This document shows, piece by piece, positions 1 through 64,000 of a stretch of DNA of 64,000 bases. The position numbers were made by a program, and so were the translations under genes. The notes beneath the pieces were generated by a model, which had not been told where the DNA came from, ran no database searches, and saw only the letters and a program-made list of their open reading frames with translations. The stretch covers positions 64,477 to 128,476 of the forward strand of contig CAZINT010000002.1 in the NCBI GenBank assembly GCA_964540825.1. The letters are read 5' to 3'. This DNA comes from an uncultured Gammaproteobacteria bacterium. Lineage in GTDB: Bacteria > Patescibacteriota > Patescibacteriia > Magasanikbacterales > GWA2-37-8. How positions within the stretch are numbered: position 1 is the stretch's first letter; each line of letters begins with the position of its first letter.

Positions 1-59
1 CTCAATACACGAGTAAAACAATTGCCATTTATTGGAGCCAGATAAAAAAACATGGTCTT

Positions 60-1757
60 TTGGTACTGATAACCTGGACTGCAGCTATTGCCGCTGCGAG
101 CTTAGCGGTTATCAGTCCGCTTTATTTTAAGCGTTTTTTTGACATACTTTCAACCGGGAGCCCCAGCGACAGCACTTCAGCAATGCTTATTACAACGCTT
201 GGCGTAATCGCTTTTTTGGAAATTTTACGCTGGCTTGCCTGGCGCATTGCGCTTGTTCCAAACACAAAATATCAGGCGCAAGTATTAGCAGAGCTCGCCG
301 AAAAATGCTTTGCGTATCTGCATAAGCATTCTTTTTCTTATTTCAATAACAATTTTGTGGGCACGCTGGTAAAACGGGTTAACTGGTTTACGAAGGCATT
401 TGAGGGAATTATGGATCGTTTTACCTTTAATCTACTACCCCTCCTTACAAACTTAGTAGTAATTTTTTATGTGCTGAGTCGTAAAAATGCCTGGCTCGGA
501 CTCGCAATAGGTATTTGGATTGTTGTTTTTTTAGTTATTAATTGGTTTTTGACTAAATATAAACTTAAATTTGATATTCAGCGTAACGAGGCAGAATCGG
601 AAAGCACGGCAATTTTGGCAGATACCATTACCAATAACGCCAACGTAAAATTATTTTGCGGCTATGATCGTGAAGTAAATGGTTTTAAAGCGGCACTTGA
701 AAAAGTTAGAAAAATCCGTCAATTTACCTGGACGCTCGATAATATCGTAGACGGAGTGCAAGGACTTATGGTTTTTCTCCTTGAAATGGGCATTTTTTAT
801 GTAGCCATCGGTCTTTGGAGACAAGGTATTTTAACGGTAGGAGACTTCGTGTTGATTCAGTCGTACGTTATTATTATTTTTGATAAAGTGTGGGATTTTG
901 GCAAAATTATTCGCCACATTTATTCAAACTTGGCAGATGCGGAAGAAATGACTGTTATGCTTTCAACACCGCACGAAATTCAGGACGTACATAATGCCGG
1001 AATATTAGCTATAATAAAAGGTGAAATAGAATTTAAAGAGGTTGATTTTTACTATCACGAAACTCGTAAAATTTTCTCACATTTCAACCTCCATATTGCG
1101 CCGCACGAAAAAGTAGCTTTTGTAGGGCCTTCGGGGGCAGGTAAATCAACAATCGTGAAGCTGCTTTTACGCATGCATGATGTCGCCCGAGGAAAAATAC
1201 TTATTGATGGACAGAAAATCGATCATGTAACTCAAGAAAGCTTGTGGGCAGCAATCAGTTTGGTGCCTCAGGACCCCATATTATTTCATCGGTCACTCCT
1301 CGAAAATATCCGCTACGGCAAGCCAGAGGCTGCAGACGAGGAAGTTTTCGAGGCTGCGCGTAAAGCTCATTGCCATGAATTCATTAGCGGCTTTCCAGAA
1401 GGTTACAGCACGATGGTTGGCGAGCGCGGCATCAAACTTTCCGGCGGCGAACGTCAGCGCGTAGCAATTGCCCGCGCCATACTTCGCAATGCGCCGATTT
1501 TAGTTTTGGACGAAGCAACGTCGAGCCTTGATTCTGAATCTGAAGCAATGATCCAAGATGCTTTGGCTACCCTTATGAAAAATAAAACGGTTATTGTGGT
1601 GGCTCATCGACTTTCCACAATTATGAAAATGGATCGTATTGTTGTTGTTGATCACGGTGAGATTGTCGAAAGCGGAACACATGCTCAGCTGCTTAGAAAA
1701 AAGGCGGGAATGTATAAAAATTTGTGGACGCTTCAGGCGGGAGGGTTTATTGCCTAA
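60..1757 (+). CDS. ABC transporter, fused permease/ATP-binding protein (MsbA-like exporter); N-terminus probably continues upstream of the window
   Basis: Walker A GPSGAGKST, ABC signature LSGGERQRVAIARA, Walker B ILVLDEATSSLD, H-loop region; N-terminal hydrophobic TM segments; TTG at 60 with no in-frame stop between position 3 and 60. Confidence 0.9.
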   Translation: MVLITWTAAIAAASLAVISPLYFKRFFDILSTGSPSDSTSAMLITTLGVIAFLEILRWLAWRIALVPNTKYQAQVLAELAEKCFAYLHKHSFSYFNNNFVGTLVKRVNWFTKAFEGIMDRFTFNLLPLLTNLVVIFYVLSRKNAWLGLAIGIWIVVFLVINWFLTKYKLKFDIQRNEAESESTAILADTITNNANVKLFCGYDREVNGFKAALEKVRKIRQFTWTLDNIVDGVQGLMVFLLEMGIFYVAIGLWRQGILTVGDFVLIQSYVIIIFDKVWDFGKIIRHIYSNLADAEEMTVMLSTPHEIQDVHNAGILAIIKGEIEFKEVDFYYHETRKIFSHFNLHIAPHEKVAFVGPSGAGKSTIVKLLLRMHDVARGKILIDGQKIDHVTQESLWAAISLVPQDPILFHRSLLENIRYGKPEAADEEVFEAARKAHCHEFISGFPEGYSTMVGERGIKLSGGERQRVAIARAILRNAPILVLDEATSSLDSESEAMIQDALATLMKNKTVIVVAHRLSTIMKMDRIVVVDHGEIVESGTHAQLLRKKAGMYKNLWTLQAGGFIA

Positions 1758-1786
1758 ACTCTTTATAGATCAATTATAAAAGCAAA

Positions 1787-1818
1787 GAACGAACGGTGAC
1801 GCGGCCGTTCGTTCAAAA
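1787..1818. terminator. bidirectional hairpin terminator between the ABC transporter gene and the convergent GC-rich small gene
   Basis: perfect 10-bp inverted repeat GAACGAACGG (1787-1796) / CCGTTCGTTC (1805-1814) with 8-nt loop; T-rich on the minus strand side, AAAATCTT on the plus side. Confidence 0.6.
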
Positions 1819-1837
1819 TCTTAGGACTTGTCCACCC

Positions 1838-2038
1838 CTAGAGCTTGCAGGGGGGCTCGGGTGGAGGGTCGTCAGGGGGCGGGGGAGGCGGAGGGGGCGG
1901 AGCCGAGGGCGGACCGGTAGGTTCTGGGCATGGATCTGGTCTTTCGGCGCTGAACCCGGTCGGATCAAAGCACTTTGCGGGAAGGACACGAGCAGTGCCC
2001 AGCGTGGACAGCAAGCTTATGGCAAGCAATGTGCGCAT
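1838..2038 (-). CDS. small secreted proline-rich peptide (about 66 aa) encoded in a GC-rich island
   Basis: strong SD GGAGGTG 8 nt upstream of ATG at 2038; N-terminal hydrophobic signal-like segment MRTLLAISLLSTLGTARV; poly-Pro tract PPPPPPPPPDDPPPEPP; 3 Cys; local GC far above window average. Confidence 0.5.
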   Translation of the reverse strand: MRTLLAISLLSTLGTARVLPAKCFDPTGFSAERPDPCPEPTGPPSAPPPPPPPPPDDPPPEPPCKL

Positions 2039-2068
2039 TCCTGTTTCACCTCCTTTCCGGTGCCAGGA

Positions 2069-2099
2069 TAAAGGTGCGGTTTCTTCGCACACCTTTTTA
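2069..2099 (+). terminator. hairpin plus T-run (terminator-like) in the leader region of the minus-strand peptide gene; function unclear
   Basis: AGGTGCG (2072-2078) ... CGCACACCT (2086-2094) imperfect stem followed by TTTTT. Confidence 0.3.
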
Positions 2100-2189
2100 G
2101 GTTTTTGCGTCGACTAACCTAAAAGCGAAGAAATTTACCCTAGCATCGTTTCCGGTCGACGTCAAGATACTTGCCAAAATAAGCCAAAT

Positions 2190-3284
2190 TTGATAGAGTT
2201 TATCGACTATATGGCTTCTCAATATCAACAACTTAAAGAAATTTTGGCTAAAGAGCCGCGATATCGCCAAAACCAAGTTCAAAAAGCTTGGTTTGATTGG
2301 AATATTTCCGGTTACGAACAAATTACGACTTTGCCCATTGATCTGCGCGAATCCCTGAAGGGCTTTCCTTGGTTTTCGGTAAATACCCATACGCTTTTAA
2401 CCAGCAAGGAAGACAATACTCGCAAAGTACTTTTGGAGCTCCACGACAAACAATACGTAGAAATGGTTATCATGGGCCGTGAAAATATTAAAAAAGATGC
2501 GAGTGATGACGCGCCCGACCGTTACACCATCTGCGTTTCTTGCCAAGCTGGCTGCCCTATGAAGTGTGCTTTTTGCGCGACCGGTAAACAGGGTTTTAAA
2601 CGCAATCTTTCGGCTCAAGAAATTGTTGATCAGTATCGCTACGCACAGAAAATTTTGGTTGGCGAAGGTGCGCGTGTGGCCAACATTGTGTTTATGGGTC
2701 AGGGAGAACCGATGCTTAATTATGAAAATGTTAAAGAAGCGATTAAAATTTTACTTGCCAACACTGACTTAGGAGAAACAAAAATCACTGTTTCTACAGC
2801 GGGCGTTGTACCGAGTATGGAAAAATTATTAAAGGATGATTTTCCCCCCGTGCGCTGGGCAATTTCGCTCCATAGCGCCATTGAAGCGTCGCGCAAAGAA
2901 ATTATGCCTTCAAACCCTAATGGTTTCTTAGATTTTTTGGTACGCTGGTCAAACGACTATCACACTCGTTTTCCAAGCAAGTCTCATTTTATCGGACTTG
3001 AGTATATTATGCTCGGCGGGGTAAACGATGACGAAAAACATCTGCAGGCACTCATCAAACTAATTCGTCGTATGCCGCACGTTCGGGTCAATTTGATTCC
3101 GTATAATAATATTTCTGATGAAATTGTTGATAACAAATCTGTTTTTGGACGCACCCCGCACGAACAAATCGAACACTGGCACGAAGAGATTATGAAGGCT
3201 GGCTTTATTTCAACTATTCGCTACTCGCAAGGGCAAGATATTGCCGCCGCGTGCGGACAGCTCCGGAACAAAGCAGAAGTCTAA
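2190..3284 (+). CDS. rlmN: 23S rRNA (adenine2503-C2)-methyltransferase RlmN, radical SAM
   Basis: CxxxCxxC radical SAM motif region CVSCQAGCPMKCAFCATG; RlmN-like N-terminus and C-terminal catalytic Cys (AAACGQL). Confidence 0.85.
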   Translation: MIEFIDYMASQYQQLKEILAKEPRYRQNQVQKAWFDWNISGYEQITTLPIDLRESLKGFPWFSVNTHTLLTSKEDNTRKVLLELHDKQYVEMVIMGRENIKKDASDDAPDRYTICVSCQAGCPMKCAFCATGKQGFKRNLSAQEIVDQYRYAQKILVGEGARVANIVFMGQGEPMLNYENVKEAIKILLANTDLGETKITVSTAGVVPSMEKLLKDDFPPVRWAISLHSAIEASRKEIMPSNPNGFLDFLVRWSNDYHTRFPSKSHFIGLEYIMLGGVNDDEKHLQALIKLIRRMPHVRVNLIPYNNISDEIVDNKSVFGRTPHEQIEHWHEEIMKAGFISTIRYSQGQDIAAACGQLRNKAEV

Positions 3285-3290
3285 ACTATT

Positions 3291-3321
3291 AAAAAACAGG
3301 CCGAAAAAGCCTGTTTTTTAA
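3291..3321. terminator. rho-independent terminator after rlmN
   Basis: AAAAAACAGGCcgaaaaaGCCTGTTTTTT; A-run before and T-run after the stem. Confidence 0.8.
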
Positions 3322-3329
3322 TTATTTAC

Positions 3330-3358
3330 GAAGGTTTGCAAGCTCGCTGCGCCTACGC
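3330..3358 (+). promoter_or_regulatory. sigma70-like promoter for the helicase-nuclease gene
   Basis: -35 TTGCAA, 17-nt spacer, -10 TATACT; 20 nt upstream of ATG at 3378. Confidence 0.55.
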
Positions 3359-3377
3359 TATACTACCCGTTAAGAAT

Positions 3378-6314
3378 ATGAAAACACTCAACACGGCCCA
3401 GCAGGAAGCGGTTGATTACGTCGGCGGCCCGCTGCTTATCGTAGCTGGAGCAGGAACCGGTAAAACGGCGGTAATTACCCAAAAAATAGCATCGCTCATT
3501 GAGCGCAAATTAGCGTTGCCTGAACAAGTTTTAGCGCTCACCTTTACTGATAAAGCCGCTGGAGAAATGCGCGAACGCGCAGACGCGTTGATCGGATCAA
3601 CCTATTCCTCGGTAGAAGTTTCAACTTTCCACTCATTTTGTCAGCGTATTCTGGAAGACTACGCTCTGGATATCGGTCTTCCAAATCGTTTTAAGCTTCT
3701 TACAACTACCGAAACATGGCTTCTTGTCCGCGAAAAATTGGATCGTTTTAAGCTTGATTACTATCGCCCGATGGCCAACCCGGAGCGGCATATCCATGAA
3801 CTCATTAAACACTTCAATAAATGTAAAGATGAGCTCGTTAGTCCGGAAGAATATTTGGCGCACGCTGAAAGTGTCGCCATGGAAGCCGGGGATACGAACG
3901 CGATTGAAAAAAATCGTTTATCTGAAGTTGCGAACGCGTACCATGTTTACAACCGGATACTGCTTGAAAATAACGCACTTGATTTTGGTGACTTATTATT
4001 CTATGTCATTAAACTGTTTCGTGAGCGCCCACACATTCTCTCTAAAATACAAAAACATTTTAAATTTATTCTTGTCGATGAATTCCAAGACGTTAATTGG
4101 GCACAGTATGTACTCGTTCGTCTCTTAGCCAACGATCAAAGTCAATTAACCGTGGTAGGGGATGATGACCAAAGTATTTACGCTTTTCGCGGGGCTTCAG
4201 TTTCCAATATTTTGCGTTTTAAAGACGATTTCCCAAATGCCAAAAATATTATTCTAACCAGTAACTACCGCTCTCAACAAATCATTCTTGATGCGGCATA
4301 TTGTCTCATCCAGAATAATAATCCCGATCGTCTTGAAGTTAAATTACAAATTGACAAACACTTAACTGCTGAGCTGCCCGTTACTGAAAAGGGCGTGATC
4401 GAACATATCAGCGTTGCTTCCGCCCACGACGAAGTCCGGGCTGTTTTAGAAAAAATAGCTGAACTCAAAAACCTTAATTCAGAAACAAAATGGTCAGACT
4501 TTGCAGTGTTGGCACGCGCTAACGGGCACCTTGAACCTTTTGTAGATGCGCTGGGGAAAGCTGGAATACCCTACGAATTTTTGGCTTCGAGCGGCCTGTA
4601 CAGTCAAAGCAGCATTTTAGATTGTCTTAATTTCTTTAAGGCCATAGTCAACAATCAGGATTCTACAGCTATCTATCGGCTTATTACCATGCCTTTTTTG
4701 CATTTGAGTGCCCATGATTTGCAGAAATTTACGTACCACGCCAAGAAAAAAAGTATTTCGTATGCAGAGGCGCTTAAACGGGCGCGTGAATTTGGTTTGT
4801 CGGAAGAGGGTGTTCAAACTATCGAGCGTGTCAGATCGTTTCTCAACGAAGGCGCTAAAGGAATAACAGCCAAAAAACCCTCCCTTTTGTTATTAGGTTT
4901 TCTTGACGCCAGCGGTTACAAACAATTTTTGGCCGACGAAGATATGGCCGGGCGTATGTCGATTAGCCGGCAGGCACTTCTCTTGACGCAGTTTTTGGAA
5001 GAAGTAATTGCTTATGAAATAGCTCACCCTGGCGAAGCGCATGTGGCCGGCTTTTTAGAACATTTCAACCACGTGGTTGAGTCAGGAGACGAAGGAAGTC
5101 TTAAGCAAAATCTTGATGTAGCGCACGAAGCTGTGCGAGTCATGACCGTGCACGCCTCAAAGGGTCTGGAATTTAAATATGTATTTGTAGTGAACGTTGT
5201 AGAAGAACGCTTTCCTACCCGCCGACGCGGGGAGGCAATCGAGTTACCTGCCGAACTGATTAAAGAACAGCTGCCGAGCGGAGATAGTCACTATGAAGAA
5301 GAGCGGCGTCTTATGTACGTAGCGGTTACACGCGCTAAAGACCGTTTGTACTGCACAAGCGCAAGTGACTACGGCGGCGTTCGAGCAAAAAAGGTGAGCC
5401 GATTTTTACATGAAATGAAGTGTGCGAATGGCGATGCGAAACTGTTTGTTCAAGAAAAGCCTGCGTTTATCGCTCCGGAACCAGAAAAAATAACCCCTTT
5501 TATATACGATACACCGGCCAGCTTTTCATTTTCGCAGCTTAAAAGCTACGAAACATGCCCGTATCAATACAAACTAGCCCACGTTATTAAAATCCCACAG
5601 CCAGCAGGGAACGCCAGCTTTAGCTTTGGGCAAACCATGCATAGCACCCTCCAAAAATTTTACGAACGCATGCAGGAATTGAATAGTTTAAAACAAGTGT
5701 CGCTTTTTAGCCAAGAACCAGCTCAAAAATCTGGCAATGAAATTAAAGTGCCGGCGTTTGAGGAACTCTTAAAAATATATGAGCAGGTTTGGATAGAGGA
5801 TTGGTACAAAGATAAAGCGCAGCGTGAAGAATATTACGCCAAAGGCAAAGAGATTTTAAGGACTTTTTATGCGAGTCATGAAGGAAAATGGAATGTACCA
5901 ATAACGCTCGAAGGCGGATTTAAGATTAAAGTCGGCGATTATCTTATTAATGGACGTATTGATCGCATTGATCAGTTGCCTGATGGCACCCTTGAAATCA
6001 TTGACTATAAAACCGGGAAACCCAAAGAAAAAATTGTTGGTAGCGATAAAGACCAGCTGCTTTTGTACCAAATCGCTACTGAAGAACTGCCTCAGTATCG
6101 TCATTTAGGTGCAACGCAAAAATTAACCTTTTATTATCTTAATGATAATAGCCAAATTTCTTTTGTCGGTTCAGAAAAAGAGCTTGCAACACTTAAGGAA
6201 AAATTAATTGAAACAATCAATCAGATTCGTTCTGGTGACTTTACTCCTACGCCAAGTACGTTTGTTTGCGGCAGCTGCCCCTATAAAGATATTTGTGCTT
6301 ATCGTGTACTATGA
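3378..6314 (+). CDS. UvrD/PcrA-family ATP-dependent helicase fused to a C-terminal PD-(D/E)XK Cas4/AddB-type Fe-S nuclease domain
   Basis: N-terminal MKTLNTAQQEAV...GAGTGKT (Walker A), DEFQD (Walker B), VVGDDDQSIYAFRGA; C-terminal GRIDRID...EIIDYKTGK nuclease motifs plus Cys set ETCPYQY ... CGSCPYKDIC typical of Fe-S RecB-like nucleases; ATG at 3378 chosen over the upstream TTG of the ORF track. Confidence 0.85.
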   Translation: MKTLNTAQQEAVDYVGGPLLIVAGAGTGKTAVITQKIASLIERKLALPEQVLALTFTDKAAGEMRERADALIGSTYSSVEVSTFHSFCQRILEDYALDIGLPNRFKLLTTTETWLLVREKLDRFKLDYYRPMANPERHIHELIKHFNKCKDELVSPEEYLAHAESVAMEAGDTNAIEKNRLSEVANAYHVYNRILLENNALDFGDLLFYVIKLFRERPHILSKIQKHFKFILVDEFQDVNWAQYVLVRLLANDQSQLTVVGDDDQSIYAFRGASVSNILRFKDDFPNAKNIILTSNYRSQQIILDAAYCLIQNNNPDRLEVKLQIDKHLTAELPVTEKGVIEHISVASAHDEVRAVLEKIAELKNLNSETKWSDFAVLARANGHLEPFVDALGKAGIPYEFLASSGLYSQSSILDCLNFFKAIVNNQDSTAIYRLITMPFLHLSAHDLQKFTYHAKKKSISYAEALKRAREFGLSEEGVQTIERVRSFLNEGAKGITAKKPSLLLLGFLDASGYKQFLADEDMAGRMSISRQALLLTQFLEEVIAYEIAHPGEAHVAGFLEHFNHVVESGDEGSLKQNLDVAHEAVRVMTVHASKGLEFKYVFVVNVVEERFPTRRRGEAIELPAELIKEQLPSGDSHYEEERRLMYVAVTRAKDRLYCTSASDYGGVRAKKVSRFLHEMKCANGDAKLFVQEKPAFIAPEPEKITPFIYDTPASFSFSQLKSYETCPYQYKLAHVIKIPQPAGNASFSFGQTMHSTLQKFYERMQELNSLKQVSLFSQEPAQKSGNEIKVPAFEELLKIYEQVWIEDWYKDKAQREEYYAKGKEILRTFYASHEGKWNVPITLEGGFKIKVGDYLINGRIDRIDQLPDGTLEIIDYKTGKPKEKIVGSDKDQLLLYQIATEELPQYRHLGATQKLTFYYLNDNSQISFVGSEKELATLKEKLIETINQIRSGDFTPTPSTFVCGSCPYKDICAYRVL

Positions 6315-6598
6315 AGTTAATCGGCAGCATTTTAGAACGTCACTCTAAGGCCGGCATGTTTCAGGGGGTAAGTGCCGCGATGGCAATTGAAATTGCTGAA
6401 CAGGTGCTCGAGAAGGCTTGGGGGGCAAAAATCAAAGAATATGCTAAGCCTCTGTATGTCAAACATCGAACTATGGCTATAGCCTGTATCAGCTCTGTAA
6501 TAGCGCAGGAAATTCGCTTTCGTGAAGCAGAAATAATAAAAGAAATTAACGAAAAACTAGGCCAAGAAGCAGTGGTAAAACTGCGGTATTTAGACTAA
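6311..6598 (+). CDS. DUF721 family protein (zinc-ribbon-like small protein often linked to replication/repair genes)
   Basis: motifs KPLYVKHRTMAIACISSVIAQEIRFREAEII and VVKLRY typical of DUF721; ATG at 6311 overlaps the helicase stop TGA (ATGA), implying translational coupling. Confidence 0.6.
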   Translation: MKLIGSILERHSKAGMFQGVSAAMAIEIAEQVLEKAWGAKIKEYAKPLYVKHRTMAIACISSVIAQEIRFREAEIIKEINEKLGQEAVVKLRYLD

Positions 6599-6618
6599 AA
6601 AACTGGTTCACACGCAGT

Positions 6619-7068
6619 TTGCCAGATAGACTTATTTTTGATATACTTACCGCTCTAAACAAGAGTATGCATTTACGCCATTATCTTCTCTTAATGTCGC
6701 TTGGAACTGCGCTGTGCTGGGCTTCCCTGGCCTTTATCATTTGGAGTGTAAACCCGTTTGATGCAGGAGTCTTTGTGATTGGTTTTTTTTACTTAGCGTT
6801 GTTCTTGGCTATCATGGGAAGTTTTTCGGTTATCGGTTTTTTGGTCAGGCGTTTAATTATCAAGAACGATGAGATTATTTTTCGTCATGTCAAAAAAACC
6901 TTTCGCCAAAGCATTGTTCTTAGTGTCTTTATCATTGTTGCGCTCATGCTTGCGCATGCGGGCTTTCTGGCCTGGTGGAATAGCATTATTCTCATTATCT
7001 TGTTTGGAGTTATTGAAGGAGTAGTGTTTACGAACCGTAAGTTTAGCAATCACGATTATGTTGCCTAA
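6619..7068 (+). CDS. hypothetical integral membrane protein (4 predicted TM helices)
   Basis: four long hydrophobic stretches; no recognisable motif. Confidence 0.5.
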   Translation: MPDRLIFDILTALNKSMHLRHYLLLMSLGTALCWASLAFIIWSVNPFDAGVFVIGFFYLALFLAIMGSFSVIGFLVRRLIIKNDEIIFRHVKKTFRQSIVLSVFIIVALMLAHAGFLAWWNSIILIILFGVIEGVVFTNRKFSNHDYVA

Positions 7069-8104
7069 AGTATTTGGACGTTTTAGAAAGGAACTGGGTA
7101 TTGATCTTGGAACCGCCAACACCCTTGTGTACGTCAAGGGCAGGGGAGTTGTTATCAACGAACCCAGTATTGTTGCAATTAACACCCGTACCGAACAGAT
7201 TTTGGCCGTGGGCAATGAAGCCAAGGAGATGCTGGGTAAAACCCCGCCGCACATTGTTACCACCCGCCCCTTAACTAACGGCATCATCTCGGATTTTGAA
7301 GTAGCTGAAAAAATGCTGCGCTATTTTATTGACAAAGTATACGAAGATACCGGCATGAGCTTTTTTTCAAAGCCAAAAGTCGTTATTGGCGCGCCGGTTA
7401 ATATTACTGAAGTAGAACGCAAAGCTATTGCCGACGCAATCATTAATGCCGGAGCGCGCGAAGTATGGATTGTCGAAGAGCCGATGGCTTCGGCGATCGG
7501 ATCGCGCATGCCTGCTCGCGACCCTATTGGCAACATGGTTATTGAAATAGGCGGGGGAACGACTGAAATTGCCGTTATATCGCTCAGCGGTATTGCTGCT
7601 AAAAAATCAATCAAAATTGCGGGTGACGAACTGAACCGCAACATCATTCAATACGCGCGTGATGTTTTTAAATTACTTTTAGGCGAGCGTCAGGCTGAAG
7701 AAATTAAAATAAAAATCGGTTCAGCGATTGAACTCTCTGAACCTATGGAATTTCCAATGCGCGGCCGTGATCTAGTAACTGGCCTGCCGCGCGAGGTAAT
7801 GATTAACGATTCGGAAGTCCGCGAGGCAATGATTAAATCGCTTCGAACAATCGTAGAAAGTATTAAGGCAACCCTGGAAATCACTCCGCCAGAACTTGTA
7901 GCCGATATCCATGAACGTGGTATTTTACTTTCCGGCGGGGGATCGCTCTTACGCGGTTTTGATCGCCTCATTGGTAAAGCCCTTGAAATCCCGGTTCGCA
8001 TTGCTGACGACCCGCTTACATCGGTTGTACGTGGTGCAGGAATATTACTCGATGAACCCGAACTTCTTCAGGAAGTGGCTGTCTGGCCAACTTCCCATAA
8101 ATAA
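7058..8104 (+). CDS. mreB: rod shape-determining protein MreB (actin homologue)
   Basis: GIDLGTANTLVYV, EPSIVA, IGGGTTEIAVISL phosphate/adenosine motifs of the actin/Hsp70 fold. Confidence 0.95.
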   Translation: MLPKVFGRFRKELGIDLGTANTLVYVKGRGVVINEPSIVAINTRTEQILAVGNEAKEMLGKTPPHIVTTRPLTNGIISDFEVAEKMLRYFIDKVYEDTGMSFFSKPKVVIGAPVNITEVERKAIADAIINAGAREVWIVEEPMASAIGSRMPARDPIGNMVIEIGGGTTEIAVISLSGIAAKKSIKIAGDELNRNIIQYARDVFKLLLGERQAEEIKIKIGSAIELSEPMEFPMRGRDLVTGLPREVMINDSEVREAMIKSLRTIVESIKATLEITPPELVADIHERGILLSGGGSLLRGFDRLIGKALEIPVRIADDPLTSVVRGAGILLDEPELLQEVAVWPTSHK

Positions 8105-8118
8105 AGCAGTTACTTTGT

Positions 8119-8928
8119 ATGTTTGATAAACGGTCTAAGAAAACATACCCGTATATCGGCGTAATTTTATTGTTGTTAATTGGTTTGCACTATACGGGGC
8201 TTATTTCTGGCCTAGAAAATTTTTTGCGCTCACTCGTAATTGCTCCATTTACCGGCGTGCATTCTTTTAGCGTTAAGACGGGGACTGACTACCAGTTTTT
8301 TAAAGACAAAGAGGCGTTTATGAGTGCGTACAATGCCTGTCTTAAGGATGCGGGCCAAACAAATGTCTTAAGCGCTCAAATTAAACTGCTTCAAAAAGAC
8401 AATGCAGAACTGCGCAAGCAATTAGAATTTAAACAAAAGCAGGCAACCCAAAGTATCGCAGCCGAAGTTGTTGGAAATAATTTAGACGGCGCCGAGCAAA
8501 CGCTGGTCATAAATCAAGGAAGTCAGGCTGGGGTCGCAATTGACCAGCCGGTAGTGGTTGGTGACGGAATTTTAGTTGGAAAAGTCATTAAGGCCGAAGA
8601 AGCAATTGCTATGGTTCGGTTGATTAACGATAACCGCAGTAAAATCGGAGCAACAGTCCTTAATGACGAAACAAGTCAGGGGGTCGTTGAAGGTGGCTAC
8701 GGAATCAGTTTGCGAATGCAGTTTATTCCTCGCAATGAAACCGTTCAAGTCGGGCAGCAAATTGTCACCTCCGGATTGGAAGACAAAATTCCCCGCGGTC
8801 TTTTGATCGGGACAGTTGCAGTGGTCGAAAACGAAGCATACCAGCCATTTCAACAAGCGATTCTTACTCCAGCGGTAAATCTTACTAAGCTAACCTTGGT
8901 AACCGTGCTTACCGATGTTCATAAATAG
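8119..8928 (+). CDS. mreC: rod shape-determining protein MreC
   Basis: N-terminal TM, coiled-coil segment (LQKDNAELRKQLEFKQ), C-terminal beta-domains with GDGILVGKV motif; gene order mreB-mreC-mreD. Confidence 0.85.
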   Translation: MFDKRSKKTYPYIGVILLLLIGLHYTGLISGLENFLRSLVIAPFTGVHSFSVKTGTDYQFFKDKEAFMSAYNACLKDAGQTNVLSAQIKLLQKDNAELRKQLEFKQKQATQSIAAEVVGNNLDGAEQTLVINQGSQAGVAIDQPVVVGDGILVGKVIKAEEAIAMVRLINDNRSKIGATVLNDETSQGVVEGGYGISLRMQFIPRNETVQVGQQIVTSGLEDKIPRGLLIGTVAVVENEAYQPFQQAILTPAVNLTKLTLVTVLTDVHK

Positions 8929-8931
8929 CCT

Positions 8932-9471
8932 ATGCTTCGCTGGATTTTTCGTATTTGCCTTACCATTCTTATTATCACTATTATCATAGTGCTTCAAATT
9001 AGTGTGCGCGAATTTTTGCCCTTTCCATTTAACCATATTAATATACTTTTTTTAAGCTTAATCTGGCTCATACTGTTTACCAACAGTACCAGCGTGCTTT
9101 GGGTGGTTCTGCCGCCCACAATACTCCTCGAACTTTTTTCACCGCTACCGTTTGGTCTTAATAGTATTGCGCTGGTCACCGGACTCTGCGTTTCAAGCTG
9201 GCTTTTATTAGCGCTTTTCACCAATCATTCAAGCGCAATTGCTTTTTTGGTAGGTCTTATCGGCATGGTAGTATATCGGATTTTATTTTTACTGCTTACC
9301 TTTTTTGCGACTTTCTTTAAGTACCAGCTTGTTTTTTCTGGAAATGTTGCGCTCGAATGGTTGGCCGAAATTATCCTGACCAACATCTTTTTGGTTGTTG
9401 CTTATTTTATCAGCCAAAGATTTTTCAAACGTCTCCAGCCGCAATACGTTAAACTTAACCCATTACGTTAG
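8932..9471 (+). CDS. mreD: rod shape-determining protein MreD (polytopic membrane protein)
   Basis: 179-aa multi-TM protein immediately after mreC and before PBP2. Confidence 0.6.
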   Translation: MLRWIFRICLTILIITIIIVLQISVREFLPFPFNHINILFLSLIWLILFTNSTSVLWVVLPPTILLELFSPLPFGLNSIALVTGLCVSSWLLLALFTNHSSAIAFLVGLIGMVVYRILFLLLTFFATFFKYQLVFSGNVALEWLAEIILTNIFLVVAYFISQRFFKRLQPQYVKLNPLR

Positions 9472-9474
9472 CCT

Positions 9475-11460
9475 ATGAGCGAGAAGGGATTGTTCGAAAT
9501 TTCAGAAAAAAAATCTCGCCGCTTTGATCTTGACGGCAAGTATCGCCTTGCCTGGGTGGAAGATGCGCTTGATTATGAAAAAGAAACAAATGAGCGCCTC
9601 GCAACACCGCACACTCGGTCGTACCTCGGTACGAGCATTCGCAGAAGCAAAATAATTATCTTTTGCTGTATCCTGGGAGTATTTTTTTCATTGATTATTG
9701 GCAAAATATTTTATTTGCAAATTATTCAAGGCGATCATTATCGGGCACTTGCTGAACAAAACCGCATCCGAACACTTCCGGTGCCAGCCGAACGCGGAAT
9801 TATTTACGATCGTTATAACAAGGAGCTCGTTCAGAATATTCCTAGTTTTACTCTCAGCATTATTCCTGCGGATTTGCCGCGTCCAGTAGCAGAGCGAGAA
9901 ACGATTCTTGAGCGCGTGGCTGGCATTAGCTCAATTCCACTTGATGATATTAAAAAAAGCATTGCTAAATTTAACTCCTACAGTTATCAGTCTTTAGTCA
10001 TTAAGGAAAATTTAGACTACCAATCTGCACTTAAGCTTTACATTGAAAATGCTGACCTGCCCGGAATTCTTATTGAAAGCGCCTCGAAGCGAAGTTATCC
10101 GTTTACTGATCAAACCTCTGCGAGCAGCACGCTAAGCCTTTCGCATATTTTAGGTTATTTAAGTAAAATTAACGACAATGAACTTGAAGATCACAAAGGT
10201 GAAGGATATCAGCTTTCTGATTCAATTGGTAAAACGGGTTTAGAGAAAGAGTATGAAACAGCCCTTCGCGGAACTTATGGCACTAAAAAAATAGAGGTAG
10301 ATGCTCGCGGCAAAGAGCGTAACACGCTCGCAATAGATCCGCCCCTTCCGGGTAAAAACCTTATTTTAAGCATCGATCTCGAAGCGCAGCACAAACTTGA
10401 AGAAGCGGTTAAAAATAATCTAGAAAAGGTTAAAAAAACTAAAGCAGCCGCTATTGCCATGAACCCTACGACCGGAGAAATTTTGGCTATGGTGAGCTGG
10501 CCGGCTTTTGACAATAATGACTTTTCTGGCGGTATTTCATTTGCTGATTATGAAAAATATTCTACTAATACCGATTTACCTTTATTTAACCGGAGTATTT
10601 CTGGGACATATCCACCCGGCTCAACCATCAAATTAATCGTTTCAGCTGCTGCGCTTCAGGAAAAAATTATTAGTTTTGATACTGCTTTCAATAGTATCGG
10701 CGGCCTCAACGTTGGCGGACATTACTTTAAAGACTGGAAAGTGGGCGGACACGGGATCACCAATGTTACCAAGGCTATTGCGTGGTCGGTAAATACTTTT
10801 TTCTACTATGTTGGCGGAGGCTATGGAGATTTTGTCGGCATGGGAGCAGATAAATTGCTAAGCTACTACCGGGCATTTCACCTGGATCAAAAAAGTGGAA
10901 TTGATATTCCGGGCGAACGCAGCGGTTTTTTACCCAGCAAAGAATGGAAAATGCAGCAAATTCACGAACCGTGGTATGTAGGCGATACATACAATATTTC
11001 CATTGGACAGGGAGATATTTTGGTAACCCCGCTCCGGGTAGCTTTATGGACAGCAGAAGTTGCGACCGGCGGAAAAATAGTTACACCCCATATTATCTCT
11101 AAAATAATTGATCCGACAACCAAACAAAATTCCGCCCCAACCTTTCCAACCGGTCAGCAAGAAGAAGTTTCGGCAGCCGCCTACGCGACTGTTCGCCAAG
11201 GTATGAGCGACTGTGTCAGCTATGGCAGCTGTAAACTGCTCCAAAACATAGGATTTAGTGCGGGCGGCAAAACAGGTACAGCACAATGGAACAGTAATCG
11301 GCCAACTCATGCCTGGTTTACCTCTTTTGCGCCACTTGCTAATCCGCAAATTGTTGTGACCGTACTGGTTGAAGAAGGCGGAGAAGGCTCAACAGCTGCC
11401 ATGCCAATTGCTGATGACTTTCTCAATTGGTGGGGTAAGAAGTATTTGACACACAACTAA
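9475..11460 (+). CDS. mrdA: penicillin-binding protein 2 (elongasome transpeptidase)
   Basis: N-terminal TM, dimerisation domain, transpeptidase SXXK (GSTIK), SXN (WSVN), KTG (KTGTAQ) motifs. Confidence 0.9.
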   Translation: MSEKGLFEISEKKSRRFDLDGKYRLAWVEDALDYEKETNERLATPHTRSYLGTSIRRSKIIIFCCILGVFFSLIIGKIFYLQIIQGDHYRALAEQNRIRTLPVPAERGIIYDRYNKELVQNIPSFTLSIIPADLPRPVAERETILERVAGISSIPLDDIKKSIAKFNSYSYQSLVIKENLDYQSALKLYIENADLPGILIESASKRSYPFTDQTSASSTLSLSHILGYLSKINDNELEDHKGEGYQLSDSIGKTGLEKEYETALRGTYGTKKIEVDARGKERNTLAIDPPLPGKNLILSIDLEAQHKLEEAVKNNLEKVKKTKAAAIAMNPTTGEILAMVSWPAFDNNDFSGGISFADYEKYSTNTDLPLFNRSISGTYPPGSTIKLIVSAAALQEKIISFDTAFNSIGGLNVGGHYFKDWKVGGHGITNVTKAIAWSVNTFFYYVGGGYGDFVGMGADKLLSYYRAFHLDQKSGIDIPGERSGFLPSKEWKMQQIHEPWYVGDTYNISIGQGDILVTPLRVALWTAEVATGGKIVTPHIISKIIDPTTKQNSAPTFPTGQQEEVSAAAYATVRQGMSDCVSYGSCKLLQNIGFSAGGKTGTAQWNSNRPTHAWFTSFAPLANPQIVVTVLVEEGGEGSTAAMPIADDFLNWWGKKYLTHN

Positions 11461-11473
11461 CCTGTGTTATACT
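11446..11473 (+). promoter_or_regulatory. sigma70-like promoter for greA
   Basis: -35 TTGACA (11446-11451), 16-nt spacer, -10 TATACT (11468-11473). Confidence 0.55.
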
Positions 11474-11518
11474 GGCCTTACGCAAAAATTGTTATTTTAT
11501 TGAGTTAATACAACTTGT

Positions 11519-11980
11519 ATGGACGATTCAATCCACTATCTTTCGCCCGAAAGTTTAGAGGCGCTTAAAAAGGAATATGAAACGATAAAAAATCAGACGA
11601 TTCCAGATATTGCCAAGCGGATTGATGAGGCCAAACAGCAAGGCGACTTGTCTGAAAACGCCGAGTACCACCAGGCCCGTGAAGACATGTCGTGGGCGCA
11701 AGGCAGACTGATTGAAGTAGAGCAGCTTATTAATAATTCTAAAATCATTAAGCACGAAAAGTCCGGATCCGTTGCTGTCGGCAATAAAGTTACGGTTAAA
11801 GTCGGCTCGTCCGAGCGGTCATATACGATCGTCGGTCCACAAGAAGTAAGTCCGGCCAAGGGCCTCATTTCAAATGAATCACCTCTTGGCAGCAGTCTCT
11901 TGGGCCATAAAGTAGGGGACAAGGTAACCATAGAAGTTCCCGCCGGAAAACAAGTCTACCAAATCACTGCAATTGAGTAA
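11519..11980 (+). CDS. greA: transcription elongation factor GreA
   Basis: GreA N-terminal coiled coil with GDLSENAEYHQARE and C-terminal FKBP-like domain. Confidence 0.9.
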   Translation: MDDSIHYLSPESLEALKKEYETIKNQTIPDIAKRIDEAKQQGDLSENAEYHQAREDMSWAQGRLIEVEQLINNSKIIKHEKSGSVAVGNKVTVKVGSSERSYTIVGPQEVSPAKGLISNESPLGSSLLGHKVGDKVTIEVPAGKQVYQITAIE

Positions 11981-12002
11981 CCTTAGCAAAATTTTAGGCT
12001 CA

Positions 12003-12035
12003 AACCACCCTTTCTGCAGCGGGGTGGTTTTTTTG
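12003..12035 (+). terminator. rho-independent terminator after greA
   Basis: AACCACCC-11nt loop-GGGTGGTT followed by TTTTTTT. Confidence 0.8.
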
Positions 12036-12062
12036 ACGAAAACCTCTTCTTTAGGGTATACT
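12033..12062 (+). promoter_or_regulatory. sigma70-like promoter for lysS
   Basis: -35 TTGACG, 18-nt spacer, -10 TATACT. Confidence 0.5.
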
Positions 12063-12079
12063 TACTCTATTATTTTTTA

Positions 12080-13570
12080 ATGTTTTTCTCCTGTATGGAT
12101 GAAACGACACCTGAAAAATCACTTCAAGATGAAACAGAAGTTCGTTTAAACCATTTAGAAAATTGCCTAGCCGCCGGTATTAATCCTTATCCGGCGCTGA
12201 GTTATTTTTCTCATTCTTTGGCCGAAGCAACACAGCTGCCCAGCGACAGTCCTGTTACGGTTGTTGGACGCATGGTTGCAAGGCGTGATATGGGAAAATT
12301 ATGTTTTGCTCACCTCGAAGACGGCAGCGGGCGTTTACAGGTAGCTATTTCTGAAAAGGAACTTGCCAAAGAAAGTTATAAATTTTTTGTTAAAAATTTT
12401 GATATCGGTGATTTTATCCAAGTTGAGGGCACCATGTTTGTCACGCATAAAGGAGAAATTTCGGTGTTAGTTAAAAAATATACACTACTCACTAAATCAC
12501 TGCTGCCGCTCCCTGAAAAATGGCATGGCCTCTCAAACGTTGAAACGCGGTATCGCAAGCGGTATTTAGATCTTTTGGCTAATAAAGAATCAATGCGTAT
12601 TGCCAAAGTTAGAAGTCTTTTAGTTCGTGAAATTCGCAACTATTTTGATGCCAAAGGGTTCTACGAGGTTGAAACTCCTATTTTGCAAACACTCTATGGG
12701 GGCGCAAATGCTCGTCCGTTTGTGACACATCACAACGCGCTTGATCTAAAACTATACTTGCGCATAGCTCCAGAGTTGTACTTAAAACGCCTCATCGTTG
12801 GCGGATTTGAAAAAGTATATGAAATCGCTCGCTGTTTCCGAAATGAAGGCATCGACCAAAATCATAATCCCGAGTTTACGCAGATTGAATTCTACTGGGC
12901 CTACGCTGACTATACCAAAGCAATGGATTTAGTAGAGGATTTACTGCCCAAACTCATTCAATCGATTGGCTTGCCCCTCCAGTTTGCCGTAGGGGGTCAG
13001 GAAGTAAATTTTACCGCCCCTTTCCCGCGCCGCACTATGCGCGATCTTATCCAGGAATATGCCAAAATGGATATCGAGGAGTTCCCTGATCAGGCATCAA
13101 TCTTCGAAAAGGCAAAGACACTTGGGGTAGAAGTTGAAGGGTATGACGGACGCGGAAAAATTATTGATGAAATTTACAAGAAATTCGCCCGGCCTAATAT
13201 CATAAACCCGATTTTTGTCATTGATCACCCCGTTGAGCTTTCACCGCTCGCAAAACGTAAAATCAGTGACCCGCGCTACGTTGAGCGGTTTCAACTTCTG
13301 TGCGTTGGCGGAAACGAGCTTTGTAACGCTTTTTCGGAATTAAATGACCCGCTCGATCAAGAGGCTCGTTTTAAGGAACAAGAAAGTCTGCGTGAAGGAG
13401 GGGATGAAGAGGGAATGCAGCATGACGAAGATTTTGTCACCGCACTTAAGCACGGCATGCCGCCGGCCACCGGTCTTGGCATGGGAATCGACCGTCTCGT
13501 CAAACTTCTCGTTGACGCCGAAAACCTTAAAGAAGTAATTTTGTTTCCAACGCTTCGCCCTGAAAAATAG
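12080..13570 (+). CDS. lysS: lysyl-tRNA synthetase, class II
   Basis: OB-fold anticodon-binding N-domain; class II motifs including ARCFRNEG and GLGMGIDRL. Confidence 0.95.
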   Translation: MFFSCMDETTPEKSLQDETEVRLNHLENCLAAGINPYPALSYFSHSLAEATQLPSDSPVTVVGRMVARRDMGKLCFAHLEDGSGRLQVAISEKELAKESYKFFVKNFDIGDFIQVEGTMFVTHKGEISVLVKKYTLLTKSLLPLPEKWHGLSNVETRYRKRYLDLLANKESMRIAKVRSLLVREIRNYFDAKGFYEVETPILQTLYGGANARPFVTHHNALDLKLYLRIAPELYLKRLIVGGFEKVYEIARCFRNEGIDQNHNPEFTQIEFYWAYADYTKAMDLVEDLLPKLIQSIGLPLQFAVGGQEVNFTAPFPRRTMRDLIQEYAKMDIEEFPDQASIFEKAKTLGVEVEGYDGRGKIIDEIYKKFARPNIINPIFVIDHPVELSPLAKRKISDPRYVERFQLLCVGGNELCNAFSELNDPLDQEARFKEQESLREGGDEEGMQHDEDFVTALKHGMPPATGLGMGIDRLVKLLVDAENLKEVILFPTLRPEK

Positions 13571-13597
13571 TTTGTCATTAACCCTAACTTCTGGCTT

Positions 13598-14029
13598 ATG
13601 AAAAAGGTAATTGCGTTTGGTACATTTGATGTCGTCCATCCGGGCCACGTACACATGCTTACCGAAGCCAAAAGTTATGGTGATTACTTGGTAGTGGTCA
13701 TTGCGCGCGATGCAACGGTAGCCGAAGTTAAAAAACATTCAACACTCCATTCAGAAACAACCCGGCTTAAACATATTGAGGCTTTAGGCATAGCCGACAA
13801 AGTCAGACTTGGCAATCTGGGTGATAAGTTCAAAGTAATCGCCGAGGAAGAGCCTGACATTGTTGCGCTCGGATATGACCAAAAGGTACCGATTGATAAA
13901 CTTTCAGCAGCCATAGACGATCATGTAAAAATTGTCCGTCTTTCGCCGTTTAAACCTGAAATTTACAAAAGTTCAAAATTAAAAAAATATGAAGATTCTT
14001 ATCGCGACGACCAATCCGGGAAAATTTAA
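13598..14029 (+). CDS. cytidylyltransferase-family nucleotidyltransferase (TagD / RibL-like)
   Basis: MKKVIAFGTFDVVHPGHVHMLTEAKSYGDYLVVVIARD closely resembles glycerol-3-phosphate cytidylyltransferase N-terminus (GTFDxxHxGH). Confidence 0.7.
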   Translation: MKKVIAFGTFDVVHPGHVHMLTEAKSYGDYLVVVIARDATVAEVKKHSTLHSETTRLKHIEALGIADKVRLGNLGDKFKVIAEEEPDIVALGYDQKVPIDKLSAAIDDHVKIVRLSPFKPEIYKSSKLKKYEDSYRDDQSGKI

Positions 14030-15014
14030 AGAAGCAATTTCCTTGTTTGCTGATTTGGACTACACATTCGTCAACCTTAAGGATCTTCACCTTGATGCAG
14101 ACGAACCTGACGAACCCTATGATACTACTTTTGAAAACGCGGTTCATAAAGCTCGTTATTACGGCAATAAATCTAAACTTCTGACTATTGCCGAAGATAC
14201 TGCTTTTCATGTAGATTTTTTACAAGGCGAACCTGGAGCTCGGGCAAAACGTTTTGGCAAAACCTCCGAAGAGCGTAATGCTAAAGTGCTCACGTCCCTG
14301 CGCGGGGTACCTAAAGCGCGGAGGGGAGCACATTTTCAAACTTCTGCCTGCCTTTACGACCCGTCAACACAGGCAGTAACGGTATTTAACGGGAAAGTTA
14401 ACGGCATTATTACGGACCAACCGCTCGGGGCAGTCCAAAAAGGGTTGGGGTATGATGTTATTTTTTACTACCCACCGCTTAAAAAAACTTTTGCGGAACT
14501 AACGCTTGAAGAAAAGAACACCGTTAGCCATCGGGGCCAAACCATGGCGCAGGTCAAACTTTTTTTAATGCGCTATTTTGCTTTTAAACAAATTATTGTC
14601 CCTTTGGGCATTATTGTAAAAGATCGCAAATTTTTCCTCAGCAAACGCCGCGACACCAGGCCTGAGTTCAACAATAAATGGGAATTTCCCGGCGGAGGAG
14701 TAGATAATGGCGAGGGAATAGTGGACGCATTGAAGCGCGAGCTTAAAGAAGAAACTGGTTTTAGTGTAACTGTTCTTGAACAATTGCCTAAAATATTGAC
14801 TGCAAGCGATAAAAAAGGTAGTTTTCCGTATCAGGTTTTTTTAATAGTGCACGTTTGTTCGATTGTATCCGGCAAACTTAGGACCGCTCCCGCAGAGTCG
14901 TCCGGCAGCGGATGGTTTACCTTAAAAGATATCAAAAAATTAGATTTGATGCCCTTGAATACAAAATGTTTTCAAGGTAAAAATCTAGCAATTCTTAAAA
15001 AATATATTGACTAA
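13989..15014 (+). CDS. RdgB/HAM1 non-canonical purine NTP pyrophosphatase fused to a C-terminal NUDIX hydrolase domain
   Basis: N-terminal ILIATTNPGKFKEA ... TVSHRGQ (Ham1 fold); C-terminal Nudix box GGGVDNGEGIVDALKRELKEETG. Confidence 0.85.
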   Translation: MKILIATTNPGKFKEAISLFADLDYTFVNLKDLHLDADEPDEPYDTTFENAVHKARYYGNKSKLLTIAEDTAFHVDFLQGEPGARAKRFGKTSEERNAKVLTSLRGVPKARRGAHFQTSACLYDPSTQAVTVFNGKVNGIITDQPLGAVQKGLGYDVIFYYPPLKKTFAELTLEEKNTVSHRGQTMAQVKLFLMRYFAFKQIIVPLGIIVKDRKFFLSKRRDTRPEFNNKWEFPGGGVDNGEGIVDALKRELKEETGFSVTVLEQLPKILTASDKKGSFPYQVFLIVHVCSIVSGKLRTAPAESSGSGWFTLKDIKKLDLMPLNTKCFQGKNLAILKKYID

Positions 15015-16254
15015 TATGCTCGATATTAAGTTTATCCGTGAAAATAAAGAACTGGTTGAAAAAAATAATGCCTCACGCAATGTAACTGTTGACCTAACAG
15101 CTTTGCTGGAACTTGATCAAGAGCGGGTGCGTTTGCAGCAGGAAGTCGACAAACTGCGCGGTGAACGCAACAAGCGTTCCAAGTCAAAGCCAACAGACGA
15201 AGAAATTAAGCTTATGCGCAAGCTGGGGGAAGAAGTTTCAGGTCTTGAAGATCTGGTGCAGAGCAAAGAAGCGGCAATGGTTAAACTGCTGGCGAGAATT
15301 CCCAATATTAACCATGAGTCGACCCCGCTTGGACCCGATGAAAGCGGTAATAGCATAGTGAACACAATTGGTGTTCAACCTGAATTTAGCTTTGCTCCAC
15401 AAGAACATTTCGCTGTAGGACATATCAAAGATCTTATCGACCTTGAACGCGGAGCAAAAGTTTCTGGCTCACGCTTTTTTTACCTTAAGGGGAAACTGGC
15501 CATTTTAGAACGTGCCCTCATGCAATTTGCCATTGATACCCTCGTAAGCAAAGGTTTCGAGTTAGTGCTGCCTCCGCTTTTAGTCGAAGAAGGAGCAATG
15601 TACGGAACCGGCTTTTTCCCCGCTGATAAAAACGAAATTTATTCTGTTAACCCTGAAGACGATGACCTTTATTTAGTGGGGACATCTGAAGTGCCGCTTA
15701 TTTATATGCATAGCGGTGAAGTATTTGAAGAAGCTCAGTTGCCGAAAAAGTACATCGGTATTACACCGTGTTTCCGTCGCGAAGCAGGGAGCTACGGTAA
15801 AGATACCAAAGGAATTTTCCGTGTTCACCAATTCTACAAAGTAGAAATGGTAGTCTTTGCTAAACCTGAGGATTCCTGGAATATACATGAAGAAATTCTG
15901 GCCCATGAAGAAGCTCTTTTACAAGTACTTGGCTTACCGTATCAGGTAGTCAATATTTGTTCTGGTGATCTCGGCTTTCCAGCAGCTAAAAAATACGATT
16001 GTGAAGGGTGGTTCCCGGGGCAGGGGCGGTACCGCGAGCTTACGTCCACGAGCAATACTACTGATTACCAGGCTCGTCGCAGCAATGTTAAATATAAGAC
16101 AGGGGAGGGGAATCGTGAATTTTTACACACACTCAATGGCACTGCGGTAACAGATCGAGCGCTCTTAGCCATTATCGAAAATTTCCAGCAAGCTGATGGC
16201 AGCGTCGTTGTGCCCGAGGTGCTTCGTAAATACACAGGCTTTGATACTATTTAG
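15007..16254 (+). CDS. serS: seryl-tRNA synthetase
   Basis: N-terminal coiled-coil arm; class II motifs GTSEVPL, FRREAGS, GWFPGQG. Confidence 0.95.
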   Translation: MTNMLDIKFIRENKELVEKNNASRNVTVDLTALLELDQERVRLQQEVDKLRGERNKRSKSKPTDEEIKLMRKLGEEVSGLEDLVQSKEAAMVKLLARIPNINHESTPLGPDESGNSIVNTIGVQPEFSFAPQEHFAVGHIKDLIDLERGAKVSGSRFFYLKGKLAILERALMQFAIDTLVSKGFELVLPPLLVEEGAMYGTGFFPADKNEIYSVNPEDDDLYLVGTSEVPLIYMHSGEVFEEAQLPKKYIGITPCFRREAGSYGKDTKGIFRVHQFYKVEMVVFAKPEDSWNIHEEILAHEEALLQVLGLPYQVVNICSGDLGFPAAKKYDCEGWFPGQGRYRELTSTSNTTDYQARRSNVKYKTGEGNREFLHTLNGTAVTDRALLAIIENFQQADGSVVVPEVLRKYTGFDTI

Positions 16255-16255
16255 T

Positions 16256-16696
16256 ATGGATAACGTCTTTACACGCACCACAAAATCACTCATTAAAGAG
16301 TTTAAAGAATTTGCCATTAAAGGCAACGTCATAGATTTGGCTGTTGGTATTCTCATCGGCGGCGCTTTTGGAAAAATCGTGTCTTCATTGGTAGCCGATA
16401 TCATTACACCACTCCTTGGGCTCGCGCTCACAACTATTGATTTTAAAAACCTTGTTGTGATACTCAAGCCGGCAATGAACGGAAATCCGCCCCTGACACT
16501 CAACTACGGACTCTTTATTCAAAATCTAATAGATTTTGTTATCGTTTCTCTAGCTATTTTTGCAGTCGTCAAAGCAATTAATTCCTTCCGCAAAAAGAAA
16601 GAAGCGGCACCAGAGCCGCCCACCCCGCCCAAGCAAGAGCAATTACTTGCTGAAATTCGCGATATCCTTAAAGATACTAAAAAAATCCCGAGATAA
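16256..16696 (+). CDS. mscL: large-conductance mechanosensitive channel MscL
   Basis: FKEFAIKGNVIDLAVGILIGGAFGKIV signature; ATG at 16256 preferred over the longer ORF that overlaps serS. Confidence 0.9.
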   Translation: MDNVFTRTTKSLIKEFKEFAIKGNVIDLAVGILIGGAFGKIVSSLVADIITPLLGLALTTIDFKNLVVILKPAMNGNPPLTLNYGLFIQNLIDFVIVSLAIFAVVKAINSFRKKKEAAPEPPTPPKQEQLLAEIRDILKDTKKIPR

Positions 16697-16710
16697 CCGG
16701 GATTTTTTAT
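16685..16710 (+). terminator. rho-independent terminator after mscL
   Basis: ATCCCG-agataa-CGGGAT followed by TTTTTTATTTT. Confidence 0.8.
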
Positions 16711-16789
16711 TTTACACAAAAGGTATCCACAGTTTAAAAAAAGGTGAAAAAGGAGTATACTATACCCAGTAGCTCAGTACCGTTTTTGT

Positions 16790-17908
16790 ATGCTTACATG
16801 GGTTGAAATTGATCGACACGCCTTAACGCACAACATTGCTGCATTCAGGCGTTTTATTGGACCAAAAACACTTTTCATGCCGGTAATAAAGGCCAATGCT
16901 TACGGGCACGGCTTTTTAGAAATCGCATCAATTTTGGCAAAAAGTAAAGCCGTCGATCGATTGTGCGTGGCAAGTCTTACTGAAGCGCTCACACTTATCA
17001 GCGCAAAAATTCTCCAAAAGCAAATTATCATTCTTAGCTTTTACGATTTAGATGAAGCTGCCCTCGCGATCGCTGTCCGTAATAATGTAGTATTCGCAGT
17101 CTATAGCAGCGAACAAGCTGATTTTTTAAACACACTTGCTTTGCGCCTTAACAAAAAAGTAAACGTGCATGTAAAAATTGACACCGGCACATCCCGAGTA
17201 GGGGTTTTGCCGCAGGAGGCGTTGTCCTTTGTTAAAAAATTGCAAAAATATTCTTCGCTTACGCTCGAAGGCGTCTGGACGCACTTCGCGGCTAGTGAAA
17301 GTAATGCGAAATTTACCAAACAGCAATTGCAATCTTTTAACGAAGTGCAACAAACACTTCAACCCCTCCTTCCAAGAACTACACTTTGGCACACCAGCTG
17401 CACAGCGGCAACACTCTTACACCCCAATGCCAAAAAAACCGCGGTACGTGTCGGCATAGGACTGTACGGATTATATCCCAGCAGTTCAACCAAACGTCTT
17501 GTAGAATTGCGTCCGGTTTTAAGCTGGTATACACGGCTTATTCAGGTAAAAAAAGTCGCTGCCGGCACACCCATTGGCTACGACTCCACGTACCGGACTC
17601 AACGTCCGACTACTCTGGGAATAATCCCGGTTGGCTATTACGATGGGTTTGATCGACGTTTTTCTAATAGAGGCTTTGTGCTTATCCAGGGAAAAAGATG
17701 TCGCATCCTGGGGCGGATTTGCATGAACCTGAGCATGATCGATCTTACCGATCTTCCCCAAAAACCAAAAGCAGGGGATAGAGTAACGCTTATTGGCAAG
17801 GAAAAGCGCGGCAGTATTACCGCCGATGATGTAGCTCAGCTAGCCGGAACCATTCATTACGAAATTGTCGATCGCATCAATCCACAATTGCCGAGAATAG
17901 TAATTTAA
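16790..17908 (+). CDS. alr: alanine racemase
   Basis: PLP-binding motif VIKANAYGHG near the N-terminus; alanine racemase length and C-terminal beta domain. Confidence 0.9.
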   Translation: MLTWVEIDRHALTHNIAAFRRFIGPKTLFMPVIKANAYGHGFLEIASILAKSKAVDRLCVASLTEALTLISAKILQKQIIILSFYDLDEAALAIAVRNNVVFAVYSSEQADFLNTLALRLNKKVNVHVKIDTGTSRVGVLPQEALSFVKKLQKYSSLTLEGVWTHFAASESNAKFTKQQLQSFNEVQQTLQPLLPRTTLWHTSCTAATLLHPNAKKTAVRVGIGLYGLYPSSSTKRLVELRPVLSWYTRLIQVKKVAAGTPIGYDSTYRTQRPTTLGIIPVGYYDGFDRRFSNRGFVLIQGKRCRILGRICMNLSMIDLTDLPQKPKAGDRVTLIGKEKRGSITADDVAQLAGTIHYEIVDRINPQLPRIVI

Positions 17909-17910
17909 GT

Positions 17911-18978
17911 ATGCAACGATTTGGACGACCAGAAACACGCTACAAAGCTCCTAAGAAGGGCCTGTTTTCTCGTGCCAAAAAGACCCCTGTCTATCGCTCT
18001 CGCCGCCATATTCGGCATGCCGCTGAACCCTTGGTATTTAACAATAAAGCACGCTTCAAGACCTATGGTGCCCCGGTAAAAATGACTGTTATCTGGAAAC
18101 GTTTCAAGCAATGCTTAGTACCCGTTCTTTTTTTGACCTGGTTTAGTTTACTTGTCTATCTGCCGTATTTTAAAGTAACCAACGTTGTTTTTTACGGCCT
18201 GCAGCTTATCAAGAAAGATGACGTTAACAGCTATGTTCAAAGTACAATTTTTAAAAATCGTGCTCTTTTGCCGGGAAATAACTATTTTTTCTTAAACCCC
18301 CGCAAAATAGAAGCTGAACTAGAAAAGAAATTTTCTGTAAGCTCCGTAACAGTTACCAAAGTGTTTCCTAACGAGATTCATATTGAACTAACAGAAAAAG
18401 TATCAACGATGATTTACGAAAACAATAAACAATATTTTTTACTTGATCAATCCGGCAACATTATTAAGTTCTTAGGCCAGGAGACACCGTCCGGATTTAG
18501 CACTTCCACCGAAAACAATCCGCTGGAGCAGCACAGCGCCATTGGCGTTGCTATGACCCCATCTAGCACATCGACTGTTCTTGACGCTTCTTCCACACTG
18601 CCAGTAGCTCCAGCACCCATTAAACCGCCCAACTTTCTAAAAATACGCAATCTTTTTGGCAACCTGCCCGTACTTCTTGATACAAGTTTTGTATCTTCTA
18701 CTGCGGGCGAGACAAATATTGTTCCAGCCGGCAGCATTGAGGGGGCGCTTGCTTTCGAGGAAATGATTGAAAAACGAGGCGTAGCCACAGTTCAATATTT
18801 TGAGCTTCAAGATCCTGGGGCGGGCATGGCGATACACACTACCCAGCCTTGGATAATCTATTTTCAGCCAAAGAACGATCTTGAAAGCCAATTTTCGAAC
18901 CTTAAAATGATACTGCAATCCAACCGTCCTACCCAATATATTGATCTAAGGTACGGCGAAAGAGTTTATTGGAAGTAA
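17911..18978 (+). CDS. ftsQ: cell division protein FtsQ/DivIB-like (POTRA domain)
   Basis: basic cytoplasmic N-terminus, single TM (LVPVLFLTWFSLLVYLPYF), POTRA-like segment VVFYGLQLIKKDDV ... EIHIELTEKV. Confidence 0.65.
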   Translation: MQRFGRPETRYKAPKKGLFSRAKKTPVYRSRRHIRHAAEPLVFNNKARFKTYGAPVKMTVIWKRFKQCLVPVLFLTWFSLLVYLPYFKVTNVVFYGLQLIKKDDVNSYVQSTIFKNRALLPGNNYFFLNPRKIEAELEKKFSVSSVTVTKVFPNEIHIELTEKVSTMIYENNKQYFLLDQSGNIIKFLGQETPSGFSTSTENNPLEQHSAIGVAMTPSSTSTVLDASSTLPVAPAPIKPPNFLKIRNLFGNLPVLLDTSFVSSTAGETNIVPAGSIEGALAFEEMIEKRGVATVQYFELQDPGAGMAIHTTQPWIIYFQPKNDLESQFSNLKMILQSNRPTQYIDLRYGERVYWK

Positions 18979-19250
18979 TTTTAGCTAATGTTAGCCAAAA
19001 ATTGACCCTTATGGGGTCTTTTTTGGTATTAAAGCCCTTATTTTTAGCCAAAATAGGGGATATAAGGTTAAAAAACAATGTCCAAAGTATTAAAACCGGA
19101 TAAATACTACAAATAAATATTTGGGAGCAGCATATAAAAGAATACACATAAGTAACAATTTATTCGACTAAAGCAAAAAGCTGACACCCGGCGCCGCATG
19201 CATCCAGGCGACGGTAGGGCCAGAAGGGAAGTGCTGTATTTTATAGGTTT

Positions 19251-19328
19251 AGGGGCATACTCTACGTCGTATAACATAGATTAAGCGACGTATTATAGAC
19301 CTTTTATTGGTAATAAAGACATGCCCCT
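19251..19328 (+). other. 78-nt element closed by a 8-9 bp long-range inverted repeat (AGGGGCAT ... ATGCCCCT) with two internal hairpins; function unknown
   Basis: outer arms 19251-19258 / 19321-19328; internal CGTCG...CGACG and CTTTTATT...AATAAAG stems give a three-way-junction-like layout; sits upstream of the promoter of the GC-rich lipoprotein gene. Confidence 0.3.
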
Positions 19329-19386
19329 GCTCTACAGGCAAGCTGGGTCTTCTGATGTGCTCAAAAAAGAAACATTGCTTTTAGCA

Positions 19387-19466
19387 TTGACAAAATCTGT
19401 ATTTAGTGTAAACCTATCTTTTGGACAAGTTTTGCCCAGCGTTTCAAACACTGTCTGATCAAGGAG
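19387..19466 (+). promoter_or_regulatory. promoter-like sequence and Shine-Dalgarno for the GC-rich lipoprotein gene
   Basis: -35 TTGACA at 19387-19392 (weak -10 around TAAACC), SD AAGGAG at 19461-19466 8 nt before ATG 19475. Confidence 0.4.
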
Positions 19467-19474
19467 CTATAATC

Positions 19475-19924
19475 ATGAACCGACTCGGAAACTTCCTCGC
19501 CGCAGCCGCCCTCACACTGCCCCTGTTCGGGTGCTACAACCCGGACCTGTCGTCGGGCAAGTTCCGTTGCGACAACAGCGCGCGCAGCTGCCCCGACGGG
19601 CAGGTGTGCTTGCCGTTCGCGAACCAGGGCCTGTTCTGCGTCAAGCCCCAGGAGTGCTGGCAGACGATGCTCGACTGCCAGCGCACGTGCCGCGACAGCG
19701 CCTGTTCGGCGATCTGCCGCAACATGGCGGTCAACGTGCAGAGCACGAGGATCGCCTTCAGCGTCTTCGCCGGCTGCATCGAGCAGCAGTGCCAGGGCAC
19801 CGCCCAGGGCAGCTCCAGCTGCGGGCCCGAGGCTGACGACCTGTCCTGCATCACCTGCATCCAGGACGTCTCGGCGGCCGGCGGCGCCTGCGCGGCCCAG
19901 GCCAAGACCTGCCTCACGAACTAG
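19475..19924 (+). CDS. Cys-rich secreted lipoprotein (149 aa) encoded in a GC-rich island (about 68% GC)
   Basis: signal peptide MNRLGNFLAAAALTLPLFGC with lipobox L-F-G-C; about 20 Cys in the mature part; strong GC3 codon bias unlike neighbouring genes; SD upstream. Confidence 0.7.
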   Translation: MNRLGNFLAAAALTLPLFGCYNPDLSSGKFRCDNSARSCPDGQVCLPFANQGLFCVKPQECWQTMLDCQRTCRDSACSAICRNMAVNVQSTRIAFSVFAGCIEQQCQGTAQGSSSCGPEADDLSCITCIQDVSAAGGACAAQAKTCLTN

Positions 19925-19950
19925 CCGCCCTCGCGCCGCGAGTTCGCCCC

Positions 19951-19980
19951 GGCGCACGACTCACCCTCGTGCGCCTTTAT
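19951..19980 (+). terminator. GC-rich hairpin terminator after the lipoprotein gene (first of two tandem hairpins)
   Basis: GGCGCACGA-ctcaccc-TCGTGCGCC followed by TTTAT. Confidence 0.6.
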
Positions 19981-19982
19981 CT

Positions 19983-20013
19983 AGAAGAGCTTAATGCATA
20001 GGCTCTTCTTTTA
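19983..20013 (+). terminator. second tandem terminator hairpin
   Basis: AGAAGAGC-12 nt-GCTCTTCT followed by TTTT. Confidence 0.6.
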
Positions 20014-20049
20014 GTTAAGGTCGCTTAATATTCACCTCACCCCCAAAAT

Positions 20050-21039
20050 ATGCTAGACTACTGGCATATGCAAAAATCTTCTACACCACTATTCAAACAC
20101 ATTCCTAATTTTCTTGATTACTGCGAAGTAGAAAAGGGCCTCTCCCCTACAACTACCAAAAATTATTACAACTTCCTCAAAATGTTTAAGGACTGGCTGG
20201 CTGACCAGTCCCTCACCAACCTTAAACCTCACGAACTCACGGCCGAACATATCTGGAATTACCGCCTCTACCTGTCGCGTAAAAAGGATAAAAAGACTAA
20301 TCAGCCCATCAAAAAAACCACCCAGAACTACTACCTTATCGCCTTGCGCAATCTGATGGCGTATTTTGCGACGCGGGATATCGTAGCCTTGCCAAGTGAC
20401 AAAATTCAACTCCCCAAATTAACTGAAAAAGAAAAACGAATTAAGTTCCTCAACTACGACCAGGTCAAAAAACTCATGACCATGCCGGATATGTCGACGA
20501 TCGAAGGCGTCCGAGATCGGGCAATCCTTGAGGTCCTCTTCTCTACCGGCATGCGTATCTCGGAGTTAACGTCGCTTAATATACGCCTCTTCGATATCCG
20601 CAATATTGTCGCTAAAAAAATTAAAGATTTGGAAATCAGTATTGCCGGTAAAGGCGGGTCGGTCCGCACCGTGTACTTCTCTACCGAAGCCCTTAATTGG
20701 CTCGGTAATTACCTTAAAACCCGCGTAAGCGACATGTACCCTCCCCTCTTTATTAACTACGCCAAAGCTCAAAAAGGCAGTGCTGAGCGTCGCCTGACCA
20801 CCCGCTCAATAGAGCGTGCTGTTAGGCGTTATGCTGGCATGGCCGGCCTCCCGGTTGACGCTACCCCGCATACCCTGCGCCACAGCTTCGCCACTGACCT
20901 TCTCGACCAGGGGGCGGACATGCGTTCGGTGCAGGAACTCTTGGGGCACAAAAATATTGTCACCACGCAGATTTATACGCATGTGACCAATAAAAAATTG
21001 CATGATGTACATGCAAAGTTTCATCGGGGGAATAAATAA
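20050..21039 (+). CDS. tyrosine site-specific recombinase, XerC/XerD family
   Basis: catalytic R (GMRISEL), H-x-x-R (HTLRHSFAT), H (LLGH), Y (TQIYTHV); C-terminal GADMRSVQELLGH...TTQIYTHV is typical of Xer recombinases. Confidence 0.85.
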   Translation: MLDYWHMQKSSTPLFKHIPNFLDYCEVEKGLSPTTTKNYYNFLKMFKDWLADQSLTNLKPHELTAEHIWNYRLYLSRKKDKKTNQPIKKTTQNYYLIALRNLMAYFATRDIVALPSDKIQLPKLTEKEKRIKFLNYDQVKKLMTMPDMSTIEGVRDRAILEVLFSTGMRISELTSLNIRLFDIRNIVAKKIKDLEISIAGKGGSVRTVYFSTEALNWLGNYLKTRVSDMYPPLFINYAKAQKGSAERRLTTRSIERAVRRYAGMAGLPVDATPHTLRHSFATDLLDQGADMRSVQELLGHKNIVTTQIYTHVTNKKLHDVHAKFHRGNK

Positions 21040-21044
21040 TTTGT

Positions 21045-21626
21045 ATGGAAGAAACTATTGTCTACTTTGTTCGGCATGCTAAGGCGCCATTTAGCCTAAA
21101 AAACTACCACGACAGGAGTTTGTCGGTTGAAGGCGAAGCAGCCGCTAAAAATCTGGTCAAAATTTTTGATTCTGTACCTGTTGATGTATTTGTTTCAAGT
21201 TCAAGTCCCCGAGCGGTTGAAACCATAAACCCCATTGCTTTGGCTAAAGGTAAGCCTATCGAAATGCACGACGAGCTGCGCGAGCTGCTCTTGCGAGGAT
21301 CTCAAACATTTATCGAGGAAGACAAAATTGAAGCTGAGATAGAAAAAGTTTTTGCTGATGAAAATTATAAATTAGTTGGAGGTGAAAGTGCTGCAGAAGT
21401 ACTTGGGCGTGGCCTACCTATTTTTCAAAAAATACTTGAGCAGCATGCAGGTAAATCTATTATTTTAGGAACACATGGTATCATTATGACCCTGCTACTA
21501 CAGAGTTTTGACTCAAGTACAGGGTTTAATTTTTGGAAAAAGACTACGAAGCCCGATGTGTATCGGGCGGTGTTTAGCGAAGGGAGAATGAAACAATTAG
21601 ATAGGTTTTTTAAGCAAGTAATTTAA
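21045..21626 (+). CDS. histidine phosphatase family protein (phosphoglycerate mutase-like / SixA-like)
   Basis: N-terminal VYFVRHAKA (RHG-type catalytic motif variant), later GTHG. Confidence 0.7.
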   Translation: MEETIVYFVRHAKAPFSLKNYHDRSLSVEGEAAAKNLVKIFDSVPVDVFVSSSSPRAVETINPIALAKGKPIEMHDELRELLLRGSQTFIEEDKIEAEIEKVFADENYKLVGGESAAEVLGRGLPIFQKILEQHAGKSIILGTHGIIMTLLLQSFDSSTGFNFWKKTTKPDVYRAVFSEGRMKQLDRFFKQVI

Positions 21627-21639
21627 TTTAAAAAACAAA

Positions 21640-21658
21640 AACGGTAACTTTTACCGTT
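21640..21658. terminator. bidirectional rho-independent terminator
   Basis: AAAAACAAAAACGGTAActtTTACCGTTTTTG; A-run and T-run flank an 8-bp stem. Confidence 0.8.
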
Positions 21659-21745
21659 TTTGAAAATAATTGCGATTCGCATTTGGTCTTGAACGCAATA
21701 AAGTCTCGAGTTAAAGCATCTAGTCCTCTTGCTCTAATAACTTAA

Positions 21746-21833
21746 TTATTTTTTTTTCTTCCTTGGCATTTTAATTTCACCTCCTTTCTTCTTAAGAAGA
21801 AACTAATATACCATATATACTTTTGTCAATCAA
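21746..21833 (-). other. compact unit on the minus strand just downstream of the AKR gene: promoter-like sequence, 18-bp perfect palindrome, strong SD, 7-codon ORF (MPRKKKK)
   Basis: -35 TTGATT, 17-nt spacer, extended -10 TGgTATATT; palindrome TTTCTTCTTAAGAAGAAA (21785-21802); SD AGGAGGTG 8 nt before ATG 21769; ORF ATG CCA AGG AAG AAA AAA AAA TAA ends 21746; the bidirectional terminator at 21640 lies about 100 nt downstream. Confidence 0.35.
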
Positions 21834-21847
21834 TCCATAATTTTATT

Positions 21848-22675
21848 TTAACCCAACTCACTCGGATCCCAGCACGTCCTAAAATCCTCATTCAAAGCAT
21901 CTAATCTCGCCATTTCCTCACCCGTCAACTCAAAATCAAACACCGCCAAGTTCTCCCCTATCCTCTCGGGGTTCGTTGACTTCGGCAAGATAATATTCCC
22001 ATGCTGGAGGCTCCAGCGGAGCATGACTTGGGCATTCGATTTACCATGTGCCTCGGCAATAGCGGTAATTACCTTATCTTTCTGACGTTCGCCGTGCGCG
22101 AGCGGGCTGTAGGCTTCGAGGGCAATATTGTTGCTTGCACAGTACTCAAGCAATTCTTTTTGATATAAAAATGGATGAAATTCTACCTGGTTCACCATAG
22201 GCATTACCTTCGCATACGTTTTCATTTCTTCAAGGTGTTTGATGGTGTAGTTCGATACGCCAATCGCCCGGCATTTCCCTGCCTGGTAGATTTCTTCGAG
22301 TGCTCGCCAGCTCTCTTGCCGGGTGCGCGGTTCTGGCCAGTGAATAATATACAGGTCAAGATAATCGAGCCCCAGTGCTTCTTTAGATTTTTCAAATGCA
22401 TCGAAGGCTTTTTCATAGCCCTGGTCCCCATTCCAGAGTTTGGTAGTTACGAAAATTTCGCTGCGTGGTACGCCGCTTTCCTGAATAGCCTCCCCTACCT
22501 CGCGTTCATTGCCATAAATCTTGGCCGTGTCGATATGGCGATACCCGGCGGCCAGGGCGGCAAGAACAGCATTTTTGACTTTGCTGCCTGTCGCCTTCCA
22601 GGTGCCCAGGGCAACAACGGGAATTTCGACGTTATTTGCTAGTTTTTTCTGGTGGTTCATACGGTTCGCGTTCAT
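21848..22675 (-). CDS. aldo/keto reductase (2,5-diketo-D-gluconate reductase-like)
   Basis: LGTWKATGS, AGYRHIDTAKIYGNE, IIHWPEP, GVSNY motifs of the AKR superfamily. Confidence 0.9.
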   Translation of the reverse strand: MNANRMNHQKKLANNVEIPVVALGTWKATGSKVKNAVLAALAAGYRHIDTAKIYGNEREVGEAIQESGVPRSEIFVTTKLWNGDQGYEKAFDAFEKSKEALGLDYLDLYIIHWPEPRTRQESWRALEEIYQAGKCRAIGVSNYTIKHLEEMKTYAKVMPMVNQVEFHPFLYQKELLEYCASNNIALEAYSPLAHGERQKDKVITAIAEAHGKSNAQVMLRWSLQHGNIILPKSTNPERIGENLAVFDFELTGEEMARLDALNEDFRTCWDPSELG

Positions 22676-23090
22676 TAATTAACCACATTAAACGATCATA
22701 CTGCTCCCCTGTCAAATGTGCTGGTGATATGCTCAGCAGGTCCTCCAATTCTCCCATTTCACGTTCTTCTTGTTCGGTTAAATGAGGGTGATACCATTCT
22801 TTAGGGCCTTGCGTTTTAGCATCATTAATGGCTTTGATTTCAGCCTGTGCTTGTTTTTGCAGCAAATCATTTCGAGCTTCATCAAGCGGATTTTCAGGCG
22901 TAAAAGCACCATGCTCGCGTGCTAAAAATTTTTCTACAAGAATATCAAGTTCTGCCTGCTCATGCGGCTGCAATTCTACCCCTTTTTTCCATATGGCAAC
23001 TATACGCTCTTTAAGTGGAACAAGGTCATTCTCGTGGGAAGCAACGTTTTCTTCAGGGTTTTTGAAAAACCGGGATTCTGTTGAGCGCAT
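22632..23090 (-). CDS. hypothetical protein (152 aa, acidic)
   Basis: ORF in operon context; N-terminal FKNPEENV resembles the ENP-EN motif of the two paralogues below. Confidence 0.5.
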   Translation of the reverse strand: MRSTESRFFKNPEENVASHENDLVPLKERIVAIWKKGVELQPHEQAELDILVEKFLAREHGAFTPENPLDEARNDLLQKQAQAEIKAINDAKTQGPKEWYHPHLTEQEEREMGELEDLLSISPAHLTGEQYDRLMWLINEREPYEPPEKTSK

Positions 23091-23105
23091 AAACGGAAAT
23101 TAATT

Positions 23106-23534
23106 CTATCGCAAGTAGGTATTATTCGGATTATTGCTTTTCCTGTCAAGGCTGATTTTTTCGTAGGTCGCTTTCCCCATTGGAGTATGCAATACCGTCC
23201 TAAAAGTATGGTGCTCAATTTTACCATTAACCACCAATTCAAAGCCTTTATCAACAAACTCCAGCAGCTCGGGATCAGTTATGAGTGCTCCATTCTTAAA
23301 ATTATACGCTTCAATTAACGCTGCAAGGCGCTCTATTTCACCTAAAACAGCAACCTGTCCATTTGGCTGGGTCACAACAGCGGTTCCATTGATAGATTCA
23401 ATATAGCGAGCTAATTGTGTTTGGGGGTTGAGCGATTCTTTAGTTTCTTTAGGGATTGCTGTATCCGCTTTTTTTAAAGCCGTAGAAGAAACTATTTCAC
23501 CTACAAAATTTTCATCCGGGTTTTCTACTGACAT
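23106..23534 (-). CDS. hypothetical small protein, paralogue 1 of a local family
   Basis: N-terminal MSVENPDENFVGEIVSSTALKKA and C-terminal TVLHTPMG shared with the 24909-25316 product. Confidence 0.55.
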   Translation of the reverse strand: MSVENPDENFVGEIVSSTALKKADTAIPKETKESLNPQTQLARYIESINGTAVVTQPNGQVAVLGEIERLAALIEAYNFKNGALITDPELLEFVDKGFELVVNGKIEHHTFRTVLHTPMGKATYEKISLDRKSNNPNNTYLR

Positions 23535-23543
23535 ACAAAAAGA

Positions 23544-24899
23544 TTAGCGTGGATCAAAGACCGATTTTTCAAGCTTGGGATATGTCAAAAACTGAGAAAT
23601 GCGTTTACCCCCGTACACAGACGACAAAATACCGACCCCGTTACAGCCTAAGTTGTACATAAGTACCGGGTTTTTGGGTTCAGGCCCAATAACGCGGAGG
23701 CCCGTTGGCGTATACCCCATCAGCCCGTGCCACTGAAAGAGGTAATCAATATTTTCGTGCGGGGCGTACTGATAACTGCTGCGGATGAAGGCATCAAGTT
23801 CGCGTTTAGCGCTTTCTGGGTAAACATGCTCTTCCCGGTGGTACATGCCTTTGAGTTCGAGGTCGCCTTCCGGTCCTCCAATGCAAATAAGGTTCTCTTC
23901 ACCTTTCTCTTTGTGAATAAACCGGCGGCGGGTGAAATAGTAATACGGCGTTTCTTCATTAATTCCCGGATTAGAAAAATAACTGATAGCCACCGGTTTA
24001 TGATCAGCGTGCTCGAGGTAGGCCGACATATACCCCACTTTGGCATTCACACAGCTATGGAATGAAGCGTTTACATCTTCACCGCCTTCGTAGTTGGTAA
24101 TCGTAAAATTTTCGAATCCATTGGTGCAAAGAACAACGCGCTTGGCCGTAACTTCGGCATCGTTAATTTTTAAAAGAGCATTTGTTGGTGAAAGTTTAAT
24201 TTCTTCGACCGGGCTGTGCTCATAGACGGCGAAACGATCCGGGTACGCGCCAAGCAAATATTCAATAATATCCTCGCAAAATAAGGCACTGTTAAGACAG
24301 CCTTTTTTGGAGGCAAGTGCCCCGATATAACGCGTGTCGTTGGTTTCCAAAATTTTCAGAATATACTCTTGCTCAACTATCGCATATAAACCTTCGAATT
24401 CTGATGAAATATTTTCTACTACCCCGGGCAGGCGCGCTACCAACACTTCCTCTACGCGGAGCCCTGCTTCGCGCTGATATTTAAGATTACGCAGGTGCAA
24501 ATTAAGCTGGTCAATACTTGAGCAACCGGCGTATCCGGTGCAAATACTGAGTGGTGTCGCGATTTTGGTTTCCGCAAAAACTTCTTCGAGCAAATCCCAC
24601 GAATGATAAATTGACTCTTGAGCTTTGGCTGCCATGGTAAGCCCATACTCCTTGACGAGATCGGCAAACGGGTGCTCAAAATAGCTGACAATTTGGCCGG
24701 CGTTATGCCCCGTAGCGCCATGCGCGACTTTGTATCCTTCGATAAGCGCAATTTTTTTAACGGTGTGTTTAAGCGCAAAGTACGCCGTACTTACTCCGGC
24801 AATTCCGGCTCCAACTATAGCAATATCTGTCGCAAAATTATGATCAATACGGCCATGTTCACGATTGAGTTTGAGCTGATGAATCCAAGGTGATTGCAT
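23544..24899 (-). CDS. FAD-dependent oxidoreductase (DAO family)
   Basis: Rossmann dinucleotide motif DIAIVGAGIAGVSTAY at N-terminus; HGATGHNAGQI; C-terminal G-rich FAD-binding segment LGCNGVG. Confidence 0.8.
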   Translation of the reverse strand: MQSPWIHQLKLNREHGRIDHNFATDIAIVGAGIAGVSTAYFALKHTVKKIALIEGYKVAHGATGHNAGQIVSYFEHPFADLVKEYGLTMAAKAQESIYHSWDLLEEVFAETKIATPLSICTGYAGCSSIDQLNLHLRNLKYQREAGLRVEEVLVARLPGVVENISSEFEGLYAIVEQEYILKILETNDTRYIGALASKKGCLNSALFCEDIIEYLLGAYPDRFAVYEHSPVEEIKLSPTNALLKINDAEVTAKRVVLCTNGFENFTITNYEGGEDVNASFHSCVNAKVGYMSAYLEHADHKPVAISYFSNPGINEETPYYYFTRRRFIHKEKGEENLICIGGPEGDLELKGMYHREEHVYPESAKRELDAFIRSSYQYAPHENIDYLFQWHGLMGYTPTGLRVIGPEPKNPVLMYNLGCNGVGILSSVYGGKRISQFLTYPKLEKSVFDPR

Positions 24900-24908
24900 A
24901 TGACAAAG

Positions 24909-25316
24909 TTAATCTCTAAGCGGCTGACGGCTAAAATGGATTTGATCGGTATAGGGATTTAAAAACAGCCCATATTGTATCAAGCCTCGGGGTGTATGCA
25001 CAGTGCAGGCAGGCCGTTCGTTTTTTACCCTATTTTTAATCGCCTCACTTGCCGACGCTTCTATGGCGGAGAGTTTGTGATACAGCGATAAAAAGGCATT
25101 ATCAAAATACTGGTACGCGGTTTCGTCAAGCGTAGTACCATTTTTTTCTTTAAGCAGCTCAATGGCCTGTTCAAACAGGGCATCGGCACTTTCTGCTGTT
25201 TCCCGTCCTTCACTGCTCGCTCGCGCCAAGGCACGCGGAGCTTTTTTAAATTGTTCTTCCGAAACAATTTCACCTGTAAATTCCTCTTCATTAAAAACGG
25301 GGTTTTCGGCTGTCAT
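24909..25316 (-). CDS. hypothetical small protein, paralogue 2 of a local family
   Basis: N-terminal MTAENPVFNEEEFTGEIVSEEQFKKA and C-terminal CTVHTPRG; see paralogue 1. Confidence 0.55.
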   Translation of the reverse strand: MTAENPVFNEEEFTGEIVSEEQFKKAPRALARASSEGRETAESADALFEQAIELLKEKNGTTLDETAYQYFDNAFLSLYHKLSAIEASASEAIKNRVKNERPACTVHTPRGLIQYGLFLNPYTDQIHFSRQPLRD

Positions 25317-25320
25317 ACAG

Positions 25321-25644
25321 TTATGCTGAAGCGGTAATAATGAGTTCTAAATTAGTATCATGAGTATGCAGCGAAAATACTTTTTTACTCCCGCCGACCC
25401 AGGCGCTAAAGTATACGGCTTCCCCGGCCAACTGCTTAGCTTGTGGCAAACTGCTTCGAAGCGACATTTGCTCTTGGTAGCTGGCAATACACTCCGTAAC
25501 TTCGCGCGGCGTCATGAAAGGACTTAATTTTTCTTGCATAAAAGCAAGCTTTTTTTCCTCAGAAATTTCAAAAAATTTTGCTTGAAATTTTTGCACAACA
25601 TGAGCGCTCGGCTCGCCATCCCACGCTGCCGATTCGTAGCTCAT
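25321..25644 (-). CDS. hypothetical small protein (107 aa), distantly related to the paralogue family
   Basis: contains FFEISEEKKLAF resembling the FxGEIVSEExxKKA motif; start overlaps ddl stop by 4 nt. Confidence 0.5.
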   Translation of the reverse strand: MSYESAAWDGEPSAHVVQKFQAKFFEISEEKKLAFMQEKLSPFMTPREVTECIASYQEQMSLRSSLPQAKQLAGEAVYFSAWVGGSKKVFSLHTHDTNLELIITASA

Positions 25645-26642
25645 AAACTGGCCAAAATGATGAGGTCCAGCATTTCACCAAAAGGTATACCCCCCTTTTG
25701 CGCTGCTTCGGGCAAAAGGCTCGTCGGCGTCATCCCCGGAATAGTATTGGTTTCGATTGCCCAGACCTTTTTTTGTTCATCGACAAACACATCGGTTCGA
25801 GACACGCCCTGGCACCAGAGTGCCCGGTGCGCCCGGATAGCAATTTCTTGAATTTTTTCATTTACCGCATCGTCAAAATCAGCGGGGCAAATATGCGTCG
25901 AACCGCCAGCCTTATACTTGGAAGTATAATCATAAAATTCCCCAAAGTTTGGCAAAATATGCGTTGGAGGCAGTGCAAAAGGCAAACCGCGCTTTTCAAG
26001 GACGCCGCAGGTGGCCTCACTCCCCCTAATATACCGCTGCACCATGAGAGAGTTAAATTTTTTGAGCACACGGCCAATGCCTGCTTCCAATTCAGCTTTA
26101 TTTTTAGGAATTAAGACGCCGACTGCCGAACCCTGGTCAACCGGCTTTATCACTACCGGAAAACCAAATTTGCCGGTTTGATCTAAAATATCTAGTTTAT
26201 TTTTAGTCCATTCCGCTTTGGTAAAAGCAACAAAATCCGGGGTTGGTATGCCGGCTGCTCGGTAGATATCGGCGGTACGTATTTTATTCATGGCAACACT
26301 GCTGGCAAGCGTTTTTGGACCCGTATATCGAATACCCAAAAGCTCTAATAATCCTTGCACGGTGCCGTCTTCACCGGGCGTTCCATGGAGAGCGATAAAC
26401 ATGACGTCAACAAACTTTCGATCTTTGTTAACAAGGTCAAGGAGGCGCTTTTTACCTGTATCCGGCACAAAAGCAAACTGACATTTTGGCGTCAGCACAA
26501 TACGCTTTACCGTATATTTTTTACGATCCAAATTTTTATAAACCGCCTCTCCGGTCACCAGGGAAATTGCTTGCTCGCTGGAAGGACCACCCATGAGAAC
26601 ACCGACAACTAATTTCTTTTTCATACTCAAAAACAAGGACAA
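25641..26642 (-). CDS. ddl: D-alanine--D-alanine ligase
   Basis: ATP-grasp fold; N-terminal KKKLVVGVLMGGPSSEQAISLVTG, C-terminal ETNTIPGMT motif. Confidence 0.9.
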   Translation of the reverse strand: MSLFLSMKKKLVVGVLMGGPSSEQAISLVTGEAVYKNLDRKKYTVKRIVLTPKCQFAFVPDTGKKRLLDLVNKDRKFVDVMFIALHGTPGEDGTVQGLLELLGIRYTGPKTLASSVAMNKIRTADIYRAAGIPTPDFVAFTKAEWTKNKLDILDQTGKFGFPVVIKPVDQGSAVGVLIPKNKAELEAGIGRVLKKFNSLMVQRYIRGSEATCGVLEKRGLPFALPPTHILPNFGEFYDYTSKYKAGGSTHICPADFDDAVNEKIQEIAIRAHRALWCQGVSRTDVFVDEQKKVWAIETNTIPGMTPTSLLPEAAQKGGIPFGEMLDLIILASL

Positions 26643-26656
26643 TTGATACGAACATT

Positions 26657-27886
26657 TTATTGATTCAAATAACCAAGCGGATCTACCGGAATACCGTTTA
26701 AGCGAACTTCAAAGTGCAGGTGCGCGCCTGTTGTAAATGGCCCGGCTCCAACTGTGCCGGGTGTCGCCCCAGACAAACCGATAATATCACCGGCCGTAAC
26801 GAACTGATCGGGGGCAACATCGATGCGGCTGAGGTGGCCATAGACCGTGGAAATATTACCCGTGTGGATGATGAGCACATACGCATAACACGACGCAGTC
26901 GTACATTTACGTGCTACGCCAACATACCCTGAAGCGGCGGCCCGTACGGGTGTGCCTTGAGGGTTGCGGATATCGATCGCGCTATGCTGAAAAACATTTT
27001 TAAAAGGATAGGTGGAGTCGTGAAAATAAGCCGTGATAAAATGACTGGTAGTTGGCCAGCTAAACGCCACATCGCCTTTAATCGGGATTTTGTTTTGCTC
27101 TTCTAATTTTTTGCGGACAGTGGCTTCATTGCTATTTATCTCTGCCTGTTCACTGGCATATTGCTTTTTCAGGCTGGAGAGCAGTGTTTGATATTTTTGT
27201 TCAGAGTTGCGGGTTTGTGAAAGAAGCGTTTGTTTGGCTCCGATTTGGTCTTCGAGAACGCCTTTTTTTTGAATAAGTTGTTTTTGTAAATCTTCGTAGG
27301 CAACCTTACGCTCAGTTACTTGTTTTTGCTTAGCATCGAGCTCTTCTTTACTGATGCGTACGTTTTTTACAGACTTTCCAAGATCGCTATACACATTTTG
27401 CAAATAGGTGAGCTGGCTAAAAAAGTCCGCAAAATTGCGATTGGTAAGCATGATCTCGAGATAATTCTTTTGATCGTCTTCTTGAATACTTTGAATCATT
27501 TTGCTGACCAGTGCCTTTTGACGATCCATTATAGCTTGTTTGCTTTTGATGGTGATATCAAGTGACTGGATTTCGAGTTTTGTTTCGTCAATTCGAGCCT
27601 GAGTTTGTTCTATATCTGCCTCCGCCTGGGCTACCCGATTGTCCAAAATGCTTAATTGATTCTTCAGCGAGGTTGCCTGAAGCTGTGTGGCTTCGATATT
27701 TTTCTTGTATTTATCAATAGTGCCATCGAGTTCTTTAATTTTTGCTTTTTGAGCAGCAATTTTATCATTTAAAGCCTTAATTTCTTCAGAAGTGTCGGCA
27801 TGCACAAAAGCAGCCTGAAAACCGATTCCGGCAATAATCACGAGGAGAAAGACGAAAAAAGATGCTAAATGTTTGGAAAACTTCAT
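26657..27886 (-). CDS. M23 family peptidoglycan DD-metallo-endopeptidase with long N-terminal coiled coil (EnvC-like)
   Basis: signal/TM N-terminus, about 250 aa coiled coil, C-terminal M23 motifs HSAIDIRNPQGTPVRAAASGYV and GAHLHFEV. Confidence 0.85.
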   Translation of the reverse strand: MKFSKHLASFFVFLLVIIAGIGFQAAFVHADTSEEIKALNDKIAAQKAKIKELDGTIDKYKKNIEATQLQATSLKNQLSILDNRVAQAEADIEQTQARIDETKLEIQSLDITIKSKQAIMDRQKALVSKMIQSIQEDDQKNYLEIMLTNRNFADFFSQLTYLQNVYSDLGKSVKNVRISKEELDAKQKQVTERKVAYEDLQKQLIQKKGVLEDQIGAKQTLLSQTRNSEQKYQTLLSSLKKQYASEQAEINSNEATVRKKLEEQNKIPIKGDVAFSWPTTSHFITAYFHDSTYPFKNVFQHSAIDIRNPQGTPVRAAASGYVGVARKCTTASCYAYVLIIHTGNISTVYGHLSRIDVAPDQFVTAGDIIGLSGATPGTVGAGPFTTGAHLHFEVRLNGIPVDPLGYLNQ

Positions 27887-27905
27887 GTTTTCCAGTATAG
27901 CATTT

Positions 27906-29411
27906 TTAAGAAAGTACGCCTAGAGCGTGCTTGAGGCGATGGAGCGATTCGGATTTGCCAAGCACAGCGGCAATTTCGAATGGTCCCGGAGAGTTCTGCT
28001 GACCGGAGAGCGCCACCCGTAGCGGTGAAAGAACTGCGCCTTTTTGATATTCTTTTTGCACGGTCCATTCCATCACAGCCGATTCAATCAATTCTCTGCT
28101 CCATTTACTTTCAGGCAACTGCTGCAAGAGCGTTTCAAGTTCTGACAAAACTGTCAGAGCTTCTTCTTTGGAAGATTTTTTCCACACTAACAGTTCCGGC
28201 GCATACACCGGCAGCTCAAAAACAAACTTGAGCGCCGCCGGGAACTCCGCCAGTGTCGTAACACGCTCTTTTTCAAGAGCGAGCACTTCGGCGAGCCATG
28301 GCTTTTGAAGATCAGCAGTGCCGGCCTCGCTTTTGATTAATCCTGCCTCAATCAAAAACGGCAAAGCGCGCGCTACCAACTCATCATTCGGGATGCGTTT
28401 TAAATATTCACGATTATACCAATCCAGTTTATCCAAATTGAACACCGCTCCGGCTTTACTTACCTTTTCGAGGCTAAATTCAGCAACCAACTCTTGAAGA
28501 GTAAACAATTCTTTTTCCGTACCCGGGTTCCAACCCAAAAAAGCCACAAAATTGATGAGCGCTTCGGGCAAATACCCCTTTTTTTCATAATCTGCTACTG
28601 CCACATCTCCTTGACGCTTGCTGAGCTTGCTCTTATCGGCATTGAGGAGGAGTGGCAAGTGCCCAAACTGCGGCGCTTCCCAACCAAAATATTTATAAAG
28701 CTGCAAATGCTTGGGGGTGCTGCTAATCCATTCTTCACCGCGCACTACATGGGTAATTTTCATGAGATGGTCGTCAACCACCACTGCAAAGTGATAGGTT
28801 GGGAAACCGTCGGATTTAATAAGCACCTGATCATCAATCAGTTTATTTTCAAAACTGATTTCGCCGCGAATAAGGTCGTTAAAAACAGTCTGTCCCTCTT
28901 TCGGCATCTTGAGGCGAACGACATGCTTTTCACCTGCCGCAATTTGTTTTTGAATTTCTTCGGGGGATAGCTTTAGACACAAGCGATCGTACGCAGTTGG
29001 TAATTTATTTTTTTGCTGTTCCTCGCGCAGCGCTTCGAGGCGTTCCGTAGTACAAAAACAATAGTAGGCATTCCCCGCTTCGATAAGCGGTTTAATGTGT
29101 TCTTGATATATCTCCAAGCGCTCCGATTGAATATAAGGCCCGGCATCTCCTGCCTGCATCACCTGCGATTCATTGGGCTCAAAATCCGTTTCGAGCTGCA
29201 CCCCTTCATCAGGGATAATGTTTGCCCAATACAGCGACTTCAAAATATTTGATGTGCCATCGGCCACAAAACGCTCACGATCAGTGTCTTCGATGCGCAG
29301 CAAAAATTGACCCTTATTTTGTTTGGCAAGCAAATATGAATAGAGAGCGGTGCGCAATCCTCCAACATGGAGGTAGCCGGTCGGACTGGGGGCGAAGCGG
29401 GTGCGGATCAT
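27906..29411 (-). CDS. gltX: glutamyl-tRNA synthetase
   Basis: class I HIGH motif (PSPTGYLHVGG) and KMSKS motif (KLSKR). Confidence 0.95.
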   Translation of the reverse strand: MIRTRFAPSPTGYLHVGGLRTALYSYLLAKQNKGQFLLRIEDTDRERFVADGTSNILKSLYWANIIPDEGVQLETDFEPNESQVMQAGDAGPYIQSERLEIYQEHIKPLIEAGNAYYCFCTTERLEALREEQQKNKLPTAYDRLCLKLSPEEIQKQIAAGEKHVVRLKMPKEGQTVFNDLIRGEISFENKLIDDQVLIKSDGFPTYHFAVVVDDHLMKITHVVRGEEWISSTPKHLQLYKYFGWEAPQFGHLPLLLNADKSKLSKRQGDVAVADYEKKGYLPEALINFVAFLGWNPGTEKELFTLQELVAEFSLEKVSKAGAVFNLDKLDWYNREYLKRIPNDELVARALPFLIEAGLIKSEAGTADLQKPWLAEVLALEKERVTTLAEFPAALKFVFELPVYAPELLVWKKSSKEEALTVLSELETLLQQLPESKWSRELIESAVMEWTVQKEYQKGAVLSPLRVALSGQQNSPGPFEIAAVLGKSESLHRLKHALGVLS

Positions 29412-29430
29412 AAAAAAATAACTATAAAAA

Positions 29431-30216
29431 CTATTGAGTTACGTTAAGAAAAGGAACCGGTCCGGTCATATACTGCGGTAAATGTCCATCCCATTTTTTT
29501 ACCGCTTCCAGTTCCACCAACCCAGTATTGCCTTTCAATGCTTCGGCCTGGATACGAATCGCTTCGGCTTCAGCTTTGGATTGCACGATACGCTGTTCCG
29601 CTTCATATTTAACTTGTTCCAATTTATTTTTAGAAGCAAGCGCTTGTTGTTCAGCAGTTACTTTGGCTTCAATCGCCTCGTTAAATGATTTTGAAAAATC
29701 AAAACTGACGATATTAACTTCAACTACTTGGATATAATTTTTACTTAAGCGGTCCGTCAAATTAAGCTTCATTTCACTCTTAACTTGTTCACGTTTAGTG
29801 ATTAATTCTTCAGCGGTGTACTTGGCTGTTGCTGCCTTGATCGATTCCTGAAGTGCCGGGGAGAGCAAGCGATTTTCGTAGTCTAATGCCACTTCTTTAT
29901 ATAATTTATCGACTTTAGCAGCTTCAAGCTGAAAATTTAAAGCAATTCTGGCCGAGACTGTTTGCAAATCTTTACTCGCCGCACTGGCTTCTACTTCTAC
30001 TTTTAAAATTCGAACATCGACATCTTTAACCGACTCAACTAAGGGTATTTTAAAATGCAACCCTTCATCGAGGACTCGATTAACCGAACCTAAACGAATA
30101 ACGATCCCTCGAGTTCCTGGGTTAATAACAGTCCATGATCCGGATGCTATAACGAGAACAATTAACCCAAAAATGATACCGACGATTAACTTGACAACAG
30201 GTACTTTATTTTCCAT
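29431..30216 (-). CDS. SPFH/band-7 (prohibitin/HflC-like) membrane protein
   Basis: N-terminal TM followed by SPFH domain and alanine/glutamate-rich coiled coil. Confidence 0.8.
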   Translation of the reverse strand: MENKVPVVKLIVGIIFGLIVLVIASGSWTVINPGTRGIVIRLGSVNRVLDEGLHFKIPLVESVKDVDVRILKVEVEASAASKDLQTVSARIALNFQLEAAKVDKLYKEVALDYENRLLSPALQESIKAATAKYTAEELITKREQVKSEMKLNLTDRLSKNYIQVVEVNIVSFDFSKSFNEAIEAKVTAEQQALASKNKLEQVKYEAEQRIVQSKAEAEAIRIQAEALKGNTGLVELEAVKKWDGHLPQYMTGPVPFLNVTQ

Positions 30217-30244
30217 AGATACAGAGTTACACTAAAAAAATATA

Positions 30245-30967
30245 TTATTTTTTCGGTGTTTTAATAAAAAGATATAAAAATTTAAAGGTGGCATTAATAA
30301 TTCTTCCAATTCTTTTTGGCTCGCTCATTAATCGATACAGCCATTCTAGCCCCATTTTTCGCATAAGTAAAGGCGCGCGCTTGATTTTTCCAGAGATAAA
30401 ATCAAATGACCCTCCTACTCCCATGGCTATTTTTACAGTGGGTAGTTTATTCAAATTTTGATCGATCCATTTTTCTTGCTTGCCCATACCAAAGGCAACA
30501 AACAAAATAGTCGGTTGCACGTGGTTTATTTGTTTACACGTGTCATCTGTTTCTAAGACAGTTTCTGTAAGTCTCGGCCCCTTATCAAAACCGACAATAC
30601 TGAGTTTAGGAAATTTTTCTTGTAACTTTTTAGCAGTCATGCTGACCACCTGGTCACTTCCTGAACCGAGCAGGTAGACAGAAACGCCTTTCTTTTCAGC
30701 AAGACCACAGACCTCAAGCATAAAATCTATACCTGCCAGGCGCTCAAGCTTTCCGCCCGATACAAGCTCGAGTCCCCGCCCATCGCACAAGTTTAGGTCT
30801 CCCCTATTTAATACTTCTTTAAAATAGGGGTCAGTGTAGGCTTTGACGAGCATCTCAGGGTTAGGGGTAAAAATGGTTTTTGGACTGTTCCCGATCAAAA
30901 AACCGGCTGCTTTTTGCAGCGCTTCTTCCTGGGTAACTTCATCCACGCGAACGTCTAAAATACGCAT
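30245..30967 (-). CDS. WecB/TagA/CpsF-family glycosyltransferase (N-acetylmannosaminyltransferase-like)
   Basis: GVGGSFDFISGKIKRAPLLMRKMGLEWLYRL C-terminal signature; ATG at 30967 (MRILDV...) preferred over the longer ORF that runs into the promoter. Confidence 0.8.
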   Translation of the reverse strand: MRILDVRVDEVTQEEALQKAAGFLIGNSPKTIFTPNPEMLVKAYTDPYFKEVLNRGDLNLCDGRGLELVSGGKLERLAGIDFMLEVCGLAEKKGVSVYLLGSGSDQVVSMTAKKLQEKFPKLSIVGFDKGPRLTETVLETDDTCKQINHVQPTILFVAFGMGKQEKWIDQNLNKLPTVKIAMGVGGSFDFISGKIKRAPLLMRKMGLEWLYRLMSEPKRIGRIINATFKFLYLFIKTPKK

Positions 30968-30990
30968 AACAAAGCCAGTATAGCACGTAT

Positions 30991-31020
30991 TTGACAAAAC
31001 ATTCAACCCTGGTTATACTA
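30991..31020 (+). promoter_or_regulatory. sigma70-like promoter for the DUF218-clpB unit (overlapping a divergent minus-strand promoter)
   Basis: -35 TTGACA (30991-30996), 18-nt spacer, -10 TATACT (31015-31020); on the minus strand TTGAAT-N18-TATACT lies 9 nt upstream of the wecG-like ATG. Confidence 0.55.
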
Positions 31021-31023
31021 GAT

Positions 31024-31060
31024 TTATCACTCTAGTATAGCGAGTGATAAATTATCACTT
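31024..31060 (+). promoter_or_regulatory. CIRCE-like inverted repeat (putative HrcA-type operator) plus a third half-site
   Basis: TTATCACTC-N9-GAGTGATAA (31024-31050), perfect 9-bp arms; CIRCE consensus is TTAGCACTC-N9-GAGTGCTAA; an extra TTATCACTT at 31052-31060 abuts the ATG; located between the -10 and the start codon of a clpB-containing unit. Confidence 0.6.
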
Positions 31061-31777
31061 ATGGAGCATGCACCCTCAGACTACTTTAAAAACGACTGGC
31101 AAAGTTCACGTGAAAAAATTGTTAAGGAATTTCGTGAACTTATAGAACGTGGGCAACCCATGCCTCAGGAAGACTGGTCGCTTATTTGGGTTTTTAGTGG
31201 CCCAGAAGCAACATTTGAAGACAAACCCAATATTGAAACCAACGCGATTACCGGCACAAACTACCCTAATCAAACCCGAGAACGCTTTGAGACAGGCATT
31301 CGTATAGTGAGAGCAGTGACCGCGCTTCGTCTACGCAAACAAGAAGACCAAATTTCGAGTGAAGATATTAAAAATGCTGGTCCGATACTTTATTTTAATG
31401 GCCGAGACGAACAAAACGAGTATTTGCGAGGCATGTTGGCAACGGGAGAAAATAAAATTTTAAAAGAAATTCCTGCAAACAACATTGTTATATCAACGAG
31501 TACGGATATAGAAAACACCGGTCATCAGTTTATAGATTTTACCGAGCATTTTCCACATTTGCCACCAGAAGAAAAAACAATTTTAGTAAGCGACCTCTAC
31601 CACCTCCCCCGCATCAAACGATACGCCGAAACTAAACGGTACAGCTTAAAAAAAGATACCCTTGTTTTGTACCCAACAAAGCCGTACATCTTGCCCTTCG
31701 ATGAAAGCCTGGCAGAAATTCAGAAGATACTCCCCTATGAAAAAAAAGGTTTTATTGATCCAACTAAAGACATTTAA
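31061..31777 (+). CDS. hypothetical protein, possibly DUF218/YdcF-like
   Basis: IVISTSTDIENTGHQF ... TILVSDLYHLPRIKRY resembles the DUF218 core; weak assignment. Confidence 0.45.
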   Translation: MEHAPSDYFKNDWQSSREKIVKEFRELIERGQPMPQEDWSLIWVFSGPEATFEDKPNIETNAITGTNYPNQTRERFETGIRIVRAVTALRLRKQEDQISSEDIKNAGPILYFNGRDEQNEYLRGMLATGENKILKEIPANNIVISTSTDIENTGHQFIDFTEHFPHLPPEEKTILVSDLYHLPRIKRYAETKRYSLKKDTLVLYPTKPYILPFDESLAEIQKILPYEKKGFIDPTKDI

Positions 31778-31796
31778 AAAATGTTAAAAGTAACCT

Positions 31797-34430
31797 ATGA
31801 ATCCTCAAAATTTTACCAATAAGTCGCAGGAAACAATCCAGGTAGCGGCCCGCCTGGCCCATGAAAACGGTCAGGCCCAAATTGAACCGCCACATTTATT
31901 TCTGGCCTTTCTCCAAGACAGCGAGGGTATTGTTGTTTCTATTTTGCAAAAATTAAACGTGAACATCAACAATTTTGCCTTGGAAATGCAGAGCATGATT
32001 AACCGGCTCCCGAAGCAAGGCGAAAATTTTGGCGCCGCCCCCGTCGGCCAAGTGCTCCTAGGGCAGGCCATGGTCGGCATTTTTCAAAATGCCGCGAACG
32101 AAGCCAAACGTATGGGCGACGAATATGTAAGTGTCGAACATCTGCTGCTGGCTTTTTTGGTCACTAAAAATCCCATTAGCGATTTGTTGTCCGAAGACAA
32201 AGCAACGTATGATGCAGTGCTGCAAACATTGGTTACAATTCGCGGTACGCAGCGCGTAGACTCGCCAGAGCCGGAAAGCAAGTATAATGCGCTTGAAAAA
32301 TATGGTAAAAATTTGACTGAACTCGCGCGCAAAGAAAAAATTGATCCGGTCATCGGGCGTGATGACGAAATCCGCCGCGTCATGCAGATTCTCAGTCGCC
32401 GCACCAAAAATAACCCGGTGCTGATTGGTGAACCGGGAACCGGTAAAACAGCGGTAGTCGAAGGGCTCGCTCAGCGCATTGTTAACGGTGACGTTCCGGA
32501 GTCGCTCAAAAACAAAGAAATCATGTCGCTCGATATTGGCGCGCTGGTGGCCGGTGCAAAATTTCGCGGTGAATTTGAGGATCGTCTTAAAGCAGTTATC
32601 AAAGAAATAAATAATGCCGCCGGTAAAATCATTCTCTTTATCGACGAACTGCACACCATTGTGGGAGCAGGCTCAAGCGAAGGATCGATCGATGCATCAA
32701 ACATGCTAAAACCCATGCTCGCTCGCGGCGAACTCCACACAATTGGTGCAACCACGCTTAAAGAATACCAAAAATATATTGAAAAAGATGCAGCCCTTGA
32801 ACGACGCTTTCAACCCGTCATTATTAACGAACCGAGCGAAGATGATGCGGTCGCCATACTCCGCGGGATTAAAGAAAAATATGAAGTACACCACGGTGTG
32901 CGCATTACCGACGCTGCCCTTATTAGTGCCGTGAAATTATCCGAACGCTATATTACCGATCGCTTTTTACCTGATAAAGCAATTGATCTCGTGGACGAAG
33001 CAGCTTCCGCCCTTCGCCTGCAGATGGATTCGATGCCTGAAGAGCTTGATAAGATGAAGCGATCGATCATGAAACTTGAAATTGAAAAGCGCGCCCTTAA
33101 TAATGAAAAAGATACTGAATCCAAAGAACGACTGACTAAAATTGAAAAAGATTTGGCCGAGATTCACGAAGCAAGCAACGAACTGGAAGCCAAGTGGAAA
33201 AATGAAAAAGAAATTATTACCCTCATTCAGGATTCCAAAAAAGAAATGGATCGCTTGAAGCAGCAAGCAGATATCGAAGAGCGTCGCGGTGATCTTCAAA
33301 AAGTTGCCGAGATTCGCTATGGACGCCTGCCGCAACTTGAAAGTGAAATTAAAAAGAACGAAAAGAAATTAACGGAACTCCAAAAAATTCGCGGCATCCT
33401 CAAAGAAGAAGTGGGTGAGGAAGATATTGCCAGCGTGGTCGCTCGCTGGACTGGCATTCCGGTTAAGAAAATGCTTCAGAGTGAAACCAGCAAACTGACT
33501 CAAATGGAAAAGGTTTTGGGGGAACGTGTCATTGGACAAGAAGAAGCAGTAAAAGCTGTTTCAAACGCTATTCGCCGCTCCCGCGCGGGCATTGCACCGC
33601 CAAATCGTCCAATCGGTTCGTTTATTTTCCTCGGGCCTACAGGGGTGGGCAAGACCGAACTTGCGAAAGCACTCGCCGAATTTATGTTTGATACCGAAGA
33701 AGCGCTGGTACGCATTGACATGAGTGAATACATGGAAAAACACAGCACATCAAAATTAATCGGCTCCCCGCCGGGGTATATTGGCTACGATGAAGGCGGA
33801 CAGCTTACCGAGATCATCCGCCGGCGCCCCTACGCAGTCGTACTTCTCGACGAAATTGAAAAAGCACACCCTGATGTTTTCAACATCTTACTTCAAGTGC
33901 TCGATGATGGACGAGTCACCGACGCCAAAGGACGGGTGGTTAACTTCAAAAACACGGTTATCATCATGACCAGTAATATCGGCAGCCAGATGATTCTTGA
34001 CATGAATAAGCGCGGCGAATTCGGTTTTAAATCTGCTGAAAAGGGCAAAAAAGCGGTTGATACCTCTGTAAAAGAACGGGTCATGGCCGCGCTCCAGGAA
34101 CACTTTAAGCCGGAATTCCTCAATCGTATCGATGAAACTATCATGTTCCAAACCTTATCGGAGGCCCAGATTGAAAAAATTGTTGACCTGCAACTTGAGG
34201 TTATTCAAAAACGCTTGCACGAAAAAAGAATTACGCTATCCGTTGACCCCGCTGCCAAAAAGTATTTGGCTAAAGAAGGCTTTAACCCGGATTATGGTGC
34301 ACGCCCGCTCAAACGGCTTTTGCAAAATGAAATTCTGGACGAATTAGCCCTTAAAATTATTGAAGGAACAGTTGTCGAAGGGCAAAAAGTTAAAGTGAGC
34401 GTTAAGAGTAATAAAATTTTCTTAGAATAA
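31797..34430 (+). CDS. clpB: ATP-dependent chaperone ClpB
   Basis: Clp N-domain, two AAA+ modules (GEPGTGKT and GPTGVGKT Walker A), long coiled-coil middle domain between them. Confidence 0.95.
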
Positions 34431-34442
34431 AAAAACAAAAAA

Positions 34443-34470
34443 AGATCCACTTTAAATGGATCTTTTTTTC
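34443..34470. terminator. bidirectional rho-independent terminator after clpB
   Basis: AAAAAAAGATCCActttaaATGGATCTTTTTTT. Confidence 0.8.
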
Positions 34471-34479
34471 TTTCAAAAA

Positions 34480-34541
34480 CTTCGTTCACCCCATCTTCAC
34501 GACTTTGTAAGGCGTAAAAATGGGGACATGAGTGAACGAAG
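34480..34541. repeat. 62-nt nested inverted repeat at the left flank of a GC-rich island
   Basis: outer arms CTTCGTTCAC / GTGAACGAAG (10 bp), inner CCCCAT / ATGGGG. Confidence 0.5.
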
Positions 34542-34560
34542 TAGTGATAGCCCCCTTAGG

Positions 34561-34926
34561 TCACAGGCCGCCGAAGCGCCTACCAGGAGAACCGGTACGC
34601 TCCCGCTCCTCATACAGGTCCGGCACGTCGACCAGAAGACCCGCCTCCATTGAGGCACGGCCAGCCTTATCGGCCTCCTCTCTACTCATTCGCTCATCGA
34701 GCTGGGCGTGCAGGTAGTCCGCCAGCAAGGACGTGACGATCGCCGGCTGCGTAGTGAGGTCGAAGGAGCCGTCGGGCTCGAACTTGAACCCGCTGCCGAG
34801 CAGCACATCCTTCGCATTCTTGAGGTGCTGACGGGCTGCCAGCCAGCGCCTCATAGCGGCCAAAGCCAGCTCAAAAATTTTGATGGCGCTCGTGATCTCC
34901 TCGTGAGAATCGAACTTTGGACCCAT
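34561..34926 (-). CDS. hypothetical protein (121 aa) in a GC-rich island (about 60% GC)
   Basis: SD GGAGGTG 7 nt upstream of ATG 34926; promoter TTGTCA-N17-TATATA upstream; GC3-biased codons unlike neighbours; no recognisable domain. Confidence 0.55.
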   Translation of the reverse strand: MGPKFDSHEEITSAIKIFELALAAMRRWLAARQHLKNAKDVLLGSGFKFEPDGSFDLTTQPAIVTSLLADYLHAQLDERMSREEADKAGRASMEAGLLVDVPDLYEERERTGSPGRRFGGL

Positions 34927-34947
34927 ACGCGCACCTCCACGTGGCTG

Positions 34948-35002
34948 AATTGGTTTGTTTTTGGCTTATATACAGGTAAATAAGCCATTTGACAAACCAA
35001 TT
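34948..35002. promoter_or_regulatory. 55-bp nested palindrome overlapping the promoter of the 34561-34926 gene
   Basis: AATTGGTTTGT (34948-34958) / ACAAACCAATT (34992-35002) 11-bp perfect arms; inner GGCTTAT / ATAAGCC; the -35 TTGTCA and -10 TATATA for the minus-strand gene lie inside. Confidence 0.5.
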
Positions 35003-35125
35003 ACGAACATTACTTTTTACCATAAAAAGGCTTTTTTGTCAATACTTGGTCCCAAGGTTTAGCTATGCTATACTACTTTAATCCATTCCTCTTTTTTAAG
35101 CGTGGAATTGAATTTTAGCGAAAAT

Positions 35126-37603
35126 ATGGTAAAAAACAAAAAAAACTTTTTTTTATTTTTTATAACGAGCTTGATTTTATTTTTCCTCTCCTTCCTATCA
35201 CCTGAAAAAACTTTAGCCCAAGCCGAATTCAATCCGAATTTTATCATCTCAGACCAAGAACTACAGGATTATCAAACCTGGACGAGAAATGATGTGCAGA
35301 ATTTTTTAACCGGAAAAGGTAGTTTTTTAAGTGAATTTAGAACTGAAGATTACACCGGAACAGTTAAATCAGCCGCTGATATTATCTATGAGGCTGCTCA
35401 AAATTACCAAATTAACCCTAAATTTATTTTGGTAACCCTGCAAAAGGAGCAAAGCCTGATTACCGACGATTCCCCCGCTCAAAAACAATTAGACTGGGCA
35501 ACGGGCTACGCTGTCTGCGACAGCTGCTCCAGGACTGACCCGAGTGTCGCCAAGCATAAGGGATTTGGCAAACAAGTTGACGACGCGGCCGGTGTAATGC
35601 GGTGGTATTATGACCACAAAGACATTGCAACCCGACCTTTTCGTAAGGACGTAGCGGTTTCGGTCGACAATATGCAGGTTATCCCGCAGAGCTGGGCAAC
35701 GGCCTTTTTGTACACCTATACGCCGCATTTGCACGGCAACATGAACTTTGCCCGTATTTGGCAGACCTGGTTCAAACAAGTCTACCCTGATGGCTCGCTT
35801 TTGGAGTCGGACACTACCCGTGATGTGTATCTTATTCAAAACGGCCAGCGCCGCAAGTTTAAAAACAAGTCAGCCCTTATCAGTCGGGCTGATCCAAAAT
35901 TAGTTGTTACCATTTCGGATGTCGACCTTGGCAATTATCCGGTGGGTCCTGATATTAACTTTTCAAATTATTCACTGCTTCGCACTCCAACTCAAACGTA
36001 CTTGGTTGACTACGACACCGTCCGCCCATTTGCTTCACCTGACGTCGTGCGGCAATTTGGCTATAACCCCGATGAAATTGTCGATATACAAGAAAGCGAT
36101 CTCGCCGGGTACACTATTGGCAGCACGATTACTTCGAGCAGCCTGCAACCGATCGGTGCAATATTTCAGATTACTGATTTGAAAGACACGTACTATCTCT
36201 ACAAAGACGGCGTTCTTCACCCTATTCTCGACAAAAAAATTATTGACGCTAATTATAAAAATTTAACTATTGAAAAACACACGAGCCGGGAACTTGGACA
36301 ATACCAGGTGGCTGATATGCCCGTTACCTTTGCAGATGGTACTTTGCTTCAAAACAAAGATAGCAACCAAGTCTACGTTATTGAAAAAGGTAAAAAACGT
36401 CCGATCGCGGACAACGATACTTTTCTGGCACTTGGATACAAGCGAGCAAACGTCCTTATGGTCGACGTTTTGACTACCCTTAATATTCCTAACGGTGATC
36501 CGCTTTTCCTTAATACGAGCCTTTTATCTGCTAAAAATAAATACCTGGGCGATGCCGAGACAACTGTCAGCGATCTTTATAAGTCAAAGGTGCCCGCCTA
36601 TGTAATTGCGGAATATCCAACCGGCCGTATTATTAGCGGTAAAAATATCGACACTCGGTTTTCCATCGCTTCGCTTACCAAAGTACTGACAGCCAACGAA
36701 GCGCTGAATCAAAATTTTAAACCCACCGAATCTACCACCTATTCAGCAGCTAAGTATGCTATCGAAACTAACACGCTCGGTTTAAAGGAAGGTGAGAAAA
36801 TAAAAAATAACGATCTCCTTAATACGATGCTTATCGGTTCAATTAACAATATTGCCCGCATGGTTGCCCAGGCAACGGGCCTGACTGAACAGGACTTGCT
36901 TGCTAAAATCACCGATCGTTTAGCCACTTGGGGAGCGGATAGCACCACAATTACCGATGTTACCGGACTTGACGAAGGCAACAAATCGACCGCCCGCGAT
37001 CTTTTAAAGATCTTTACGCGCACGCTTGAAAATACTGACCTTAAAAAAATCATGGCTAAAGACGGGTATACCTTTACGTCGACAATTGGCACCAAAAAGG
37101 TCACCCATGGCGTAAAAAATACCAACCAACTTTTCTTTACGAAGAATAAAAACTATACTATTCTTGATAGTAAAACGGGCTATACTGATGAAGCCGGAGG
37201 TGTTATGATGATGTTAGTTCAAACCGGCAAGGCGGCCAGTAGCCCAGCAACACTCAAAACCACCCTTAAACAAGGCGCTAGCGGCACGGAAGTTACCCTC
37301 CTTCAGCAAATGCTTCAAAATAACGGCTACCTCGCTAAGACAATTAAAGCGAACGGTAATTTTGGAGTAAGCACGCTCGAAGCGGTTAAAAAATTCCAAA
37401 AGGATCACAATGTAACAGCCGAAGGACTGGTCGGACCCGCCACGCGAGCCGCGCTTAATGCAACGATCAAAACAACGTCAACTGCCGGCAAACAATATGT
37501 AATTATTACGCTCGGCAACACTGATTACGCCCACCGTTTTGATGAACCAAATAAAATGGCTGAATGGCTTGCTAAAGGAAACTTTACCGTGGCCAGCAAA
37601 TAA
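35126..37603 (+). CDS. large secreted cell-wall protein: N-terminal unknown domain, four tandem Y-x-[IV]-x-x-G-[KQ]-[KR]-[RH] repeats, S11 D-Ala-D-Ala carboxypeptidase domain, C-terminal peptidoglycan-binding domain
   Basis: signal peptide; S11 motifs SxxK (SIASLTK), SxN (GSINN), KTG (KTGYT); PG_binding_1-like GASGTEVTLLQQMLQNNGYL...GLVGPATRAAL; ATG at 35126 (ORF track starts at a GTG at 35102). Confidence 0.8.
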   Translation: MVKNKKNFFLFFITSLILFFLSFLSPEKTLAQAEFNPNFIISDQELQDYQTWTRNDVQNFLTGKGSFLSEFRTEDYTGTVKSAADIIYEAAQNYQINPKFILVTLQKEQSLITDDSPAQKQLDWATGYAVCDSCSRTDPSVAKHKGFGKQVDDAAGVMRWYYDHKDIATRPFRKDVAVSVDNMQVIPQSWATAFLYTYTPHLHGNMNFARIWQTWFKQVYPDGSLLESDTTRDVYLIQNGQRRKFKNKSALISRADPKLVVTISDVDLGNYPVGPDINFSNYSLLRTPTQTYLVDYDTVRPFASPDVVRQFGYNPDEIVDIQESDLAGYTIGSTITSSSLQPIGAIFQITDLKDTYYLYKDGVLHPILDKKIIDANYKNLTIEKHTSRELGQYQVADMPVTFADGTLLQNKDSNQVYVIEKGKKRPIADNDTFLALGYKRANVLMVDVLTTLNIPNGDPLFLNTSLLSAKNKYLGDAETTVSDLYKSKVPAYVIAEYPTGRIISGKNIDTRFSIASLTKVLTANEALNQNFKPTESTTYSAAKYAIETNTLGLKEGEKIKNNDLLNTMLIGSINNIARMVAQATGLTEQDLLAKITDRLATWGADSTTITDVTGLDEGNKSTARDLLKIFTRTLENTDLKKIMAKDGYTFTSTIGTKKVTHGVKNTNQLFFTKNKNYTILDSKTGYTDEAGGVMMMLVQTGKAASSPATLKTTLKQGASGTEVTLLQQMLQNNGYLAKTIKANGNFGVSTLEAVKKFQKDHNVTAEGLVGPATRAALNATIKTTSTAGKQYVIITLGNTDYAHRFDEPNKMAEWLAKGNFTVASK

Positions 37604-37637
37604 AACTTATTCCTAGATTATTTATTAGCCTAAACTT

Positions 37638-38429
37638 ATGTCTCTCGTCTTTGCGGCAATTGTGCCGCATCCCCCGCTCCTTATTCCGAGTATTGGCAAG
37701 GATGGCATTAAGAAGATTGACAAAACTAAACGCGCGCTTGAAAAAATGGAAGAAGACTTATACCTCAGCCACCCCGATACGATTATTATCTTTTCACCGC
37801 ACAGCCACGGGTTAAAAGAGGCATTCACCATCAATATTTCCCCCGACCACCAGAGCGATTTACGTGAATTTGGAGATTTAGCCACAACCATAAAGGTCAA
37901 AGGTGAACTCAACCTTATGAGCCAGTTGCGCAAAGCGGCTGAGGAGCAAAAAATTGCAACTGCGATGATAACAGAAAAAATAATGGATCACGGCCTGACG
38001 GTTCCCTTATACTACCTAACACCGCATCTTCCTAACGTGAGCGTGCTCCCGATCGGATTTTGTGACGCAGACCCAAAAACACACCTTGAATTTGGATCCC
38101 TCCTCAAAGACCAAATAATGAACAGCACCAAACGTGTAGCCGTAATTGCTTCGGGCGATTTGTCGCACGCCTTAACTACTGATGCGCCCGCAGGCTTTAG
38201 CCCGGCCGGAGCCGAGTTTGACGCTAAAGTACAACAGCTGCTCGCCAGTCAAAACACTACCGGACTCCTTCAATTAGACCCGGAGATAGTCAAAAATTCA
38301 GCCGAATGTGGTTTCCGCACCTTTCTTATGCTTATGGGGGTTTTGCGTGGCGTACATTATACTTATCAATCGTACGCCTATGAAGCTCCTTTTGGCGTCG
38401 GCTATTTAACTGCCAACTTCGCTATCTAA
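37638..38429 (+). CDS. LigB-family (class III extradiol dioxygenase-like / MEMO-like) protein
   Basis: N-terminal AIVPHPPLLIP and internal His residues typical of PF02900-type proteins; assignment from motif memory. Confidence 0.5.
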   Translation: MSLVFAAIVPHPPLLIPSIGKDGIKKIDKTKRALEKMEEDLYLSHPDTIIIFSPHSHGLKEAFTINISPDHQSDLREFGDLATTIKVKGELNLMSQLRKAAEEQKIATAMITEKIMDHGLTVPLYYLTPHLPNVSVLPIGFCDADPKTHLEFGSLLKDQIMNSTKRVAVIASGDLSHALTTDAPAGFSPAGAEFDAKVQQLLASQNTTGLLQLDPEIVKNSAECGFRTFLMLMGVLRGVHYTYQSYAYEAPFGVGYLTANFAI

Positions 38430-38436
38430 ATTTAGT

Positions 38437-40338
38437 ATGCCTTTTTGCCGAGTGATTGTGGCCGGTCGAATGCCGCTCAGCCTCCCTTTTTTTGATTATA
38501 CTATTCCCAAAGAACTTGAAAACAAGCTTGTGGTAGGCCAGCTTGTTAGCGTTCCATTTCGCGGCAAAGAAAACTATGCAGTTATTCACTCCTTCCCAAC
38601 CGAAATACCCTTTAAAAACGGCAAACCACTTCCGCTCAAAACGCTGAGCGGACTCGTCAATCCCATCCCCGCCTTTAGCACCTCGCAGTTAGACTTCCTC
38701 ATGGAGCTAGCCGAATTCTACGCTGTTTCGCCAGGGTTTATTATAAAGTCGGCTTTGTTTGAAATAAACAAGAAAAATAAAAACTTGTTTCAAAATTTAG
38801 AACAAATTGTTGCAAAGCAACGTAACGCTGAAGTGCAAAAACCCGTTTTGGCAGTATATGAAACTGAGGCAGAGAAAAAAGCGTTGCTCACCAAGAATCT
38901 TGGCACGGCCGGGCAAAAACTTATCTTAGTGCCTGAAGTGCACGAGATAGAAAAAACTGCCCGTTTACTCTTTGGCGATGAATATCTCGATCACTGCACA
39001 CTTTTGAGCAGCAACACAAAGCCGGCAGCAGCGACTAAAATCTGGCTCACCGTATGGCAAGGAAAGCCCCTAACGATGATAGCAACTCGCCGCGCGCTTT
39101 TTTTACCCTGGAATAATTTGCAGACTATTTGGCTGCTTGATGAGGGTAATTCAGACTACAAAAGCTGGGACATGGCACCGCGATTTGAAACGCGCGATGC
39201 TGTATTTTTTTTAAGCAAACACCACCTGGCTCAAGTCCACCTTATGAGTCATACGCCCAGCGTCGAAAGTTTTTTCTTTGCCAAAAAGCAAGTATACTCA
39301 TTTGCTACTGAAAAGCAAACACCGTTTACACCTGCTAAAACTGAAATAATTAACCTAAAAGATGAACAGCGGGGCGGTAATTATGGTTTTTTTGCAGACG
39401 AAACACTAGAACGTTTACGAACCGCTCTTACGGCAGGAAATGTTTTTATTCTTGCCAATCATCGCGGGAGTGTAAGCTCGGTGGTCTGCCATGATTGCGG
39501 TTTTGTGCCGCGCTGCCCGGCATGCAAAAGGCCTTACAGCTATCATGAAGATACCAAAGAATTGGTTTGTCATTTTTGCACAACACACAAACCCATGATC
39601 CTATTTTGTGAAAACTGCCGGGGAACCAATTTGGGGGCACGCGGTATCGGAACGCAAAAAGTTGAACGGGAACTCCGGCGCAAATTTAAAGATATTTTAG
39701 AAACACTCGCTTTTGTGCGTATCGACAGTGATTCCGAAGAAGTTCCTGTGTTTGACAGTGCAAAGAAAAATATTATTATTGGCACCGAGCGAGCACTCGG
39801 CTTTATTGACTGGAATAGTATTGCCTGTACCCTGCTGATTGATCCGGACACACTGCTGTTTATCCCTGAGTATAAAATTACCGAACGGCTCTGGCAAACC
39901 GTGCGCGCAATTGATTATGCTTCTCGAAACGGCTCACCTGTTTTGATCCAGACCAAACATCCTGAGCACGCTGTGTTTGAAAATCTCAGGAGACCAGAAC
40001 GGTTTTATGTAAAAGAATTGCAGCAACGCAAATTCTTCGAGTATCCGCCCTTTAGTTTTATCCTTAAGCTATCCTACGGGCATACCGAAAGCGCAAAAGC
40101 AGCAATGGAAGCCGAGCGTCTTTTTTTGACCCTAGAGCGATTGACGAAAGACTCAAAAATGTGTACACTAACCCATCCTTTGGCCACAATGCCAGAGTTT
40201 TACAAGAAGCGTTATTGGCAGGTTTTACTCCTTAAGGTAGACTATAGGAGCTATAAACGGACGATAAAAGAGCTGCTTAAAGCAGTCCCCGAGGAATGGA
40301 AAGTCGACCCTAATCCTACTTCATTACTTGGTTTTTAA
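38437..40338 (+). CDS. priA: primosomal protein N' (PriA)-like, with degenerate helicase ATPase motifs
   Basis: PriA Cys-rich zinc-binding region CHDCGFVPRCPACKRPYSYH...CHFCTTH...CENC; Walker A position reads VYETEAEKK and DExH box reads DEGN. Confidence 0.7.
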   Translation: MPFCRVIVAGRMPLSLPFFDYTIPKELENKLVVGQLVSVPFRGKENYAVIHSFPTEIPFKNGKPLPLKTLSGLVNPIPAFSTSQLDFLMELAEFYAVSPGFIIKSALFEINKKNKNLFQNLEQIVAKQRNAEVQKPVLAVYETEAEKKALLTKNLGTAGQKLILVPEVHEIEKTARLLFGDEYLDHCTLLSSNTKPAAATKIWLTVWQGKPLTMIATRRALFLPWNNLQTIWLLDEGNSDYKSWDMAPRFETRDAVFFLSKHHLAQVHLMSHTPSVESFFFAKKQVYSFATEKQTPFTPAKTEIINLKDEQRGGNYGFFADETLERLRTALTAGNVFILANHRGSVSSVVCHDCGFVPRCPACKRPYSYHEDTKELVCHFCTTHKPMILFCENCRGTNLGARGIGTQKVERELRRKFKDILETLAFVRIDSDSEEVPVFDSAKKNIIIGTERALGFIDWNSIACTLLIDPDTLLFIPEYKITERLWQTVRAIDYASRNGSPVLIQTKHPEHAVFENLRRPERFYVKELQQRKFFEYPPFSFILKLSYGHTESAKAAMEAERLFLTLERLTKDSKMCTLTHPLATMPEFYKKRYWQVLLLKVDYRSYKRTIKELLKAVPEEWKVDPNPTSLLGF

Positions 40339-40368
40339 TTTTCTTCTATCCAACAGTGAACAACGTAT

Positions 40369-40869
40369 ATGATCTACGACATCGTATTTGATCCAAATCC
40401 CATTTTACACAAACGCAGCAGCGATATTGACCCCAAGGAAATCGGATCGAAAGACATGCAAAAGTTTGTAAAAGATATGGTTGAAACCATGTATGCCAAA
40501 GACGGCGTTGGACTTGCCGCTGTTCAGATTGGCGTATCCAAACAAATGTGCGTGATCGCTAAAGAGTATAACGAACTGAACAAACGCAAATGCCTCACCC
40601 TTATTAATCCTACCTGGGTAGCCTTATCAAAAAAAACGGTTTGGGACGAAGAAGGATGCTTATCGGTCCCCGGCATCTACGGACAAGTGAAGCGGTATAC
40701 AAAAATTAAAGTAAAAGCGCTTGATGAACACGGCAAACCGCTCGATTTTATCGCCGAAGACTTTTTTGCCCGTATTGTGCAGCATGAAGCTGACCACTTG
40801 AACGGAACACTCTTTATTGAAAAAGCTAAGGACCTCAGAAAAATTGATAAAGATCAAATTGGTATTTAA
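40369..40869 (+). CDS. def: peptide deformylase
   Basis: motifs GVGLAAVQIG, EGCLSVPG, HEADHLNG. Confidence 0.95.
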   Translation: MIYDIVFDPNPILHKRSSDIDPKEIGSKDMQKFVKDMVETMYAKDGVGLAAVQIGVSKQMCVIAKEYNELNKRKCLTLINPTWVALSKKTVWDEEGCLSVPGIYGQVKRYTKIKVKALDEHGKPLDFIAEDFFARIVQHEADHLNGTLFIEKAKDLRKIDKDQIGI

Positions 40870-40875
40870 TATTCT

Positions 40876-41808
40876 ATGGCTCAGCTCCCCAAAATTACTT
40901 TCTTCGGCACACATGATTTTGGCGCAGCGATGCTGACCGCCCTTATTTCGAGCGGTCTTTTTGTTGTTGAAGCAGTGGTGACCCAGCCCGACAGGCCGGC
41001 CGGGCGAGGCAACGAACTACATGAATCGGCTGTCAAAAAAATTGCTCTGCAAAATAATCTGCCAATTATTCAGCCCGAAACACTTAAAAAAGAAAATTGT
41101 ACCGCCGAATTTCCAGTTTCCGACCTCTTTGTTGTCTGTCAGTACGGTCTTATCATCCCACAATGGGTGCTCGATATTCCGAAAAAAGGTACTATTAACG
41201 TGCACACTTCTCTACTTCCAAAATATCGCGGCGCATCACCTATTCAAACCGCACTCCTTAATGGTGAGACTGAAACCGGGGTGACAATCATGCTCATGGA
41301 CGCCAAAATGGATCACGGCGCAATTTTGGCTCAGCAAAATCTGGCTATTCTGCCTGACGAAACATATCCAGAGCTGAGTAAAAAAATGGAACCCCTTGCA
41401 GCAAACCTCCTTATTATCACATTGCCGCTCTGGTTGACAGACTCCCTCACTCCCGAAGCACAAGATGAGTCAGCGGCAACACACTGCCGCATGTTTACAC
41501 GCGAGGATGGTAAAATTGATTTCACGAGATCAGCTACAGAAATTTATAACCAGTACCGCGGACTTACCCCCTGGCCCGGTATTTGGACGACGTGGAACCG
41601 GAAGCGCTTGAAACTACTAAAAATTAAAAAGTCCATTCACTCAGGAGAACCCGGTAAAGTAATTTCAGAAGGTGGAAAATTATACATTGGGTGCAAGTCT
41701 GGTTCGCTTGAAATTGTTGAACTTCAACTTGAAGGCAAAAAAGCCATGACCTCCCAAGAATTTTTAAATGGTTTTAAAGAGTTTAATTCTTCGCAACTGC
41801 CTTCCTAA
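40876..41808 (+). CDS. fmt: methionyl-tRNA formyltransferase
   Basis: N-terminal formyltransferase domain with HTSLLPKYRGASPIQ; C-terminal domain. Confidence 0.9.
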   Translation: MAQLPKITFFGTHDFGAAMLTALISSGLFVVEAVVTQPDRPAGRGNELHESAVKKIALQNNLPIIQPETLKKENCTAEFPVSDLFVVCQYGLIIPQWVLDIPKKGTINVHTSLLPKYRGASPIQTALLNGETETGVTIMLMDAKMDHGAILAQQNLAILPDETYPELSKKMEPLAANLLIITLPLWLTDSLTPEAQDESAATHCRMFTREDGKIDFTRSATEIYNQYRGLTPWPGIWTTWNRKRLKLLKIKKSIHSGEPGKVISEGGKLYIGCKSGSLEIVELQLEGKKAMTSQEFLNGFKEFNSSQLPS

Positions 41809-43227
41809 ATGAACTTCAAACACCTGAGGTACTACTTGTTTACAGCCTACCTCCTTGTGCGAGGGGTTTCTTTTTTTTACCCTCCTGATACTCCGCTTCA
41901 CAGCGCATCGATAGTCAACATGCTTGTTGCCGGAATCTTGATTATAGCCACAGCGTACCTGCTGATTAAAAAAAATGTGTGGGGATGGTACGTAGTCGCG
42001 AGCGAAATAATTCTAGGCGGAGCAGGTAATTTTTTTGCTCTGGGCGGCGTGTCGCTTCGAACGTGCCTGTTATTTCTTTCCTTGGGAATATTTTTTGTTC
42101 AAAATTTTGGTAACCTTAAAAATCTTTACAGAGAAAATAAAACCTTTATTTACACCCTTAGCGCACTCTATGCCGTGGCGGCCCTAGCAGCAGTGCGCGG
42201 CGCTGTGGCCGGGCATGGTTTTGGAGCAGTTTTTGCCGATACTATTCCCTACTTGTTTTTTCTGTATTATTTTCCTATCCGGCAACTGCTCGATTCTGAC
42301 CACAGCGAAGACTTTAAAAATTTCGTACAAACAGGTGCGATTGCAGCGATTATTGGCAACGCTCTCTTTATACTTTTTACGCTTTTTGCCTTTTCGAGCG
42401 GCCTTAGTGCGCTCCAGGGAACCTTGTACCACTGGTTCCGCGATGTGGCGGGCGGGAAAATCACCGAACTGCCATTTCATTTCTACCGCATCGTACTTAA
42501 TGAACAAGTAATACTTATTCCACTCATTCTCTGGCAATTCAACAGCATGCTTCAGCGAACAGGCAGAAAATGGTTAAGCATTACGTTGACTGCATCACTC
42601 TTAATTATCCTCTCACTCAATCTAACCCGTAGTTTTATTTTAGCACTGGGGGTCGGCATACTTTTGGTGTTCAGACCAAAAATATGGAAACGCTGGTTGG
42701 TGGGCAGCATCGTTCTAGCCACTTCGTTTATTGCTATTTTTATCGGCATTCACCTGACTGCCAGTCGAGGACAAAGTCTTGGCCTTGAAATTTTCGGACT
42801 GCGCCTGCAAAGCATTGTTACACCATCAATGGAAGAAAGTTCGCTTAGCCGACTTTTACTCTTACCAAAAATTGTAGATAAAATTAAGGCTAGTCCAATT
42901 ATTGGCGACGGGCTTGCTGACACAGTCACGGTCTATAGTCCGGTAGTAAAAAAAGAAATTACCACCTCGCAGTTTGATTGGGGGTATCTTGAAATCTGGG
43001 CCGAACTCGGGCTGGTTGGCCTTGTTGCCTGGGGATCACTACTCCTCTACCTCAGCCTTCAACTAAAAAAGGATCGCTTCGTGCCTGCTTGGAAACTTGG
43101 CAGTACCGTAGGGATCCTCATTATTACCCTTACTTCACCCGCACTTTTTCATGTGCTTGGAATTGTTTGGTTGGCAACAGTAGCCGCTACTCAGTCAATC
43201 CGTGTTTCTCAAAAATCTTTTTCTTAG
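41809..43227 (+). CDS. polytopic membrane protein, O-antigen ligase / Wzy-like
   Basis: 10 or more TM helices, large periplasmic loop near C-terminus; adjacent to glycosyltransferases and a Wzx flippase. Confidence 0.5.
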   Translation: MNFKHLRYYLFTAYLLVRGVSFFYPPDTPLHSASIVNMLVAGILIIATAYLLIKKNVWGWYVVASEIILGGAGNFFALGGVSLRTCLLFLSLGIFFVQNFGNLKNLYRENKTFIYTLSALYAVAALAAVRGAVAGHGFGAVFADTIPYLFFLYYFPIRQLLDSDHSEDFKNFVQTGAIAAIIGNALFILFTLFAFSSGLSALQGTLYHWFRDVAGGKITELPFHFYRIVLNEQVILIPLILWQFNSMLQRTGRKWLSITLTASLLIILSLNLTRSFILALGVGILLVFRPKIWKRWLVGSIVLATSFIAIFIGIHLTASRGQSLGLEIFGLRLQSIVTPSMEESSLSRLLLLPKIVDKIKASPIIGDGLADTVTVYSPVVKKEITTSQFDWGYLEIWAELGLVGLVAWGSLLLYLSLQLKKDRFVPAWKLGSTVGILIITLTSPALFHVLGIVWLATVAATQSIRVSQKSFS

Positions 43228-43945
43228 CGAGTTCGTAGGAAGCCATATTTTTATTCTTCCACGGCATCTTGTACATGAAACTCGGCAACCAGGAACTGAT
43301 TTTAATTTCATCACGCTCGCCTATGAGCTTGGTAAACAACACTTCAGGGATAAATATACCCGTCTTATTTTGAGCTAAAAGCGTAAGCCACATATCCCAA
43401 TCCTGAAAGCGTTTAAGGCTTTCGTCAAATCCCGGGAACGCCTCGCGGCGCAGTAAACTGGTGGTATCAATATAGTTTGTTTTCTTAAGTTCTTCGGGAT
43501 TAAACGGCGCGGAGCGCATAGTCTTCCAGCCAAACTTAAATCGGCTATACGTATAAGAATTCTCAGGATGATCAAGAAGTGTTTGATGCATTTTGGCAAT
43601 CATTTCAGGCTCAGCAACCGTATCGGCGTCCCAAAAAATAACAAAATTTCCTGATGATTTTTTAAAGCCTCGATTGCGCGCTGCTGCCGGACCTTGATTT
43701 TCCTGATTAAGTATAACCAGCGGAAATTCATTTTTTTCACCAAAGTCTTGAAGTATCGGCAATAGCAAATCAAAACCGTCGGTACTGCCATCGTTAACGA
43801 TAACCACTTCAAGGGGTCGATAGGTCTGATTAATCAAACTTTCCAGGCTTGTTTTAAGCGCGTCTGCGTGATTGTATACTGGAATTATGATGCTTATAAG
43901 GTCATTCATAGGGAACGGGAAAATTTCAATAGTTGTTTTTGCCAC
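43187..43945 (-). CDS. glycosyltransferase family 2
   Basis: ISIIIPVYNHADALKTSLESLINQTY and VIVNDGSTDG (DxD region). Confidence 0.85.
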   Translation of the reverse strand: MAKTTIEIFPFPMNDLISIIIPVYNHADALKTSLESLINQTYRPLEVVIVNDGSTDGFDLLLPILQDFGEKNEFPLVILNQENQGPAAARNRGFKKSSGNFVIFWDADTVAEPEMIAKMHQTLLDHPENSYTYSRFKFGWKTMRSAPFNPEELKKTNYIDTTSLLRREAFPGFDESLKRFQDWDMWLTLLAQNKTGIFIPEVLFTKLIGERDEIKISSWLPSFMYKMPWKNKNMASYELAKKKIFEKHGLTE

Positions 43946-45033
43946 GTGTATTCGTTCTGTGCACGCGTTTTAGCTGCTTGGCCGAGCGATGTAGCTTGTG
44001 CCGGGTCAAGCAAAAGATCCGAGATAGCTGCGAGCATTGCTTCTTCGTTCGTGGGAGGCACTACGCGACCGGTAACCTTGTCGAGTACAGCTTCAGGAAC
44101 ACCACCGACTCCGCCCGCAACCACCGCGAGCCCACTGGCAGCAGCTTCCATGAAAACGGTTCCCCACCCTTCTTCGGTGGTGCTATCCGAACCTGCAAGC
44201 AACACAAACAGATCCGCAAGCTGATAGAACACCGGGAGTTCAAGCTGGTCAACTGAACCCAAAAACCTAATGACATGTTGCACGTTTGTTTTTGTTGCCA
44301 TCTCCACAATTCGGGCTTTTTCCGGCCCGTCGCCAATACAAATCCACACTAAATCCGGGAATTTTTCGAGGAGGCGCGGCAAAAGCCGGGTCAGAGTCGC
44401 ATACCCTTTACCAGGAACCATGCGACCAACACTCAGGAGTACTTTTTTACCCTGCAAAGCTAATTGAGATTTAAGTTTTTTAATTTTTTCCGAGTCTACT
44501 GTTTCAAAAAAATAATCAGCGGGAGCCGGATTAAGCACGCGAACCGGGGTTGGCAAAAAAATTGCTTTAGTAAATTTTTCAGCTAAAAACGAACTGTTAA
44601 CTACGACACTATGCGCTTCGGAAACAATTTTAATAAGATGCTTCCGTTTACGAGGGAAGGCAAGTGCATGGTCAAGATCTGTTCCATGCAGAAAAACTAT
44701 ATAGGGAACCTTGAAGAGCTTCTTAATGATTCGAGCAACATGCCCGCCCGGCAAAACTTGATGGACATAGATGGTGGCAATGGTCTCTTTTTTGACGATG
44801 CGGTAAACCTGCCACAGCATGCGTAGCCAATGGGGCCAGAGCAGCCAATACGGTTTATGACGAAAAACTTTCCAGGCATTCGCTGCATCAAATGATGCAG
44901 AACCTTTTATTTCTGGCGCATACACTATCGTTTCTTCAGCCAAAGTATGAGCGGCAAAATTGTAAACATAACTAGCAATACCACCAATTTGGGGTGGATA
45001 CTCAAGTGTAAGATGCAGTGTTTTATATATCAT
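43906..45033 (-). CDS. glycosyltransferase family 4 (GT-B fold)
   Basis: C-terminal EGWGTVFMEAAASGLAVVAGGVGGVPE motif. Confidence 0.85.
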   Translation of the reverse strand: MIYKTLHLTLEYPPQIGGIASYVYNFAAHTLAEETIVYAPEIKGSASFDAANAWKVFRHKPYWLLWPHWLRMLWQVYRIVKKETIATIYVHQVLPGGHVARIIKKLFKVPYIVFLHGTDLDHALAFPRKRKHLIKIVSEAHSVVVNSSFLAEKFTKAIFLPTPVRVLNPAPADYFFETVDSEKIKKLKSQLALQGKKVLLSVGRMVPGKGYATLTRLLPRLLEKFPDLVWICIGDGPEKARIVEMATKTNVQHVIRFLGSVDQLELPVFYQLADLFVLLAGSDSTTEEGWGTVFMEAAASGLAVVAGGVGGVPEAVLDKVTGRVVPPTNEEAMLAAISDLLLDPAQATSLGQAAKTRAQNEYTWQKQLLKFSRSL

Positions 45034-46463
45034 GTACGACGAAGTTTAAAACGAAATTCCTGAAGCATGGCCTTCGTAAGGCCGCCAGAAACATACAGAA
45101 GTGCGCCATAGCATACCACAGCCACAGGAATCGTAAAGAGCCAGTGGATACGCGGCTCCAGCAGCCACACGAGACCCCCCATGCCGGCCGCAGGCCAGAA
45201 AGTCTGATTGAAAAAACGGGCAAAATCTTTAAAGGGAAATGAAATTATTTTAACAATCGCAATAAATCCAACCAACCAAAGCATTAGATTGCTTATAAAC
45301 GCGGCCAAGGCAGCTCCACGAATACCAAAGCGAGGCAACATGATCAGATTAAGTGCCACGTTTATGACAAGTGCCATTGTGATTAACAGTGTTTGCGTTT
45401 TCTGTCTTCCAACAGCATTAAATAAAGCTCCATTAATAAGCGTCAAAAAAATAAAGACAAGCCCGGCTAATAAAATCTGCAACACCGGAATTGCCGGAGT
45501 ATATTTTATTCCATAAAAAGCTACGATAACCGGACGCGCCAAAACTCCAAGCCCGATAGCTAACGGAAATATAATCGTGAATAAATAACGATACGCTTTG
45601 GTAATCAGTTCCCCTATTTTACCCGGTTCTGTCAAAAACAAAGAACTAATTACTGGATACAAACTCGCCGCCAGAGCAACGGGAATAAACTGAAAAGCAA
45701 AGGTTGTTTTATACGGAACACTCCATAACCCCAACTCTAGAGGCGAAACCATTTTGGACATTAAAAGCGAGTCACTGTACGCGTAGAGGCGGCCAATTAC
45801 GCCAGCTAGAGCTATGGGCCAAGCAAGTTTTAAAAATGATGTGGCTATAGTGCTGTCAAAAGCATGCCTTAAGCTCATCGACTGCAAACGCCGCGCGACG
45901 ATGCTGGCATACACCAAATTACACAAGCTGGGAACTGTATAAGCAATAATAAGCGAGTACAGCGGCCAACGAAGATACAGGGCAAGCCCTCCAATGCCAA
46001 GCGTAAGCAATTGTGAAGAAACCATGCCAATAGCTTCAAAAAATAAATTTTTACGCGCACGCAGCACGCTGTAAAAAACAGTTTGTAAATTATCAAAAAA
46101 CATGGTTATACCAGACAGGCAAACAAGGAGTTTGAGCGACGCTGGATACTTTAAAATTTCAAGGGCGCTGAGTACTAATCCATACGCTAAAAAACCGAAT
46201 ATAATTTTTAACCAAAAAACTGTTGCGGCATAGGTACTGCTTTTTTCCGGAAACTGAGCCGCTTCGCGAGTGAGCGTATTTGCCAACCCAAAATCCGCCA
46301 CAACGCTAAAAATGGTTGTGAACGTTAAGGCAAAAAAATATTGACCGACATTTTCTACCCCCACCACCCGAGCCAAAAGCGTAAAATAAAAAAAGGAAAT
46401 AACCTTTTGGAGGACAGATGCGGCGGTTAAAAAAGACGTGTTTTGAGCAACAGAATACGCCAT
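45030..46463 (-). CDS. polysaccharide biosynthesis protein, Wzx-type flippase (MOP superfamily)
   Basis: 12-14 TM helices, MATE/Wzx-like N-terminus MAYSVAQNTSFLTAASVLQKVISFFY. Confidence 0.8.
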   Translation of the reverse strand: MAYSVAQNTSFLTAASVLQKVISFFYFTLLARVVGVENVGQYFFALTFTTIFSVVADFGLANTLTREAAQFPEKSSTYAATVFWLKIIFGFLAYGLVLSALEILKYPASLKLLVCLSGITMFFDNLQTVFYSVLRARKNLFFEAIGMVSSQLLTLGIGGLALYLRWPLYSLIIAYTVPSLCNLVYASIVARRLQSMSLRHAFDSTIATSFLKLAWPIALAGVIGRLYAYSDSLLMSKMVSPLELGLWSVPYKTTFAFQFIPVALAASLYPVISSLFLTEPGKIGELITKAYRYLFTIIFPLAIGLGVLARPVIVAFYGIKYTPAIPVLQILLAGLVFIFLTLINGALFNAVGRQKTQTLLITMALVINVALNLIMLPRFGIRGAALAAFISNLMLWLVGFIAIVKIISFPFKDFARFFNQTFWPAAGMGGLVWLLEPRIHWLFTIPVAVVCYGALLYVSGGLTKAMLQEFRFKLRRT

Positions 46464-46469
46464 GTAAAA

Positions 46470-46492
46470 AAGCTAGGAATACATCCTAGCTT
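46470..46492 (-). other. hairpin with T-run immediately upstream of the wzx start codon (terminator-like but leaves no room for a wzx promoter)
   Basis: AAGCTAGGA-ataca-TCCTAGCTT; on the minus strand followed by TTTTTT then ACATG (wzx ATG). Confidence 0.4.
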
Positions 46493-46536
46493 ACCAGATA
46501 CTGAGGTTTTTATCCATTGAACGAAGAAGGCACCCC

Positions 46537-46585
46537 CTTTCCCCCGTCTTAAAGTATAAAGCGGGTCGGGGGTGCCGAGATGCTC
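46537..46585. repeat. 49-nt GC-rich hairpin at the boundary of a GC-rich island
   Basis: GGCACCCCC (46537-46545) / GGGGGTGCC (46577-46585) perfect 9-bp arms, inner CCCG/CGGG. Confidence 0.5.
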
Positions 46586-46587
46586 CT

Positions 46588-46821
46588 CTAGTGCTGGAGC
46601 GGAACGAGGCGCTTGAGCTGCCCCGGGCGGCGCTTGGCGATCCGGGCCAAACGTTCCTGGCTACTCAGCCCGCGCTTGCGCTGGAGGATCGTCCGCGGCG
46701 GGTGACGCATCGTCCACTCGCCCTCACCACGGGTTCGTGCCCGCGGTTCACGCCTTAGTCGGCGTTCTTTCTTCTCCTTTCGCCGACCCTTTTCACGTCC
46801 CGGAACTTTTTCTCGTACCAT
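46588..46821 (-). CDS. very basic Arg/Lys-rich small protein (77 aa) in a GC-rich island
   Basis: SD AAGGAGG 5 nt before ATG 46821; promoter TTGACG-N17-TGgTATAGC upstream; about 40% R+K; no recognisable domain. Confidence 0.4.
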   Translation of the reverse strand: MVREKVPGREKGRRKEKKERRLRREPRARTRGEGEWTMRHPPRTILQRKRGLSSQERLARIAKRRPGQLKRLVPLQH

Positions 46822-47026
46822 TCGCTCCTCCTTATAAGAAGCCTTTGGATGCTATACCAAAATTGACCAGCTCGTCAAGCACTTGAGGTCATAAAAAATC
46901 TCATGGTACATAAGCAAAAATACCCTAAGATTAGTGGAGTACGCACTGTCGTACTCCCCAGGCTGCTTATTGAGAGCAGCGAGTCAACAAAGTCCCGGTC
47001 CGCGATCGCAGCGGACAGATCACGTA

Positions 47027-47515
47027 CTAGGGCACCGAATACGGAAACAGGTCGTTCCAAAGACCCTCTGTGCACTCGTTCGCACCTGTATACGCACGAA
47101 GCGTTATGTGGCCCTGCGCATCAACCAGCAGGCAGATCGGATACGGAACCAGCCAGCCCTTTTGTGCGAACAATTTACACCGCTCGTGATCTTTGCGCAG
47201 CTCGCAAAAGCGTGTCGAGATATCACGTCGGAACAGTTCCCATTCTTCTTGCGCTTCATTACCTGTGCCTTCTTCTTTGTGCACCGACGAGACGCTGATG
47301 AGTCCCGGGTGTTCATCGGCACGGGTTTTGAGCCAACCCATCGTCCACCAGCAAGCTTCGCAGTGGTTTCCCCCAAGAACTACAACCTCGTACTTCGTTT
47401 TTACCACAGGCTCGCTGTAGTTAAGTTGTTTCGCAACGAGCACGTGGCCCACAAACAGAATCGAAAAGAGGCCCGAGAAAAGCAAGAAAACTCTTGATTT
47501 GAGTAGCGTTGCCAT
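47027..47515 (-). CDS. secreted protein with CxxC motif (HCEACW), possible thiol-disulfide oxidoreductase-like
   Basis: signal peptide MATLLKSRVFLLFSGLFSILFVGHVLVA; VVVLGGNHCEACWW resembles a thioredoxin-fold active site; SD GGGGAAG before ATG; GC about 55%. Confidence 0.45.
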   Translation of the reverse strand: MATLLKSRVFLLFSGLFSILFVGHVLVAKQLNYSEPVVKTKYEVVVLGGNHCEACWWTMGWLKTRADEHPGLISVSSVHKEEGTGNEAQEEWELFRRDISTRFCELRKDHERCKLFAQKGWLVPYPICLLVDAQGHITLRAYTGANECTEGLWNDLFPYSVP

Positions 47516-47669
47516 CGTCTTCCCCGATTGTAAGGTTCAAGTTGACGCATTGCACGCTAGCACTTTTTTATACTTTTGAAAAGGGTTTTGGTGGATAAAA
47601 AAGCAGCTATTGCACTTTATTAAAAAACCATTTACCATTCTTAACAAGCAATCTACCCGGGAGTAAACG

Positions 47670-47879
47670 ATGACACTCGAACAGATGTTTGTAGAGTGCT
47701 CAAACCTGGCAGAAGGTGAAACAAAGACCTTTGTCTTCCCGCGGCCTGTAGCTCGCCGAAAGGTAGCTCGTCTGGCTGAACGCGTTATGGCTGAAAAACT
47801 TCGCCAAGGCGGCTATCACTCGGTCACGATTGACGGGCTGCACGATCGGTGGACTGCGACCTGCATTCCGGTCATTTAA
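47670..47879 (+). CDS. hypothetical small protein (69 aa) in the GC-rich island
   Basis: GGGAG 7 nt before ATG; divergent from the 47027-47515 gene; no recognisable domain. Confidence 0.35.
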   Translation: MTLEQMFVECSNLAEGETKTFVFPRPVARRKVARLAERVMAEKLRQGGYHSVTIDGLHDRWTATCIPVI

Positions 47880-47920
47880 TTATTGCTTTTTACGGCAGAA
47901 CATATCCAAACAGTTCCTTC

Positions 47921-47942
47921 CAGCTCCCACAACCGGGAGCTG
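47921..47942 (+). terminator. GC-rich hairpin after the 69-aa ORF
   Basis: CAGCTCCC-acaacc-GGGAGCTG followed by TTCTATTT. Confidence 0.4.
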
Positions 47943-47978
47943 TTCTATTTAAAAAACTATTGATTTTAATTTCTAAAA

Positions 47979-48005
47979 AAGCATGCCATTGGGCATGCTT
48001 TTTTG
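47979..48005. terminator. bidirectional rho-independent terminator (ends the ribosomal protein operon on the minus strand)
   Basis: AAAAAAGCATGCCattgGGCATGCTTTTTT. Confidence 0.8.
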
Positions 48006-48021
48006 ATGATGAAGTTTAAAA

Positions 48022-48429
48022 TTAACGTTTGCTCCACTGTGGTGCACGACGAGCTTTTTTCAAACCTGGTTTCTTGCGTTCCTTAACGCGAGCGTCGCGA
48101 GTAAGAAGACCAAGAGCTTTGAGCGTTTTTTTGAACTCTTCATTCCAGAGCACCAGGGCGCGTGAAAGGCCGAGCTGCACTGAGGTAGCCTGTCCTTTTT
48201 TACCGCCGCCAGCAACTTTAGCAGATACATCCAGATCTTTATCTTTGCCAAGTGCTTTGAGCGGAGCCAAGACAGTTTCCTGCCATTCAAAATAAGGGAA
48301 ATACTTTTCAAGCGGCTGACCATTTACAGTCACGGTGCCTTTACCTTTTTCAAGGCGAACGCGGGCAGAGGCAGATTTGCGGCGGCCAACAGCGCGTAGT
48401 TGATCGGTTTTAGTAGTAAGCTTTGTCAT
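48022..48429 (-). CDS. rpsI: 30S ribosomal protein S9
   Basis: GGGKKGQATSVQLGLSRAL and C-terminal ...RRAPQWSKR. Confidence 0.95.
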   Translation of the reverse strand: MTKLTTKTDQLRAVGRRKSASARVRLEKGKGTVTVNGQPLEKYFPYFEWQETVLAPLKALGKDKDLDVSAKVAGGGKKGQATSVQLGLSRALVLWNEEFKKTLKALGLLTRDARVKERKKPGLKKARRAPQWSKR

Positions 48430-48441
48430 ACAACGTGCAGT

Positions 48442-48798
48442 TTATTTAAAAGACAGGCGGAGAAGTCTAGCCTCACGCAGTTTATTTTTTGGAAGCATTT
48501 TCACCACAGCATGGCGGATAACATCTTCTGGTTTTTCAGCCATAACTTTCTTAACCGGAACGCGCTTCAACCCACCTGGATGCATCGTGTGGTGCAAAAA
48601 TTCTTTCTGATCAAGTTTCTTACCAGTAAACAAAACTTTGTCAGCGTTGATAACCACAACCTTGTCTCCCATATCACGGTGAGGCACAAAGCTGGCTTTG
48701 TGTTTGCCGCTGAGGAGCGTAGCGATCTTTGTGGCGAGGCGGCCAGGAGCCTGGTTTGTCGCATCAAGTTCGTGTTTTTTACGTTTAATACTAGCCAT
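48442..48798 (-). CDS. rplM: 50S ribosomal protein L13
   Basis: L13 signature and position upstream of rpsI. Confidence 0.9.
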   Translation of the reverse strand: MASIKRKKHELDATNQAPGRLATKIATLLSGKHKASFVPHRDMGDKVVVINADKVLFTGKKLDQKEFLHHTMHPGGLKRVPVKKVMAEKPEDVIRHAVVKMLPKNKLREARLLRLSFK

Positions 48799-48821
48799 AA
48801 CAGTTATTAAGACAAATAAAT

Positions 48822-49172
48822 TTAGACGAATTCAATCTGTACTTCTTCGGCTCCGTCCCCTACACGGTTGCGAAGACTGGTGGTGCGGGTATATCCGCCA
48901 GCACGATCTTTATAACGCGGACCAAGCTGCTCCATCAATTTTTTGACGGCATTCTCAGTGTACAATTCTTTGATAATTTCGCGGCGGGCAGCGAGCGTAT
49001 TTGGTTTTGATTTGGTAATCAATTTTTCAACATACGAACGCAGCGCACGGGCTTTGGCTTTGGTAGTTGTAATCTTTTCGTAGATAATAAGGCTTTCAGC
49101 CAAATTAGCTAAGAGCGACCGGCGGGCAGCCGAGTTGCGGTCAAGGGTAATTTTAGTTTTTTGATGTCTCAT
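48822..49172 (-). CDS. rplQ: 50S ribosomal protein L17
   Basis: MRHQKTKITLDRNSAARRSLLANL N-terminus typical of L17; follows rpoA. Confidence 0.9.
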   Translation of the reverse strand: MRHQKTKITLDRNSAARRSLLANLAESLIIYEKITTTKAKARALRSYVEKLITKSKPNTLAARREIIKELYTENAVKKLMEQLGPRYKDRAGGYTRTTSLRNRVGDGAEEVQIEFV

Positions 49173-49207
49173 AACAATGCGTTACAGCTGGTAGTTTTAA
49201 TAAGGGG

Positions 49208-50038
49208 TTATTTTTTCTTAGCCTTCTTAGCTTTTGGTTTTTTTTCAGTTTCATCATCACTTGCTTCATCTGCTGGCATTTCTTCCAGTGGTTCGCTAGC
49301 TGCTTCTTCGCTGGCAGCTTCCACACGTGCTGGAGCAAAATCGGCACTAGCGTTTACTTCATCTAAAATAATGTTGAAATGATTAATCAAAATCTGAGTA
49401 CTCTGAAGCAAAGCATCCTTTGGAGCGATGGTTCCGTTGGTTTCAATGTTGATGATCAGGCGTTCAAAGTTTGTGATGTCACCAACACGGGTGTATTCAA
49501 CTTTATACCCAACGTCTTTAACCGGAGTATAGACCGAGTCCATCACGATAGTACCGAGGTCATAGTTCTGTTTATCTTTTTCTTCAACCGGTTTATAACC
49601 GCGTCCTTTGCCAACCGTAACGTCGATGTCGAGCGTCTTGTTGCTGGTTAAATGAGCAATTACTAATTCCGGATTAACGATTTCAACATTAGAGTTAGCT
49701 TGAAAATCAGCGGCCGTAACCACTCCCGGGCCTTTTTTAACCAGATTCAAAACAACCGGTTCGTCGCTAAAAATTTTAACGGCCAGCTGTTTGAGGTTAA
49801 GCATGAGCTCCATGGCGTCTTCTTTGACACCTTCTACCGTACTAAACTCGTGCGAAACACCTTTTACTTTAAAGTGTTCAACAGCCGAGCCTGGCAGCGA
49901 AGACAAAAGCACACGACGGAGCGCGTTTCCGAGCGTCGTTCCATACCCGTGATAGCACGGTGTAATAACAACCGAACCGGAGTTCGGTGTCTGCCCCTCT
50001 TGGAATTCCACTTTGGAAGGAAGAAGAAAATTCTCCAT
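49208..50038 (-). CDS. rpoA: DNA-directed RNA polymerase alpha subunit, N-terminal domain only (no recognisable alpha-CTD)
   Basis: alpha-NTD motifs (TLGNALRRVLLSSLPGSAV); ends after about 235 aa in an acidic/lysine tail (ASEEAASEPLEEMPADEASDDETEKKPKAKKAKKK) instead of the HhH alpha-CTD. Confidence 0.85.
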   Translation of the reverse strand: MENFLLPSKVEFQEGQTPNSGSVVITPCYHGYGTTLGNALRRVLLSSLPGSAVEHFKVKGVSHEFSTVEGVKEDAMELMLNLKQLAVKIFSDEPVVLNLVKKGPGVVTAADFQANSNVEIVNPELVIAHLTSNKTLDIDVTVGKGRGYKPVEEKDKQNYDLGTIVMDSVYTPVKDVGYKVEYTRVGDITNFERLIINIETNGTIAPKDALLQSTQILINHFNIILDEVNASADFAPARVEAASEEAASEPLEEMPADEASDDETEKKPKAKKAKKK

Positions 50039-50049
50039 AGTGTAAAAAA

Positions 50050-50658
50050 TTAACGAGAATAAAACTCAATAATTGCTTTAGCATCAAAGTTCGGGTTCTC
50101 CGCAGTTGGCGCATTGAGAACTTTACCCGACAATGTTTTTGGCTCCACAGTAAGCCAGCTCTGAGCTTCAACTTTAGAGAGCGATTCTGCGAGTGTTTCG
50201 TAAAGCTTACTTTTTTGCTTGCTTTCTTTAATACCAACGACGTCCCCTACTTTAACACGGTATGATGGAATATCTACCGTCTTACCATTAACAACCGTAT
50301 GACCGTGACCAACGATCTGGCGAGCGGAGCGGCGGGATTTGGCAAGGCCCAGGCGGTAGACAACGTTGTCGAGGCGTGATTCTAAGTAGTTTAAGAGAAT
50401 TTTGCTGGTGTCACCAGTCTTCTTGGAAGCTTCTTCTACATAGTTAGAAAACTGACGCTCTAAAAGACCGTAAATTTGTTTTACTTTTTGTTTTTCACGA
50501 AGCTGCTTGCCGTAGGCAGACAATTTGGCTTTTTTCTTGTTTGGGCCATGCTGACCTGCTGGATAGCTGCGGCGGGTAATTGGGCATTTTGGAGAATCAC
50601 AGAGTTTTTCTCCAAACTTGCGACAAATTTTATGTTTTGGTCTGAGATCACGAGCCAT
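50050..50658 (-). CDS. rpsD: 30S ribosomal protein S4
   Basis: N-terminal MARDLRPKHKICRKFGEKLC...C zinc-binding-like region and S4 domain. Confidence 0.95.
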   Translation of the reverse strand: MARDLRPKHKICRKFGEKLCDSPKCPITRRSYPAGQHGPNKKKAKLSAYGKQLREKQKVKQIYGLLERQFSNYVEEASKKTGDTSKILLNYLESRLDNVVYRLGLAKSRRSARQIVGHGHTVVNGKTVDIPSYRVKVGDVVGIKESKQKSKLYETLAESLSKVEAQSWLTVEPKTLSGKVLNAPTAENPNFDAKAIIEFYSR

Positions 50659-50687
50659 AATGGTAGAATTTGGGGTAATAAAGAGTA

Positions 50688-51131
50688 TTAAACACGACGG
50701 CGTTTCGGTGGACGGCAGCCGTTGTGTGGAATTGGAGTCGTATCAGTAATTGAGAGCACATTCAAACCATTGGCATGGAGGGCACGGATAGCACTTTCAC
50801 GACCACCGCCAATACCCTTAACAAATACGTTAATTTCTTTAAGTCCGTAGTCAGCAACTTTGGTGAGGAGTTCTTTTACTACCACACTAGCAGCATAGGG
50901 AGTTGCTTTTTTAGGACCCTTAAAGCCAGTCGCACCGGCTGAACACCAACCAAGCACGTTTCCGTTTGGGTCGGCCACGGTGATAATGGTGTTGTTATAC
51001 GAAGCCTGAACATAAGCATTGCCGCGAGGGACCTGCTTCAAAACTTTCTTTTTCTTGGCTTTGACGACTTTGCCGCCTTTGGCATCAGCTTTATTTTCGC
51101 TTCCGGCTGCATTCGTTTTTTGTTCCATCAT
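50688..51131 (-). CDS. rpsK: 30S ribosomal protein S11
   Basis: GWCSAGATGFKGPKKATPYAA S11 signature. Confidence 0.95.
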   Translation of the reverse strand: MMEQKTNAAGSENKADAKGGKVVKAKKKKVLKQVPRGNAYVQASYNNTIITVADPNGNVLGWCSAGATGFKGPKKATPYAASVVVKELLTKVADYGLKEINVFVKGIGGGRESAIRALHANGLNVLSITDTTPIPHNGCRPPKRRRV

Positions 51132-51174
51132 ACAAAATAAGTATAGGATGATTTAGAGAGTAATCGGTTCAGAC

Positions 51175-51561
51175 TTATGTTTTCTGACCAGTGTCTTTAC
51201 GGCCACTGCCCATAGTTTTGCGAGTGTTGCCGCGAACGGTGCGGGAATTGGTTTTGGTGCGCTGACCGCGAGCCGGAAGGTGTTTCATGTGGCGGATACC
51301 GCGATAGCTTTTTATATCTTTAAGACGCTTGATATTACTCTGTACTTCACGGCGCAGATCGCCTTCGGTACGATAGCCTTTTTCAACAATAGCGCGAAGC
51401 TTATCCTGTTCGTCGTTGGTCAAATCTTTAACACGGGTAGCCCCGTCAACACCGGCAGCCTTTAAAACTTTTTTAGCCAAAGTCGGTCCGATACCATAGA
51501 TGTAACTGAGCGAAGCATCGACTCTCTTTTCATTAGGGATGTTAGTTCCAGCAATACGCAT
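51175..51561 (-). CDS. rpsM: 30S ribosomal protein S13
   Basis: [26 protein letters not shown]-terminus. Confidence 0.95.
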
Positions 51562-51604
51562 ACGTGGTAGTAGTAATTATTGAAGAGGTAAAGATATAAA
51601 GGGA

Positions 51605-51718
51605 TTAACCTTGGCGTTGTTTATGTTTCGAGTTGGCGCAAATGACGCGCAGGCGTCCATTGCGACGAACGATTTTGCATTTCATGCAGATTTTCTTTAC
51701 GGAAGCGCGGACTTTCAT
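51605..51718 (-). CDS. rpmJ: 50S ribosomal protein L36 (37 aa; not in ORF track because under 60 aa)
   Basis: translation [37 protein letters not shown] with the C-x2-C-x12-C-x4-H zinc ribbon; sits between rpsM and infA as in the conserved cluster. Confidence 0.9.
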
Positions 51719-51917
51719 ATTCGAAGGAATTAGGTTTAATTACAGATATTTTAAGTAAGAAAAAATACCAACCACTGCCGCGATATCGACGCCCAATATG
51801 TTCCTTCAGTCGGACAAAGTACCGGAAGACTGAAGAAGATCAAGCTACACCGCACTGGTTGATATTTACTAGAGTTGAACCAAAGGAAATTTTCTTTTAG
51901 TGAAACTCGACGTAAAT

Positions 51918-51934
51918 TCTGCGCATTGCGCAGA
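51918..51934. repeat. 17-bp perfect palindrome in the infA-rpmJ intergenic region
   Basis: TCTGCGCA-T-TGCGCAGA; could form a hairpin at the end of infA mRNA or be a protein-binding site. Confidence 0.5.
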
Positions 51935-51950
51935 TATTCTTATAAAGTTT

Positions 51951-52169
51951 TTAAAAGCGAAAGATGATTCTGCCTTTCGTTAGATCGTAGGGTGTCATAG
52001 CCACCTTTACTTTGTCGCCGAGCGATAAACGAATCTTGTTTAAACGCATTTTGCCGGCCAGGTGTCCGATGATCGTTTGGCCACTTTCGAGCTTAATCCG
52101 GAAAATACCGGCTGGTAAAAGCTCTTCAATAACCCCCACAATCTCGATAATTTCTTTGTCGTTAGCCAT
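51951..52169 (-). CDS. infA: translation initiation factor IF-1
   Basis: S1-like OB fold; [31 protein letters not shown] typical of IF-1. Confidence 0.95.
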
Positions 52170-52192
52170 TCAAGAAAAATTAATCTGTGATT

Positions 52193-52221
52193 AGTATAAC
52201 GGAAAAGCGCTCCCAAGTCAA
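52193..52221 (-). promoter_or_regulatory. sigma70-like promoter for infA and the downstream ribosomal genes
   Basis: on the minus strand -35 TTGACT, 17-nt spacer, -10 TATACT, about 25 nt upstream of the infA ATG. Confidence 0.6.
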
Positions 52222-52348
52222 GCGTTTTGCCTTTATTTAGCCGTTTCACCTATTTTGAGTCCTTCTTGGCAATAATTCCCTATAATTAGCCAAAAATTAC
52301 TACCCTCGATATGAGACCCCCTAGTACAGGTAGCAGTTGTACACACCC

Positions 52349-52810
52349 TTACTGCACAGCTTCGGTAACTGGGGGTTGAGGCGCAGCTTTGTAGACCCAA
52401 AATTTATATAATAAAAAATTCCAAGCAACAGCAAGTGCAATATTAACTGCTCGAAACAACAAATAATTGTAGCGAGCAGGCTCTATAATGACCACACGGT
52501 GATGCTCGGTAAAAAACCACATCCAGACAACCGAAATACCGTAATTCAAAGCTGCAATACAATAAAAACGGATGATTTGGGAACGTGTAACTCCATTCAC
52601 CTTGAACGTCCAGTACTTATTAAGGAAAAAAACATAATTGAGGATAAGTGCCTGATTGAGAACAACTGCCTCTACCGCTGACAGATGAAGGTATTCCTTA
52701 AATAGAAAGAGGGTTGCAATATCCAGTACAAAGGCGCTAAAACCAATAACAAAATATTTCGCGAATTGCGCGCGGAGTGACCAGGCTTTACGTAAGAAAT
52801 TTTTGTACAT
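52349..52810 (-). CDS. GtrA-family membrane protein (polysaccharide synthesis associated)
   Basis: 4 TM helices, GtrA-like size and hydrophobicity pattern; start placed at MYKNFLRK just after the alaS stop rather than at the longer ORF start that overlaps alaS. Confidence 0.6.
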   Translation of the reverse strand: MYKNFLRKAWSLRAQFAKYFVIGFSAFVLDIATLFLFKEYLHLSAVEAVVLNQALILNYVFFLNKYWTFKVNGVTRSQIIRFYCIAALNYGISVVWMWFFTEHHRVVIIEPARYNYLLFRAVNIALAVAWNFLLYKFWVYKAAPQPPVTEAVQ

Positions 52811-52820
52811 TAGATAAAAA

Positions 52821-54671
52821 TTATTCCAAGACCGCTTTAATACGGCGCACTCCGGCGCTGATCGCCTCTTCTTTAACAATTTTAAACTTTCCCATAGTAC
52901 CAGTCCGCTCAACATGCGGACCACCGCAGACTTCGCGACTATACGTCGGAGCTGCCGGATCAGCAGCGGCCATTTCATTAGCGTCCCCAACTGTATATAC
53001 TTTTACTTTTTCTTGATATTTATCTTCAAACAGTCCAATCGCACCTTTTGCTTTTGCTTCTTCAAAACTCATTTCAGCAAAACTAACCGGGTAATCATGG
53101 GCAATCGCACCATTAATCATATCTTCAGCCAGCTTAATTTGTTCGGCAGTCAATTTTTCCGGGTGCGCAAAATCAAAGCGCATGCGTTCTTGAGTAATAT
53201 TACTTCCCCGCTGCGTAGCGTGAGGACCGAGAATTTTAAGAAGTGTCGCATGGAGTAGATGTGTCGCAGTGTGATACTTGGTAGACATTTCGCTGTGATC
53301 CGCAAGACCGCCGGCAAATTTCTGTTCTGCACCCACACGAGATTTTTCCTGATGCTCTTTAAACGCTGCTTCAAAACCAGCCACATCAACCGTGAGGGCA
53401 TTTTCGAGCGCGAGCTCCTGAGTCATTTCGAGTGGGAAGCCGTAGGTATCATACAACTTGAAGGCATGTTTACCAGAAATTTCTTTAATAAGGACGCCGG
53501 TTTTTTCAAATGCCATTCTAAAGCCGTTAACTAATTTTTCAAATTCTTTAAGGCCCTGCTCAACGGTATTGTGAAACTTGGCTTCTTCGCGGGCCATTTC
53601 GGTTATCACAAATTCGCGGTTACGTTTGAGTTCTGGATAGACATCACCATAAATCTCGATCACCGTTTCGGCAATTGAAGAGCAGACATGGTCTTTGATG
53701 CCAAGCAAGCGTCCGTGGCGAACGGCGCGGCGAATCAGGCGGCGAACAATATACCCCTGATCAACATTGCTTGGGGCAACACCTTTATCATCGCCCATGA
53801 TCATGGTTGCAGTACGCAAATGATCAGCGACAATTCGCATGGAGCGCGTTACGTCTTTGTTTTCAATATATTCTTTACCGGAAACGGTTTGGATTTTTTG
53901 AATGATCGCCCACATCGTGTCAATCTGGAAGGCATCAGCAAAACCGTTCATAACCACGAGTGTGCGTTCAAGCCCCATGCCCGTATCAACATTTTGCTGT
54001 TCAAGCGGCCTAAAAGTACCATCTTCATTTTTAAAATACTGCATGAAGACATCGTTCCAAATTTCAAGCCAGTTGTCTTCGTCGTTGCCTGGATTACTAT
54101 TTTCGGGTGGAAATTCCCCTTCCCCCATCCAATAAAACATTTCGGTGTCTGGGCCACATGGCCCCGTTGTACCAGCCGGACCCCACCAATTATTTTTCTT
54201 CGGGAGATACGCAATTTTATGCTCGGGCATGCCGAGCGCCTTCCACTTGGCAGCAGACTCATCGTCACGCGGCGCATCATTGTCGCCGGCAAACACCGAT
54301 ACCGCCAATTTACGCAGATCGATTCCCAAATATTCTTTGCTGGTCAAAAATTCAAAGCTCCATTCAATCGCTTCGTTTTTAAAATAATCACCCAAAGACC
54401 AGTTACCCATCATTTCAAAAAAGGTCATGTGACGCGCATCCCCCACCTCATCTATATCTTGGGTACGGATACATTTTTGTACGTTGGTAAGACGGTTACC
54501 GGACGGATGTTTCTGGCCCAATAAATACGGAACCAGCGGATGCATGCCGGCAGTTGTAAACAAAACCGTCGGATCATTGTCCGGAATAACCGAAGCCGAA
54601 GCAATAGCCGCATGGCCCTTGCTTTGGAAAAAAGAAATGTATTTTTGACGGAGTTCCTGGCTCGTAAGCAT
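52821..54671 (-). CDS. alaS: alanyl-tRNA synthetase, short form lacking the C-terminal C-Ala domain
   Basis: N-terminal MLTSQELRQKYISFFQSKGH...DPTVLFTTAGM; editing-domain motifs HTATHLLH and CGGPHV near the C-terminus; about 617 aa versus about 870 aa for canonical AlaRS. Confidence 0.9.
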   Translation of the reverse strand: MLTSQELRQKYISFFQSKGHAAIASASVIPDNDPTVLFTTAGMHPLVPYLLGQKHPSGNRLTNVQKCIRTQDIDEVGDARHMTFFEMMGNWSLGDYFKNEAIEWSFEFLTSKEYLGIDLRKLAVSVFAGDNDAPRDDESAAKWKALGMPEHKIAYLPKKNNWWGPAGTTGPCGPDTEMFYWMGEGEFPPENSNPGNDEDNWLEIWNDVFMQYFKNEDGTFRPLEQQNVDTGMGLERTLVVMNGFADAFQIDTMWAIIQKIQTVSGKEYIENKDVTRSMRIVADHLRTATMIMGDDKGVAPSNVDQGYIVRRLIRRAVRHGRLLGIKDHVCSSIAETVIEIYGDVYPELKRNREFVITEMAREEAKFHNTVEQGLKEFEKLVNGFRMAFEKTGVLIKEISGKHAFKLYDTYGFPLEMTQELALENALTVDVAGFEAAFKEHQEKSRVGAEQKFAGGLADHSEMSTKYHTATHLLHATLLKILGPHATQRGSNITQERMRFDFAHPEKLTAEQIKLAEDMINGAIAHDYPVSFAEMSFEEAKAKGAIGLFEDKYQEKVKVYTVGDANEMAAADPAAPTYSREVCGGPHVERTGTMGKFKIVKEEAISAGVRRIKAVLE

Positions 54672-54679
54672 ACAATATT

Positions 54680-55786
54680 TTAAATAGTTTCGATCACTCC
54701 CCCACCCAAACATTCGCCATCCTTGTAGAAGACCGCAAATTGACCCGGGGTGGGTGCGCGTTGCGGTTCATTAAAAACGAGCGTTTGCGCAACTGCGGTG
54801 CTTGATGTGTCTTCTTGAAGCACCGCCTTTTGGAGCGGTTGGCGATGACGGAGTCGCACTTCACATTCTAATGGAAACGTAGGCGGTTGTCCACTAATCC
54901 AATGAATTTGGGTAAGCGATATTTCCTTTTTATAGAGCAAGGGATCAGTATCAAAACCAACAACAAGCTCGTTAGTCGCAAAATTTTTACCAACCACGTA
55001 CAAGGGCTTCGTATCTTGCCCCTTAACAGCCAACGATTTAGTTCCGGTTACACCAAAACTGCGCTGACCAATCGTATAAAATGCCAAACCCTCGTGGACA
55101 CCCAATACTTCACCGCTCGACGTAACAATTTTTCCCGGAGTTGGCTTAATGCGCGTTTGCAAAAATTCCTTCATAGGAACTTCACCGACAAAACAGATTC
55201 CCATACTTTCTTCTTTTTCAGCCACAGGCAAATTAAATTTTTTTGCCAATTCGCGAACTTCTGGTTTAGTGTATTCACCCACCGGAAATAGTGCGTGCGA
55301 CAACTGCTGCTGAGTAAGCTGATGAAGAAAGTACGTTTGGTCTTTATTTTCATCCTTTGCTTGAATCAAATGGACAATGCCTACATCTGAAACAGCGGTG
55401 CGAGCATAGTGCCCGGTAGCCAAATATTCAAACCCCAGTTCCCTTGCCTTATCGAGCCAGAAACCAAATTTAATATATTTATTACACAGCACATCAGGAT
55501 TAGGGGTACGCCCGGCTTCGTATTCACTGAACATGTATTCCAAAACTTTCGCCTGATATTCCTTTGTAAAATCAAATTTTAAAATCGGAATGCCGATACT
55601 TGCCGCAACGCGGACAGCATCTTGGTACTCCGGTACCCAGCAGGACTCCCCAAACTTATTTTGGCCGTCATAATTAATCATGTAGGCAGCAGTAACATCA
55701 TACCCTTGCGAAACCAAAAGCTCCGCAGCGACTGCAGAATCTACACCCCCAGAAAGGGCCGTGAGAATTTTTACTTGAGGTTTCAT
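54680..55786 (-). CDS. mnmA: tRNA-specific 2-thiouridylase MnmA
   Basis: PP-loop SGGVDSAVAA at N-terminus; MnmA-like central and C-terminal beta-barrel regions. Confidence 0.9.
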   Translation of the reverse strand: MKPQVKILTALSGGVDSAVAAELLVSQGYDVTAAYMINYDGQNKFGESCWVPEYQDAVRVAASIGIPILKFDFTKEYQAKVLEYMFSEYEAGRTPNPDVLCNKYIKFGFWLDKARELGFEYLATGHYARTAVSDVGIVHLIQAKDENKDQTYFLHQLTQQQLSHALFPVGEYTKPEVRELAKKFNLPVAEKEESMGICFVGEVPMKEFLQTRIKPTPGKIVTSSGEVLGVHEGLAFYTIGQRSFGVTGTKSLAVKGQDTKPLYVVGKNFATNELVVGFDTDPLLYKKEISLTQIHWISGQPPTFPLECEVRLRHRQPLQKAVLQEDTSSTAVAQTLVFNEPQRAPTPGQFAVFYKDGECLGGGVIETI

Positions 55787-55855
55787 AGGTCTTATTTTGA
55801 ATTTTTTTAGTATGCGTGCTAAACTACGGGGTATATTTAACTTTTAATTTTTTAT

Positions 55856-56146
55856 ATGGCCCAAGAAAGCATGAACACTATGCCCAATGGAACCAAAAAA
55901 TATTGGTTTGCAGCCAAAACCTATGGCTGGGGTTGGACACCTGCTACCTGGCAGGGATGGCTTATTTTGGTTATTTTCGTTGGACTTATCGTAGTCAATT
56001 TCTTGCGCATCGACGCTGCTTCGCACTCAATAAGCGATACGCTCCTTGCGTTTGTACCCGAAACATTTCTTTTAATTCTCGTTTTAATTCTTATCTGCTG
56101 GAAAACAGGTGAAAAACCACACTGGCAGTGGGGTGATAAAAAATAA
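55856..56146 (+). CDS. hypothetical small membrane protein (2 TM)
   Basis: two hydrophobic helices, Trp-rich; followed by a strong terminator. Confidence 0.5.
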   Translation: MAQESMNTMPNGTKKYWFAAKTYGWGWTPATWQGWLILVIFVGLIVVNFLRIDAASHSISDTLLAFVPETFLLILVLILICWKTGEKPHWQWGDKK

Positions 56147-56165
56147 AAGAAACAGCCTTCTACTT

Positions 56166-56196
56166 AAAACCCCGCGCCCTAAGGCGCGGGGTTTAA
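56166..56196. terminator. bidirectional rho-independent terminator
   Basis: AAAACCCCGCGCCctaaGGCGCGGGGTTT. Confidence 0.85.
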
Positions 56197-56212
56197 GTTT
56201 CAGCGTGATAGC

Positions 56213-56542
56213 TTAGCTGTTGCGGCGAGCCTGCATGCAGTCTCGGCAATATACTGGCTTGTCACCGGTTGGCTGGAAAGGAAGCTGAGTGATTTGAGCA
56301 CCGCAGCTAGCACAGTTCAAGTTGACACTGTACATTTGGCGAGGAGCGCGAGGACCGCGACTCATACCGCCACCCATTCCTCCAGCGCCACCAGCACGAT
56401 TTTGGCGATACGTGCGGTTACAGTCAGAGCAGTAAACCGGACGATCTCCAGAAGGTTGAAAAGGCAACTGTGAAACGTGGGCACCGCATTGTGAGCAGGT
56501 AAGGTCCACGTCAAACATTTGACGATCAGTACCAAAGGCCAT
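56213..56542 (-). CDS. tandem zinc-ribbon protein (two CxxC...PF-P...C-x2-C modules joined by a Gly-rich linker), YacG-like modules
   Basis: internal duplication TCSQCGAHVSQLPFQPSGDRPVYCSDC / NCASCGAQITQLPFQPTGDKPVYCRDC; linker RAGGAGGMGGGMSRGPR; GC about 55%. Confidence 0.65.
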   Translation of the reverse strand: MAFGTDRQMFDVDLTCSQCGAHVSQLPFQPSGDRPVYCSDCNRTYRQNRAGGAGGMGGGMSRGPRAPRQMYSVNLNCASCGAQITQLPFQPTGDKPVYCRDCMQARRNS

Positions 56543-56562
56543 AGAGATATTCTAAGGGAATT

Positions 56563-56620
56563 GTTCCCAAAATGTTTTTTGAGAGCGTATGTATAAATTG
56601 TTCGACCTCTTTTTGGGAAC
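56563..56620. repeat. long-range inverted repeat in the 5' leader of the zinc-ribbon gene
   Basis: GTTCCCAAAA (56563-56572) / TTTTGGGAAC (56611-56620), 10-bp arms with a 38-nt spacer. Confidence 0.4.
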
Positions 56621-56703
56621 CTTAGGTTACTATTGTTGCCCAAATTATTGACTATAGAGTAGCACAAAAACCTGGCTCCGTCAAGACAAGCTAAAAACGC
56701 ATC

Positions 56704-57198
56704 TTAGCGCTGCACATTCACAGCGGCCGCTCCCCCGCCGTCACAGGTAATATGGTTAAGTCCGAGCGTTTGAGGATTGACCAGCTTGTACCCATAACCG
56801 CCCACAGTATAGGTAACGGTACCAACTTTTATCTTGTGCGCTTTGCTATCACGGTTGTCGAGCATGAAAACAGTCCCCCGTTTAAGGGTAAGCGAACCCG
56901 GGTTGCCAGCGCAATTTACGAATTGAAAATAAGCACCTCGTGAACGATAGTCATTAAGCGCCTTTTCATAGTCAGTAGATGCCGACGTTGGCGGGCGAAC
57001 CGCAGCGCCTGCGGGAGTCTCTGCAGGAATTATTTCTTCCGGGGCCGTTGGCGTTTGAGGAACCGGGCGCTGAATTCCATTTAAGCTAGCAACAGAGCCT
57101 TCGGTTGGAACATACACCCGAATCCAAACAAAATACCCAATAATAAAAAGTGCAACCGCGCCAATTCCCGCTAAAATATAAGTGGTATTTTTTTTCAT
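56704..57198 (-). CDS. hypothetical membrane-anchored protein (N-terminal TM, Pro/Thr-rich linker, C-terminal globular domain)
   Basis: ORF with N-terminal hydrophobic helix ILAGIGAVALFIIGYFVWI. Confidence 0.5.
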   Translation of the reverse strand: MKKNTTYILAGIGAVALFIIGYFVWIRVYVPTEGSVASLNGIQRPVPQTPTAPEEIIPAETPAGAAVRPPTSASTDYEKALNDYRSRGAYFQFVNCAGNPGSLTLKRGTVFMLDNRDSKAHKIKVGTVTYTVGGYGYKLVNPQTLGLNHITCDGGGAAAVNVQR

Positions 57199-57201
57199 AT
57201 A

Positions 57202-57555
57202 TTAATTGGCTTTCTTAAATTTAACACTAAAAATTGGATCGTAGGTATTGTGGTATTCATCTTGAACTTCCACCTGCTCGCCTTTCATCATAAGTGATAA
57301 AGCCGCGTCGCTGAGAAGTACAAGGTCGGATTCCAAGTCTGTCTTATACGCGTCAAGCTGATTAAACTCGCTGGTAAATTGTGCTTTAGTATTTTCTTCA
57401 ATCTGTTTTTTCTTTTCCCGAAGCGCTTTCATTTTTTCCATTACTTCTTTATATTCAAGCGATGTTTCGAGCGCATCTTTATAAACGCTTTTTAAATCTT
57501 TTTGCTTTTTTCTATTTTCCTGCATGCGGGAAAAAATTTCTTGAACGTCCACCAT
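57202..57555 (-). CDS. hypothetical coiled-coil protein (117 aa)
   Basis: K/E-rich heptad-like sequence; 3-nt gap to the downstream gene. Confidence 0.45.
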   Translation of the reverse strand: MVDVQEIFSRMQENRKKQKDLKSVYKDALETSLEYKEVMEKMKALREKKKQIEENTKAQFTSEFNQLDAYKTDLESDLVLLSDAALSLMMKGEQVEVQDEYHNTYDPIFSVKFKKAN

Positions 57556-57708
57556 AGAAAAGTGATTTTAAATCTTAATGGCATCAGTATACCATGGAAG
57601 TGCTCGCATGCTCAACAAAAAATTCCTAGTTATGCACCTAAAAACCCTTGACAAAACGCTTAACCAGCGTAGCGTATGTGCCAGTTCTTTTTGGGAGGAA
57701 CTTGTATA

Positions 57709-57993
57709 ATGTCAGGTTTTACAAAAGCACTACGCGCACTTACCAATCCTTGCATGCGTCCCGGTCAGGAGCCCGGCAAGCTCTGTACGGGACTTCGGAT
57801 TGTTCCGGGTGATCAAGTCGTCCGAAAAGAAGACCCGCCAAAAGTGGCCGCACAACGTCTGCAAGTCGTGGAAGGGGCAGACCACGACATGTTCGCAGTC
57901 TGCGACGAGTGCGGCGATTGCAGGAGAATCGGGAGTGTTTCCCAAATCCTGGGACTGGCACCTCCCAAGGCCCTCACCACCTGTGAGGAATAA
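57709..57993 (+). CDS. hypothetical Cys-containing small protein (94 aa) in a GC-rich island
   Basis: GGGAGG 9 nt upstream of ATG 57709; 6 Cys including CDECGDC; GC-rich codons; followed by a GC hairpin. Confidence 0.45.
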   Translation: MSGFTKALRALTNPCMRPGQEPGKLCTGLRIVPGDQVVRKEDPPKVAAQRLQVVEGADHDMFAVCDECGDCRRIGSVSQILGLAPPKALTTCEE

Positions 57994-58007
57994 CCACCCT
58001 TACCAAA

Positions 58008-58034
58008 GCGGGCGCAGCGAAGACGCTGCCCCGC
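58008..58034 (+). terminator. GC-rich hairpin after the 94-aa ORF
   Basis: GCGGGCGCAGCG-aaga-CGCTGCCCCGC followed by TTGTTCAT. Confidence 0.45.
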
Positions 58035-58044
58035 TTGTTCATAT

Positions 58045-59022
58045 CTAAAGGATACTTTGGTGCTCCTGAACAATAGCTTCGACTTCATCGGCATTTTCCG
58101 CTTCCATGAGTTTCACGCGTAATTCTTTCGCTCCGTCAAAGCCATTCACATACGCCTTATAGTGTTTTTTCATTAAGGCAAAACTTTTTTTCTCACCGAG
58201 TAATTTTTCAAACAGATGCGTGTGCTCAACCAGTACGCGCGTTTTTTCTTCCGGCGTAATTGTCTTGTAATCTCGTTCGCGATTAAATAACCACGGATTG
58301 CCAAAAATTCCTCGCCCAATCATAACACCGTCACAACCGGTTTCGCGAACGCGTTGATTGGCTTCGTCTAAGTCTTTTACATCGCCATTTCCCAAAATAA
58401 GCGTCTTGTCCGAAGACGAATCATACTTATCGCGAATGGCTACGGCCCGCGCAATTTCTTCCCAGTGCGCCGGTACGAGTGACATTTCTTTTTTAGTGCG
58501 GGCATGCAGTGTAATTGCGGCTGGTTCTGCTTCGAGCAAATTGGGTAACCAGGTATCAAGTACATTTTTATTATACCCAAGGCGCGTTTTAACCGAGACC
58601 GGCAATTTGCCAGCACCTCGTTTGGTGGCCGCAATAATTTCTTTCGCTAATTCCGGATACTGGATAAGCGCCGCACCCGAGCATTGTTTACCGCTGATGC
58701 TACGCTCAGGGCAGCCCATATTAATATCGATACCGTCAAAACCAAGTTCTTGAACCAAAAGAGCAGTTTGGTAAAAATTTTCCGGTTTCGAGCCAAAAAC
58801 CTGAGCAATAATCGGGCGCTCCGATTCGTCATAGATGAAATCGGTTAGCAGCTCAGCTCTACCCGGCGAACATAAGCCGTCGCACGAAACAAATTCCGTC
58901 CAGAGCACATCAGGCTTGCCGTACTTGGCAATAATAAATCGAAAAGCCGCGTCCGTGACATTGGCCATGGGCGCGAGGACAAAAATGGGTTTGGGTAAGT
59001 TTTTCCAAAAGCCTTGAACCAT
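58045..59022 (-). CDS. tRNA-dihydrouridine synthase (DusB-like)
   Basis: N-terminal FVLAPMANVTDAAFR, TIM-barrel FMN-binding motifs, C-terminal helical domain. Confidence 0.85.
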   Translation of the reverse strand: MVQGFWKNLPKPIFVLAPMANVTDAAFRFIIAKYGKPDVLWTEFVSCDGLCSPGRAELLTDFIYDESERPIIAQVFGSKPENFYQTALLVQELGFDGIDINMGCPERSISGKQCSGAALIQYPELAKEIIAATKRGAGKLPVSVKTRLGYNKNVLDTWLPNLLEAEPAAITLHARTKKEMSLVPAHWEEIARAVAIRDKYDSSSDKTLILGNGDVKDLDEANQRVRETGCDGVMIGRGIFGNPWLFNRERDYKTITPEEKTRVLVEHTHLFEKLLGEKKSFALMKKHYKAYVNGFDGAKELRVKLMEAENADEVEAIVQEHQSIL

Positions 59023-59143
59023 ATAAAGCCTTTATTTTAGCGATTCTACATACTAACGAGTTCCCTCACTACTGTCAATTAGTGTGTTTGTTACATTTTT
59101 AGAATAGTGTTATTATACCAGAGTTTTAAAGGAGTCTATCTTT

Positions 59144-61555
59144 TTGTATATGAATAAAAATTCGCTACCAACGATTCTGGTAATCTTGGGCGCAACCGGC
59201 GATTTGATGACTAAAAAAATTGTCCCCGCGCTTTTTCATTTACACCTTGAAAATAATTTACCGGCTTTATTTCAAATTGTCGGCTATTCTCACCGCGCAC
59301 TTAACAACGACTCCTTTCGGGAACACCTAAAAGCAATTATTGAAAAAGACCCCCGTTACAATATAACCGACCCCGCAGAAGTCGGAAAATTTTTACACCG
59401 CTTTGTTTTTCAGCAAGGAGATTTTGAAAAACAGTCCGACTACGTTGCGCTGGCCAAGCGCTTGGGCGCAACGGATGTAGAATGGAAAGCCTGCTCGAAT
59501 AAATTGTTTTACCTCGCTGTTCCTCCGGACTTCTTGAAAACAATCGTTAATCACCTGGCGTCTTCGGAACTCACCAAACCCTGTTCCCCCGAAGAGGGCT
59601 GGACCCGGGTCTTGGTTGAAAAGCCTTTTGGGCGCGATTTGGCTACTGCAGAAAAACTGGATGAACTTCTCGGCAAACTTTTTAAAGAGGAACAAATTTA
59701 TCGCATCGACCACTATTTGGCCAAAGAAATGCTTCAGAATATTTTGACGTTTCGTTTTTCCAACAATCTCTTTGAAAAAATTTGGAACAATCAGTTTATC
59801 GAGCAGATTGAAATTAAACTGTGGGAAACTTTAGGCGTAGAACTCCGCGGACCGTTTTATGATGGTGTTGGGGCGCTACGCGATATGGGACAAAATCATA
59901 TCATGCAGATGCTGGCACTCGTTACCATGGAACGACCTAATGCTTTTACGGCCGCTGCGATTCGCGATCAGCGCGTGGCAATTTTAAAAACACTTCCCGA
60001 GCTTACCAAAAAAGAAGTTGCGGAAAATACGCTTCGCGCACAGTATGAAAGCTACCAGACGATTAAAGGCGTATCCCCCACTTCTACCACTGAGACCTAT
60101 TTTAAAGTTAAAACGGAACTGACGTCACCCCGCTGGAAGGGCGTGCCGATTATTATGGAAAGCGGCAAACGCATGGGCGAAAAGAAAAAAGAAATTATTA
60201 TAACCTTTAAACACGCTGCCCCGTGCCTGTGCCCGCCCGGCGACAAGCACAACAAAAATCAAATTATTTTTGGGCTTGATCCGGTAGAAGGTATTACGAT
60301 TAAGTTCTGGTCAAAAGTTCCCGGGCTTGATTTTAAAATCAACGAACGCACCATCGACTTCATGCTCCGCACGGAAGCAAGCACATCACAGTATGTTGAA
60401 GAATATAAAAAACTTTTGCTTGACAGCATAACGGGCGACCAAACACTCTTCAATGATACGCGCGAAGTACGCGAAATGTGGCGGTTTATCGATTCGATTA
60501 GCGATGTTTGGACAAAACAAATTCCAAAACTCCAAAGCTATGCGCCTGATACAAATACCATCGCAACCACCCACACTTTTGGATCACTCGAAAATACTTC
60601 GAAAGCCCCGCTTAAAAAAATGGGTTTAATCGGTCTTGGTAAAATGGGCGGCAACTTAGCGAGACGTTTGCACTCTCAAGGATGGGACATCACCGCCTTC
60701 AATCGCACTGCCGAAGTTACCCGAGAAATTGAAACCGAAGGAATTAACGGCGCGTATTCGCTACCTGATCTCGTCAAAAGCCTACCAACTCCACGCATTA
60801 TTTGGCTGATGGTGCCTGCAGGTAAACCGGTTGACGACATGCTGTTCGGTAAAACTGGACTCGTACCACTCCTTAAAAAAGGTGATATTGTTATTGACGG
60901 CGGAAATTCATTTTATGGCGACGCCGCTAAACGGGCAGCAAAACTCAAAAAGTTCGGTATACACTTTTTGGACTGTGGTACATCAGGGGGACCAGGCGGC
61001 GCACTGGCCGGCCCATGCCTCATGATCGGCGGAGAACGAAAAATATTTGAAAAAATTGAATATCTCTTCCGCGATTTGGCTGCCCCTGACGCCTATCAAT
61101 TCTTTGATGGGTTCGGCGCCGGGCATTTTGTGAAGATGGTTCACAATGGTATCGAATACGGCATGATGCAAGCCCTGGCCGAAGGATTTGCGGTGATGAA
61201 AAAATCCAAGTTTAAACTTGATTTAGAAAAGGTGACTGATATTTATAACCATGGCAGCGTTATTGAATCGAGACTCGTCGGCTGGCTAGCTTCCGGCTTT
61301 AAAGCCTACGGACAGGATTTGAAAGGCATATCCGGGTCAGTGAACTACACCGGCGAAGGAGAATGGACAGTGCAAGCAGCCAAAAAATTAAAAGTTCCAG
61401 CGCCAGTTATTGAAGATTCATTTAAATTCCGCGTGGCATCACAAAAAAAACCAAGTTACACGGGGCAGCTCTTGTCGACACTGCGCAATCAATTTGGCGG
61501 GCACAACGCAGTACACACCAAGGCAGCCAAACCTCTAGTTAAAAAGAAAAAATAA
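59144..61555 (+). CDS. fusion protein: glucose-6-phosphate 1-dehydrogenase (N-terminal about 490 aa) + 6-phosphogluconate dehydrogenase-like domain (C-terminal about 300 aa)
   Basis: G6PD motifs ILGATGDLMTKK and RIDHYLAKE; C-terminal MGLIGLGKMGGNLARRL NAD(P)-binding N-terminus of 6PGDH and GTSGGPGGALAGPCLMIGG; single uninterrupted ORF. Confidence 0.85.
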   Translation: MYMNKNSLPTILVILGATGDLMTKKIVPALFHLHLENNLPALFQIVGYSHRALNNDSFREHLKAIIEKDPRYNITDPAEVGKFLHRFVFQQGDFEKQSDYVALAKRLGATDVEWKACSNKLFYLAVPPDFLKTIVNHLASSELTKPCSPEEGWTRVLVEKPFGRDLATAEKLDELLGKLFKEEQIYRIDHYLAKEMLQNILTFRFSNNLFEKIWNNQFIEQIEIKLWETLGVELRGPFYDGVGALRDMGQNHIMQMLALVTMERPNAFTAAAIRDQRVAILKTLPELTKKEVAENTLRAQYESYQTIKGVSPTSTTETYFKVKTELTSPRWKGVPIIMESGKRMGEKKKEIIITFKHAAPCLCPPGDKHNKNQIIFGLDPVEGITIKFWSKVPGLDFKINERTIDFMLRTEASTSQYVEEYKKLLLDSITGDQTLFNDTREVREMWRFIDSISDVWTKQIPKLQSYAPDTNTIATTHTFGSLENTSKAPLKKMGLIGLGKMGGNLARRLHSQGWDITAFNRTAEVTREIETEGINGAYSLPDLVKSLPTPRIIWLMVPAGKPVDDMLFGKTGLVPLLKKGDIVIDGGNSFYGDAAKRAAKLKKFGIHFLDCGTSGGPGGALAGPCLMIGGERKIFEKIEYLFRDLAAPDAYQFFDGFGAGHFVKMVHNGIEYGMMQALAEGFAVMKKSKFKLDLEKVTDIYNHGSVIESRLVGWLASGFKAYGQDLKGISGSVNYTGEGEWTVQAAKKLKVPAPVIEDSFKFRVASQKKPSYTGQLLSTLRNQFGGHNAVHTKAAKPLVKKKK

Positions 61556-61573
61556 TTATCTAAGTACTTTTGT

Positions 61574-63421
61574 ATGTCGCAGACTCCAACTTCCGAATTG
61601 CAAAAATTAGCCACGCTCATTCGATATTTTATTTTGACTTCGACCACTGACGCAGGCTCAGGGCACGCCACTTCATCACTTTCTGCCACCGACCTTCTCA
61701 CGGTCCTTATGTTTGGAGGGTTCTTTAAAGCTGATCTTAAGAATCCCAAGAATCCCAACAATGACCGGCTTATTTTTTCCAAAGGCCATGCTTCCCCACT
61801 GTTTTACTCGCTTTACGCAGCAGCCGGCGCAATCGAAGCCAGCGAACTTGATACACTCCGCAAATTCGGGAGTCGCCTGGAAGGCCATCCTACGCTCATG
61901 TTTCCCTATACAGAAGTGCCGACCGGCTCACTCGGCCAAGGACTGTCTGTGGGGCTTGGCATGGCGTTGAATGCCAAATACTTAGACAAAACTTCGTATC
62001 GCACCTATGTGCTTTTGGGTGATAGCGAAATGGCGGAAGGGTCGGTTTGGGAAGCTCTGGAATCAGCCGCATTCTATAAAACCAATAATCTTGTTGCCAT
62101 TATTGATGTGAATCGCCTTGGCCAGCGCGGTGAAACGATGCTTGGCTATGACATGGAAAGTTATTACAAAAAGGTAACTGCCTTTGGTTGGAACGCTGCT
62201 GTTATTGATGGACATTCTTTGGAAGAAATCGCCGCAGCTTTTTCGCAAGCCGAAAAGAGCGATAAACCATTTTGTATTATCGCCAAAACAGTCAAAGGAA
62301 AAGGTGTTTCTTTTTTGGAAAATAAAGACGGCTGGCACGGCAAAGCACTTTCACAAGAAGAACTACAAAAAGCATTGCCTGAACTTGGTCAAATTAACAT
62401 GGATGTTCGAGGCGCCGTAGCTGCACCAGAAAAAAATGGTGTTACAAAAAAACGTACCGCAATCAAGGTTGCTGTGACAGACTATACCGACGGTAAATTA
62501 GTCTCAACGCGAAAGGCTTATGGCAACGCCTTGCTAAATTTAGCACCAGCATTTGAAAATCTTGTTGTGCTTGACGCCGAAACAAGCAATTCAACATATG
62601 CCGAAACCATGAAAAAAGTTGCTCCGGAACGGTTTTTTGAAATGTATATTGCTGAACAAAATATGGTTGGTACAGCACTTGGAATGGCCAAGCGCGGCAA
62701 AATTCCGCTTGTTTCAACCTTTGCAGCATTTTTTAGCCGCGCCTTTGATCAAATCCGCATGAGCCAGTATGCAGGCGCTCACATGGTGTTTGTCGGCTCC
62801 CATGCTGGCGTATCTATTGGTGAAGATGGTGCTTCACAAATGGCCCTTGAAGATATTGCCTTATTTAGAACGCTGCATAATAGCGCCGTACTCTACCCGA
62901 GCGATGCTATCAGCACAGAGGGATGCGCTCAAGAAGCCGCCAAGCATGAAGGGATTGTCTATATCCGTACCACGCGCAAAGATACCCCGGTCCTCTACCC
63001 CCAGACTGAGACATTTCCCATTGGGGGCAGCAAAACGTTGCGCGCTAGTCCTGCGGACACGGTAACGCTTGTAGGCGCCGGAATAACTGTTCACGAAGCA
63101 CTCACTGCGCATGACAAGCTTATAAAAGAAGGAATTACAGCTAGAGTTATTGATCTGTATAGTGTTAAACCGCTTGATACAACCACCCTTCGTAAAGCTG
63201 CGACAGACACCGGCCACGTGATTGTTATCGAAGATCACTATGCCGAAGGCGGAATTGCCGAAGCAGTTCGTTCAGCACTTGGGGAAATGGCGGGAGCAGT
63301 GACCAGCCTCGCTGTGACCAAACAACCCAAGAGCGGTAAGCCTGAAGAACTGCTTGATTACGAAGGCATCTCGGCAAACGCGATTGTAAACACAGTTAAA
63401 GAATTGCTTGCCAGAAAATAA
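61574..63421 (+). CDS. tkt: transketolase
   Basis: TPP-binding N-terminal region with GSGHATSS and GDSEMAEG; pyrimidine-binding and C-terminal domains present. Confidence 0.9.
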   Translation: MSQTPTSELQKLATLIRYFILTSTTDAGSGHATSSLSATDLLTVLMFGGFFKADLKNPKNPNNDRLIFSKGHASPLFYSLYAAAGAIEASELDTLRKFGSRLEGHPTLMFPYTEVPTGSLGQGLSVGLGMALNAKYLDKTSYRTYVLLGDSEMAEGSVWEALESAAFYKTNNLVAIIDVNRLGQRGETMLGYDMESYYKKVTAFGWNAAVIDGHSLEEIAAAFSQAEKSDKPFCIIAKTVKGKGVSFLENKDGWHGKALSQEELQKALPELGQINMDVRGAVAAPEKNGVTKKRTAIKVAVTDYTDGKLVSTRKAYGNALLNLAPAFENLVVLDAETSNSTYAETMKKVAPERFFEMYIAEQNMVGTALGMAKRGKIPLVSTFAAFFSRAFDQIRMSQYAGAHMVFVGSHAGVSIGEDGASQMALEDIALFRTLHNSAVLYPSDAISTEGCAQEAAKHEGIVYIRTTRKDTPVLYPQTETFPIGGSKTLRASPADTVTLVGAGITVHEALTAHDKLIKEGITARVIDLYSVKPLDTTTLRKAATDTGHVIVIEDHYAEGGIAEAVRSALGEMAGAVTSLAVTKQPKSGKPEELLDYEGISANAIVNTVKELLARK

Positions 63422-63470
63422 ATAACATGGTACTATCTAGGTATTATAAAACCTTCTAAATCACGTTTGT

Positions 63471-63584
63471 ATGAACAGCGCTCTCAAGGCTCGGATGAAC
63501 CAAGCCAAAAAGAATACGAAAATCGGCAAAAAACTTAAGAAAAAAACCAAGCACATCGTTAAGAAAAAAATCATCAAAACCTAA
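63471..63584 (+). CDS. putative 37-aa Lys-rich small protein
   Basis: ATG 63471, translation MNSALKARMNQAKKNTKIGKKLKKKTKHIVKKKIIKT, TAA stop, followed 13 nt later by a strong terminator; AT-rich -10-like TATTATAAA upstream. Confidence 0.35.
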   Translation: MNSALKARMNQAKKNTKIGKKLKKKTKHIVKKKIIKT

Positions 63585-63597
63585 ACTACCTGCTACA

Positions 63598-63629
63598 GCG
63601 ATCGGTTACACTAACCGATCGCTTTTTTT
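63598..63629 (+). terminator. rho-independent terminator
   Basis: AGCGATCGGTT-acact-AACCGATCGCT followed by TTTTTTT. Confidence 0.85.
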
Positions 63630-63685
63630 ATACCACAAAAGCTCAATAAAAAAACCGACTTTAGAGGCTAAAGTCGGTATAATTT

Positions 63686-63985
63686 TTATTCAGTTTTTTC
63701 AGCAGGCGCTTCTTCTGCAGGCATTACTTCATAACCATCTTCATGATAGACGCTCCATTTCTTTTTAACTTCCCGCAGTAATTTATTTTTCCAATAATTC
63801 ATGAGGCTTTTCTTTTCAGCATACTCACCAACGGCTTCTGAAGCTAATTCACAAAACTTATCTTCGGTAACATCAGTAACATTTTGTAATTTACGTTTTA
63901 CCTGCAAGTACACTGTGTAGACTTGAAATTCCCACCACTTGCGTTTAAGCTCGCGAATAATAATATCTTTCATCTCAAAAGCCAT
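63686..63985 (-). CDS. hypothetical protein (99 aa)
   Basis: complete ORF near the window edge; no recognisable motif. Confidence 0.4.
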   Translation of the reverse strand: MAFEMKDIIIRELKRKWWEFQVYTVYLQVKRKLQNVTDVTEDKFCELASEAVGEYAEKKSLMNYWKNKLLREVKKKWSVYHEDGYEVMPAEEAPAEKTE

Positions 63986-64000
63986 TTCTTTGCGCTTGGC

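Follow-up and report, generated by a model that had tools for sequence, protein, structure and literature searches.

The anti-Shine–Dalgarno motif is missing in some Parcubacteria (PMC9297842), and GC-biased gene conversion has been documented in bacteria (PMC4450053). In the 64,000-nucleotide stretch of DNA analyzed here (the window), which derives from a Magasanikbacteria-like Patescibacterium with a tiny genome and probably a symbiotic lifestyle (the rpsI loci nearest to this genome are those of Ca. Magasanikbacteria MAGs), a Shine–Dalgarno (SD) sequence, scanned for as a match of at least 4 nt to AGGAGGTG at positions −18 to −4, is absent from 53 of 54 backbone genes, and 45 of these 54 have a T at −1. 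By contrast, an SD precedes six of the seven true island genes (six of the eight ORFs in the segments singled out by an earlier note on this DNA, one of which is a native zinc-ribbon gene), with match lengths of 8 nt for I1, 7 for I3, 6 for I4a, 5 for I2 and I6, and 4 for I4c, and the island genes lack the T at −1. The difference in SD use is thus stronger than the earlier note had claimed, and it recurs in three other genomes, where 14 of 16 GC-rich small genes but none of 36 backbone genes carry an SD.

Against a backbone GC of 44.5% (standard deviation 0.056 in 200-bp windows), in line with the 45% proposed earlier, and a backbone GC3 of 0.42 ± 0.04, four strong islands with 61–72% GC stand out at 1.79–2.09, 19.47–20.01, 34.48–35.0, and 46.53–46.88 kb. 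Their window peaks of 0.66 (1751–2050), 0.72 (19451–20050), 0.65 (34501–34950), and 0.68 (46501–46850) lie 3.7–4.9 standard deviations over the backbone mean. Three mild islands at 47.03–47.52, 47.67–47.94, and 57.65–58.04 kb reach only 52–58% GC, so that the proposal of at least five islands of roughly 60–68% GC plus a milder one holds for the strong islands only. The segment at 57.7–58.0 kb peaks at 0.58 with 55% GC in its gene I6, and the segment at 46.5–47.9 kb, previously taken as one GC-rich island, is heterogeneous, with 65% GC in I4a (46588–46821), 52% in I4b (47027–47515), and 53% in I4c (47670–47879). Likewise, the proposed GC3 bias is strong in I2 (0.95), I3 (0.75), I4a (0.68), and I1 (0.63) and weaker in I4b (0.59), I4c, and I6 (both 0.53), and synonymous codon usage deviates in six island genes (z of −7.4 for I3, −5.2 for I2, −4.2 for I6, −3.2 for I1, −2.6 for I4a, and −2.2 for I4b) while that of I4c is native-like (−0.7). 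The suggested milder island at 56.2–56.6 kb was rejected; it holds an ordinary native zinc-ribbon gene (56213–56542, minus strand; 109 aa with tandem CxxC-x17-CxxC, no SD; TIGR04272, 5.7e-29; PF23477, 1.3e-28) with native GC3 (0.47) and codon usage (z −0.1), and since the segment owes its GC to Gly, Arg, Ala, and Cys codons, it does not count as an island.

Island 1 (1787–2054, minus strand, 66% GC) comprises an SD with an 8-nt match (2054–2047), an ORF of 66 aa (2038–1838) with a predicted signal peptide and a Pro-rich body (MRTLLAISLLSTLGTARV...DPCPEP...PPPPPPPPP...PPCKL), and a terminator hairpin (1814–1787). Its syntenic orthologue in the genome of the sister species (L088, 3436–3672, 70% GC) keeps the signal peptide, the DPCPEP motif, and the PPPC-x-L end, and the terminators of the two differ by compensatory changes. 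Island 2 (19387–20009, plus strand, 68% GC) has a TTGACA box (19387–19392), the SD AAGGAG (19461–19466), an ORF (19475–19924) for a predicted 149-aa lipoprotein with the lipobox LPLFGC and 17 Cys, and two terminator hairpins (19951–19975 and 19983–20009). Orthologues lie in the same slot in two other species (33–42% amino acid identity), and the three-species alignment has 16 invariant Cys columns; the TTGACA box is invariant, and the AAGGAG and both hairpins, the latter with compensatory changes, are also kept.

Island 3 (34479–35002, minus strand) contains a putative coding gene, so assigned on periodicity, SD, and ATG, for a 121-aa protein lacking a signal peptide and predicted to be cytoplasmic (34926–34561), with the SD GGAGGTG at 34938–34932, a long 3′ hairpin at about 34542–34479, and an 11-bp inverted repeat (34948–34958 and 34992–35002) flanking a TTGTCA-17-TATATA box. 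Island 6 (57648–58036, plus strand) contains a candidate coding gene (57709–57993; 94 aa, 7 Cys, no signal peptide) behind a TTGACA (57648–57653) and the SD GGAGG (57694–57698), and its 3′ hairpin (about 58006–58036) is common to the convergent Dus gene; the sole further occurrence of I6 is an identical copy from another sample. An alternative 105-aa reading of I6 from 57676 has 8 Cys.

The flippase|rpsI slot holds three units. I4a (46529–46878, minus strand) consists of a promoter-like site (46878–46849), the SD AGGAGG (46833–46828), an ORF for a 77-aa basic, Arg/Lys-rich protein (46821–46588), and a GC-rich hairpin (about 46576–46529); its orthologue at the same position in the sister genome (74 aa, 62% GC, 39% amino acid identity) conserves the core RREP+AR ... 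SQRKRGL..ER. I4b (minus strand, 162 aa, no SD), which a strain with 98% identity (L083) also carries, contains a CEAC motif and is predicted to have a transmembrane helix at its N-terminus. Both AF2 models that were made are of low confidence; that of I4b has a Trx-like β-α-β topology (pLDDT 59), and its best Foldseek matches are thioredoxins (E about 0.01), suggesting that I4b is probably a membrane-anchored thioredoxin-fold thiol-disulfide oxidoreductase. I4c (island 47670–47942, plus strand; ORF 47670–47879, terminator 47921–47942) encodes a 69-aa protein that lacks a signal peptide and is predicted to be cytoplasmic, has 91% amino acid identity to its sister orthologue with a dN/dS of 0.10, and is identical in amino acid sequence to its counterpart in L083 with 11–12 clustered synonymous SNPs. 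Eleven of these SNPs fall in the 47.7–47.8 kb bin and one more at 47810.

All seven genes are followed by a 3′ hairpin. The earlier note had described GC-rich hairpins or palindromes at both borders; the border hairpins, however, are terminators of the ordinary kind, and different islands share no border motif. Of the −35/−10-like boxes that it had ascribed to the islands, a strict consensus promoter scan recovered one for I4a and none for I1, I2, and I3, so that this part of the note is supported only in part. At the islands, neither insertion scars nor direct repeats were observed, nor any mobility genes.

The history of the islands is constrained by relatives. The earlier note had named relatives with the same genes at the same GC as evidence against foreign cassettes, and the sister species (GCA_964510495.1), the backbone GC of which is the same as here, carries I1, I2, I4a, and I4c, i.e. 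four of the seven genes, at the same positions and with the same high GC. Because these four have syntenic orthologues in the sister species, with a third species sharing I2 as well, they are not recent arrivals. Amino acid identities are 33–47% for the I1, I2, and I4a orthologue pairs; these three genes are fast-evolving, and I4c is conserved. I3 and I4b are not in the sister genome, and the gap between ClpB and PBP that holds I3 measures 670 bp here but 128 bp there. In the sister genome, the slots flippase|rpsI, RlmN|helicase, and Dus|G6PD contain other GC-rich genes, for lipoproteins and membrane proteins, and in the third and fourth genomes the ABC|RlmN slot is taken by an unrelated secreted protein of 136–141 aa. 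Altogether, the sister and two further relatives have additional small GC-rich genes in these slots or neighboring ones, mostly for lipoproteins or secreted proteins. Since the slots are filled differently among related species, genes have been gained and lost. Clustered SNP tracts, including those inside I4c, document active recombination in the population.

The GC content of I2 calls for a second explanation. Between species, backbone synonymous divergence is saturated (pS 0.69–0.81), and under neutral decay a GC3 of 0.49–0.73 would be expected for I2, whereas 0.95, 0.86, and 0.91 are observed in the three species; passive decay therefore does not fit, and a second force must be assumed. At 32 codons for conserved amino acids, the third base is identical in all three species in 20, and A or T is included in only 8. 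The force that holds up GC3 may be GC-biased gene conversion, acting on a locus that recombines and diversifies, or selection for G/C-ending codons, and would have a scaled strength of about 2.5. Moreover, the promoter and SD region of I2 is AT-rich and conserved across the three species, and GC rises exactly from the ATG onward, a pattern that a simple foreign insertion fails to explain.

The islands are autonomous one-gene units. Each has a promoter-like region, in most cases a canonical SD, a small ORF, and the hairpin of an intrinsic terminator, and lies in an intergenic slot between housekeeping genes. We propose, with about even confidence, that these units were acquired long ago from bacteria with high GC and SD use and have since undergone slot turnover and active GC maintenance. 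Entry into the clade was most likely horizontal, and later turnover would have proceeded slot by slot, likely via recombination of DNA that had been taken up, since the islands have no attached recombinase, IS element, or att site.

The competing idea that no transfer occurred, and that native fast-evolving or newborn small genes had their GC raised in place by GC-biased gene conversion at recombination hotspots or by selection, e.g. for SD-dependent translation of a special gene class, strikes us as unlikely, although several observations speak for it. Almost all island proteins are ORFans without a donor, GC3 is kept high in three lineages, the GC rise behind conserved AT-rich flanks begins at the ATG, and recombination tracts reach into I4c; also, GC-rich DNA has few stop codons, which favors ORF birth. 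However, this scenario needs an increase in GC3 from 0.42 to 0.95 and in GC2 from 0.37 to 0.55 and the gain of canonical SDs in an otherwise SD-avoiding genome. Unrelated genes in the same slot across sublineages together with empty slots look like insertion and loss, one island lipoprotein of the sister genome matches DUF3455 (PF11937, 1.8e-7), a family that occurs outside CPR, and the 17-Cys framework of I2 is elaborate for a newly arisen gene.

Recent repeated acquisition from a putative high-GC host, with DNA that has not yet drifted to recipient composition, appears improbable. This would account for the GC3 of I2, the foreign SD and codon usage, the differing presence of I3 and I4b between sister species, the DUF3455 match, and a weak match of the 33–36-residue N-terminal motif of I2, the only one outside the clade, to a protein on 65%-GC contigs. 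For I1, I2, I4a, and I4c it is already contradicted by synteny across saturated backbone divergence, and the low identities of the I1, I2, and I4a pairs imply long residence. Moreover, searches among about 15 billion proteins gave no donor homologue: outside the clade, I2, I3, and I4b lack homologues, for I3 none turned up anywhere, and plasmids, phages, IMG/VR, PHROGs, PADLOC, and PDB yielded nothing. In all, neither donor, phage, plasmid, integron, nor RNA family was found for the islands. The repeated acquisition of foreign high-GC cassettes advanced in the earlier note is thus disfavored, with most genes old and the donor search empty, and its speculation that a basibiont was the donor is unsupported.

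Two further readings have very low probability. In an AT-rich genome, a GC-rich island is often an RNA gene, and the islands could be structured non-coding elements with ORFs as artefacts of stop-poor DNA: the I2 locus is open in all six frames, the public gene call took an antisense 184-aa ORF, and, with terminators included, the transcripts of I2 and I3 are more stably folded than their shuffled counterparts (z about −3.7). Yet no tRNA or Rfam family is found in the window or in relatives, the ORFs show strong codon periodicity, their GC3 being far above GC2, SD-to-ATG spacing is correct, and signal peptides and lipoboxes are present. The invariant Cys columns of I2, the dN/dS of I4c, and protein conservation where the DNA is not alignable also point to coding, and the I2 coding sequence folds in excess here (z −2.85) but not in the sister (−0.52). 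Equally doubtful is an integron-like or other site-specific capture of cassettes via the tyrosine recombinase gene (20050–21039) that lies immediately 3′ of I2 and follows it in all three species; in its favor, the GC-rich block of I2 spans exactly from ATG to hairpin behind a resident promoter. By its full-length XerC/XerD match (2.6e-66) this recombinase is of the housekeeping XerC/D type, and integron-integrase models cover only its C-terminal catalytic part. No attC-like motif or repeat is common to island borders, Pfam neighborhoods reveal no recombinase near other islands, and the islands are dispersed with their own SDs and promoter-like regions, which largely refutes cassette capture. 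Finally, that reads of a high-GC organism were joined into the CPR contig has a negligible probability: the source is a metagenome-assembled genome and one short contig (L086) ends within island 2, but the same junctions recur at 98–100% identity in independent assemblies from other samples (L083, L084, L085), so that the islands are not assembly chimeras, orthologous GC-rich genes occupy the same slots in assemblies of three other species, and island borders coincide with start codons and terminators.

The islands use a "dialect" unlike that of the host genome, with higher GC3, SDs, and no T at −1. This agrees with the earlier suggestion of a dedicated class of accessory genes, as GC, GC3, codon usage, SD use, and start context are all foreign to the backbone. 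The functions of the products are predicted from sequence features; consistent with the small secreted, Cys-, Pro-, or Arg-rich, non-housekeeping proteins previously described, three of the seven have export or membrane signals, i.e. the Pro-rich secreted peptide I1, the Cys-rich lipoprotein I2, and the membrane-anchored CxxC protein I4b, and the other four are the small basic protein I4a and three small proteins without a signal peptide. I4b may supply extracytoplasmic disulfide chemistry to Cys-rich members of the class. The island genes would likely provide the epibiont with cell-surface or secreted interaction proteins that are under diversifying pressure.

Altogether, the small GC-rich genes of this Patescibacterium form a dedicated accessory class with a foreign signature, as the earlier note had proposed: they stand apart from the remaining native genes of the window (the backbone) in GC content, third-codon-position GC (GC3), codon usage and Shine-Dalgarno (SD) sites, and the slots that they occupy between housekeeping genes gain and lose members. 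The mean GC of the window is 44.5% (standard deviation 0.056 in 200-bp windows), and four segments lie far outside this distribution, at 1751-2050 (peak 0.66), 19451-20050 (0.72), 34501-34950 (0.65) and 46501-46850 (0.68). These islands have 61-68% GC, with GC3 of up to 0.95 compared with 0.42 ± 0.04 in the backbone. The GC-rich islands described in the note are thus largely real; what falls away is a uniform segment at 46.5-47.9 kb, the remainder of which has only 52-54% GC, and the segment at 56.2-56.6 kb (up to 0.53), which is the native gene I5. The segment at 57.7-58.0 kb peaks at 0.58. I5 (56542-56213, minus strand) encodes a tandem CxxC-x17-CxxC zinc-ribbon protein matched by TIGR04272 (5.7e-29; 99.6 bits, cut-off 36) and PF23477 (1.3e-28; 98.9 bits, cut-off 27) in two repeats, and it is an ordinary gene because its amino-acid composition supplies its GC, while its GC3 (0.47) and codon usage (z -0.1) are native. 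For the seven island genes, synonymous-codon z scores against backbone preferences are -7.4 (I3), -5.2 (I2), -4.2 (I6), -3.2 (I1), -2.6 (I4a), -2.2 (I4b) and -0.7 (I4c), so that composition or codon usage is deviant in all except I4c, which in this respect resembles I5. In the window and in the loci of relatives that were searched (11 and 6), ARAGORN and Rfam gave no tRNA genes and no RNA families; the usual cause of GC-rich spots in an AT-leaning genome therefore does not apply to the window. Because independent assemblies of other samples reproduce the island junctions of I2 (L085), of I4b with I4c (L083, 98% identical) and of I6 (L084, 100%), these are not assembly artefacts. Milder GC bumps (0.55-0.59) occur at 43951-44250 inside a glycosyltransferase gene and at 26701-27000 at the 3' end of the 26657-27886 gene; neither contains a separate ORF with a coding signature.

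The contrast in SD sites is sharper than the earlier note had stated. No match of at least 4 nt to AGGAGGTG lies at -18 to -4 of 53 of the 54 backbone genes, while six island genes are SD-led (I1, AGGAGGTG; I3, GGAGGTG; I4a, AGGAGG; I2, AAGGAG; I6, GGAGG; I4c, GGAG); the same scan found no SD at I4b or at native I5. The relatives repeat this split, with an SD in 0/17 and 0/19 backbone genes versus 14 of 16 GC-rich small genes. In SD-poor bacteria such as Bacteroidota, most genes are SD-less and a few special genes retain an SD. The window resembles them in its genome-wide SD scarcity and in the few genes that do have a strong canonical SD, but differs in that these few are GC-rich, lineage-restricted small accessory genes and not ribosomal or autoregulated genes. 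A T directly precedes the ATG in 45 of the 54 backbone genes and is missing in most island genes. Native leaders are G-poor and share this preference for T before the ATG (for example upstream of 2211, 8119, 16790 and 48022). The SD-less native genes with T before the ATG point to an SD-independent mode of initiation in the lineage. Among Parcubacteria, roughly half of the 16S genes are reported to lack the anti-SD motif (Tsurumaki et al., PMC9297842).

Each island carries one small ORF, with the exception of the flippase-rpsI slot, where there are three. I1 (2038-1838, minus strand; GC 66%, GC3 0.63) encodes a 66-aa product with a signal peptide followed by a Pro-rich peptide ending in PPCKL. 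I2 (19475-19924, plus strand; GC 68%, GC3 0.95) encodes a 149-aa lipoprotein with 17 Cys residues, and I3 (34926-34561, minus strand; GC 61%, GC3 0.75) a 121-aa protein without a signal peptide and predicted to be cytoplasmic. The triple slot comprises I4a (46821-46588, minus strand; GC 65%, GC3 0.68) for a 77-aa Arg/Lys-rich basic protein, I4b (47515-47027, minus strand; GC 52%, GC3 0.59) for a 162-aa protein with an N-terminal transmembrane helix and a CEAC motif, and I4c (47670-47879, plus strand; GC 53%, GC3 0.53) for a 69-aa protein without a signal peptide, also predicted to be cytoplasmic. I6 (57709-57993, plus strand; GC 55%, GC3 0.53) encodes 94 aa with seven Cys residues and no signal peptide. 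Export or membrane signals are therefore present in three of the seven products, namely the I1 signal peptide, the I2 lipobox and the I4b transmembrane anchor. The signal peptide of I2 ends in a lipobox (LTLPLFG/C) that matches the pattern [LVI][ASTVI][GAS]C only loosely, with F at -2 in place of A/S/T/V/I; I2 qualifies as a lipoprotein by this loose match, and its orthologues read LALVAG/C and LLGVSG/C with the Cys invariant.

A stable 3' hairpin follows every island gene, in most cases with a T-rich tail. The promoter boxes attributed to each unit in the note are less well supported than the hairpins: I4a is the only gene with a site in a strict sigma-70 scan, and upstream of I2 a TTGACA box is invariant across three species. 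Upstream of I3, a perfect 11-bp inverted repeat (AATTGGTTTGT / ACAAACCAATT, at 34948-34958 / 34992-35002) flanks TTGTCA-17-TATATA and could, judging from the sequence, be an operator. The public gene call at island 2 is a 184-aa antisense ORF (19403-19957, minus strand), and the sense lipoprotein is absent from the protein collection; the sister orthologue is correctly called. GC-rich genes of this genome are prone to wrong-strand annotation and, because the public annotation chose the antisense frame at island 2, the SD split bears on gene calling.

The source contig (248,779 bp) belongs among the Patescibacteria: at the rpsI locus, its nearest matches among species representatives (66-76% S9 identity) come from Patescibacteria, and several of these carry the label Candidatus Magasanikbacteria. 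Look-ups of exact proteins led to three related species, the sister GCA_964510495.1 (~78-90% nucleotide identity in alignable regions), GCA_964634875.1 and a JGI metagenome population (33000453xx). The comparison reveals both turnover and retention. Because the gap between the ClpB and PBP genes measures 128 bp in the sister versus 670 bp in the window, I3 is present in the window and not in the sister. The sister's flippase-rpsI slot lacks I4b and holds an I4a orthologue, a gene for an 88-aa Cys-rich lipoprotein, an I4c orthologue, a 62-aa GC-rich gene, a NUDIX gene and an 80-aa gene. At positions without such genes in the window, the sister carries a gene for a 104-aa membrane protein between RlmN and a helicase (GC3 0.87) and a GC3-rich gene for a 116-aa lipoprotein between Dus and G6PD. 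Beyond the position of the window's right end, the sister also has a ~3-kb GC-rich block (L090, on contig 2, 10000-13400; 62-70% GC, GC3 0.81-0.94) with three lipoprotein genes, two of them paralogous and one of these two matching DUF3455. In the third and fourth genomes, the slot between the ABC and RlmN genes contains a gene on the opposite strand, with a GGAGGT SD, for an unrelated secreted protein of 136-141 aa. The extra GC-rich genes of the relatives encode mostly lipoproteins or secreted proteins. Just upstream of RlmN in another sister sequence (L088, about 3880-3980), an N run between copies of a duplicated 55-bp sequence is a scaffolding artefact.

Other island genes are old. The I1 orthologue of the sister, at the same position and with 70% GC, has in common with I1 the signal peptide, a DPCPEP motif and a PPPC-x-L end, and its terminator has undergone compensatory changes. 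The I4a orthologue (74 aa, 39% identity) keeps a conserved core, and the I4c orthologue is 91% identical with a dN/dS of 0.10; in strain L083, the I4c protein is 100% identical despite 11-12 clustered synonymous differences. The I2 orthologue of the sister (P0024) has 147 aa, 65% GC and a GC3 of 0.86, that of the JGI species 159 aa, 69% GC and a GC3 of 0.91, and in both the same XerC/D gene lies directly downstream. Conservation across the three species extends to the flanks of I2: its TTGACA box, TCAAGGAG, and the two 3' hairpins, where substitutions are compensatory. The I2 proteins share 33-42% identity with 16 Cys columns kept (pN 0.39-0.46, pS 0.48-0.50). Patchiness at syntenic loci is therefore seen for I3, I4b and the extra genes of the relatives, while I1, I2, I4a and I4c are syntenic orthologues. 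The note's idea of foreign cassette acquisition stands insofar as slots gain and lose genes (I3, I4b), but not as recent insertion, since four of the seven genes are old syntenic orthologues; the occurrence of the same genes at the same GC in relatives, which the note had regarded as speaking against its reading, holds for these four.

Compared with L083, the window has 63 SNPs in 3.1 kb, in clusters that include 11 inside I4c (47700-47800, all synonymous) and 30 within 200 bp at the rpoA region (49200-49400); from their spacing, these look like imported recombination tracts. In the JGI species, a gene for a 608-aa ATPase (AAA_15/AAA_23/AAA_21; L097 4110-5936, L099 3280-5106) separates the His_Phos gene from the aldo-keto-reductase gene, where the window has only a 220-bp gap (21626-21848); this ATPase gene may have been inserted as a defence-type element. 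Farther away among CPR loci (L003-L082), tblastn found no homologues, and the GC-rich sequence that follows rpsI in L003 gave no alignment with I4a. Distant Patescibacteria do have small ORFs in the vicinity of rpsI whose GC3 exceeds that of their own backbone by 0.25-0.4 (L022 8196-8726 and 11598-11858; L023 11658-12269 and 14974-15258; L010 5155-5511; L007 10793-10981), the L022 and L023 pairs being homologous to each other. The phenomenon of GC3-rich small genes may therefore be wider than the genus.

The GC3 of I2 does not decay. Synonymous sites of backbone genes are saturated between the species (pS 0.69-0.81; XerD 0.55), and a two-state model in which GC3 starts at 1.0 and relaxes to the backbone value of 0.42 predicts 0.49-0.73 today, whereas the three I2 orthologues have 0.95, 0.86 and 0.91. 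Where the three species agree in the amino acid, the third base is identical in 20 of 32 codons, and any A or T is found in only eight columns. If 0.42 is the neutral equilibrium, a scaled bias of ~2.5 would be needed to hold GC3 near 0.9. A conserved antisense ORF does not account for this, the sister having only an 83-aa antisense ORF, and neither does a conserved RNA structure (folding z of the coding sequence -2.85 here versus -0.52 in the sister). Recent exchange or introgression of the I2-XerD locus is rejected because of the pS of XerD and the 33-42% amino-acid identity of the I2 proteins. Two candidates remain, namely selection on G/C-ending codons and, for a locus that recombines and diversifies, GC-biased gene conversion, which Lassalle et al. 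2015 (PMC4450053) documented in bacteria. As in that account, GC3 is locally raised in genes that may be recombining, and clustered SNP tracts show recombination in the population here; unlike in that account, the effect is very large, with GC3 of 0.9 versus 0.42 within a few hundred bases. The adjoining XerC/D gene (20050-21039) has a GC3 of 0.56, above the backbone, and a pS below that of neighbouring genes, with a GC peak of 0.60 at 20751-20950 and of 0.66 in the JGI species (L100 3701-3800).

Taken together, we give about an even chance to an old transfer from high-GC bacteria that use SDs, after which the genes would have been retained for long under an active force that maintains GC. The main rival, evolution in place without any transfer, we consider rather unlikely; on its side are the empty donor searches, and against it are the foreign signature of the genes and the gain and loss of slot members. 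A word-indexed search of 5.8 billion clusters returned no match for I2 and only the query itself for I3 and I4b, and an exhaustive HMMER search of 1.84 billion representatives found no relative of I2 beyond the clade, the matches being the sister orthologue, one marginal N-terminal match and one spurious repeat protein. Of the small products, only native I5 had a match in Pfam, NCBIfam, PHROGs or PADLOC; PDB sequence searches were empty, tblastn did not find I2 in plasmids or phages, and I2, I3 and I4b had no match in IMG/VR. I2, I3 and I4b are accordingly not nested among donor sequences, and the only outward hints are the similarity (E 2e-4) of the first 33-36 mature residues of I2 (GCYNP..SG..RCD....CPDGQ.C) to the N-terminal end of a 241-aa protein encoded on contigs with 65% GC, and the DUF3455 match of the sister lipoprotein. 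The high-GC basibiont that the note had speculatively named as donor thus found no support in the cluster, HMMER, plasmid, phage or IMG/VR searches.

With acquired genomic islets, the units share atypical composition and codon usage, patchiness in close relatives for I3 and I4b, a position between conserved housekeeping genes and products of undefined role that are often surface-exposed. ORFans and genomic islands are usually AT-rich; here the polarity is reversed, with GC-rich units in a lower-GC genome, and the units further differ from known islets in having no tRNA, integrase or IS landmarks and no detectable donor, in including several old syntenic orthologues with undecayed foreign GC3, and in departing from native genes not only in composition but also in the signals that start translation. 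BLAST among six island segments gave only chance-level matches between borders, and mobility landmarks are missing (no tRNA, no shared or flanking repeats, housekeeping neighbours, a sole recombinase of XerC/D type). Like integron cassettes, the units are small and mostly single-ORF, with a 3' hairpin and one adjoining tyrosine recombinase; unlike them, they have no attC and form no array but are dispersed with their own expression signals. The integron idea is rejected because the recombinase next to I2 types as the housekeeping XerC/D (full-length XerC/XerD match, 2.6e-66 / 1.9e-65; integron-integrase models match the C-terminal part only), and the 3' hairpins are not attC sites, differing between islands and having terminator-type T tails and no shared motif. 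A metagenome scan with the recombinase, based on poor degenerate patterns, retrieved distant integrases only. Structured non-coding RNA is dismissed given the lack of Rfam or tRNA matches, an I2 folding excess not kept in the sister and strong coding signals. Repeat and BLAST comparisons of the island segments found no template-like repeat of the I2 region as in a diversity-generating retroelement, and literature searches for the sample accessions and for similar islands in Patescibacteria brought up nothing specific.

What the products do can be approached for I2 and I4b. In conotoxin-type evolution, hypervariable disulfide-rich secreted peptides conserve the Cys framework and the Cys codons. 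I2 is similar in that 16 Cys columns are invariant and mostly TGC, residues between them diverge to 33-42% identity, and the signal/lipobox region and gene flanks are conserved; it differs in being a bacterial lipoprotein with one copy per genome and no gene family. Between the fixed Cys positions, dN/dS is about 0.7-0.9, and such fast change on a fixed Cys scaffold fits diversifying pressure at the cell surface. We infer from these sequence features that the island products may be epibiont interaction proteins at the cell surface, for which the divergence of I2 would be expected. The predicted model of I2 is unusable (pLDDT 49). In I4b, the CEAC motif follows a β-strand (41-46) in a weakly predicted β-α-β-α-α-β-β-α topology (pLDDT 59), and Foldseek matches of this model are almost all thioredoxins or membrane-anchored thiol-disulfide oxidoreductases at a marginal E of about 0.01, with no match in Pfam or NCBIfam. 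On this model, I4b may plausibly act in disulfide chemistry for Cys-rich exported proteins.

Among compositional islets, two features of these units are unusual, namely SD-led genes in an SD-less genome and a GC3 that does not decay. It is tempting to speculate, tentatively, that the GC-rich, SD-led signature is an actively maintained second expression dialect for fast-diversifying surface and secreted proteins in an SD-less Patescibacterium, preserved either through GC-biased gene conversion in recombination hotspots or through selection linked to SD-dependent, separately controllable translation. In an extreme version, the signals may be adapted to a high-GC partner cell that uses SDs and expresses the genes. 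A life attached to other cells is the usual view of Patescibacteria; little is established about the proteins that mediate it, and ORFans dominate their accessory genomes. The simple rule of a GC3 outlier with a canonical SD and a small exported product selects a consistent group of putative interaction genes and holds in three related genomes. The persistence of GC3 in I2 offers a clean natural test between passive decay of transferred DNA and GC-biased gene conversion or selection. Finally, that native genes are SD-less and accessory genes SD-led is relevant to translation initiation by these reduced ribosomes.

Follow-up and report, generated by a model that had tools for sequence, protein, structure and literature searches.

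The 453-bp segment between an ABC exporter gene and rlmN in the window (the whole 64-kb stretch of DNA that was analysed) probably carries the real gene of a fast-evolving orphan peptide that is exported through Sec, at a variable locus that is prone to recombination. The segment is an insertion, alternative cargo takes its place in close relatives, and the gene has a definite anatomy that is conserved, together with its signals, in a second species from which the peptide has rapidly diverged. The 66-aa peptide, MRTLLAISLLSTLGTARVLPAKCFDPTGFSAERPDPCPEPTGPPSAPPPPPPPPPDDPPPEPPCKL, is encoded by the minus strand at 1838-2038 of the window. We propose that promoter-like site, structured 5′ leader, Shine-Dalgarno sequence, ORF and terminator would make up a self-contained single-gene minus-strand cassette, inserted between an ABC exporter gene and rlmN, which were ancestrally neighbours, in a CPR (Magasanikbacteria-like) bacterium. 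That this is a real, expressed protein-coding cassette we regard as likely, though well short of certain. The segment and the main parts of the predicted gene are as follows.

1758 to 2210, no strand assigned: variable segment, 453 bp, from just after the stop of the ABC exporter gene (1757) to just before the start of rlmN (2211)
1838 to 2038, minus strand: peptide ORF, 66 codons plus TAG, with the ATG at 2038-2036 and the TAG stop at 1840-1838
2046 to 2055, minus strand: perfect Shine-Dalgarno sequence, AAGGAGGTGA, at a spacing of 7 nt to the ATG
1991 to 2038, minus strand: predicted Sec signal peptide, residues 1-16 (MR / TLLAISLLSTL / GTA), with putative cleavage between GTA and RV
1850 to 1912, minus strand: proline-rich tract, residues 43-63, including the P9 run at 1874-1900

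The left neighbour, an ABC exporter gene (ABC_membrane plus ABC_tran), extends past the left edge of the window and ends at 1757; the right neighbour, rlmN, occupies 2211-3284, and the nearest named relatives of its product are from Candidatus Magasanikbacteria (CPR/Patescibacteria), at 54-66% identity. In the more distant relatives L004, L005, L006 and L181 the distance from the ABC stop to the rlmN start is 10-49 bp, as against 453 bp here, and the segment is therefore an insert relative to them. The same junction holds a small membrane protein plus a 115-aa ORF in the intermediate relative L162, small Cys-rich ORFs in L163 and L164, a DUF6909 protein in L179 and glnA in L167. Among the closest relatives, in which RlmN is 87-96% identical, we found two types of cargo. 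Type A, the minus-strand polyproline peptide, is present in the window and in L002. Type B lies on the plus strand in L003, L169-L174 and L175-L177 and encodes a protein of ~140 aa, unrelated to type A, that bears a signal peptide, is Trp- and Tyr-rich and has six invariant Cys in its mature region. The type B proteins share 36-54% identity with each other, their cassettes have a raised GC3 (0.55-0.60), and an AF2 model of the protein had a pLDDT of 40, too low to be usable. Types A and B differ over the entire stretch that begins at the stop codon of ABC and reaches the -10 region of the rlmN promoter.

The two flanks of this segment give different relationships. On the left (atpC and ABC), the window groups with L002 at 90-91.5% amino acid identity, and all B-type genomes stand at 74-83% from the window and L002 and among themselves; on the right (rlmN and the helicase), the window, L002, L003 and L169 are mutually 88-97% identical. 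The cassette thus coincides with a recombination breakpoint. RlmN identities had suggested that the two cassette types are interleaved across the species tree, a view that was withdrawn because the window and L002 group together by atpC and ABC. A metagenome scan with RlmN found no further close relatives. Replacement-type flexible genomic islands, which have been described for surface-structure loci, consist of variable cassettes between conserved core genes that are exchanged via recombination in the flanks. The junction of ABC and rlmN resembles them in holding unrelated, mutually exclusive cargo in close relatives, in the differing flank relationships that place a breakpoint at the cassette and in the secreted or surface-type nature of what is carried; it differs in its tiny size (one gene, ~450 bp), in its CPR host and in having no integrase, repeat or att-like sequence. 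Conceptually, and by this analogy, the locus may behave as a miniature replacement-type flexible island.

The sequence-only reading of this DNA had proposed a minus-strand gene for a small, secreted, proline-rich peptide. The minus-strand ORF, its three cysteines (C23, C37 and C64) and its uninterrupted proline tract (PPPPPPPPPDDPPPEPP, with nine consecutive prolines at 1874-1900) are all present. C37 (1928-1930) and C64 (1847-1849), both conserved, bracket the proline-rich tract. Runs of nine prolines are hard to translate and depend on EF-P, and we counted this difficulty against the peptide-gene reading. The Shine-Dalgarno sequence had been called the strongest in the window; it is indeed a perfect 10-mer, but it shares that rank with an identical copy at 21777-21786, the only other exact occurrence in the 64 kb.

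The GC content climbs from ~0.43 to 0.75-0.80 exactly across the peptide ORF and drops again in the leader. The ORF has 66% GC and a GC3 of 0.62, compared with 0.42-0.43 in the long genes of the window, so its GC enrichment is not explained by proline codons alone; peptide-gene GC3 values of 0.62 and 0.69 are foreign-like relative to the 0.42-0.43 of the neighbouring genes. A jump from 0.43 to 0.80 over ~200 bp is sharp enough to raise the question of whether the island is a chimeric assembly or contaminating DNA of a high-GC organism. However, the junctions are identical in a separate Logan assembly, and a MAG from a different project carries a diverged homologous island at this very site, with host-like flanks on both sides; we give an artefact of this kind next to no probability. 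The Logan contig (L001/L178, run SRR11567520) is 100% identical across the island and apparently derives from the same organism and sample as the window, and it thus excludes a single-assembler artefact and does not count as independent evidence. Its gene caller annotated nothing in the 453-bp gap, and exact protein look-ups revealed that neither the window peptide nor its L002 counterpart has ever been called as a gene.

The length of the ORF is not unusual for DNA of 66-70% GC and is not significant per se, since ~68% GC leaves about a quarter of random 66-codon frames open, and four open frames overlap at the peptide locus. What goes beyond chance is the joint occurrence of an ATG, a perfect Shine-Dalgarno sequence, a leader-like N-terminus and a minus-strand terminator, plus their conservation in L002. 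The comparison of peptide islands uses this one diverged homologue. L002 has a 78-aa ORF in the matching position and orientation (3436-3672; MRLAAALILASLAGSASAAPERGG...DDPCPEPQQPQPPPPPPPPAPEPEPLPPPPCTL) that is 47% identical to the window peptide. The M-R start with its hydrophobic core, the DPCPEP motif, the polyproline run and the C-terminal PPC-x-L are kept, and the ATG, the Shine-Dalgarno sequence and the TAG of the two ORFs are aligned; C23 is not conserved, and L002 carries a Ser there. The ORF is therefore retained in the sole homologous island that we found, where its absence had been named beforehand as evidence against a gene.

Between the two ORFs, 18 aligned codons differ synonymously only (for example, Arg CGC to AGA), and the differences by codon position (26/26/45) reveal a third-position excess. 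This excess cannot choose the strand, because a glycine-rich frame antisense to the proline frame uses the same wobble positions. We therefore based the choice of strand on frame-by-frame protein similarity between the window and L002 instead of on the codon-position test; aligning the two ORFs as DNA, with no frame imposed, gave too much noise over the N-terminal half to be useful. The scores were as follows.

Minus ORF frame: 144 for the whole region; 59 for the N-terminal part without the polyproline; N-part score reached by 0 of 2000 shuffles
Antisense frame: 105 for the whole region; 34 for the N-terminal part without the polyproline; N-part score reached by 21 of 2000 shuffles

The minus ORF frame is thus the highest-scoring frame between the two species, with a frame-specific similarity of z ~9. 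These scores bear directly on the idea that the true gene is the plus-strand glycine-rich ORF (1845-2117, 90 aa). No stop interrupts that frame in the window or in L002, and the codon-position pattern fits it equally well. However, its cross-species similarity is the lower one in both comparisons (105 against 144 and 34 against 59), its TTG and GTG starts have no Shine-Dalgarno sequence, and neither its N-terminus nor its C-terminus is conserved. It also passes through the Shine-Dalgarno sequence and leader of the minus gene, ends differently in the two species, has no hydrophobic leader, and has the sole good terminator upstream of it and in the opposite orientation. We consider it scarcely credible as the true gene. 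As had been remarked before, the plus-strand ORFs of the island have no ATG: their starts are GTG or TTG only (1796, 1828, 1845 and 1975), and two of them traverse a hairpin at 2074-2090. Together, the L002 homologue and the frame scores support the core of the sequence-only reading, namely that the minus strand would encode a small proline-rich peptide with a signal peptide.

The DNA identity of the ORF between the window and L002 is ~52%, no higher than the neutral proxy given by third positions of ABC and rlmN (54-55%), so that constraint acts on certain features and most residues are free or diversifying. Such an identity, at or below neutrality, is also what would be found if the GC-rich core were a spacer, non-coding or in decay, that an earlier insertion had left behind. 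The open frame would then be a by-product of GC content, and the only functional parts would be the flanking hairpin and the promoter block, serving the ABC exporter and rlmN. This explanation is consistent with the several open frames in both species, with the gene caller having passed over the gap and with the lack of homologues among 1.8-5.8 billion proteins. It does not, however, account well for the survival of the ATG, the Shine-Dalgarno sequence, the stop, the leader-like N-terminus, DPCPEP and PPC-x-L through saturation-level divergence, or for the frame-specific protein similarity. The perfect Shine-Dalgarno sequence at optimal spacing and a terminator U-tract that is found on the minus strand only also argue against a spacer. 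On balance we regard the spacer as unlikely, while giving it real weight, and we retain the reading of a peptide gene.

The elements that would control the expression of this gene lie on either side of the ORF.

1778 to 1814, minus strand: intrinsic terminator of the peptide gene, a 10-bp stem at 1787-1814 followed by UUUGCUUUU
2080 to 2133, minus strand: long 5′-leader hairpin, a stem of ~18 bp that contains a bulge; leader fold -29.4 kcal/mol, z = -2.57
2074 to 2090, with a tail to 2099, plus strand: small hairpin and T-run, overlapping the 3′ arm of the long leader stem
2137 to 2165, minus strand: candidate promoter of the peptide gene, TTGACG (2165-2160), 17 nt, TAGGGT (2142-2137), read from the sequence
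2171 to 2199, plus strand: divergent promoter-like site for rlmN, TTGCCA-17-TAGAGT plus a TG extension, conserved in L002

The hairpin at 1787-1814 begins 23 nt beyond the peptide stop (fold -15.9 kcal/mol, z = -3.35) and, on the minus strand, has the GC-containing stem-loop and the U-tract on the transcribed strand that characterise a rho-independent terminator. The U-tract beside it is present on the minus side only, both in the window (UUUGCUUUU) and in L002 (UCUGUUUUUU), and a minus-strand transcript is thereby implied. The stem-loop is identical at 26 of 28 bases in the two species, with one compensatory change of a C-G to a U-A pair. Where convergent terminators had been proposed, the left hairpin is thus the minus-strand terminator of the peptide gene, but the right one is insignificant and unconserved. 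Likewise, a hairpin with a T-run had been placed in the leader region, and it exists at 2074-2099; its fold, however, is no better than that of shuffled sequences (z = -1.15), and it is not conserved in L002 (z = -0.99). The conserved structure is the 2080-2133 stem: L002 has an equivalent long leader hairpin, with two compensatory pairs in the alignment fold.

Upstream of the leader, L002 has TTGACC-17-TAGGCT at the position aligned with the putative peptide promoter. The site in the window falls below the scan threshold (8/12), and the promoter is therefore a candidate only. A block of ~36 nt with back-to-back -35 elements, GTCAAGATACTTGCCAAAATAAGCNAAATTTG, is identical at ~33 of 36 positions in the window and L002. 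The non-coding parts of the cassette are much better kept than the neutral proxy; some of the function of the conserved terminator and promoter block could lie with ABC and rlmN.

The compensatory changes in the long leader hairpin would also be expected if the region were a structured regulatory or small RNA and not a protein gene, for example a control leader with alternative hairpins at 2080-2133 and 2074-2090. Only one of the small hairpin and the long stem can form at a time, and a weak stem is able to pair part of the Shine-Dalgarno sequence. On the other hand, none of the hairpins overlaps the ORF, and their position would suit the leader of an mRNA; nor is there a downstream gene on the minus strand to regulate, since the next features are the terminator and, after it, the convergent ABC gene. 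Rfam gave no match at gathering thresholds in the whole 64-kb window, and none over this region on either strand, a search that had been set out in advance as a means of refuting the peptide gene. At permissive settings over 1700-2250, the best matches were to tmRNA (10.3 bits, threshold 47) and SNORA27 (E = 6.2), and a tRNA/tmRNA search found none. Together, these data make an RNA element very improbable, and they are compatible with a structured leader on a peptide mRNA.

Searches with the protein product were equally negative. We found no match for the peptide in Pfam, NCBIfam, PHROGs or PADLOC. A word and profile search of both peptides against 5.8 billion proteins was saturated by PPPPP words and gave no matches, and exhaustive phmmer against 1.84 billion representatives returned only two repeat proteins, spurious hits built from summed weak matches. 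The homologous poly-Pro secreted peptides that the sequence-only reading had suggested looking for were thus not found in protein databases, and the L002 ORF is the sole homologue. In the PDB, only the BPTI precursor was returned (E = 0.15, non-significant). A Kunitz/BPTI inhibitor was rejected: the resemblance is limited to the leader and RPD-C-EP-TGP, the six-cysteine Kunitz domain is absent, and we attribute the likeness to chance because the motif is absent from L002. TonB was likewise dismissed, given no Pfam match and, for the L002 peptide only, an NCBIfam NF008082 score of 9.6 bits (E = 0.71) against a cut-off of 265 bits. Blastn against phages and plasmids and a scan of IMG/VR gave no match. 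Among the GC-rich islands of the 64-kb window we found no repeats (MITE-, DGR- or att-like); the island takes part in no repeat within it, and the idea of a diversity-generating retroelement target was set aside. There is published documentation of HGT and genomic islands in Patescibacteria (PMC12455944); in the literature we found described neither GC-rich single-gene secreted cassettes nor the peptide.

Features of the predicted N-terminus suggest that the peptide is most likely exported by Sec, with cleavage after about residue 16. Hydropathy reaches 2.30 over residues 4-13, and a site that follows the -3/-1 rule is present. The L002 leader reads MR / LAAALILASLA / ASA, followed by AP, and leader hydropathy is 2.3-2.6 across both peptides. 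In a heuristic check only (h-region of 7-15 residues, c-region with small -3/-1 residues within ~15-30 residues), both peptides have the positive n-region, hydrophobic h-region and small -3/-1 residues of Sec (SPase I) substrates, and neither has a Tat motif. An AF2 model has a helix at residues 2-14 and is extended in the remainder; the proline tract is neither helix nor strand and has the top pLDDT of the model (68-80). The predicted mature peptides of the window and L002 each have a net charge of -3 and contain 35-44% Pro.

Several other fates of the product were considered and rejected. A lipoprotein (SPase II) would require a lipobox, [LVI][ASTVI][GAS]C, and there is none: C23 is preceded by P-A-K and is a Ser in L002. 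The P-E-P at residues 38-40 recalls a PEP-CTERM/exosortase substrate, but the C-terminus, PPCKL, has no hydrophobic helix, and there is no NCBIfam or Pfam match. Neither peptide has an LPXTG or the C-terminal hydrophobic stretch of a sortase substrate, and the leader lacks the GG motif of a double-glycine-leader bacteriocin or RiPP precursor. A bacteriocin or RiPP with a dedicated exporter is also disfavoured: the ABC protein consists of ABC_membrane and ABC_tran only and has no N-terminal C39 peptidase, the adjacency of ABC and rlmN is older than the peptide, and RlmN belongs to a family of housekeeping 23S rRNA methyltransferases and is not a maturase.

We infer the transcription of the gene, and the PPII conformation, disulfide use and biological role of its product, and offer the following model. 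Export through Sec and cleavage after about residue 16 would release an acidic mature peptide of ~50 residues. Its C-terminal half would form a polyproline-II (PPII) rod of ~28 residues between two conserved cysteines (DPC...PPC-x-L-COOH). A PPII helix rises 3.1 Å per residue, and one of ~28 residues would span ~85 Å. Outside the cell, the peptide may act as a rigid spacer or adhesion element that could be linked by disulfides to itself or to partner proteins, as part of a fast-evolving, exchangeable surface or secretome repertoire of an episymbiotic cell. A role at the surface or host interface would agree with how fast the sequence diverges and with the presence of a different secreted protein in its place in sister genomes.

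Some known systems resemble this putative rod. The spacer of TonB is a Glu-Pro/Lys-Pro rod across the periplasm, and the acidic X-Pro and polyproline stretch of the peptide might by analogy be a rigid PPII rod in the envelope; unlike TonB, the peptide has no N-terminal anchor or C-terminal domain, is 66 rather than ~240 aa long and has no homology to it. Immunoglobulin hinge cores (CPxCP/CPEP) are disulfide-linked polyproline helices, and the C-P-E-P motif and the Cys-bracketed polyproline would be compatible with disulfide-linked parallel PPII rods, although the origin is unrelated and the likeness comes from motif inspection only. Proline-rich antimicrobial peptides such as Bac7, oncocin and apidaecin are strongly cationic, have PRP-type motifs and are of animal origin. 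The peptide shares with them its small size, predicted export and proline richness, but we rejected this assignment in view of the mature charge of -3 in both species and the uninterrupted P9 run. A further likeness is to the small cysteine-rich secreted effectors of fungi and oomycetes, which the peptide resembles in its short length, signal peptide, few conserved Cys, lack of homologues, fast divergence and location in a variable genome compartment; it differs in being bacterial, proline-dominated and not a Cys-knot.

The peptide locus is one of several GC-rich single-gene cassettes in the window. The others are listed here.

19475 to 19924, plus strand: 149-aa lipoprotein-like protein, very Cys-rich, GC3 = 0.95
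34561 to 34926, minus strand: 121-aa protein, GC3 0.75
46588 to 46821, minus strand: 77-aa protein, extremely basic
47027 to 47515, minus strand: 162-aa protein, membrane-anchored, with a CEAC motif

Most of these additional cassettes have a TTGAC-type promoter-like site, a strong Shine-Dalgarno sequence and a terminator. The GC-rich cassettes of the window have no common DNA repeats and no family matches, and a search for a homologue or donor of the 149-aa protein with a GC3 of 0.95 found none. Import from high-GC donors is the simplest explanation for them. In a broader and doubtful proposal, which we advance as speculation, the peptide would be both one of at least two cargoes at a secretome-diversifying recombination hot spot and one of a genome-wide class of orphan GC-rich cassettes (at least five in the window), each equipped with a promoter, a strong Shine-Dalgarno sequence and a terminator. 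Their source would be high-GC partners or hosts, or else a mobile gene pool that has yet to be sampled, and diversifying selection would act on the Cys-bracketed rod as a factor for host interaction or attachment.

In its general nature the peptide would be a new orphan in a familiar category, that of small secreted accessory proteins in variable loci, and it has a single homologue, in L002. CPR/Patescibacteria live attached to other cells, and to our knowledge almost nothing is known about the molecules at the attachment interface. The gene caller skipped a compositionally atypical mini-gene here, and the small secretome of such organisms is thus probably under-annotated. The finding is of moderate significance, mainly because it opens a way into the surface biology of CPR bacteria and illustrates how gene callers can miss mini-genes. 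The locus marks a spot where surface or secreted cargo is swapped among close relatives, and the peptide, if real, would be a concrete candidate for work on that interface: 50 residues, chemically synthesisable, with a putative PPII rod and two cysteines.

In the predicted fold of the polyproline peptide gene's minus-strand leader (window 2039-2068), the GGUG of the Shine-Dalgarno (SD) sequence pairs with a CACC located 5 nt upstream of the SD, and the bases right before the AUG pair with CCUGG. A comparable weak ACC/GGU pairing is predicted in the leader of L002, a related contig that carries a diverged homologue of the peptide gene. On this folding model the pairing, through a very short predicted stem, could partially mask the SD. 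A second perfect SD lies within a unit at 21630-21830, which contains the following elements:

Within 21630-21830, minus strand: promoter-like TTGACA-17-TATATT, upstream of the SD
21777-21786, minus strand: second perfect SD, AAAGGAGGTGA, 3′ of the promoter-like site
Within 21630-21830, minus strand: 7-codon mini-ORF ATG CCA AGG AAG AAA AAA AAA TAA (MPRKKKK*), after the SD
About 75 nt beyond the mini-ORF, minus strand: strong terminator, AAAAACGGTAAAAGTTACCGTTTTTGTTTTTT

Rfam returned no match for this stretch, which might specify either a leader peptide or a small RNA.

Besides the peptide cassette, the window contains further GC-rich cassettes:

19475-19924, plus strand: island 2, a 149-aa lipoprotein-like protein (MNRLGNFLAAAALTLPLFGC...), with terminators extending to about 20010
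34561-34926, minus strand: island 3, a 121-aa ORF with GC3 of 0.75, SD GGAGGTG and a terminator
46588-46821, minus strand: cassette for an extremely Arg/Lys-rich 77-aa protein, with SD AAGGAGG and a GC-rich terminator
47027-47515, minus strand: cassette whose 162-aa product carries a CEAC (CXXC) motif and, at its N-terminus, a membrane anchor

Island 2 has a GC3 of 0.95, compared with 44% GC for the genome, and its 149-aa product contains about 20 Cys. Its ATG is reached directly by an AT-rich, native-looking promoter and SD, and a GC-rich terminator lies 3′ of the stop codon. No homologue of this protein was found among 5.8 billion proteins, and family searches were likewise without a match. 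The island 3 ORF has neither a signal peptide nor a family match. The last two cassettes adjoin each other; family searches matched neither product, the CEAC protein being possibly thioredoxin-like.

The gap between the ABC exporter gene and rlmN is occupied in other related contigs by a different cassette (B-type), always on the plus strand:

L003 3503-3928, plus strand: B-type cassette
L169 2517-2927, plus strand: B-type cassette
L175 2471-2917, plus strand: B-type cassette

The product is a secreted, Trp/Tyr-rich protein of about 140 aa with six invariant Cys in its mature region and the pattern WC.E...EL...WRC.YGG...C.P.A.L.Y..FL...L..CG..C.G..N.D. B-type copies are only 36-54% identical to one another, compared with about 90% for RlmN, and their GC3 is 0.55-0.60. 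A single-sequence AF2 model of the protein had a pLDDT of 40.

L002 (CAZECR010000014.1), L003 (CAZWKA010000004.1) and a further relative, L004 (CAYUBH010000006.1), are publicly labeled as 'uncultured Gammaproteobacteria' MAGs. Their RlmN and gene order fit Candidatus Magasanikbacteria / Patescibacteria, and judged from these sequences the label is probably wrong. Directly upstream of rlmN, L002 has an N run (3823-3922) flanked by a duplicated segment of about 63 bp (AATTCAGCCTAGCACGATAATGG...AAGCGA), which looks like a scaffolding/overlap artefact of the MAG rather than biology.

The flanks of the gap, atpC-ABC on the left and rlmN-helicase on the right, were compared among the window, L001 (identical to it across the island), L002, L003, L169 and L175. 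In the left-flank genes the window groups with L002 at 90-91.5% amino acid identity, the others being at 74-83%. In the right-flank genes the window, L002, L003 and L169 are mutually 88-97% identical, and over rlmN positions 601-900 the window is closer to L169 (83-86%) than to L002 (71-77%). Because left- and right-flank genes give different groupings, these sequence comparisons indicate a recombination breakpoint at the cassette.

What the first reader, a model, noticed from the sequence alone, without database searches (positions are those of the whole stretch)
19387..20013. Island 2: Cys-rich lipoprotein (about 68% GC) next to the Xer recombinase
The 149-aa product has a textbook lipoprotein signal with LFGC lipobox and about 20 cysteines spaced like a disulfide-knotted extracellular domain. 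Its codon usage is extremely GC3-rich, unlike anything in the backbone. It has a promoter-like TTGACA box and SD, and two tandem GC-hairpin terminators. It lies immediately upstream of a XerC/D-family recombinase gene.
Basis: seen in the sequence. Interest (0 to 1): 0.65.

Follow-up and report, generated by a model that had tools for sequence, protein, structure and literature searches.

The report
Foreign-looking lipoprotein gene beside chromosome dif site
A real but wrongly annotated gene for a small cysteine-rich surface lipoprotein sits, as apparently foreign high-GC cargo, between the probable chromosome-dimer resolution site (dif) and its recombinase gene in a candidate-phyla (Patescibacteria) bacterium, and it has kept its alien base composition in related genomes far longer than neutral drift should allow.

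Summary
Window 19475-19924 (+) encodes a 149-aa protein with a signal peptide, an LFGC lipobox and 17 Cys (not about 20). Its GC is 68% and its GC3 95%, in a 44.5% GC window. It has an exact TTGACA box, an AAGGAG Shine-Dalgarno and two downstream hairpins.

Public gene calls place a spurious 184-aa ORF on the opposite strand.

The gene is not a strain-specific island. Divergent homologues (24-41% identity, Cys scaffold conserved) occupy the same slot in three related lineages. No homologue was found anywhere else.

The slot is bounded on the left by an invariant 28-mer, 19264-19291, ACGTCGTATAA-CATAGA-TTAAGCGACGT. This 28-mer has dif architecture and lies at the GC-skew and gene-orientation switch. 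In an outgroup without cargo it sits 6 nt upstream of xer. In one metagenome it is the exact breakpoint where unrelated DNA is joined. On the right, a conserved half-site (20018-20028) abuts the xer promoter.

Best reading: old cargo fixed in a dif/xer module by IMEX-like integration.

Unexplained: GC3 stays at 0.86-0.95 in three lineages although backbone synonymous sites are saturated. Host ribosomal protein genes prefer A/T-ending codons, so translational optimisation does not explain it.

The parts
19264..19291 (.). Candidate dif site: ACGTCGTATAA | CATAGA | TTAAGCGACGT (11-6-11, arms inverted 9/11)
   Evidence: It is the only such site in the window and is 100% identical in L009, L011, L012 and L013, and 26/28 in outgroup L006 where it lies 6 nt before the xer ATG. 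Flanking spacer is poorly conserved. It is the exact breakpoint between L012 and L016. It lies between the cumulative GC-skew maximum (16.4 kb) and the gene-strand switch (21.7 kb). It matches B. subtilis dif, as I recall that sequence, at 18/28.
19387..19392 (+). -35 box TTGACA of the cargo gene (weak -10 about 16 nt downstream)
   Evidence: Read directly from the sequence. The context 'cattgacaaaat' is conserved upstream of the homologues in L009 and L012 while the rest of the spacer is unalignable. The consensus scanner did not call a full promoter.
19461..19466 (+). Shine-Dalgarno AAGGAG, 8 nt before the ATG
   Evidence: conserved in L009 and L012.
19475..19924 (+). F1 gene: 149-aa Cys-rich lipoprotein precursor (signal peptide plus lipobox = 19475-19534; mature C20-N149)
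   Evidence: GC3 0.95. All 17 Cys are invariant against P0001, and 12 Cys are invariant across four homologues. There is no Pfam, NCBIfam, PHROG or PDB match.
19951..19975 (+). GC-rich 3' hairpin GGCGCACGA-CTCACCC-TCGTGCGCC
   Evidence: It is conserved with compensatory changes in L009, L012 and L013.
19983..20009 (+). Second hairpin plus T-run (intrinsic terminator type, host-like composition)
20018..20045 (.). Degenerate dif half-site: AGGTCGCTTAA | TATTCA | CCTCACCCCCA. It overlaps the putative xer promoter (TTCACC-17-TAGACT, inferred).
   Evidence: The arm matches the dif arm at 10/11. The sequence A[CG]GTCG[CT]TTAATATTCA is conserved at the right end of the cargo in all five cargo-bearing lineages and absent from outgroup L006. 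GTCGCTTAAT occurs 3 times in the window against 0.09 expected.
20068..21039 (+). xer: Xer-type tyrosine recombinase. The likely true start is M7 of the longest ORF, which begins at 20050.
   Evidence: Pfam Phage_integrase 2.6e-38 plus a SAM-like N domain. NCBIfam XerC 224, XerD 221 and XerA 188 bits, all below the equivalog cut-offs. Orthologues start at MQKSS.
20569..20579 (+). Copy of the dif arm (ACGTCGCTTAA) inside the xer coding sequence
   Evidence: It is identical, synonymous positions included, in six xer genes including the outgroup. It has a 26-nt similarity to 20013-20038. Its function is unknown.

Best explanation
Window 19475-19924 is a genuine plus-strand gene, called F1 here. 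It encodes a small membrane-anchored, disulfide-rich extracytoplasmic lipoprotein of a previously undescribed family, found only in one clade of Patescibacteria (Magasanikiibacteriota-like) genomes.

The gene is the surviving part of a small block of high-GC cargo. The ancestral order was probably F2 lipoprotein, F1 lipoprotein, then F3 membrane protein. This block was captured between the chromosome's dif site and the adjacent xer gene.

Capture most likely happened by Xer-mediated integration of a recombinase-less element, in the manner of an IMEX. It left one intact dif (19264-19291) on the far side of the cargo. Next to xer it left a decayed half-site (20018-20045) with a different central region. 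That mismatch locks the cargo in.

Since then the block has been inherited vertically with differential gene loss. F1 has evolved very fast outside its Cys scaffold, which suggests a surface or interaction protein under diversifying pressure. It is transcribed from a local AT-rich promoter and ends at two conserved hairpins.

Shown:
- The gene, its strand and its composition.
- The family restriction.
- The invariant 28-mer, its position and its use as a natural breakpoint.
- The half-site, the empty outgroup site and the covarying hairpins.

Inferred:
- Xer catalysis and the IMEX-type origin.
- Lipidation and disulfides.
- The surface role.

Unexplained: why GC3 remains 0.86-0.95.
For: The gene is real and on the plus strand:
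- The periodicity GC1/2/3 = 0.54/0.55/0.95 fits the plus frame. The annotated minus ORF has the GC peak at codon position 1, and it is broken in L009.
- All 17 Cys and the lipobox are conserved at 41% identity with P0001.

The locus is not an assembly artefact:
- Identical junctions appear in two assemblies.

The family is restricted to this slot:
- A full phmmer search of 1.84e9 cluster representatives found only P0001.
- A profile search of 5.8e9 proteins found only P0001 and P0021.
- JGI metagenome, IMG/VR viral, phage and plasmid searches found no full-length homologue.
- Every homologue lies between ftsQ and xer.

The 28-mer is dif:
- It is invariant across genomes whose FtsQ proteins are 58-83% identical and whose 4-fold sites are saturated.
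- It has 11-6-11 architecture.
- The outgroup L006 has it 6 nt upstream of xer with no cargo.
- It lies at the skew and strand switch.
- L016 is 100% identical to L012 for 3007 nt starting at base 1 of the 28-mer, and unrelated immediately to its left.

The half-site:
- It is present at the right end of the cargo in all five lineages.

Vertical descent:
- Cargo sets are F1; F1; F2+F1; F2+F3; F1+F3, which fits one ancestral order F2-F1-F3.
- F1 identity (41, 34, 24%) tracks host FtsQ identity (83, 66, 58%).
- The promoter box, SD and hairpins are homologous between loci.

Foreign origin:
- The N-terminal module CY.P...SG.[FY].C....CPDGQ.C recurs in lipoproteins on a 70% GC contig and a 62% GC phage-like contig.
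- GC2 and the 3' UTR are also GC-rich.

Literature analogies:
- xerS lies immediately adjacent to difSL as one module.
- GGI and TLC carry a dif-like site with one conserved arm and one divergent arm (PMC5357621).
- For Legionella LME-1 with XerL, only the abstract and section headings were read. The abstract describes an element with a dif-site mimic that integrates in a single-recombinase dif/Xer system. A section heading links the element's stability to a modified downstream dif site (PMC9765430).
Against: - No member of the cargo-bearing clade has an empty site, and no excised circle or attP-bearing free element was found. Mobility of this particular cargo is therefore not shown. Viral scans for the site were negative.
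- The half-site overlaps the putative xer promoter and resembles a conserved sequence inside xer. It could be an operator rather than an integration scar.
- The intergenic parts of the cargo are AT-rich and the GC step starts exactly at the ATG. That is not what a simple block transfer from a high-GC donor predicts.
- No full-length donor homologue exists in about 15 billion proteins.
- Under vertical descent, GC3 should have decayed. With 4-fold identity 0.38 (JC K about 1.3 per pair), my rough two-state estimate is about 0.6 or lower. Observed values are 0.95, 0.86 and 0.91.
- Whether the genome has a single Xer, FtsK, Lgt/LspA or Dsb proteins was not tested.
Confidence: 0.6

Rival explanations
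1. Recent, strain-specific horizontal transfer of a lipoprotein gene from a high-GC donor, inserted by the neighbouring recombinase acting as an island integrase.
For: GC3 of 0.95 and a sharp composition step. The N-terminal module is shared with lipoproteins on high-GC contigs. A recombinase gene is adjacent.
Against: - Homologous genes with the same promoter box and hairpins occupy the same slot in L009, L012 and L013, at 24-41% identity that tracks host divergence.
- There is no donor homologue in the databases.
- The recombinase is conserved in an outgroup that has no cargo, with the site directly upstream of it.
Confidence: 0.07
2. A conserved expression slot (local promoter, SD and terminators beside dif) into which diverged F1-type ORFs are repeatedly re-imported or converted from an unsampled high-GC reservoir, for example the bacterial host of these putative episymbionts. 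On this view high GC3 reflects recent residence elsewhere.
For: - GC3 of 0.86-0.95 despite saturated backbone divergence.
- The flanks, especially 19951-20147, are 89% identical to L009, better conserved than the 78% backbone, while the ORF is unalignable at DNA level.
- The dif site is demonstrably recombinogenic.
- Several assemblies break at this locus.
Against: - There is no full-length homologue in any high-GC genome or metagenome searched.
- Replacement of the ORF alone needs homology at the ORF ends, which the only outside relatives (N-terminal 35 aa) do not supply.
- F1 identities follow host phylogeny.
- L011 and L013 cargo has intermediate GC3 (0.60-0.68), as expected from in-place decay.
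Confidence: 0.15
3. F1 (with F2 and F3) is a native, clade-specific, fast-evolving surface gene that merely lies near dif. On this view its GC-rich codons are kept by selection or a mutational bias acting on the coding region, for example on mRNA structure or stability or on deliberately non-optimal codons. No mobile element was ever involved.
For: - The pattern of vertical descent.
- GC enrichment is confined to the ORF and 3' UTR, while the 5' UTR and intergenic DNA are AT-rich.
- GC3 dips in the first 25 codons of all four homologues, as expected for a gene adapted to local translation initiation.
- The family is unknown outside the clade.
Against: - The outgroup has dif directly abutting xer with no room for cargo, and the cargo clade has a duplicated arm at the other end. 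This is the classic footprint of site-specific integration.
- The N-terminal module links the gene to high-GC bacteria.
- GC2 is also elevated.
- Host ribosomal protein genes prefer A/T-ending codons, so translational optimisation is excluded.
- There is no GC3 gradient in the flanking genes, so regional biased gene conversion is not supported.
Confidence: 0.15
4. Artefact. Either the high-GC stretch is a chimeric assembly or contaminant, or the real gene is the annotated 184-aa minus-strand ORF.
For: Public gene calls (NCBI and Logan) annotate the minus ORF 19403-19957. One assembly breaks inside the island.
Against: - Both junctions are reproduced at 100% in two assemblies, and homologous loci occur in five other data sets.
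- The minus ORF has GC1 0.88-0.95 and GC3 0.55, and it is interrupted in L009.
- The plus frame has a signal peptide, a lipobox and a conserved Cys scaffold.
Confidence: 0.02

Closest known systems
[quoted passage not shown]
   Same: The cargo has no recombinase of its own. It sits directly at the chromosomal dif site. It is bracketed by an intact dif and a dif-like site that keeps one arm but has a divergent second arm and central region. The locus can hold several units side by side (PMC5357621, PMC9765430).
   Different: The cargo is tiny (0.73 kb in the window, 1.2-1.6 kb in relatives). It has no replication, transfer or phage genes. It is fixed in every member of the clade, and no free form or empty site was seen within the clade. 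The host is a Patescibacteria genome, apparently with xer adjacent to dif. The cargo ORFs are much more GC-rich than the host, and their spacers are not.
XerS/difSL (and XerH/difH, XerA, XerL) single-recombinase dimer-resolution modules
   Same: The recombinase gene and its site form one module. In the outgroup the 28-mer is 6 nt upstream of xer, as xerS abuts difSL. The location is at the terminus.
   Different: The protein scores best with the XerC/XerD models (224/221 bits). It scores only 119 bits with XerS, below every equivalog cut-off. The site has a 6-nt central region like canonical dif, not the 11 nt of difSL. Single-recombinase status could not be checked beyond 64 kb.
Acinetobacter pdif modules and integron gene cassettes
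   Same: Small one- or two-gene units are bounded by sites for a tyrosine recombinase that is not encoded in the unit.
   Different: pdif modules are plasmid-borne and bounded by full sites in inverted orientation. Integron cassettes are promoterless with attC hairpins and need IntI (integron integrase model 102 bits against a cut-off of 265). Here there is a chromosomal dif, a direct half-site and an own promoter box.
Cys-rich N-terminal lipoprotein module of high-GC bacteria (P0002 cluster; JGI contig Ga0073934_10087962)
   Same: A lipobox Cys followed by Y-x-P-x3-SG-x-[FY]-x-C-x5,6-CPDGQ-x-C, with 48-51% identity over about 35 residues.
   Different: Only the first roughly 35 mature residues match. 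The helical Cys-rich C-terminal domain (residues about 57-149) has no relative outside the clade.

Membership tests
Bacterial lipoprotein (Lgt/LspA substrate) | N-terminal signal peptide with a positive n-region and hydrophobic h-region, ending in a lipobox [LVI][ASTVI][GAS]C | tested here: met
   The window protein has MNR-LGNFLAAAALTLPLF-G-C (L-F-G-C; F at -2 and P at -4 are atypical). The homologues have canonical LVAGC, GVSGC and LVAGC. This is a pattern inspection only; no SignalP or LipoP tool was available.
Bacterial lipoprotein (Lgt/LspA substrate) | The host encodes Lgt and signal peptidase II, and the protein is lipid-modified | not tested
   The window was not screened for lgt or lspA, and the rest of the genome was not available. 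Modification needs experiment.
IMEX | Integrated at the chromosomal dif site | tested here: met
   The cargo starts at the base after the invariant 28-mer. The 28-mer has dif architecture, a terminus position, adjacency to xer in the outgroup, and acts as a natural recombination breakpoint.
IMEX | No integrase of its own; uses the host Xer | tested here: inconclusive
   There is no recombinase ORF in any cargo version. Catalysis by the neighbouring Xer is inferred, not shown.
IMEX | Flanked by dif and a dif-like attachment-site remnant | tested here: met
   Full site at 19264-19291. Half-site at 20018-20045 with a 10/11 arm, a different central region and an unrelated second arm, conserved in five lineages and absent from the empty outgroup.
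IMEX | Mobility: presence/absence among close relatives, an excised circle, or the same element in unrelated hosts | tested here: not met
   All five lineages of the clade carry cargo and only a distant outgroup is empty. No copy was found in viral, plasmid or phage collections. A different, low-GC element is joined at the same 28-mer in L016, which shows that the site is active, not that F1 moves.
XerC/XerD (canonical two-recombinase system) | Score above the equivalog cut-off for XerC or XerD, with both paralogues present | tested here: not met
   224 and 221 bits against cut-offs of 335 and 330. There is no second xer in the 64-kb window. The rest of the genome was not seen.
XerS/difSL | XerS equivalog score; 31-bp site with an 11-bp central region adjacent to the gene | tested here: not met
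   119 bits against a cut-off of 267. The site is 28 bp with a 6-bp centre. Only the gene-site adjacency is shared.
Integron cassette | IntI-type integrase and a promoterless ORF with an attC | tested here: not met
   The integron integrase models score 102 and 70 bits against cut-offs of 265 and 435. The gene has its own conserved -35 box and SD.
Any described protein family (Pfam, NCBIfam, PHROGs, PDB) | A significant profile or fold match | tested here: not met
   No hits. The AF2 model has pLDDT 63, and the best Foldseek PDB E-value is 4.6.

The most novel reading that the evidence does not exclude
The coding regions of this dif-linked cargo are held at about 90% GC3 inside a 44% GC Patescibacteria genome across lineages whose neutral sites are saturated. 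The adjoining non-coding DNA is AT-rich.

If descent is vertical, as gene order, phylogeny-tracking identity and shared regulatory DNA suggest, some ORF-restricted force must be at work. It could be selection on mRNA or codons. It could be a targeted GC-biased mutation or conversion process that also drives the fast protein divergence. It could be continual re-import from the symbiont's high-GC host. None of these has been described for bacteria of this kind.
Probability: 0.3. Interest if true: 0.8.

Novelty: new variant of a known kind. Interest (0 to 1): 0.6.

Why it matters
- It gives a concrete, testable candidate for the chromosome-dimer resolution site of a candidate-phyla bacterium. The site sits next to its recombinase and is already caught as a natural recombination breakpoint.
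- It suggests that Xer-exploiting integration also shapes these tiny genomes.
- It corrects a wrong-strand annotation and defines three orphan families of secreted or membrane proteins. Because they are clade-specific and evolve fast, they are plausible players in the cell-surface biology of an episymbiotic lineage.
- The persistence of extreme GC3 against the host's mutational background is a clean natural test case for ideas on amelioration, codon-level selection and biased conversion.

Tried and rejected
- **Minus-strand ORF as the gene:** rejected on codon-position GC and lack of conservation.
- **Chimeric assembly:** rejected.
- **Host translational optimisation as the cause of GC-ending codons:** rejected. 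Seven ribosomal or RpoA genes have GC3 0.40-0.46 and prefer GCT, GGT, GTT, GAA and AAA.
- **Regional GC-biased gene conversion around dif:** there is no GC3 gradient in ftsQ or xer.
- **DGR-like adenine-specific mutagenesis:** A and T are equally depleted at third positions, 3% and 2%.
- **Silent or paralogous F1 copies in the window:** none.
- **tRNA or Rfam elements as integration targets:** none in the window.
- **Homologue searches that found nothing beyond the clade:**
- **Structure:**
  - The first AF2 model was too poor to use (pLDDT 49).
  - The second reached pLDDT 63 but gave no significant PDB match.
- **Viral-contig scans for the dif 28-mer:** negative. Two hits to the 17-mer half-site are chance matches without xer.
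- **Literature search for dif/Xer in candidate phyla radiation:** no paper.
Full report
**1. The observation**

The region was read directly. The ORF runs from the ATG at 19475 to the TAG at 19922-19924 and encodes 149 aa.

The N-terminus, MNRLGNFLAAAALTLPLFGC, has a basic n-region, a hydrophobic core and an L-F-G-C lipobox. The protein has 17 Cys, at residues 20, 32, 39, 45, 55, 61, 68, 72, 77, 81, 101, 106, 116, 125, 128, 139 and 146.

GC is 0.68, with GC1/2/3 = 0.54/0.55/0.95. The window is 0.445 and neighbouring genes have GC3 0.34-0.56. Third positions are 62% C, 34% G, 3% A and 2% T, and 16 of 17 Cys codons are TGC.

The composition step is abrupt. Sixty-nt windows rise from 0.37-0.45 to above 0.63 at the ATG and fall back after about 19975. 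No other real ORF in the 64 kb has GC3 of 0.75 or more.

TTGACA lies at 19387-19392 and AAGGAG at 19461-19466. The scanner did not find a full sigma-70 promoter, because the -10 is weak. It did find both hairpins, at 19951-19975 and 19983-20009. The 3' region folds with z = -5.3.

The next gene is a Xer-type tyrosine recombinase.

**2. It is not an artefact, and the public annotation is on the wrong strand**

A 26-kb Logan contig from SRR11567520 is 100% identical to window 7911-28978. Two contigs from SRR11567528 cover both junctions, overlapping by 27 nt inside the island.

The gene callers behind Logan and the NCBI record both call a 184-aa ORF on the minus strand, 19403-19957. That ORF has its GC peak at codon position 1 (0.88) and GC3 of 0.55, and it is broken in the sister genome.

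The plus frame has the coding periodicity, a signal peptide and a conserved Cys scaffold. The plus-strand gene is the real one. The miscall explains why an exact-sequence look-up failed. It also means relatives miscalled in the same way would be missing from the protein databases.

**3. The organism**

The flanking genes are mreB, mreC, PBP2, greA, several aminoacyl-tRNA synthetases, mscL, alr and an FtsQ-like gene, then xer and a histidine phosphatase.

The nearest labelled genomes are Candidatus Magasanikiibacteriota, in the Patescibacteria/Parcubacteria group. Two closer MAGs titled 'uncultured Gammaproteobacteria' share the synteny and are probably mislabelled.

**4. Relatives of the protein**

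- There is no Pfam, NCBIfam, PHROG or PDB sequence match.
- A word-indexed search found nothing.
- An exhaustive phmmer search of 1.84 billion cluster representatives found one full-length relative, P0001 (E = 2.9e-22, 41% identity, 147 aa). It also found a 241-aa protein, P0002, that shares only the first roughly 35 mature residues.
- A four-sequence profile against 5.8 billion proteins returned only P0001 and P0021.
- Scans of JGI metagenomes, IMG/VR, phages and plasmids found no further full-length member.
- The N-terminal module CY.P...SG.[FY].C....CPDGQ.C does occur in lipoproteins on a 70% GC contig and on a 62% GC phage-like contig.
- AF2 with three sequences gave pLDDT 63. The model has a small beta-hairpin module followed by a helical Cys-rich domain. 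It has no significant PDB neighbour.

**5. The same slot in related genomes**

P0001 is encoded at exactly the same place, between the FtsQ-like gene and xer, in MAG GCA_964510495.1 (locus L009). There the backbone is 78% identical in DNA, while the ORF is unalignable at DNA level. That gene is also GC-rich (0.65, GC3 0.86).

FtsQ homologues led to three more lineages, L011, L012 and L013. The interval always carries high-GC ORFs separated by AT-rich spacers:

| Locus | Cargo | GC3 |
|---|---|---|
| window | F1 | 0.95 |
| L009 | F1 | 0.86 |
| L012 | F2 (small lipoprotein, minus strand) + F1 | 0.82 / 0.91 |
| L011 | F2 + F3 (membrane protein) | 0.68 / 0.66 |
| L013 | F1 + F3 | 0.60 / 0.61 |

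These sets fit one ancestral order, F2-F1-F3, with differential loss.

F1 identities to the window protein (41, 34 and 24%) follow host FtsQ identities (83, 66 and 58%). The F1 units share the -35 context 'cattgacaaaat', the SD and both hairpins. Four of the 19 hairpin pairs show compensatory changes.

An outgroup, L006 (FtsQ 32%, Xer 74%), has only 80 nt between the two genes and no cargo.

**6. The dif site**

The outgroup's 80-nt spacer contains a sequence that matches window 19264-19291: ACGTCGTATAA CATAGA TTAAGCGACGT.

- The 28-mer has the 11-6-11 architecture of dif, with arms inverted at 9 of 11 positions.
- It is 100% identical in the window, L009, L011, L012 and L013, and 26/28 in L006. 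The spacer around it is barely alignable.
- It is unique in the window.
- It matches the B. subtilis dif sequence, as I recall it, at 18 of 28 positions.
- It lies between the cumulative GC-skew maximum (16.4 kb) and the switch from 19 plus-strand genes to 11 minus-strand genes (21.7 kb). That is where a replication terminus is expected.
- JGI contig L016 is 100% identical to L012 for 3007 nt beginning at the first base of the 28-mer, and unrelated from the base before it. To the left, L016 has low-GC DNA with a PDDEXK nuclease ORF instead of ftsQ. That is a natural recombinant with its breakpoint at the site.

At the other end of the cargo, all five lineages have A[CG]GTCG[CT]TTAA TATTCA (window 20018-20034). 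This is an arm that matches the dif arm at 10/11, followed by a different central region and an unrelated second arm. It sits just upstream of the xer start and is absent from the outgroup. The 10-mer GTCGCTTAAT occurs three times in the window, against 0.09 expected, and all three copies are at this locus.

This layout is what the literature describes for Xer-exploiting elements such as GGI and TLC (PMC5357621). The headings of PMC9765430 point the same way for LME-1. The layout comprises an intact dif, cargo without a recombinase, and a degenerate dif that keeps one arm. The gene-next-to-site arrangement of the outgroup parallels xerS/difSL.

The recombinase scores as a generic XerC/XerD/XerA relative, below every equivalog cut-off.

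**7. What remains unexplained**

Between the window and L009, flanking proteins are 74-93% identical, but 4-fold sites are only 28-51% identical. For the more distant lineages, 4-fold identity is 28-39%. Both figures are close to saturation. A Jukes-Cantor distance of about 1.3 per pair is a lower bound.

Under the host's mutational equilibrium (GC3 about 0.41), my rough two-state estimate is that an inherited GC3 of 0.95 should have fallen to about 0.6 since the window-L009 split alone. It should be lower still for older splits. Instead three lineages sit at 0.86-0.95, while two sit at 0.60-0.68.

Several explanations were tested:

- Translational optimisation is excluded. Ribosomal protein and rpoA genes have GC3 0.40-0.46 and prefer A/T-ending codons.
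- Regional biased conversion is not supported. There is no gradient in ftsQ or xer, and the spacers are AT-rich.
- Adenine-specific mutagenesis does not fit.
- Repeated import from a high-GC reservoir would explain the composition. However, there is no donor in the databases, and the shared AT-rich regulatory DNA and phylogeny-tracking identities argue against it.

I therefore report the composition as real and its maintenance as unexplained.

**8. Verdict**

It is wrong in its implied recency and in treating the recombinase as an island integrase.

The best-supported model is old cargo fixed in a dif/xer module by IMEX-like integration (confidence about 0.6). The component claims rank as follows: real plus-strand gene, about 0.95; the 28-mer is dif, about 0.8; integration origin, about 0.55.

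This is a new variant of known kinds: an IMEX-like slot, a module with xer next to its dif site, and an orphan lipoprotein family. It also carries an unusual compositional puzzle.

Noticed in passing
window 20569-20579 (context 20564-20589): The xer coding sequence contains an exact copy of the dif arm (ACGTCGCTTAA). It is identical at synonymous positions in six xer genes including the outgroup. The surrounding 26 nt match the half-site region 20013-20038 with 3 mismatches. It may be an auto-regulatory or recombination half-site.
   Followed up: partly
window 18976-19052: Three copies of TTAGC[CT]AA(AA) bracket the ftsQ terminator hairpin (19004-19018). They are conserved in the window, L009, L011 and L013 although the rest of the spacer is not. 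Function unknown.
   Followed up: partly
window 19183-19221: A short GC-rich patch (about 60% GC) lies left of the dif site, in an otherwise 25-35% GC spacer. It is partly conserved in L011 and L013. One frame reads ..GAACIQATV.., faintly like the F1 C-terminus CITCIQDV. It may be a remnant or a small structured element.
   Followed up: no
window 19403-19957 (minus strand): The public records (NCBI contig of 248,779 nt and Logan) annotate a 184-aa hypothetical protein on the wrong strand across the island.
   Followed up: yes
L016 1-1169 versus L012 1-2125: In JGI sample 3300045392 the DNA left of the 28-mer is a different, low-GC segment (a PDDEXK_11 nuclease ORF and an 84-aa ORF) instead of ftsQ and a 122-aa Cys-containing ORF. 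L018 diverges from L012 101 nt left of the site. The left side of dif is also a variable slot.
   Followed up: partly
L019 5183-5952: In one contig of the L012 lineage, identity ends inside xer (at L012 position 4062), giving a 200-aa truncated Xer followed by unrelated sequence. This could be an insertion or an assembly join; it was not resolved.
   Followed up: no
window 16394 and 21626-21848: The cumulative GC-skew maximum and a switch from 19 plus-strand to 11 minus-strand genes indicate that the window spans the replication terminus.
   Followed up: yes
L004, L005, L007, L009, L013 (assemblies CAZWKA01 and CAZECR01): MAGs titled 'uncultured Gammaproteobacteria bacterium' are syntenic with this Patescibacteria-like window and are probably mislabelled. 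CAZWKA01 holds two xer contigs (97% and 98% identity) plus an FtsQ only 57% identical, so it appears to mix strains or species. Several contigs end at the cargo or the xer 5' end.
   Followed up: partly
window 19475-19549 and homologues: GC3 is lowest in the first 25 codons of all four F1 genes (0.84, 0.60, 0.80, 0.48) compared with the rest of each gene. This is consistent with selection for weak mRNA structure at the start codon in the present host.
   Followed up: partly
L014 (Logan SRR14092371 contig, 62% GC): The only outside proteins sharing the F1 N-terminal module (P0002/P0004 cluster) lie in a run of about 25 small co-oriented ORFs with an HTH and a sigma-70 r4 protein. This looks like a phage or prophage of a high-GC bacterium.
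   Followed up: no
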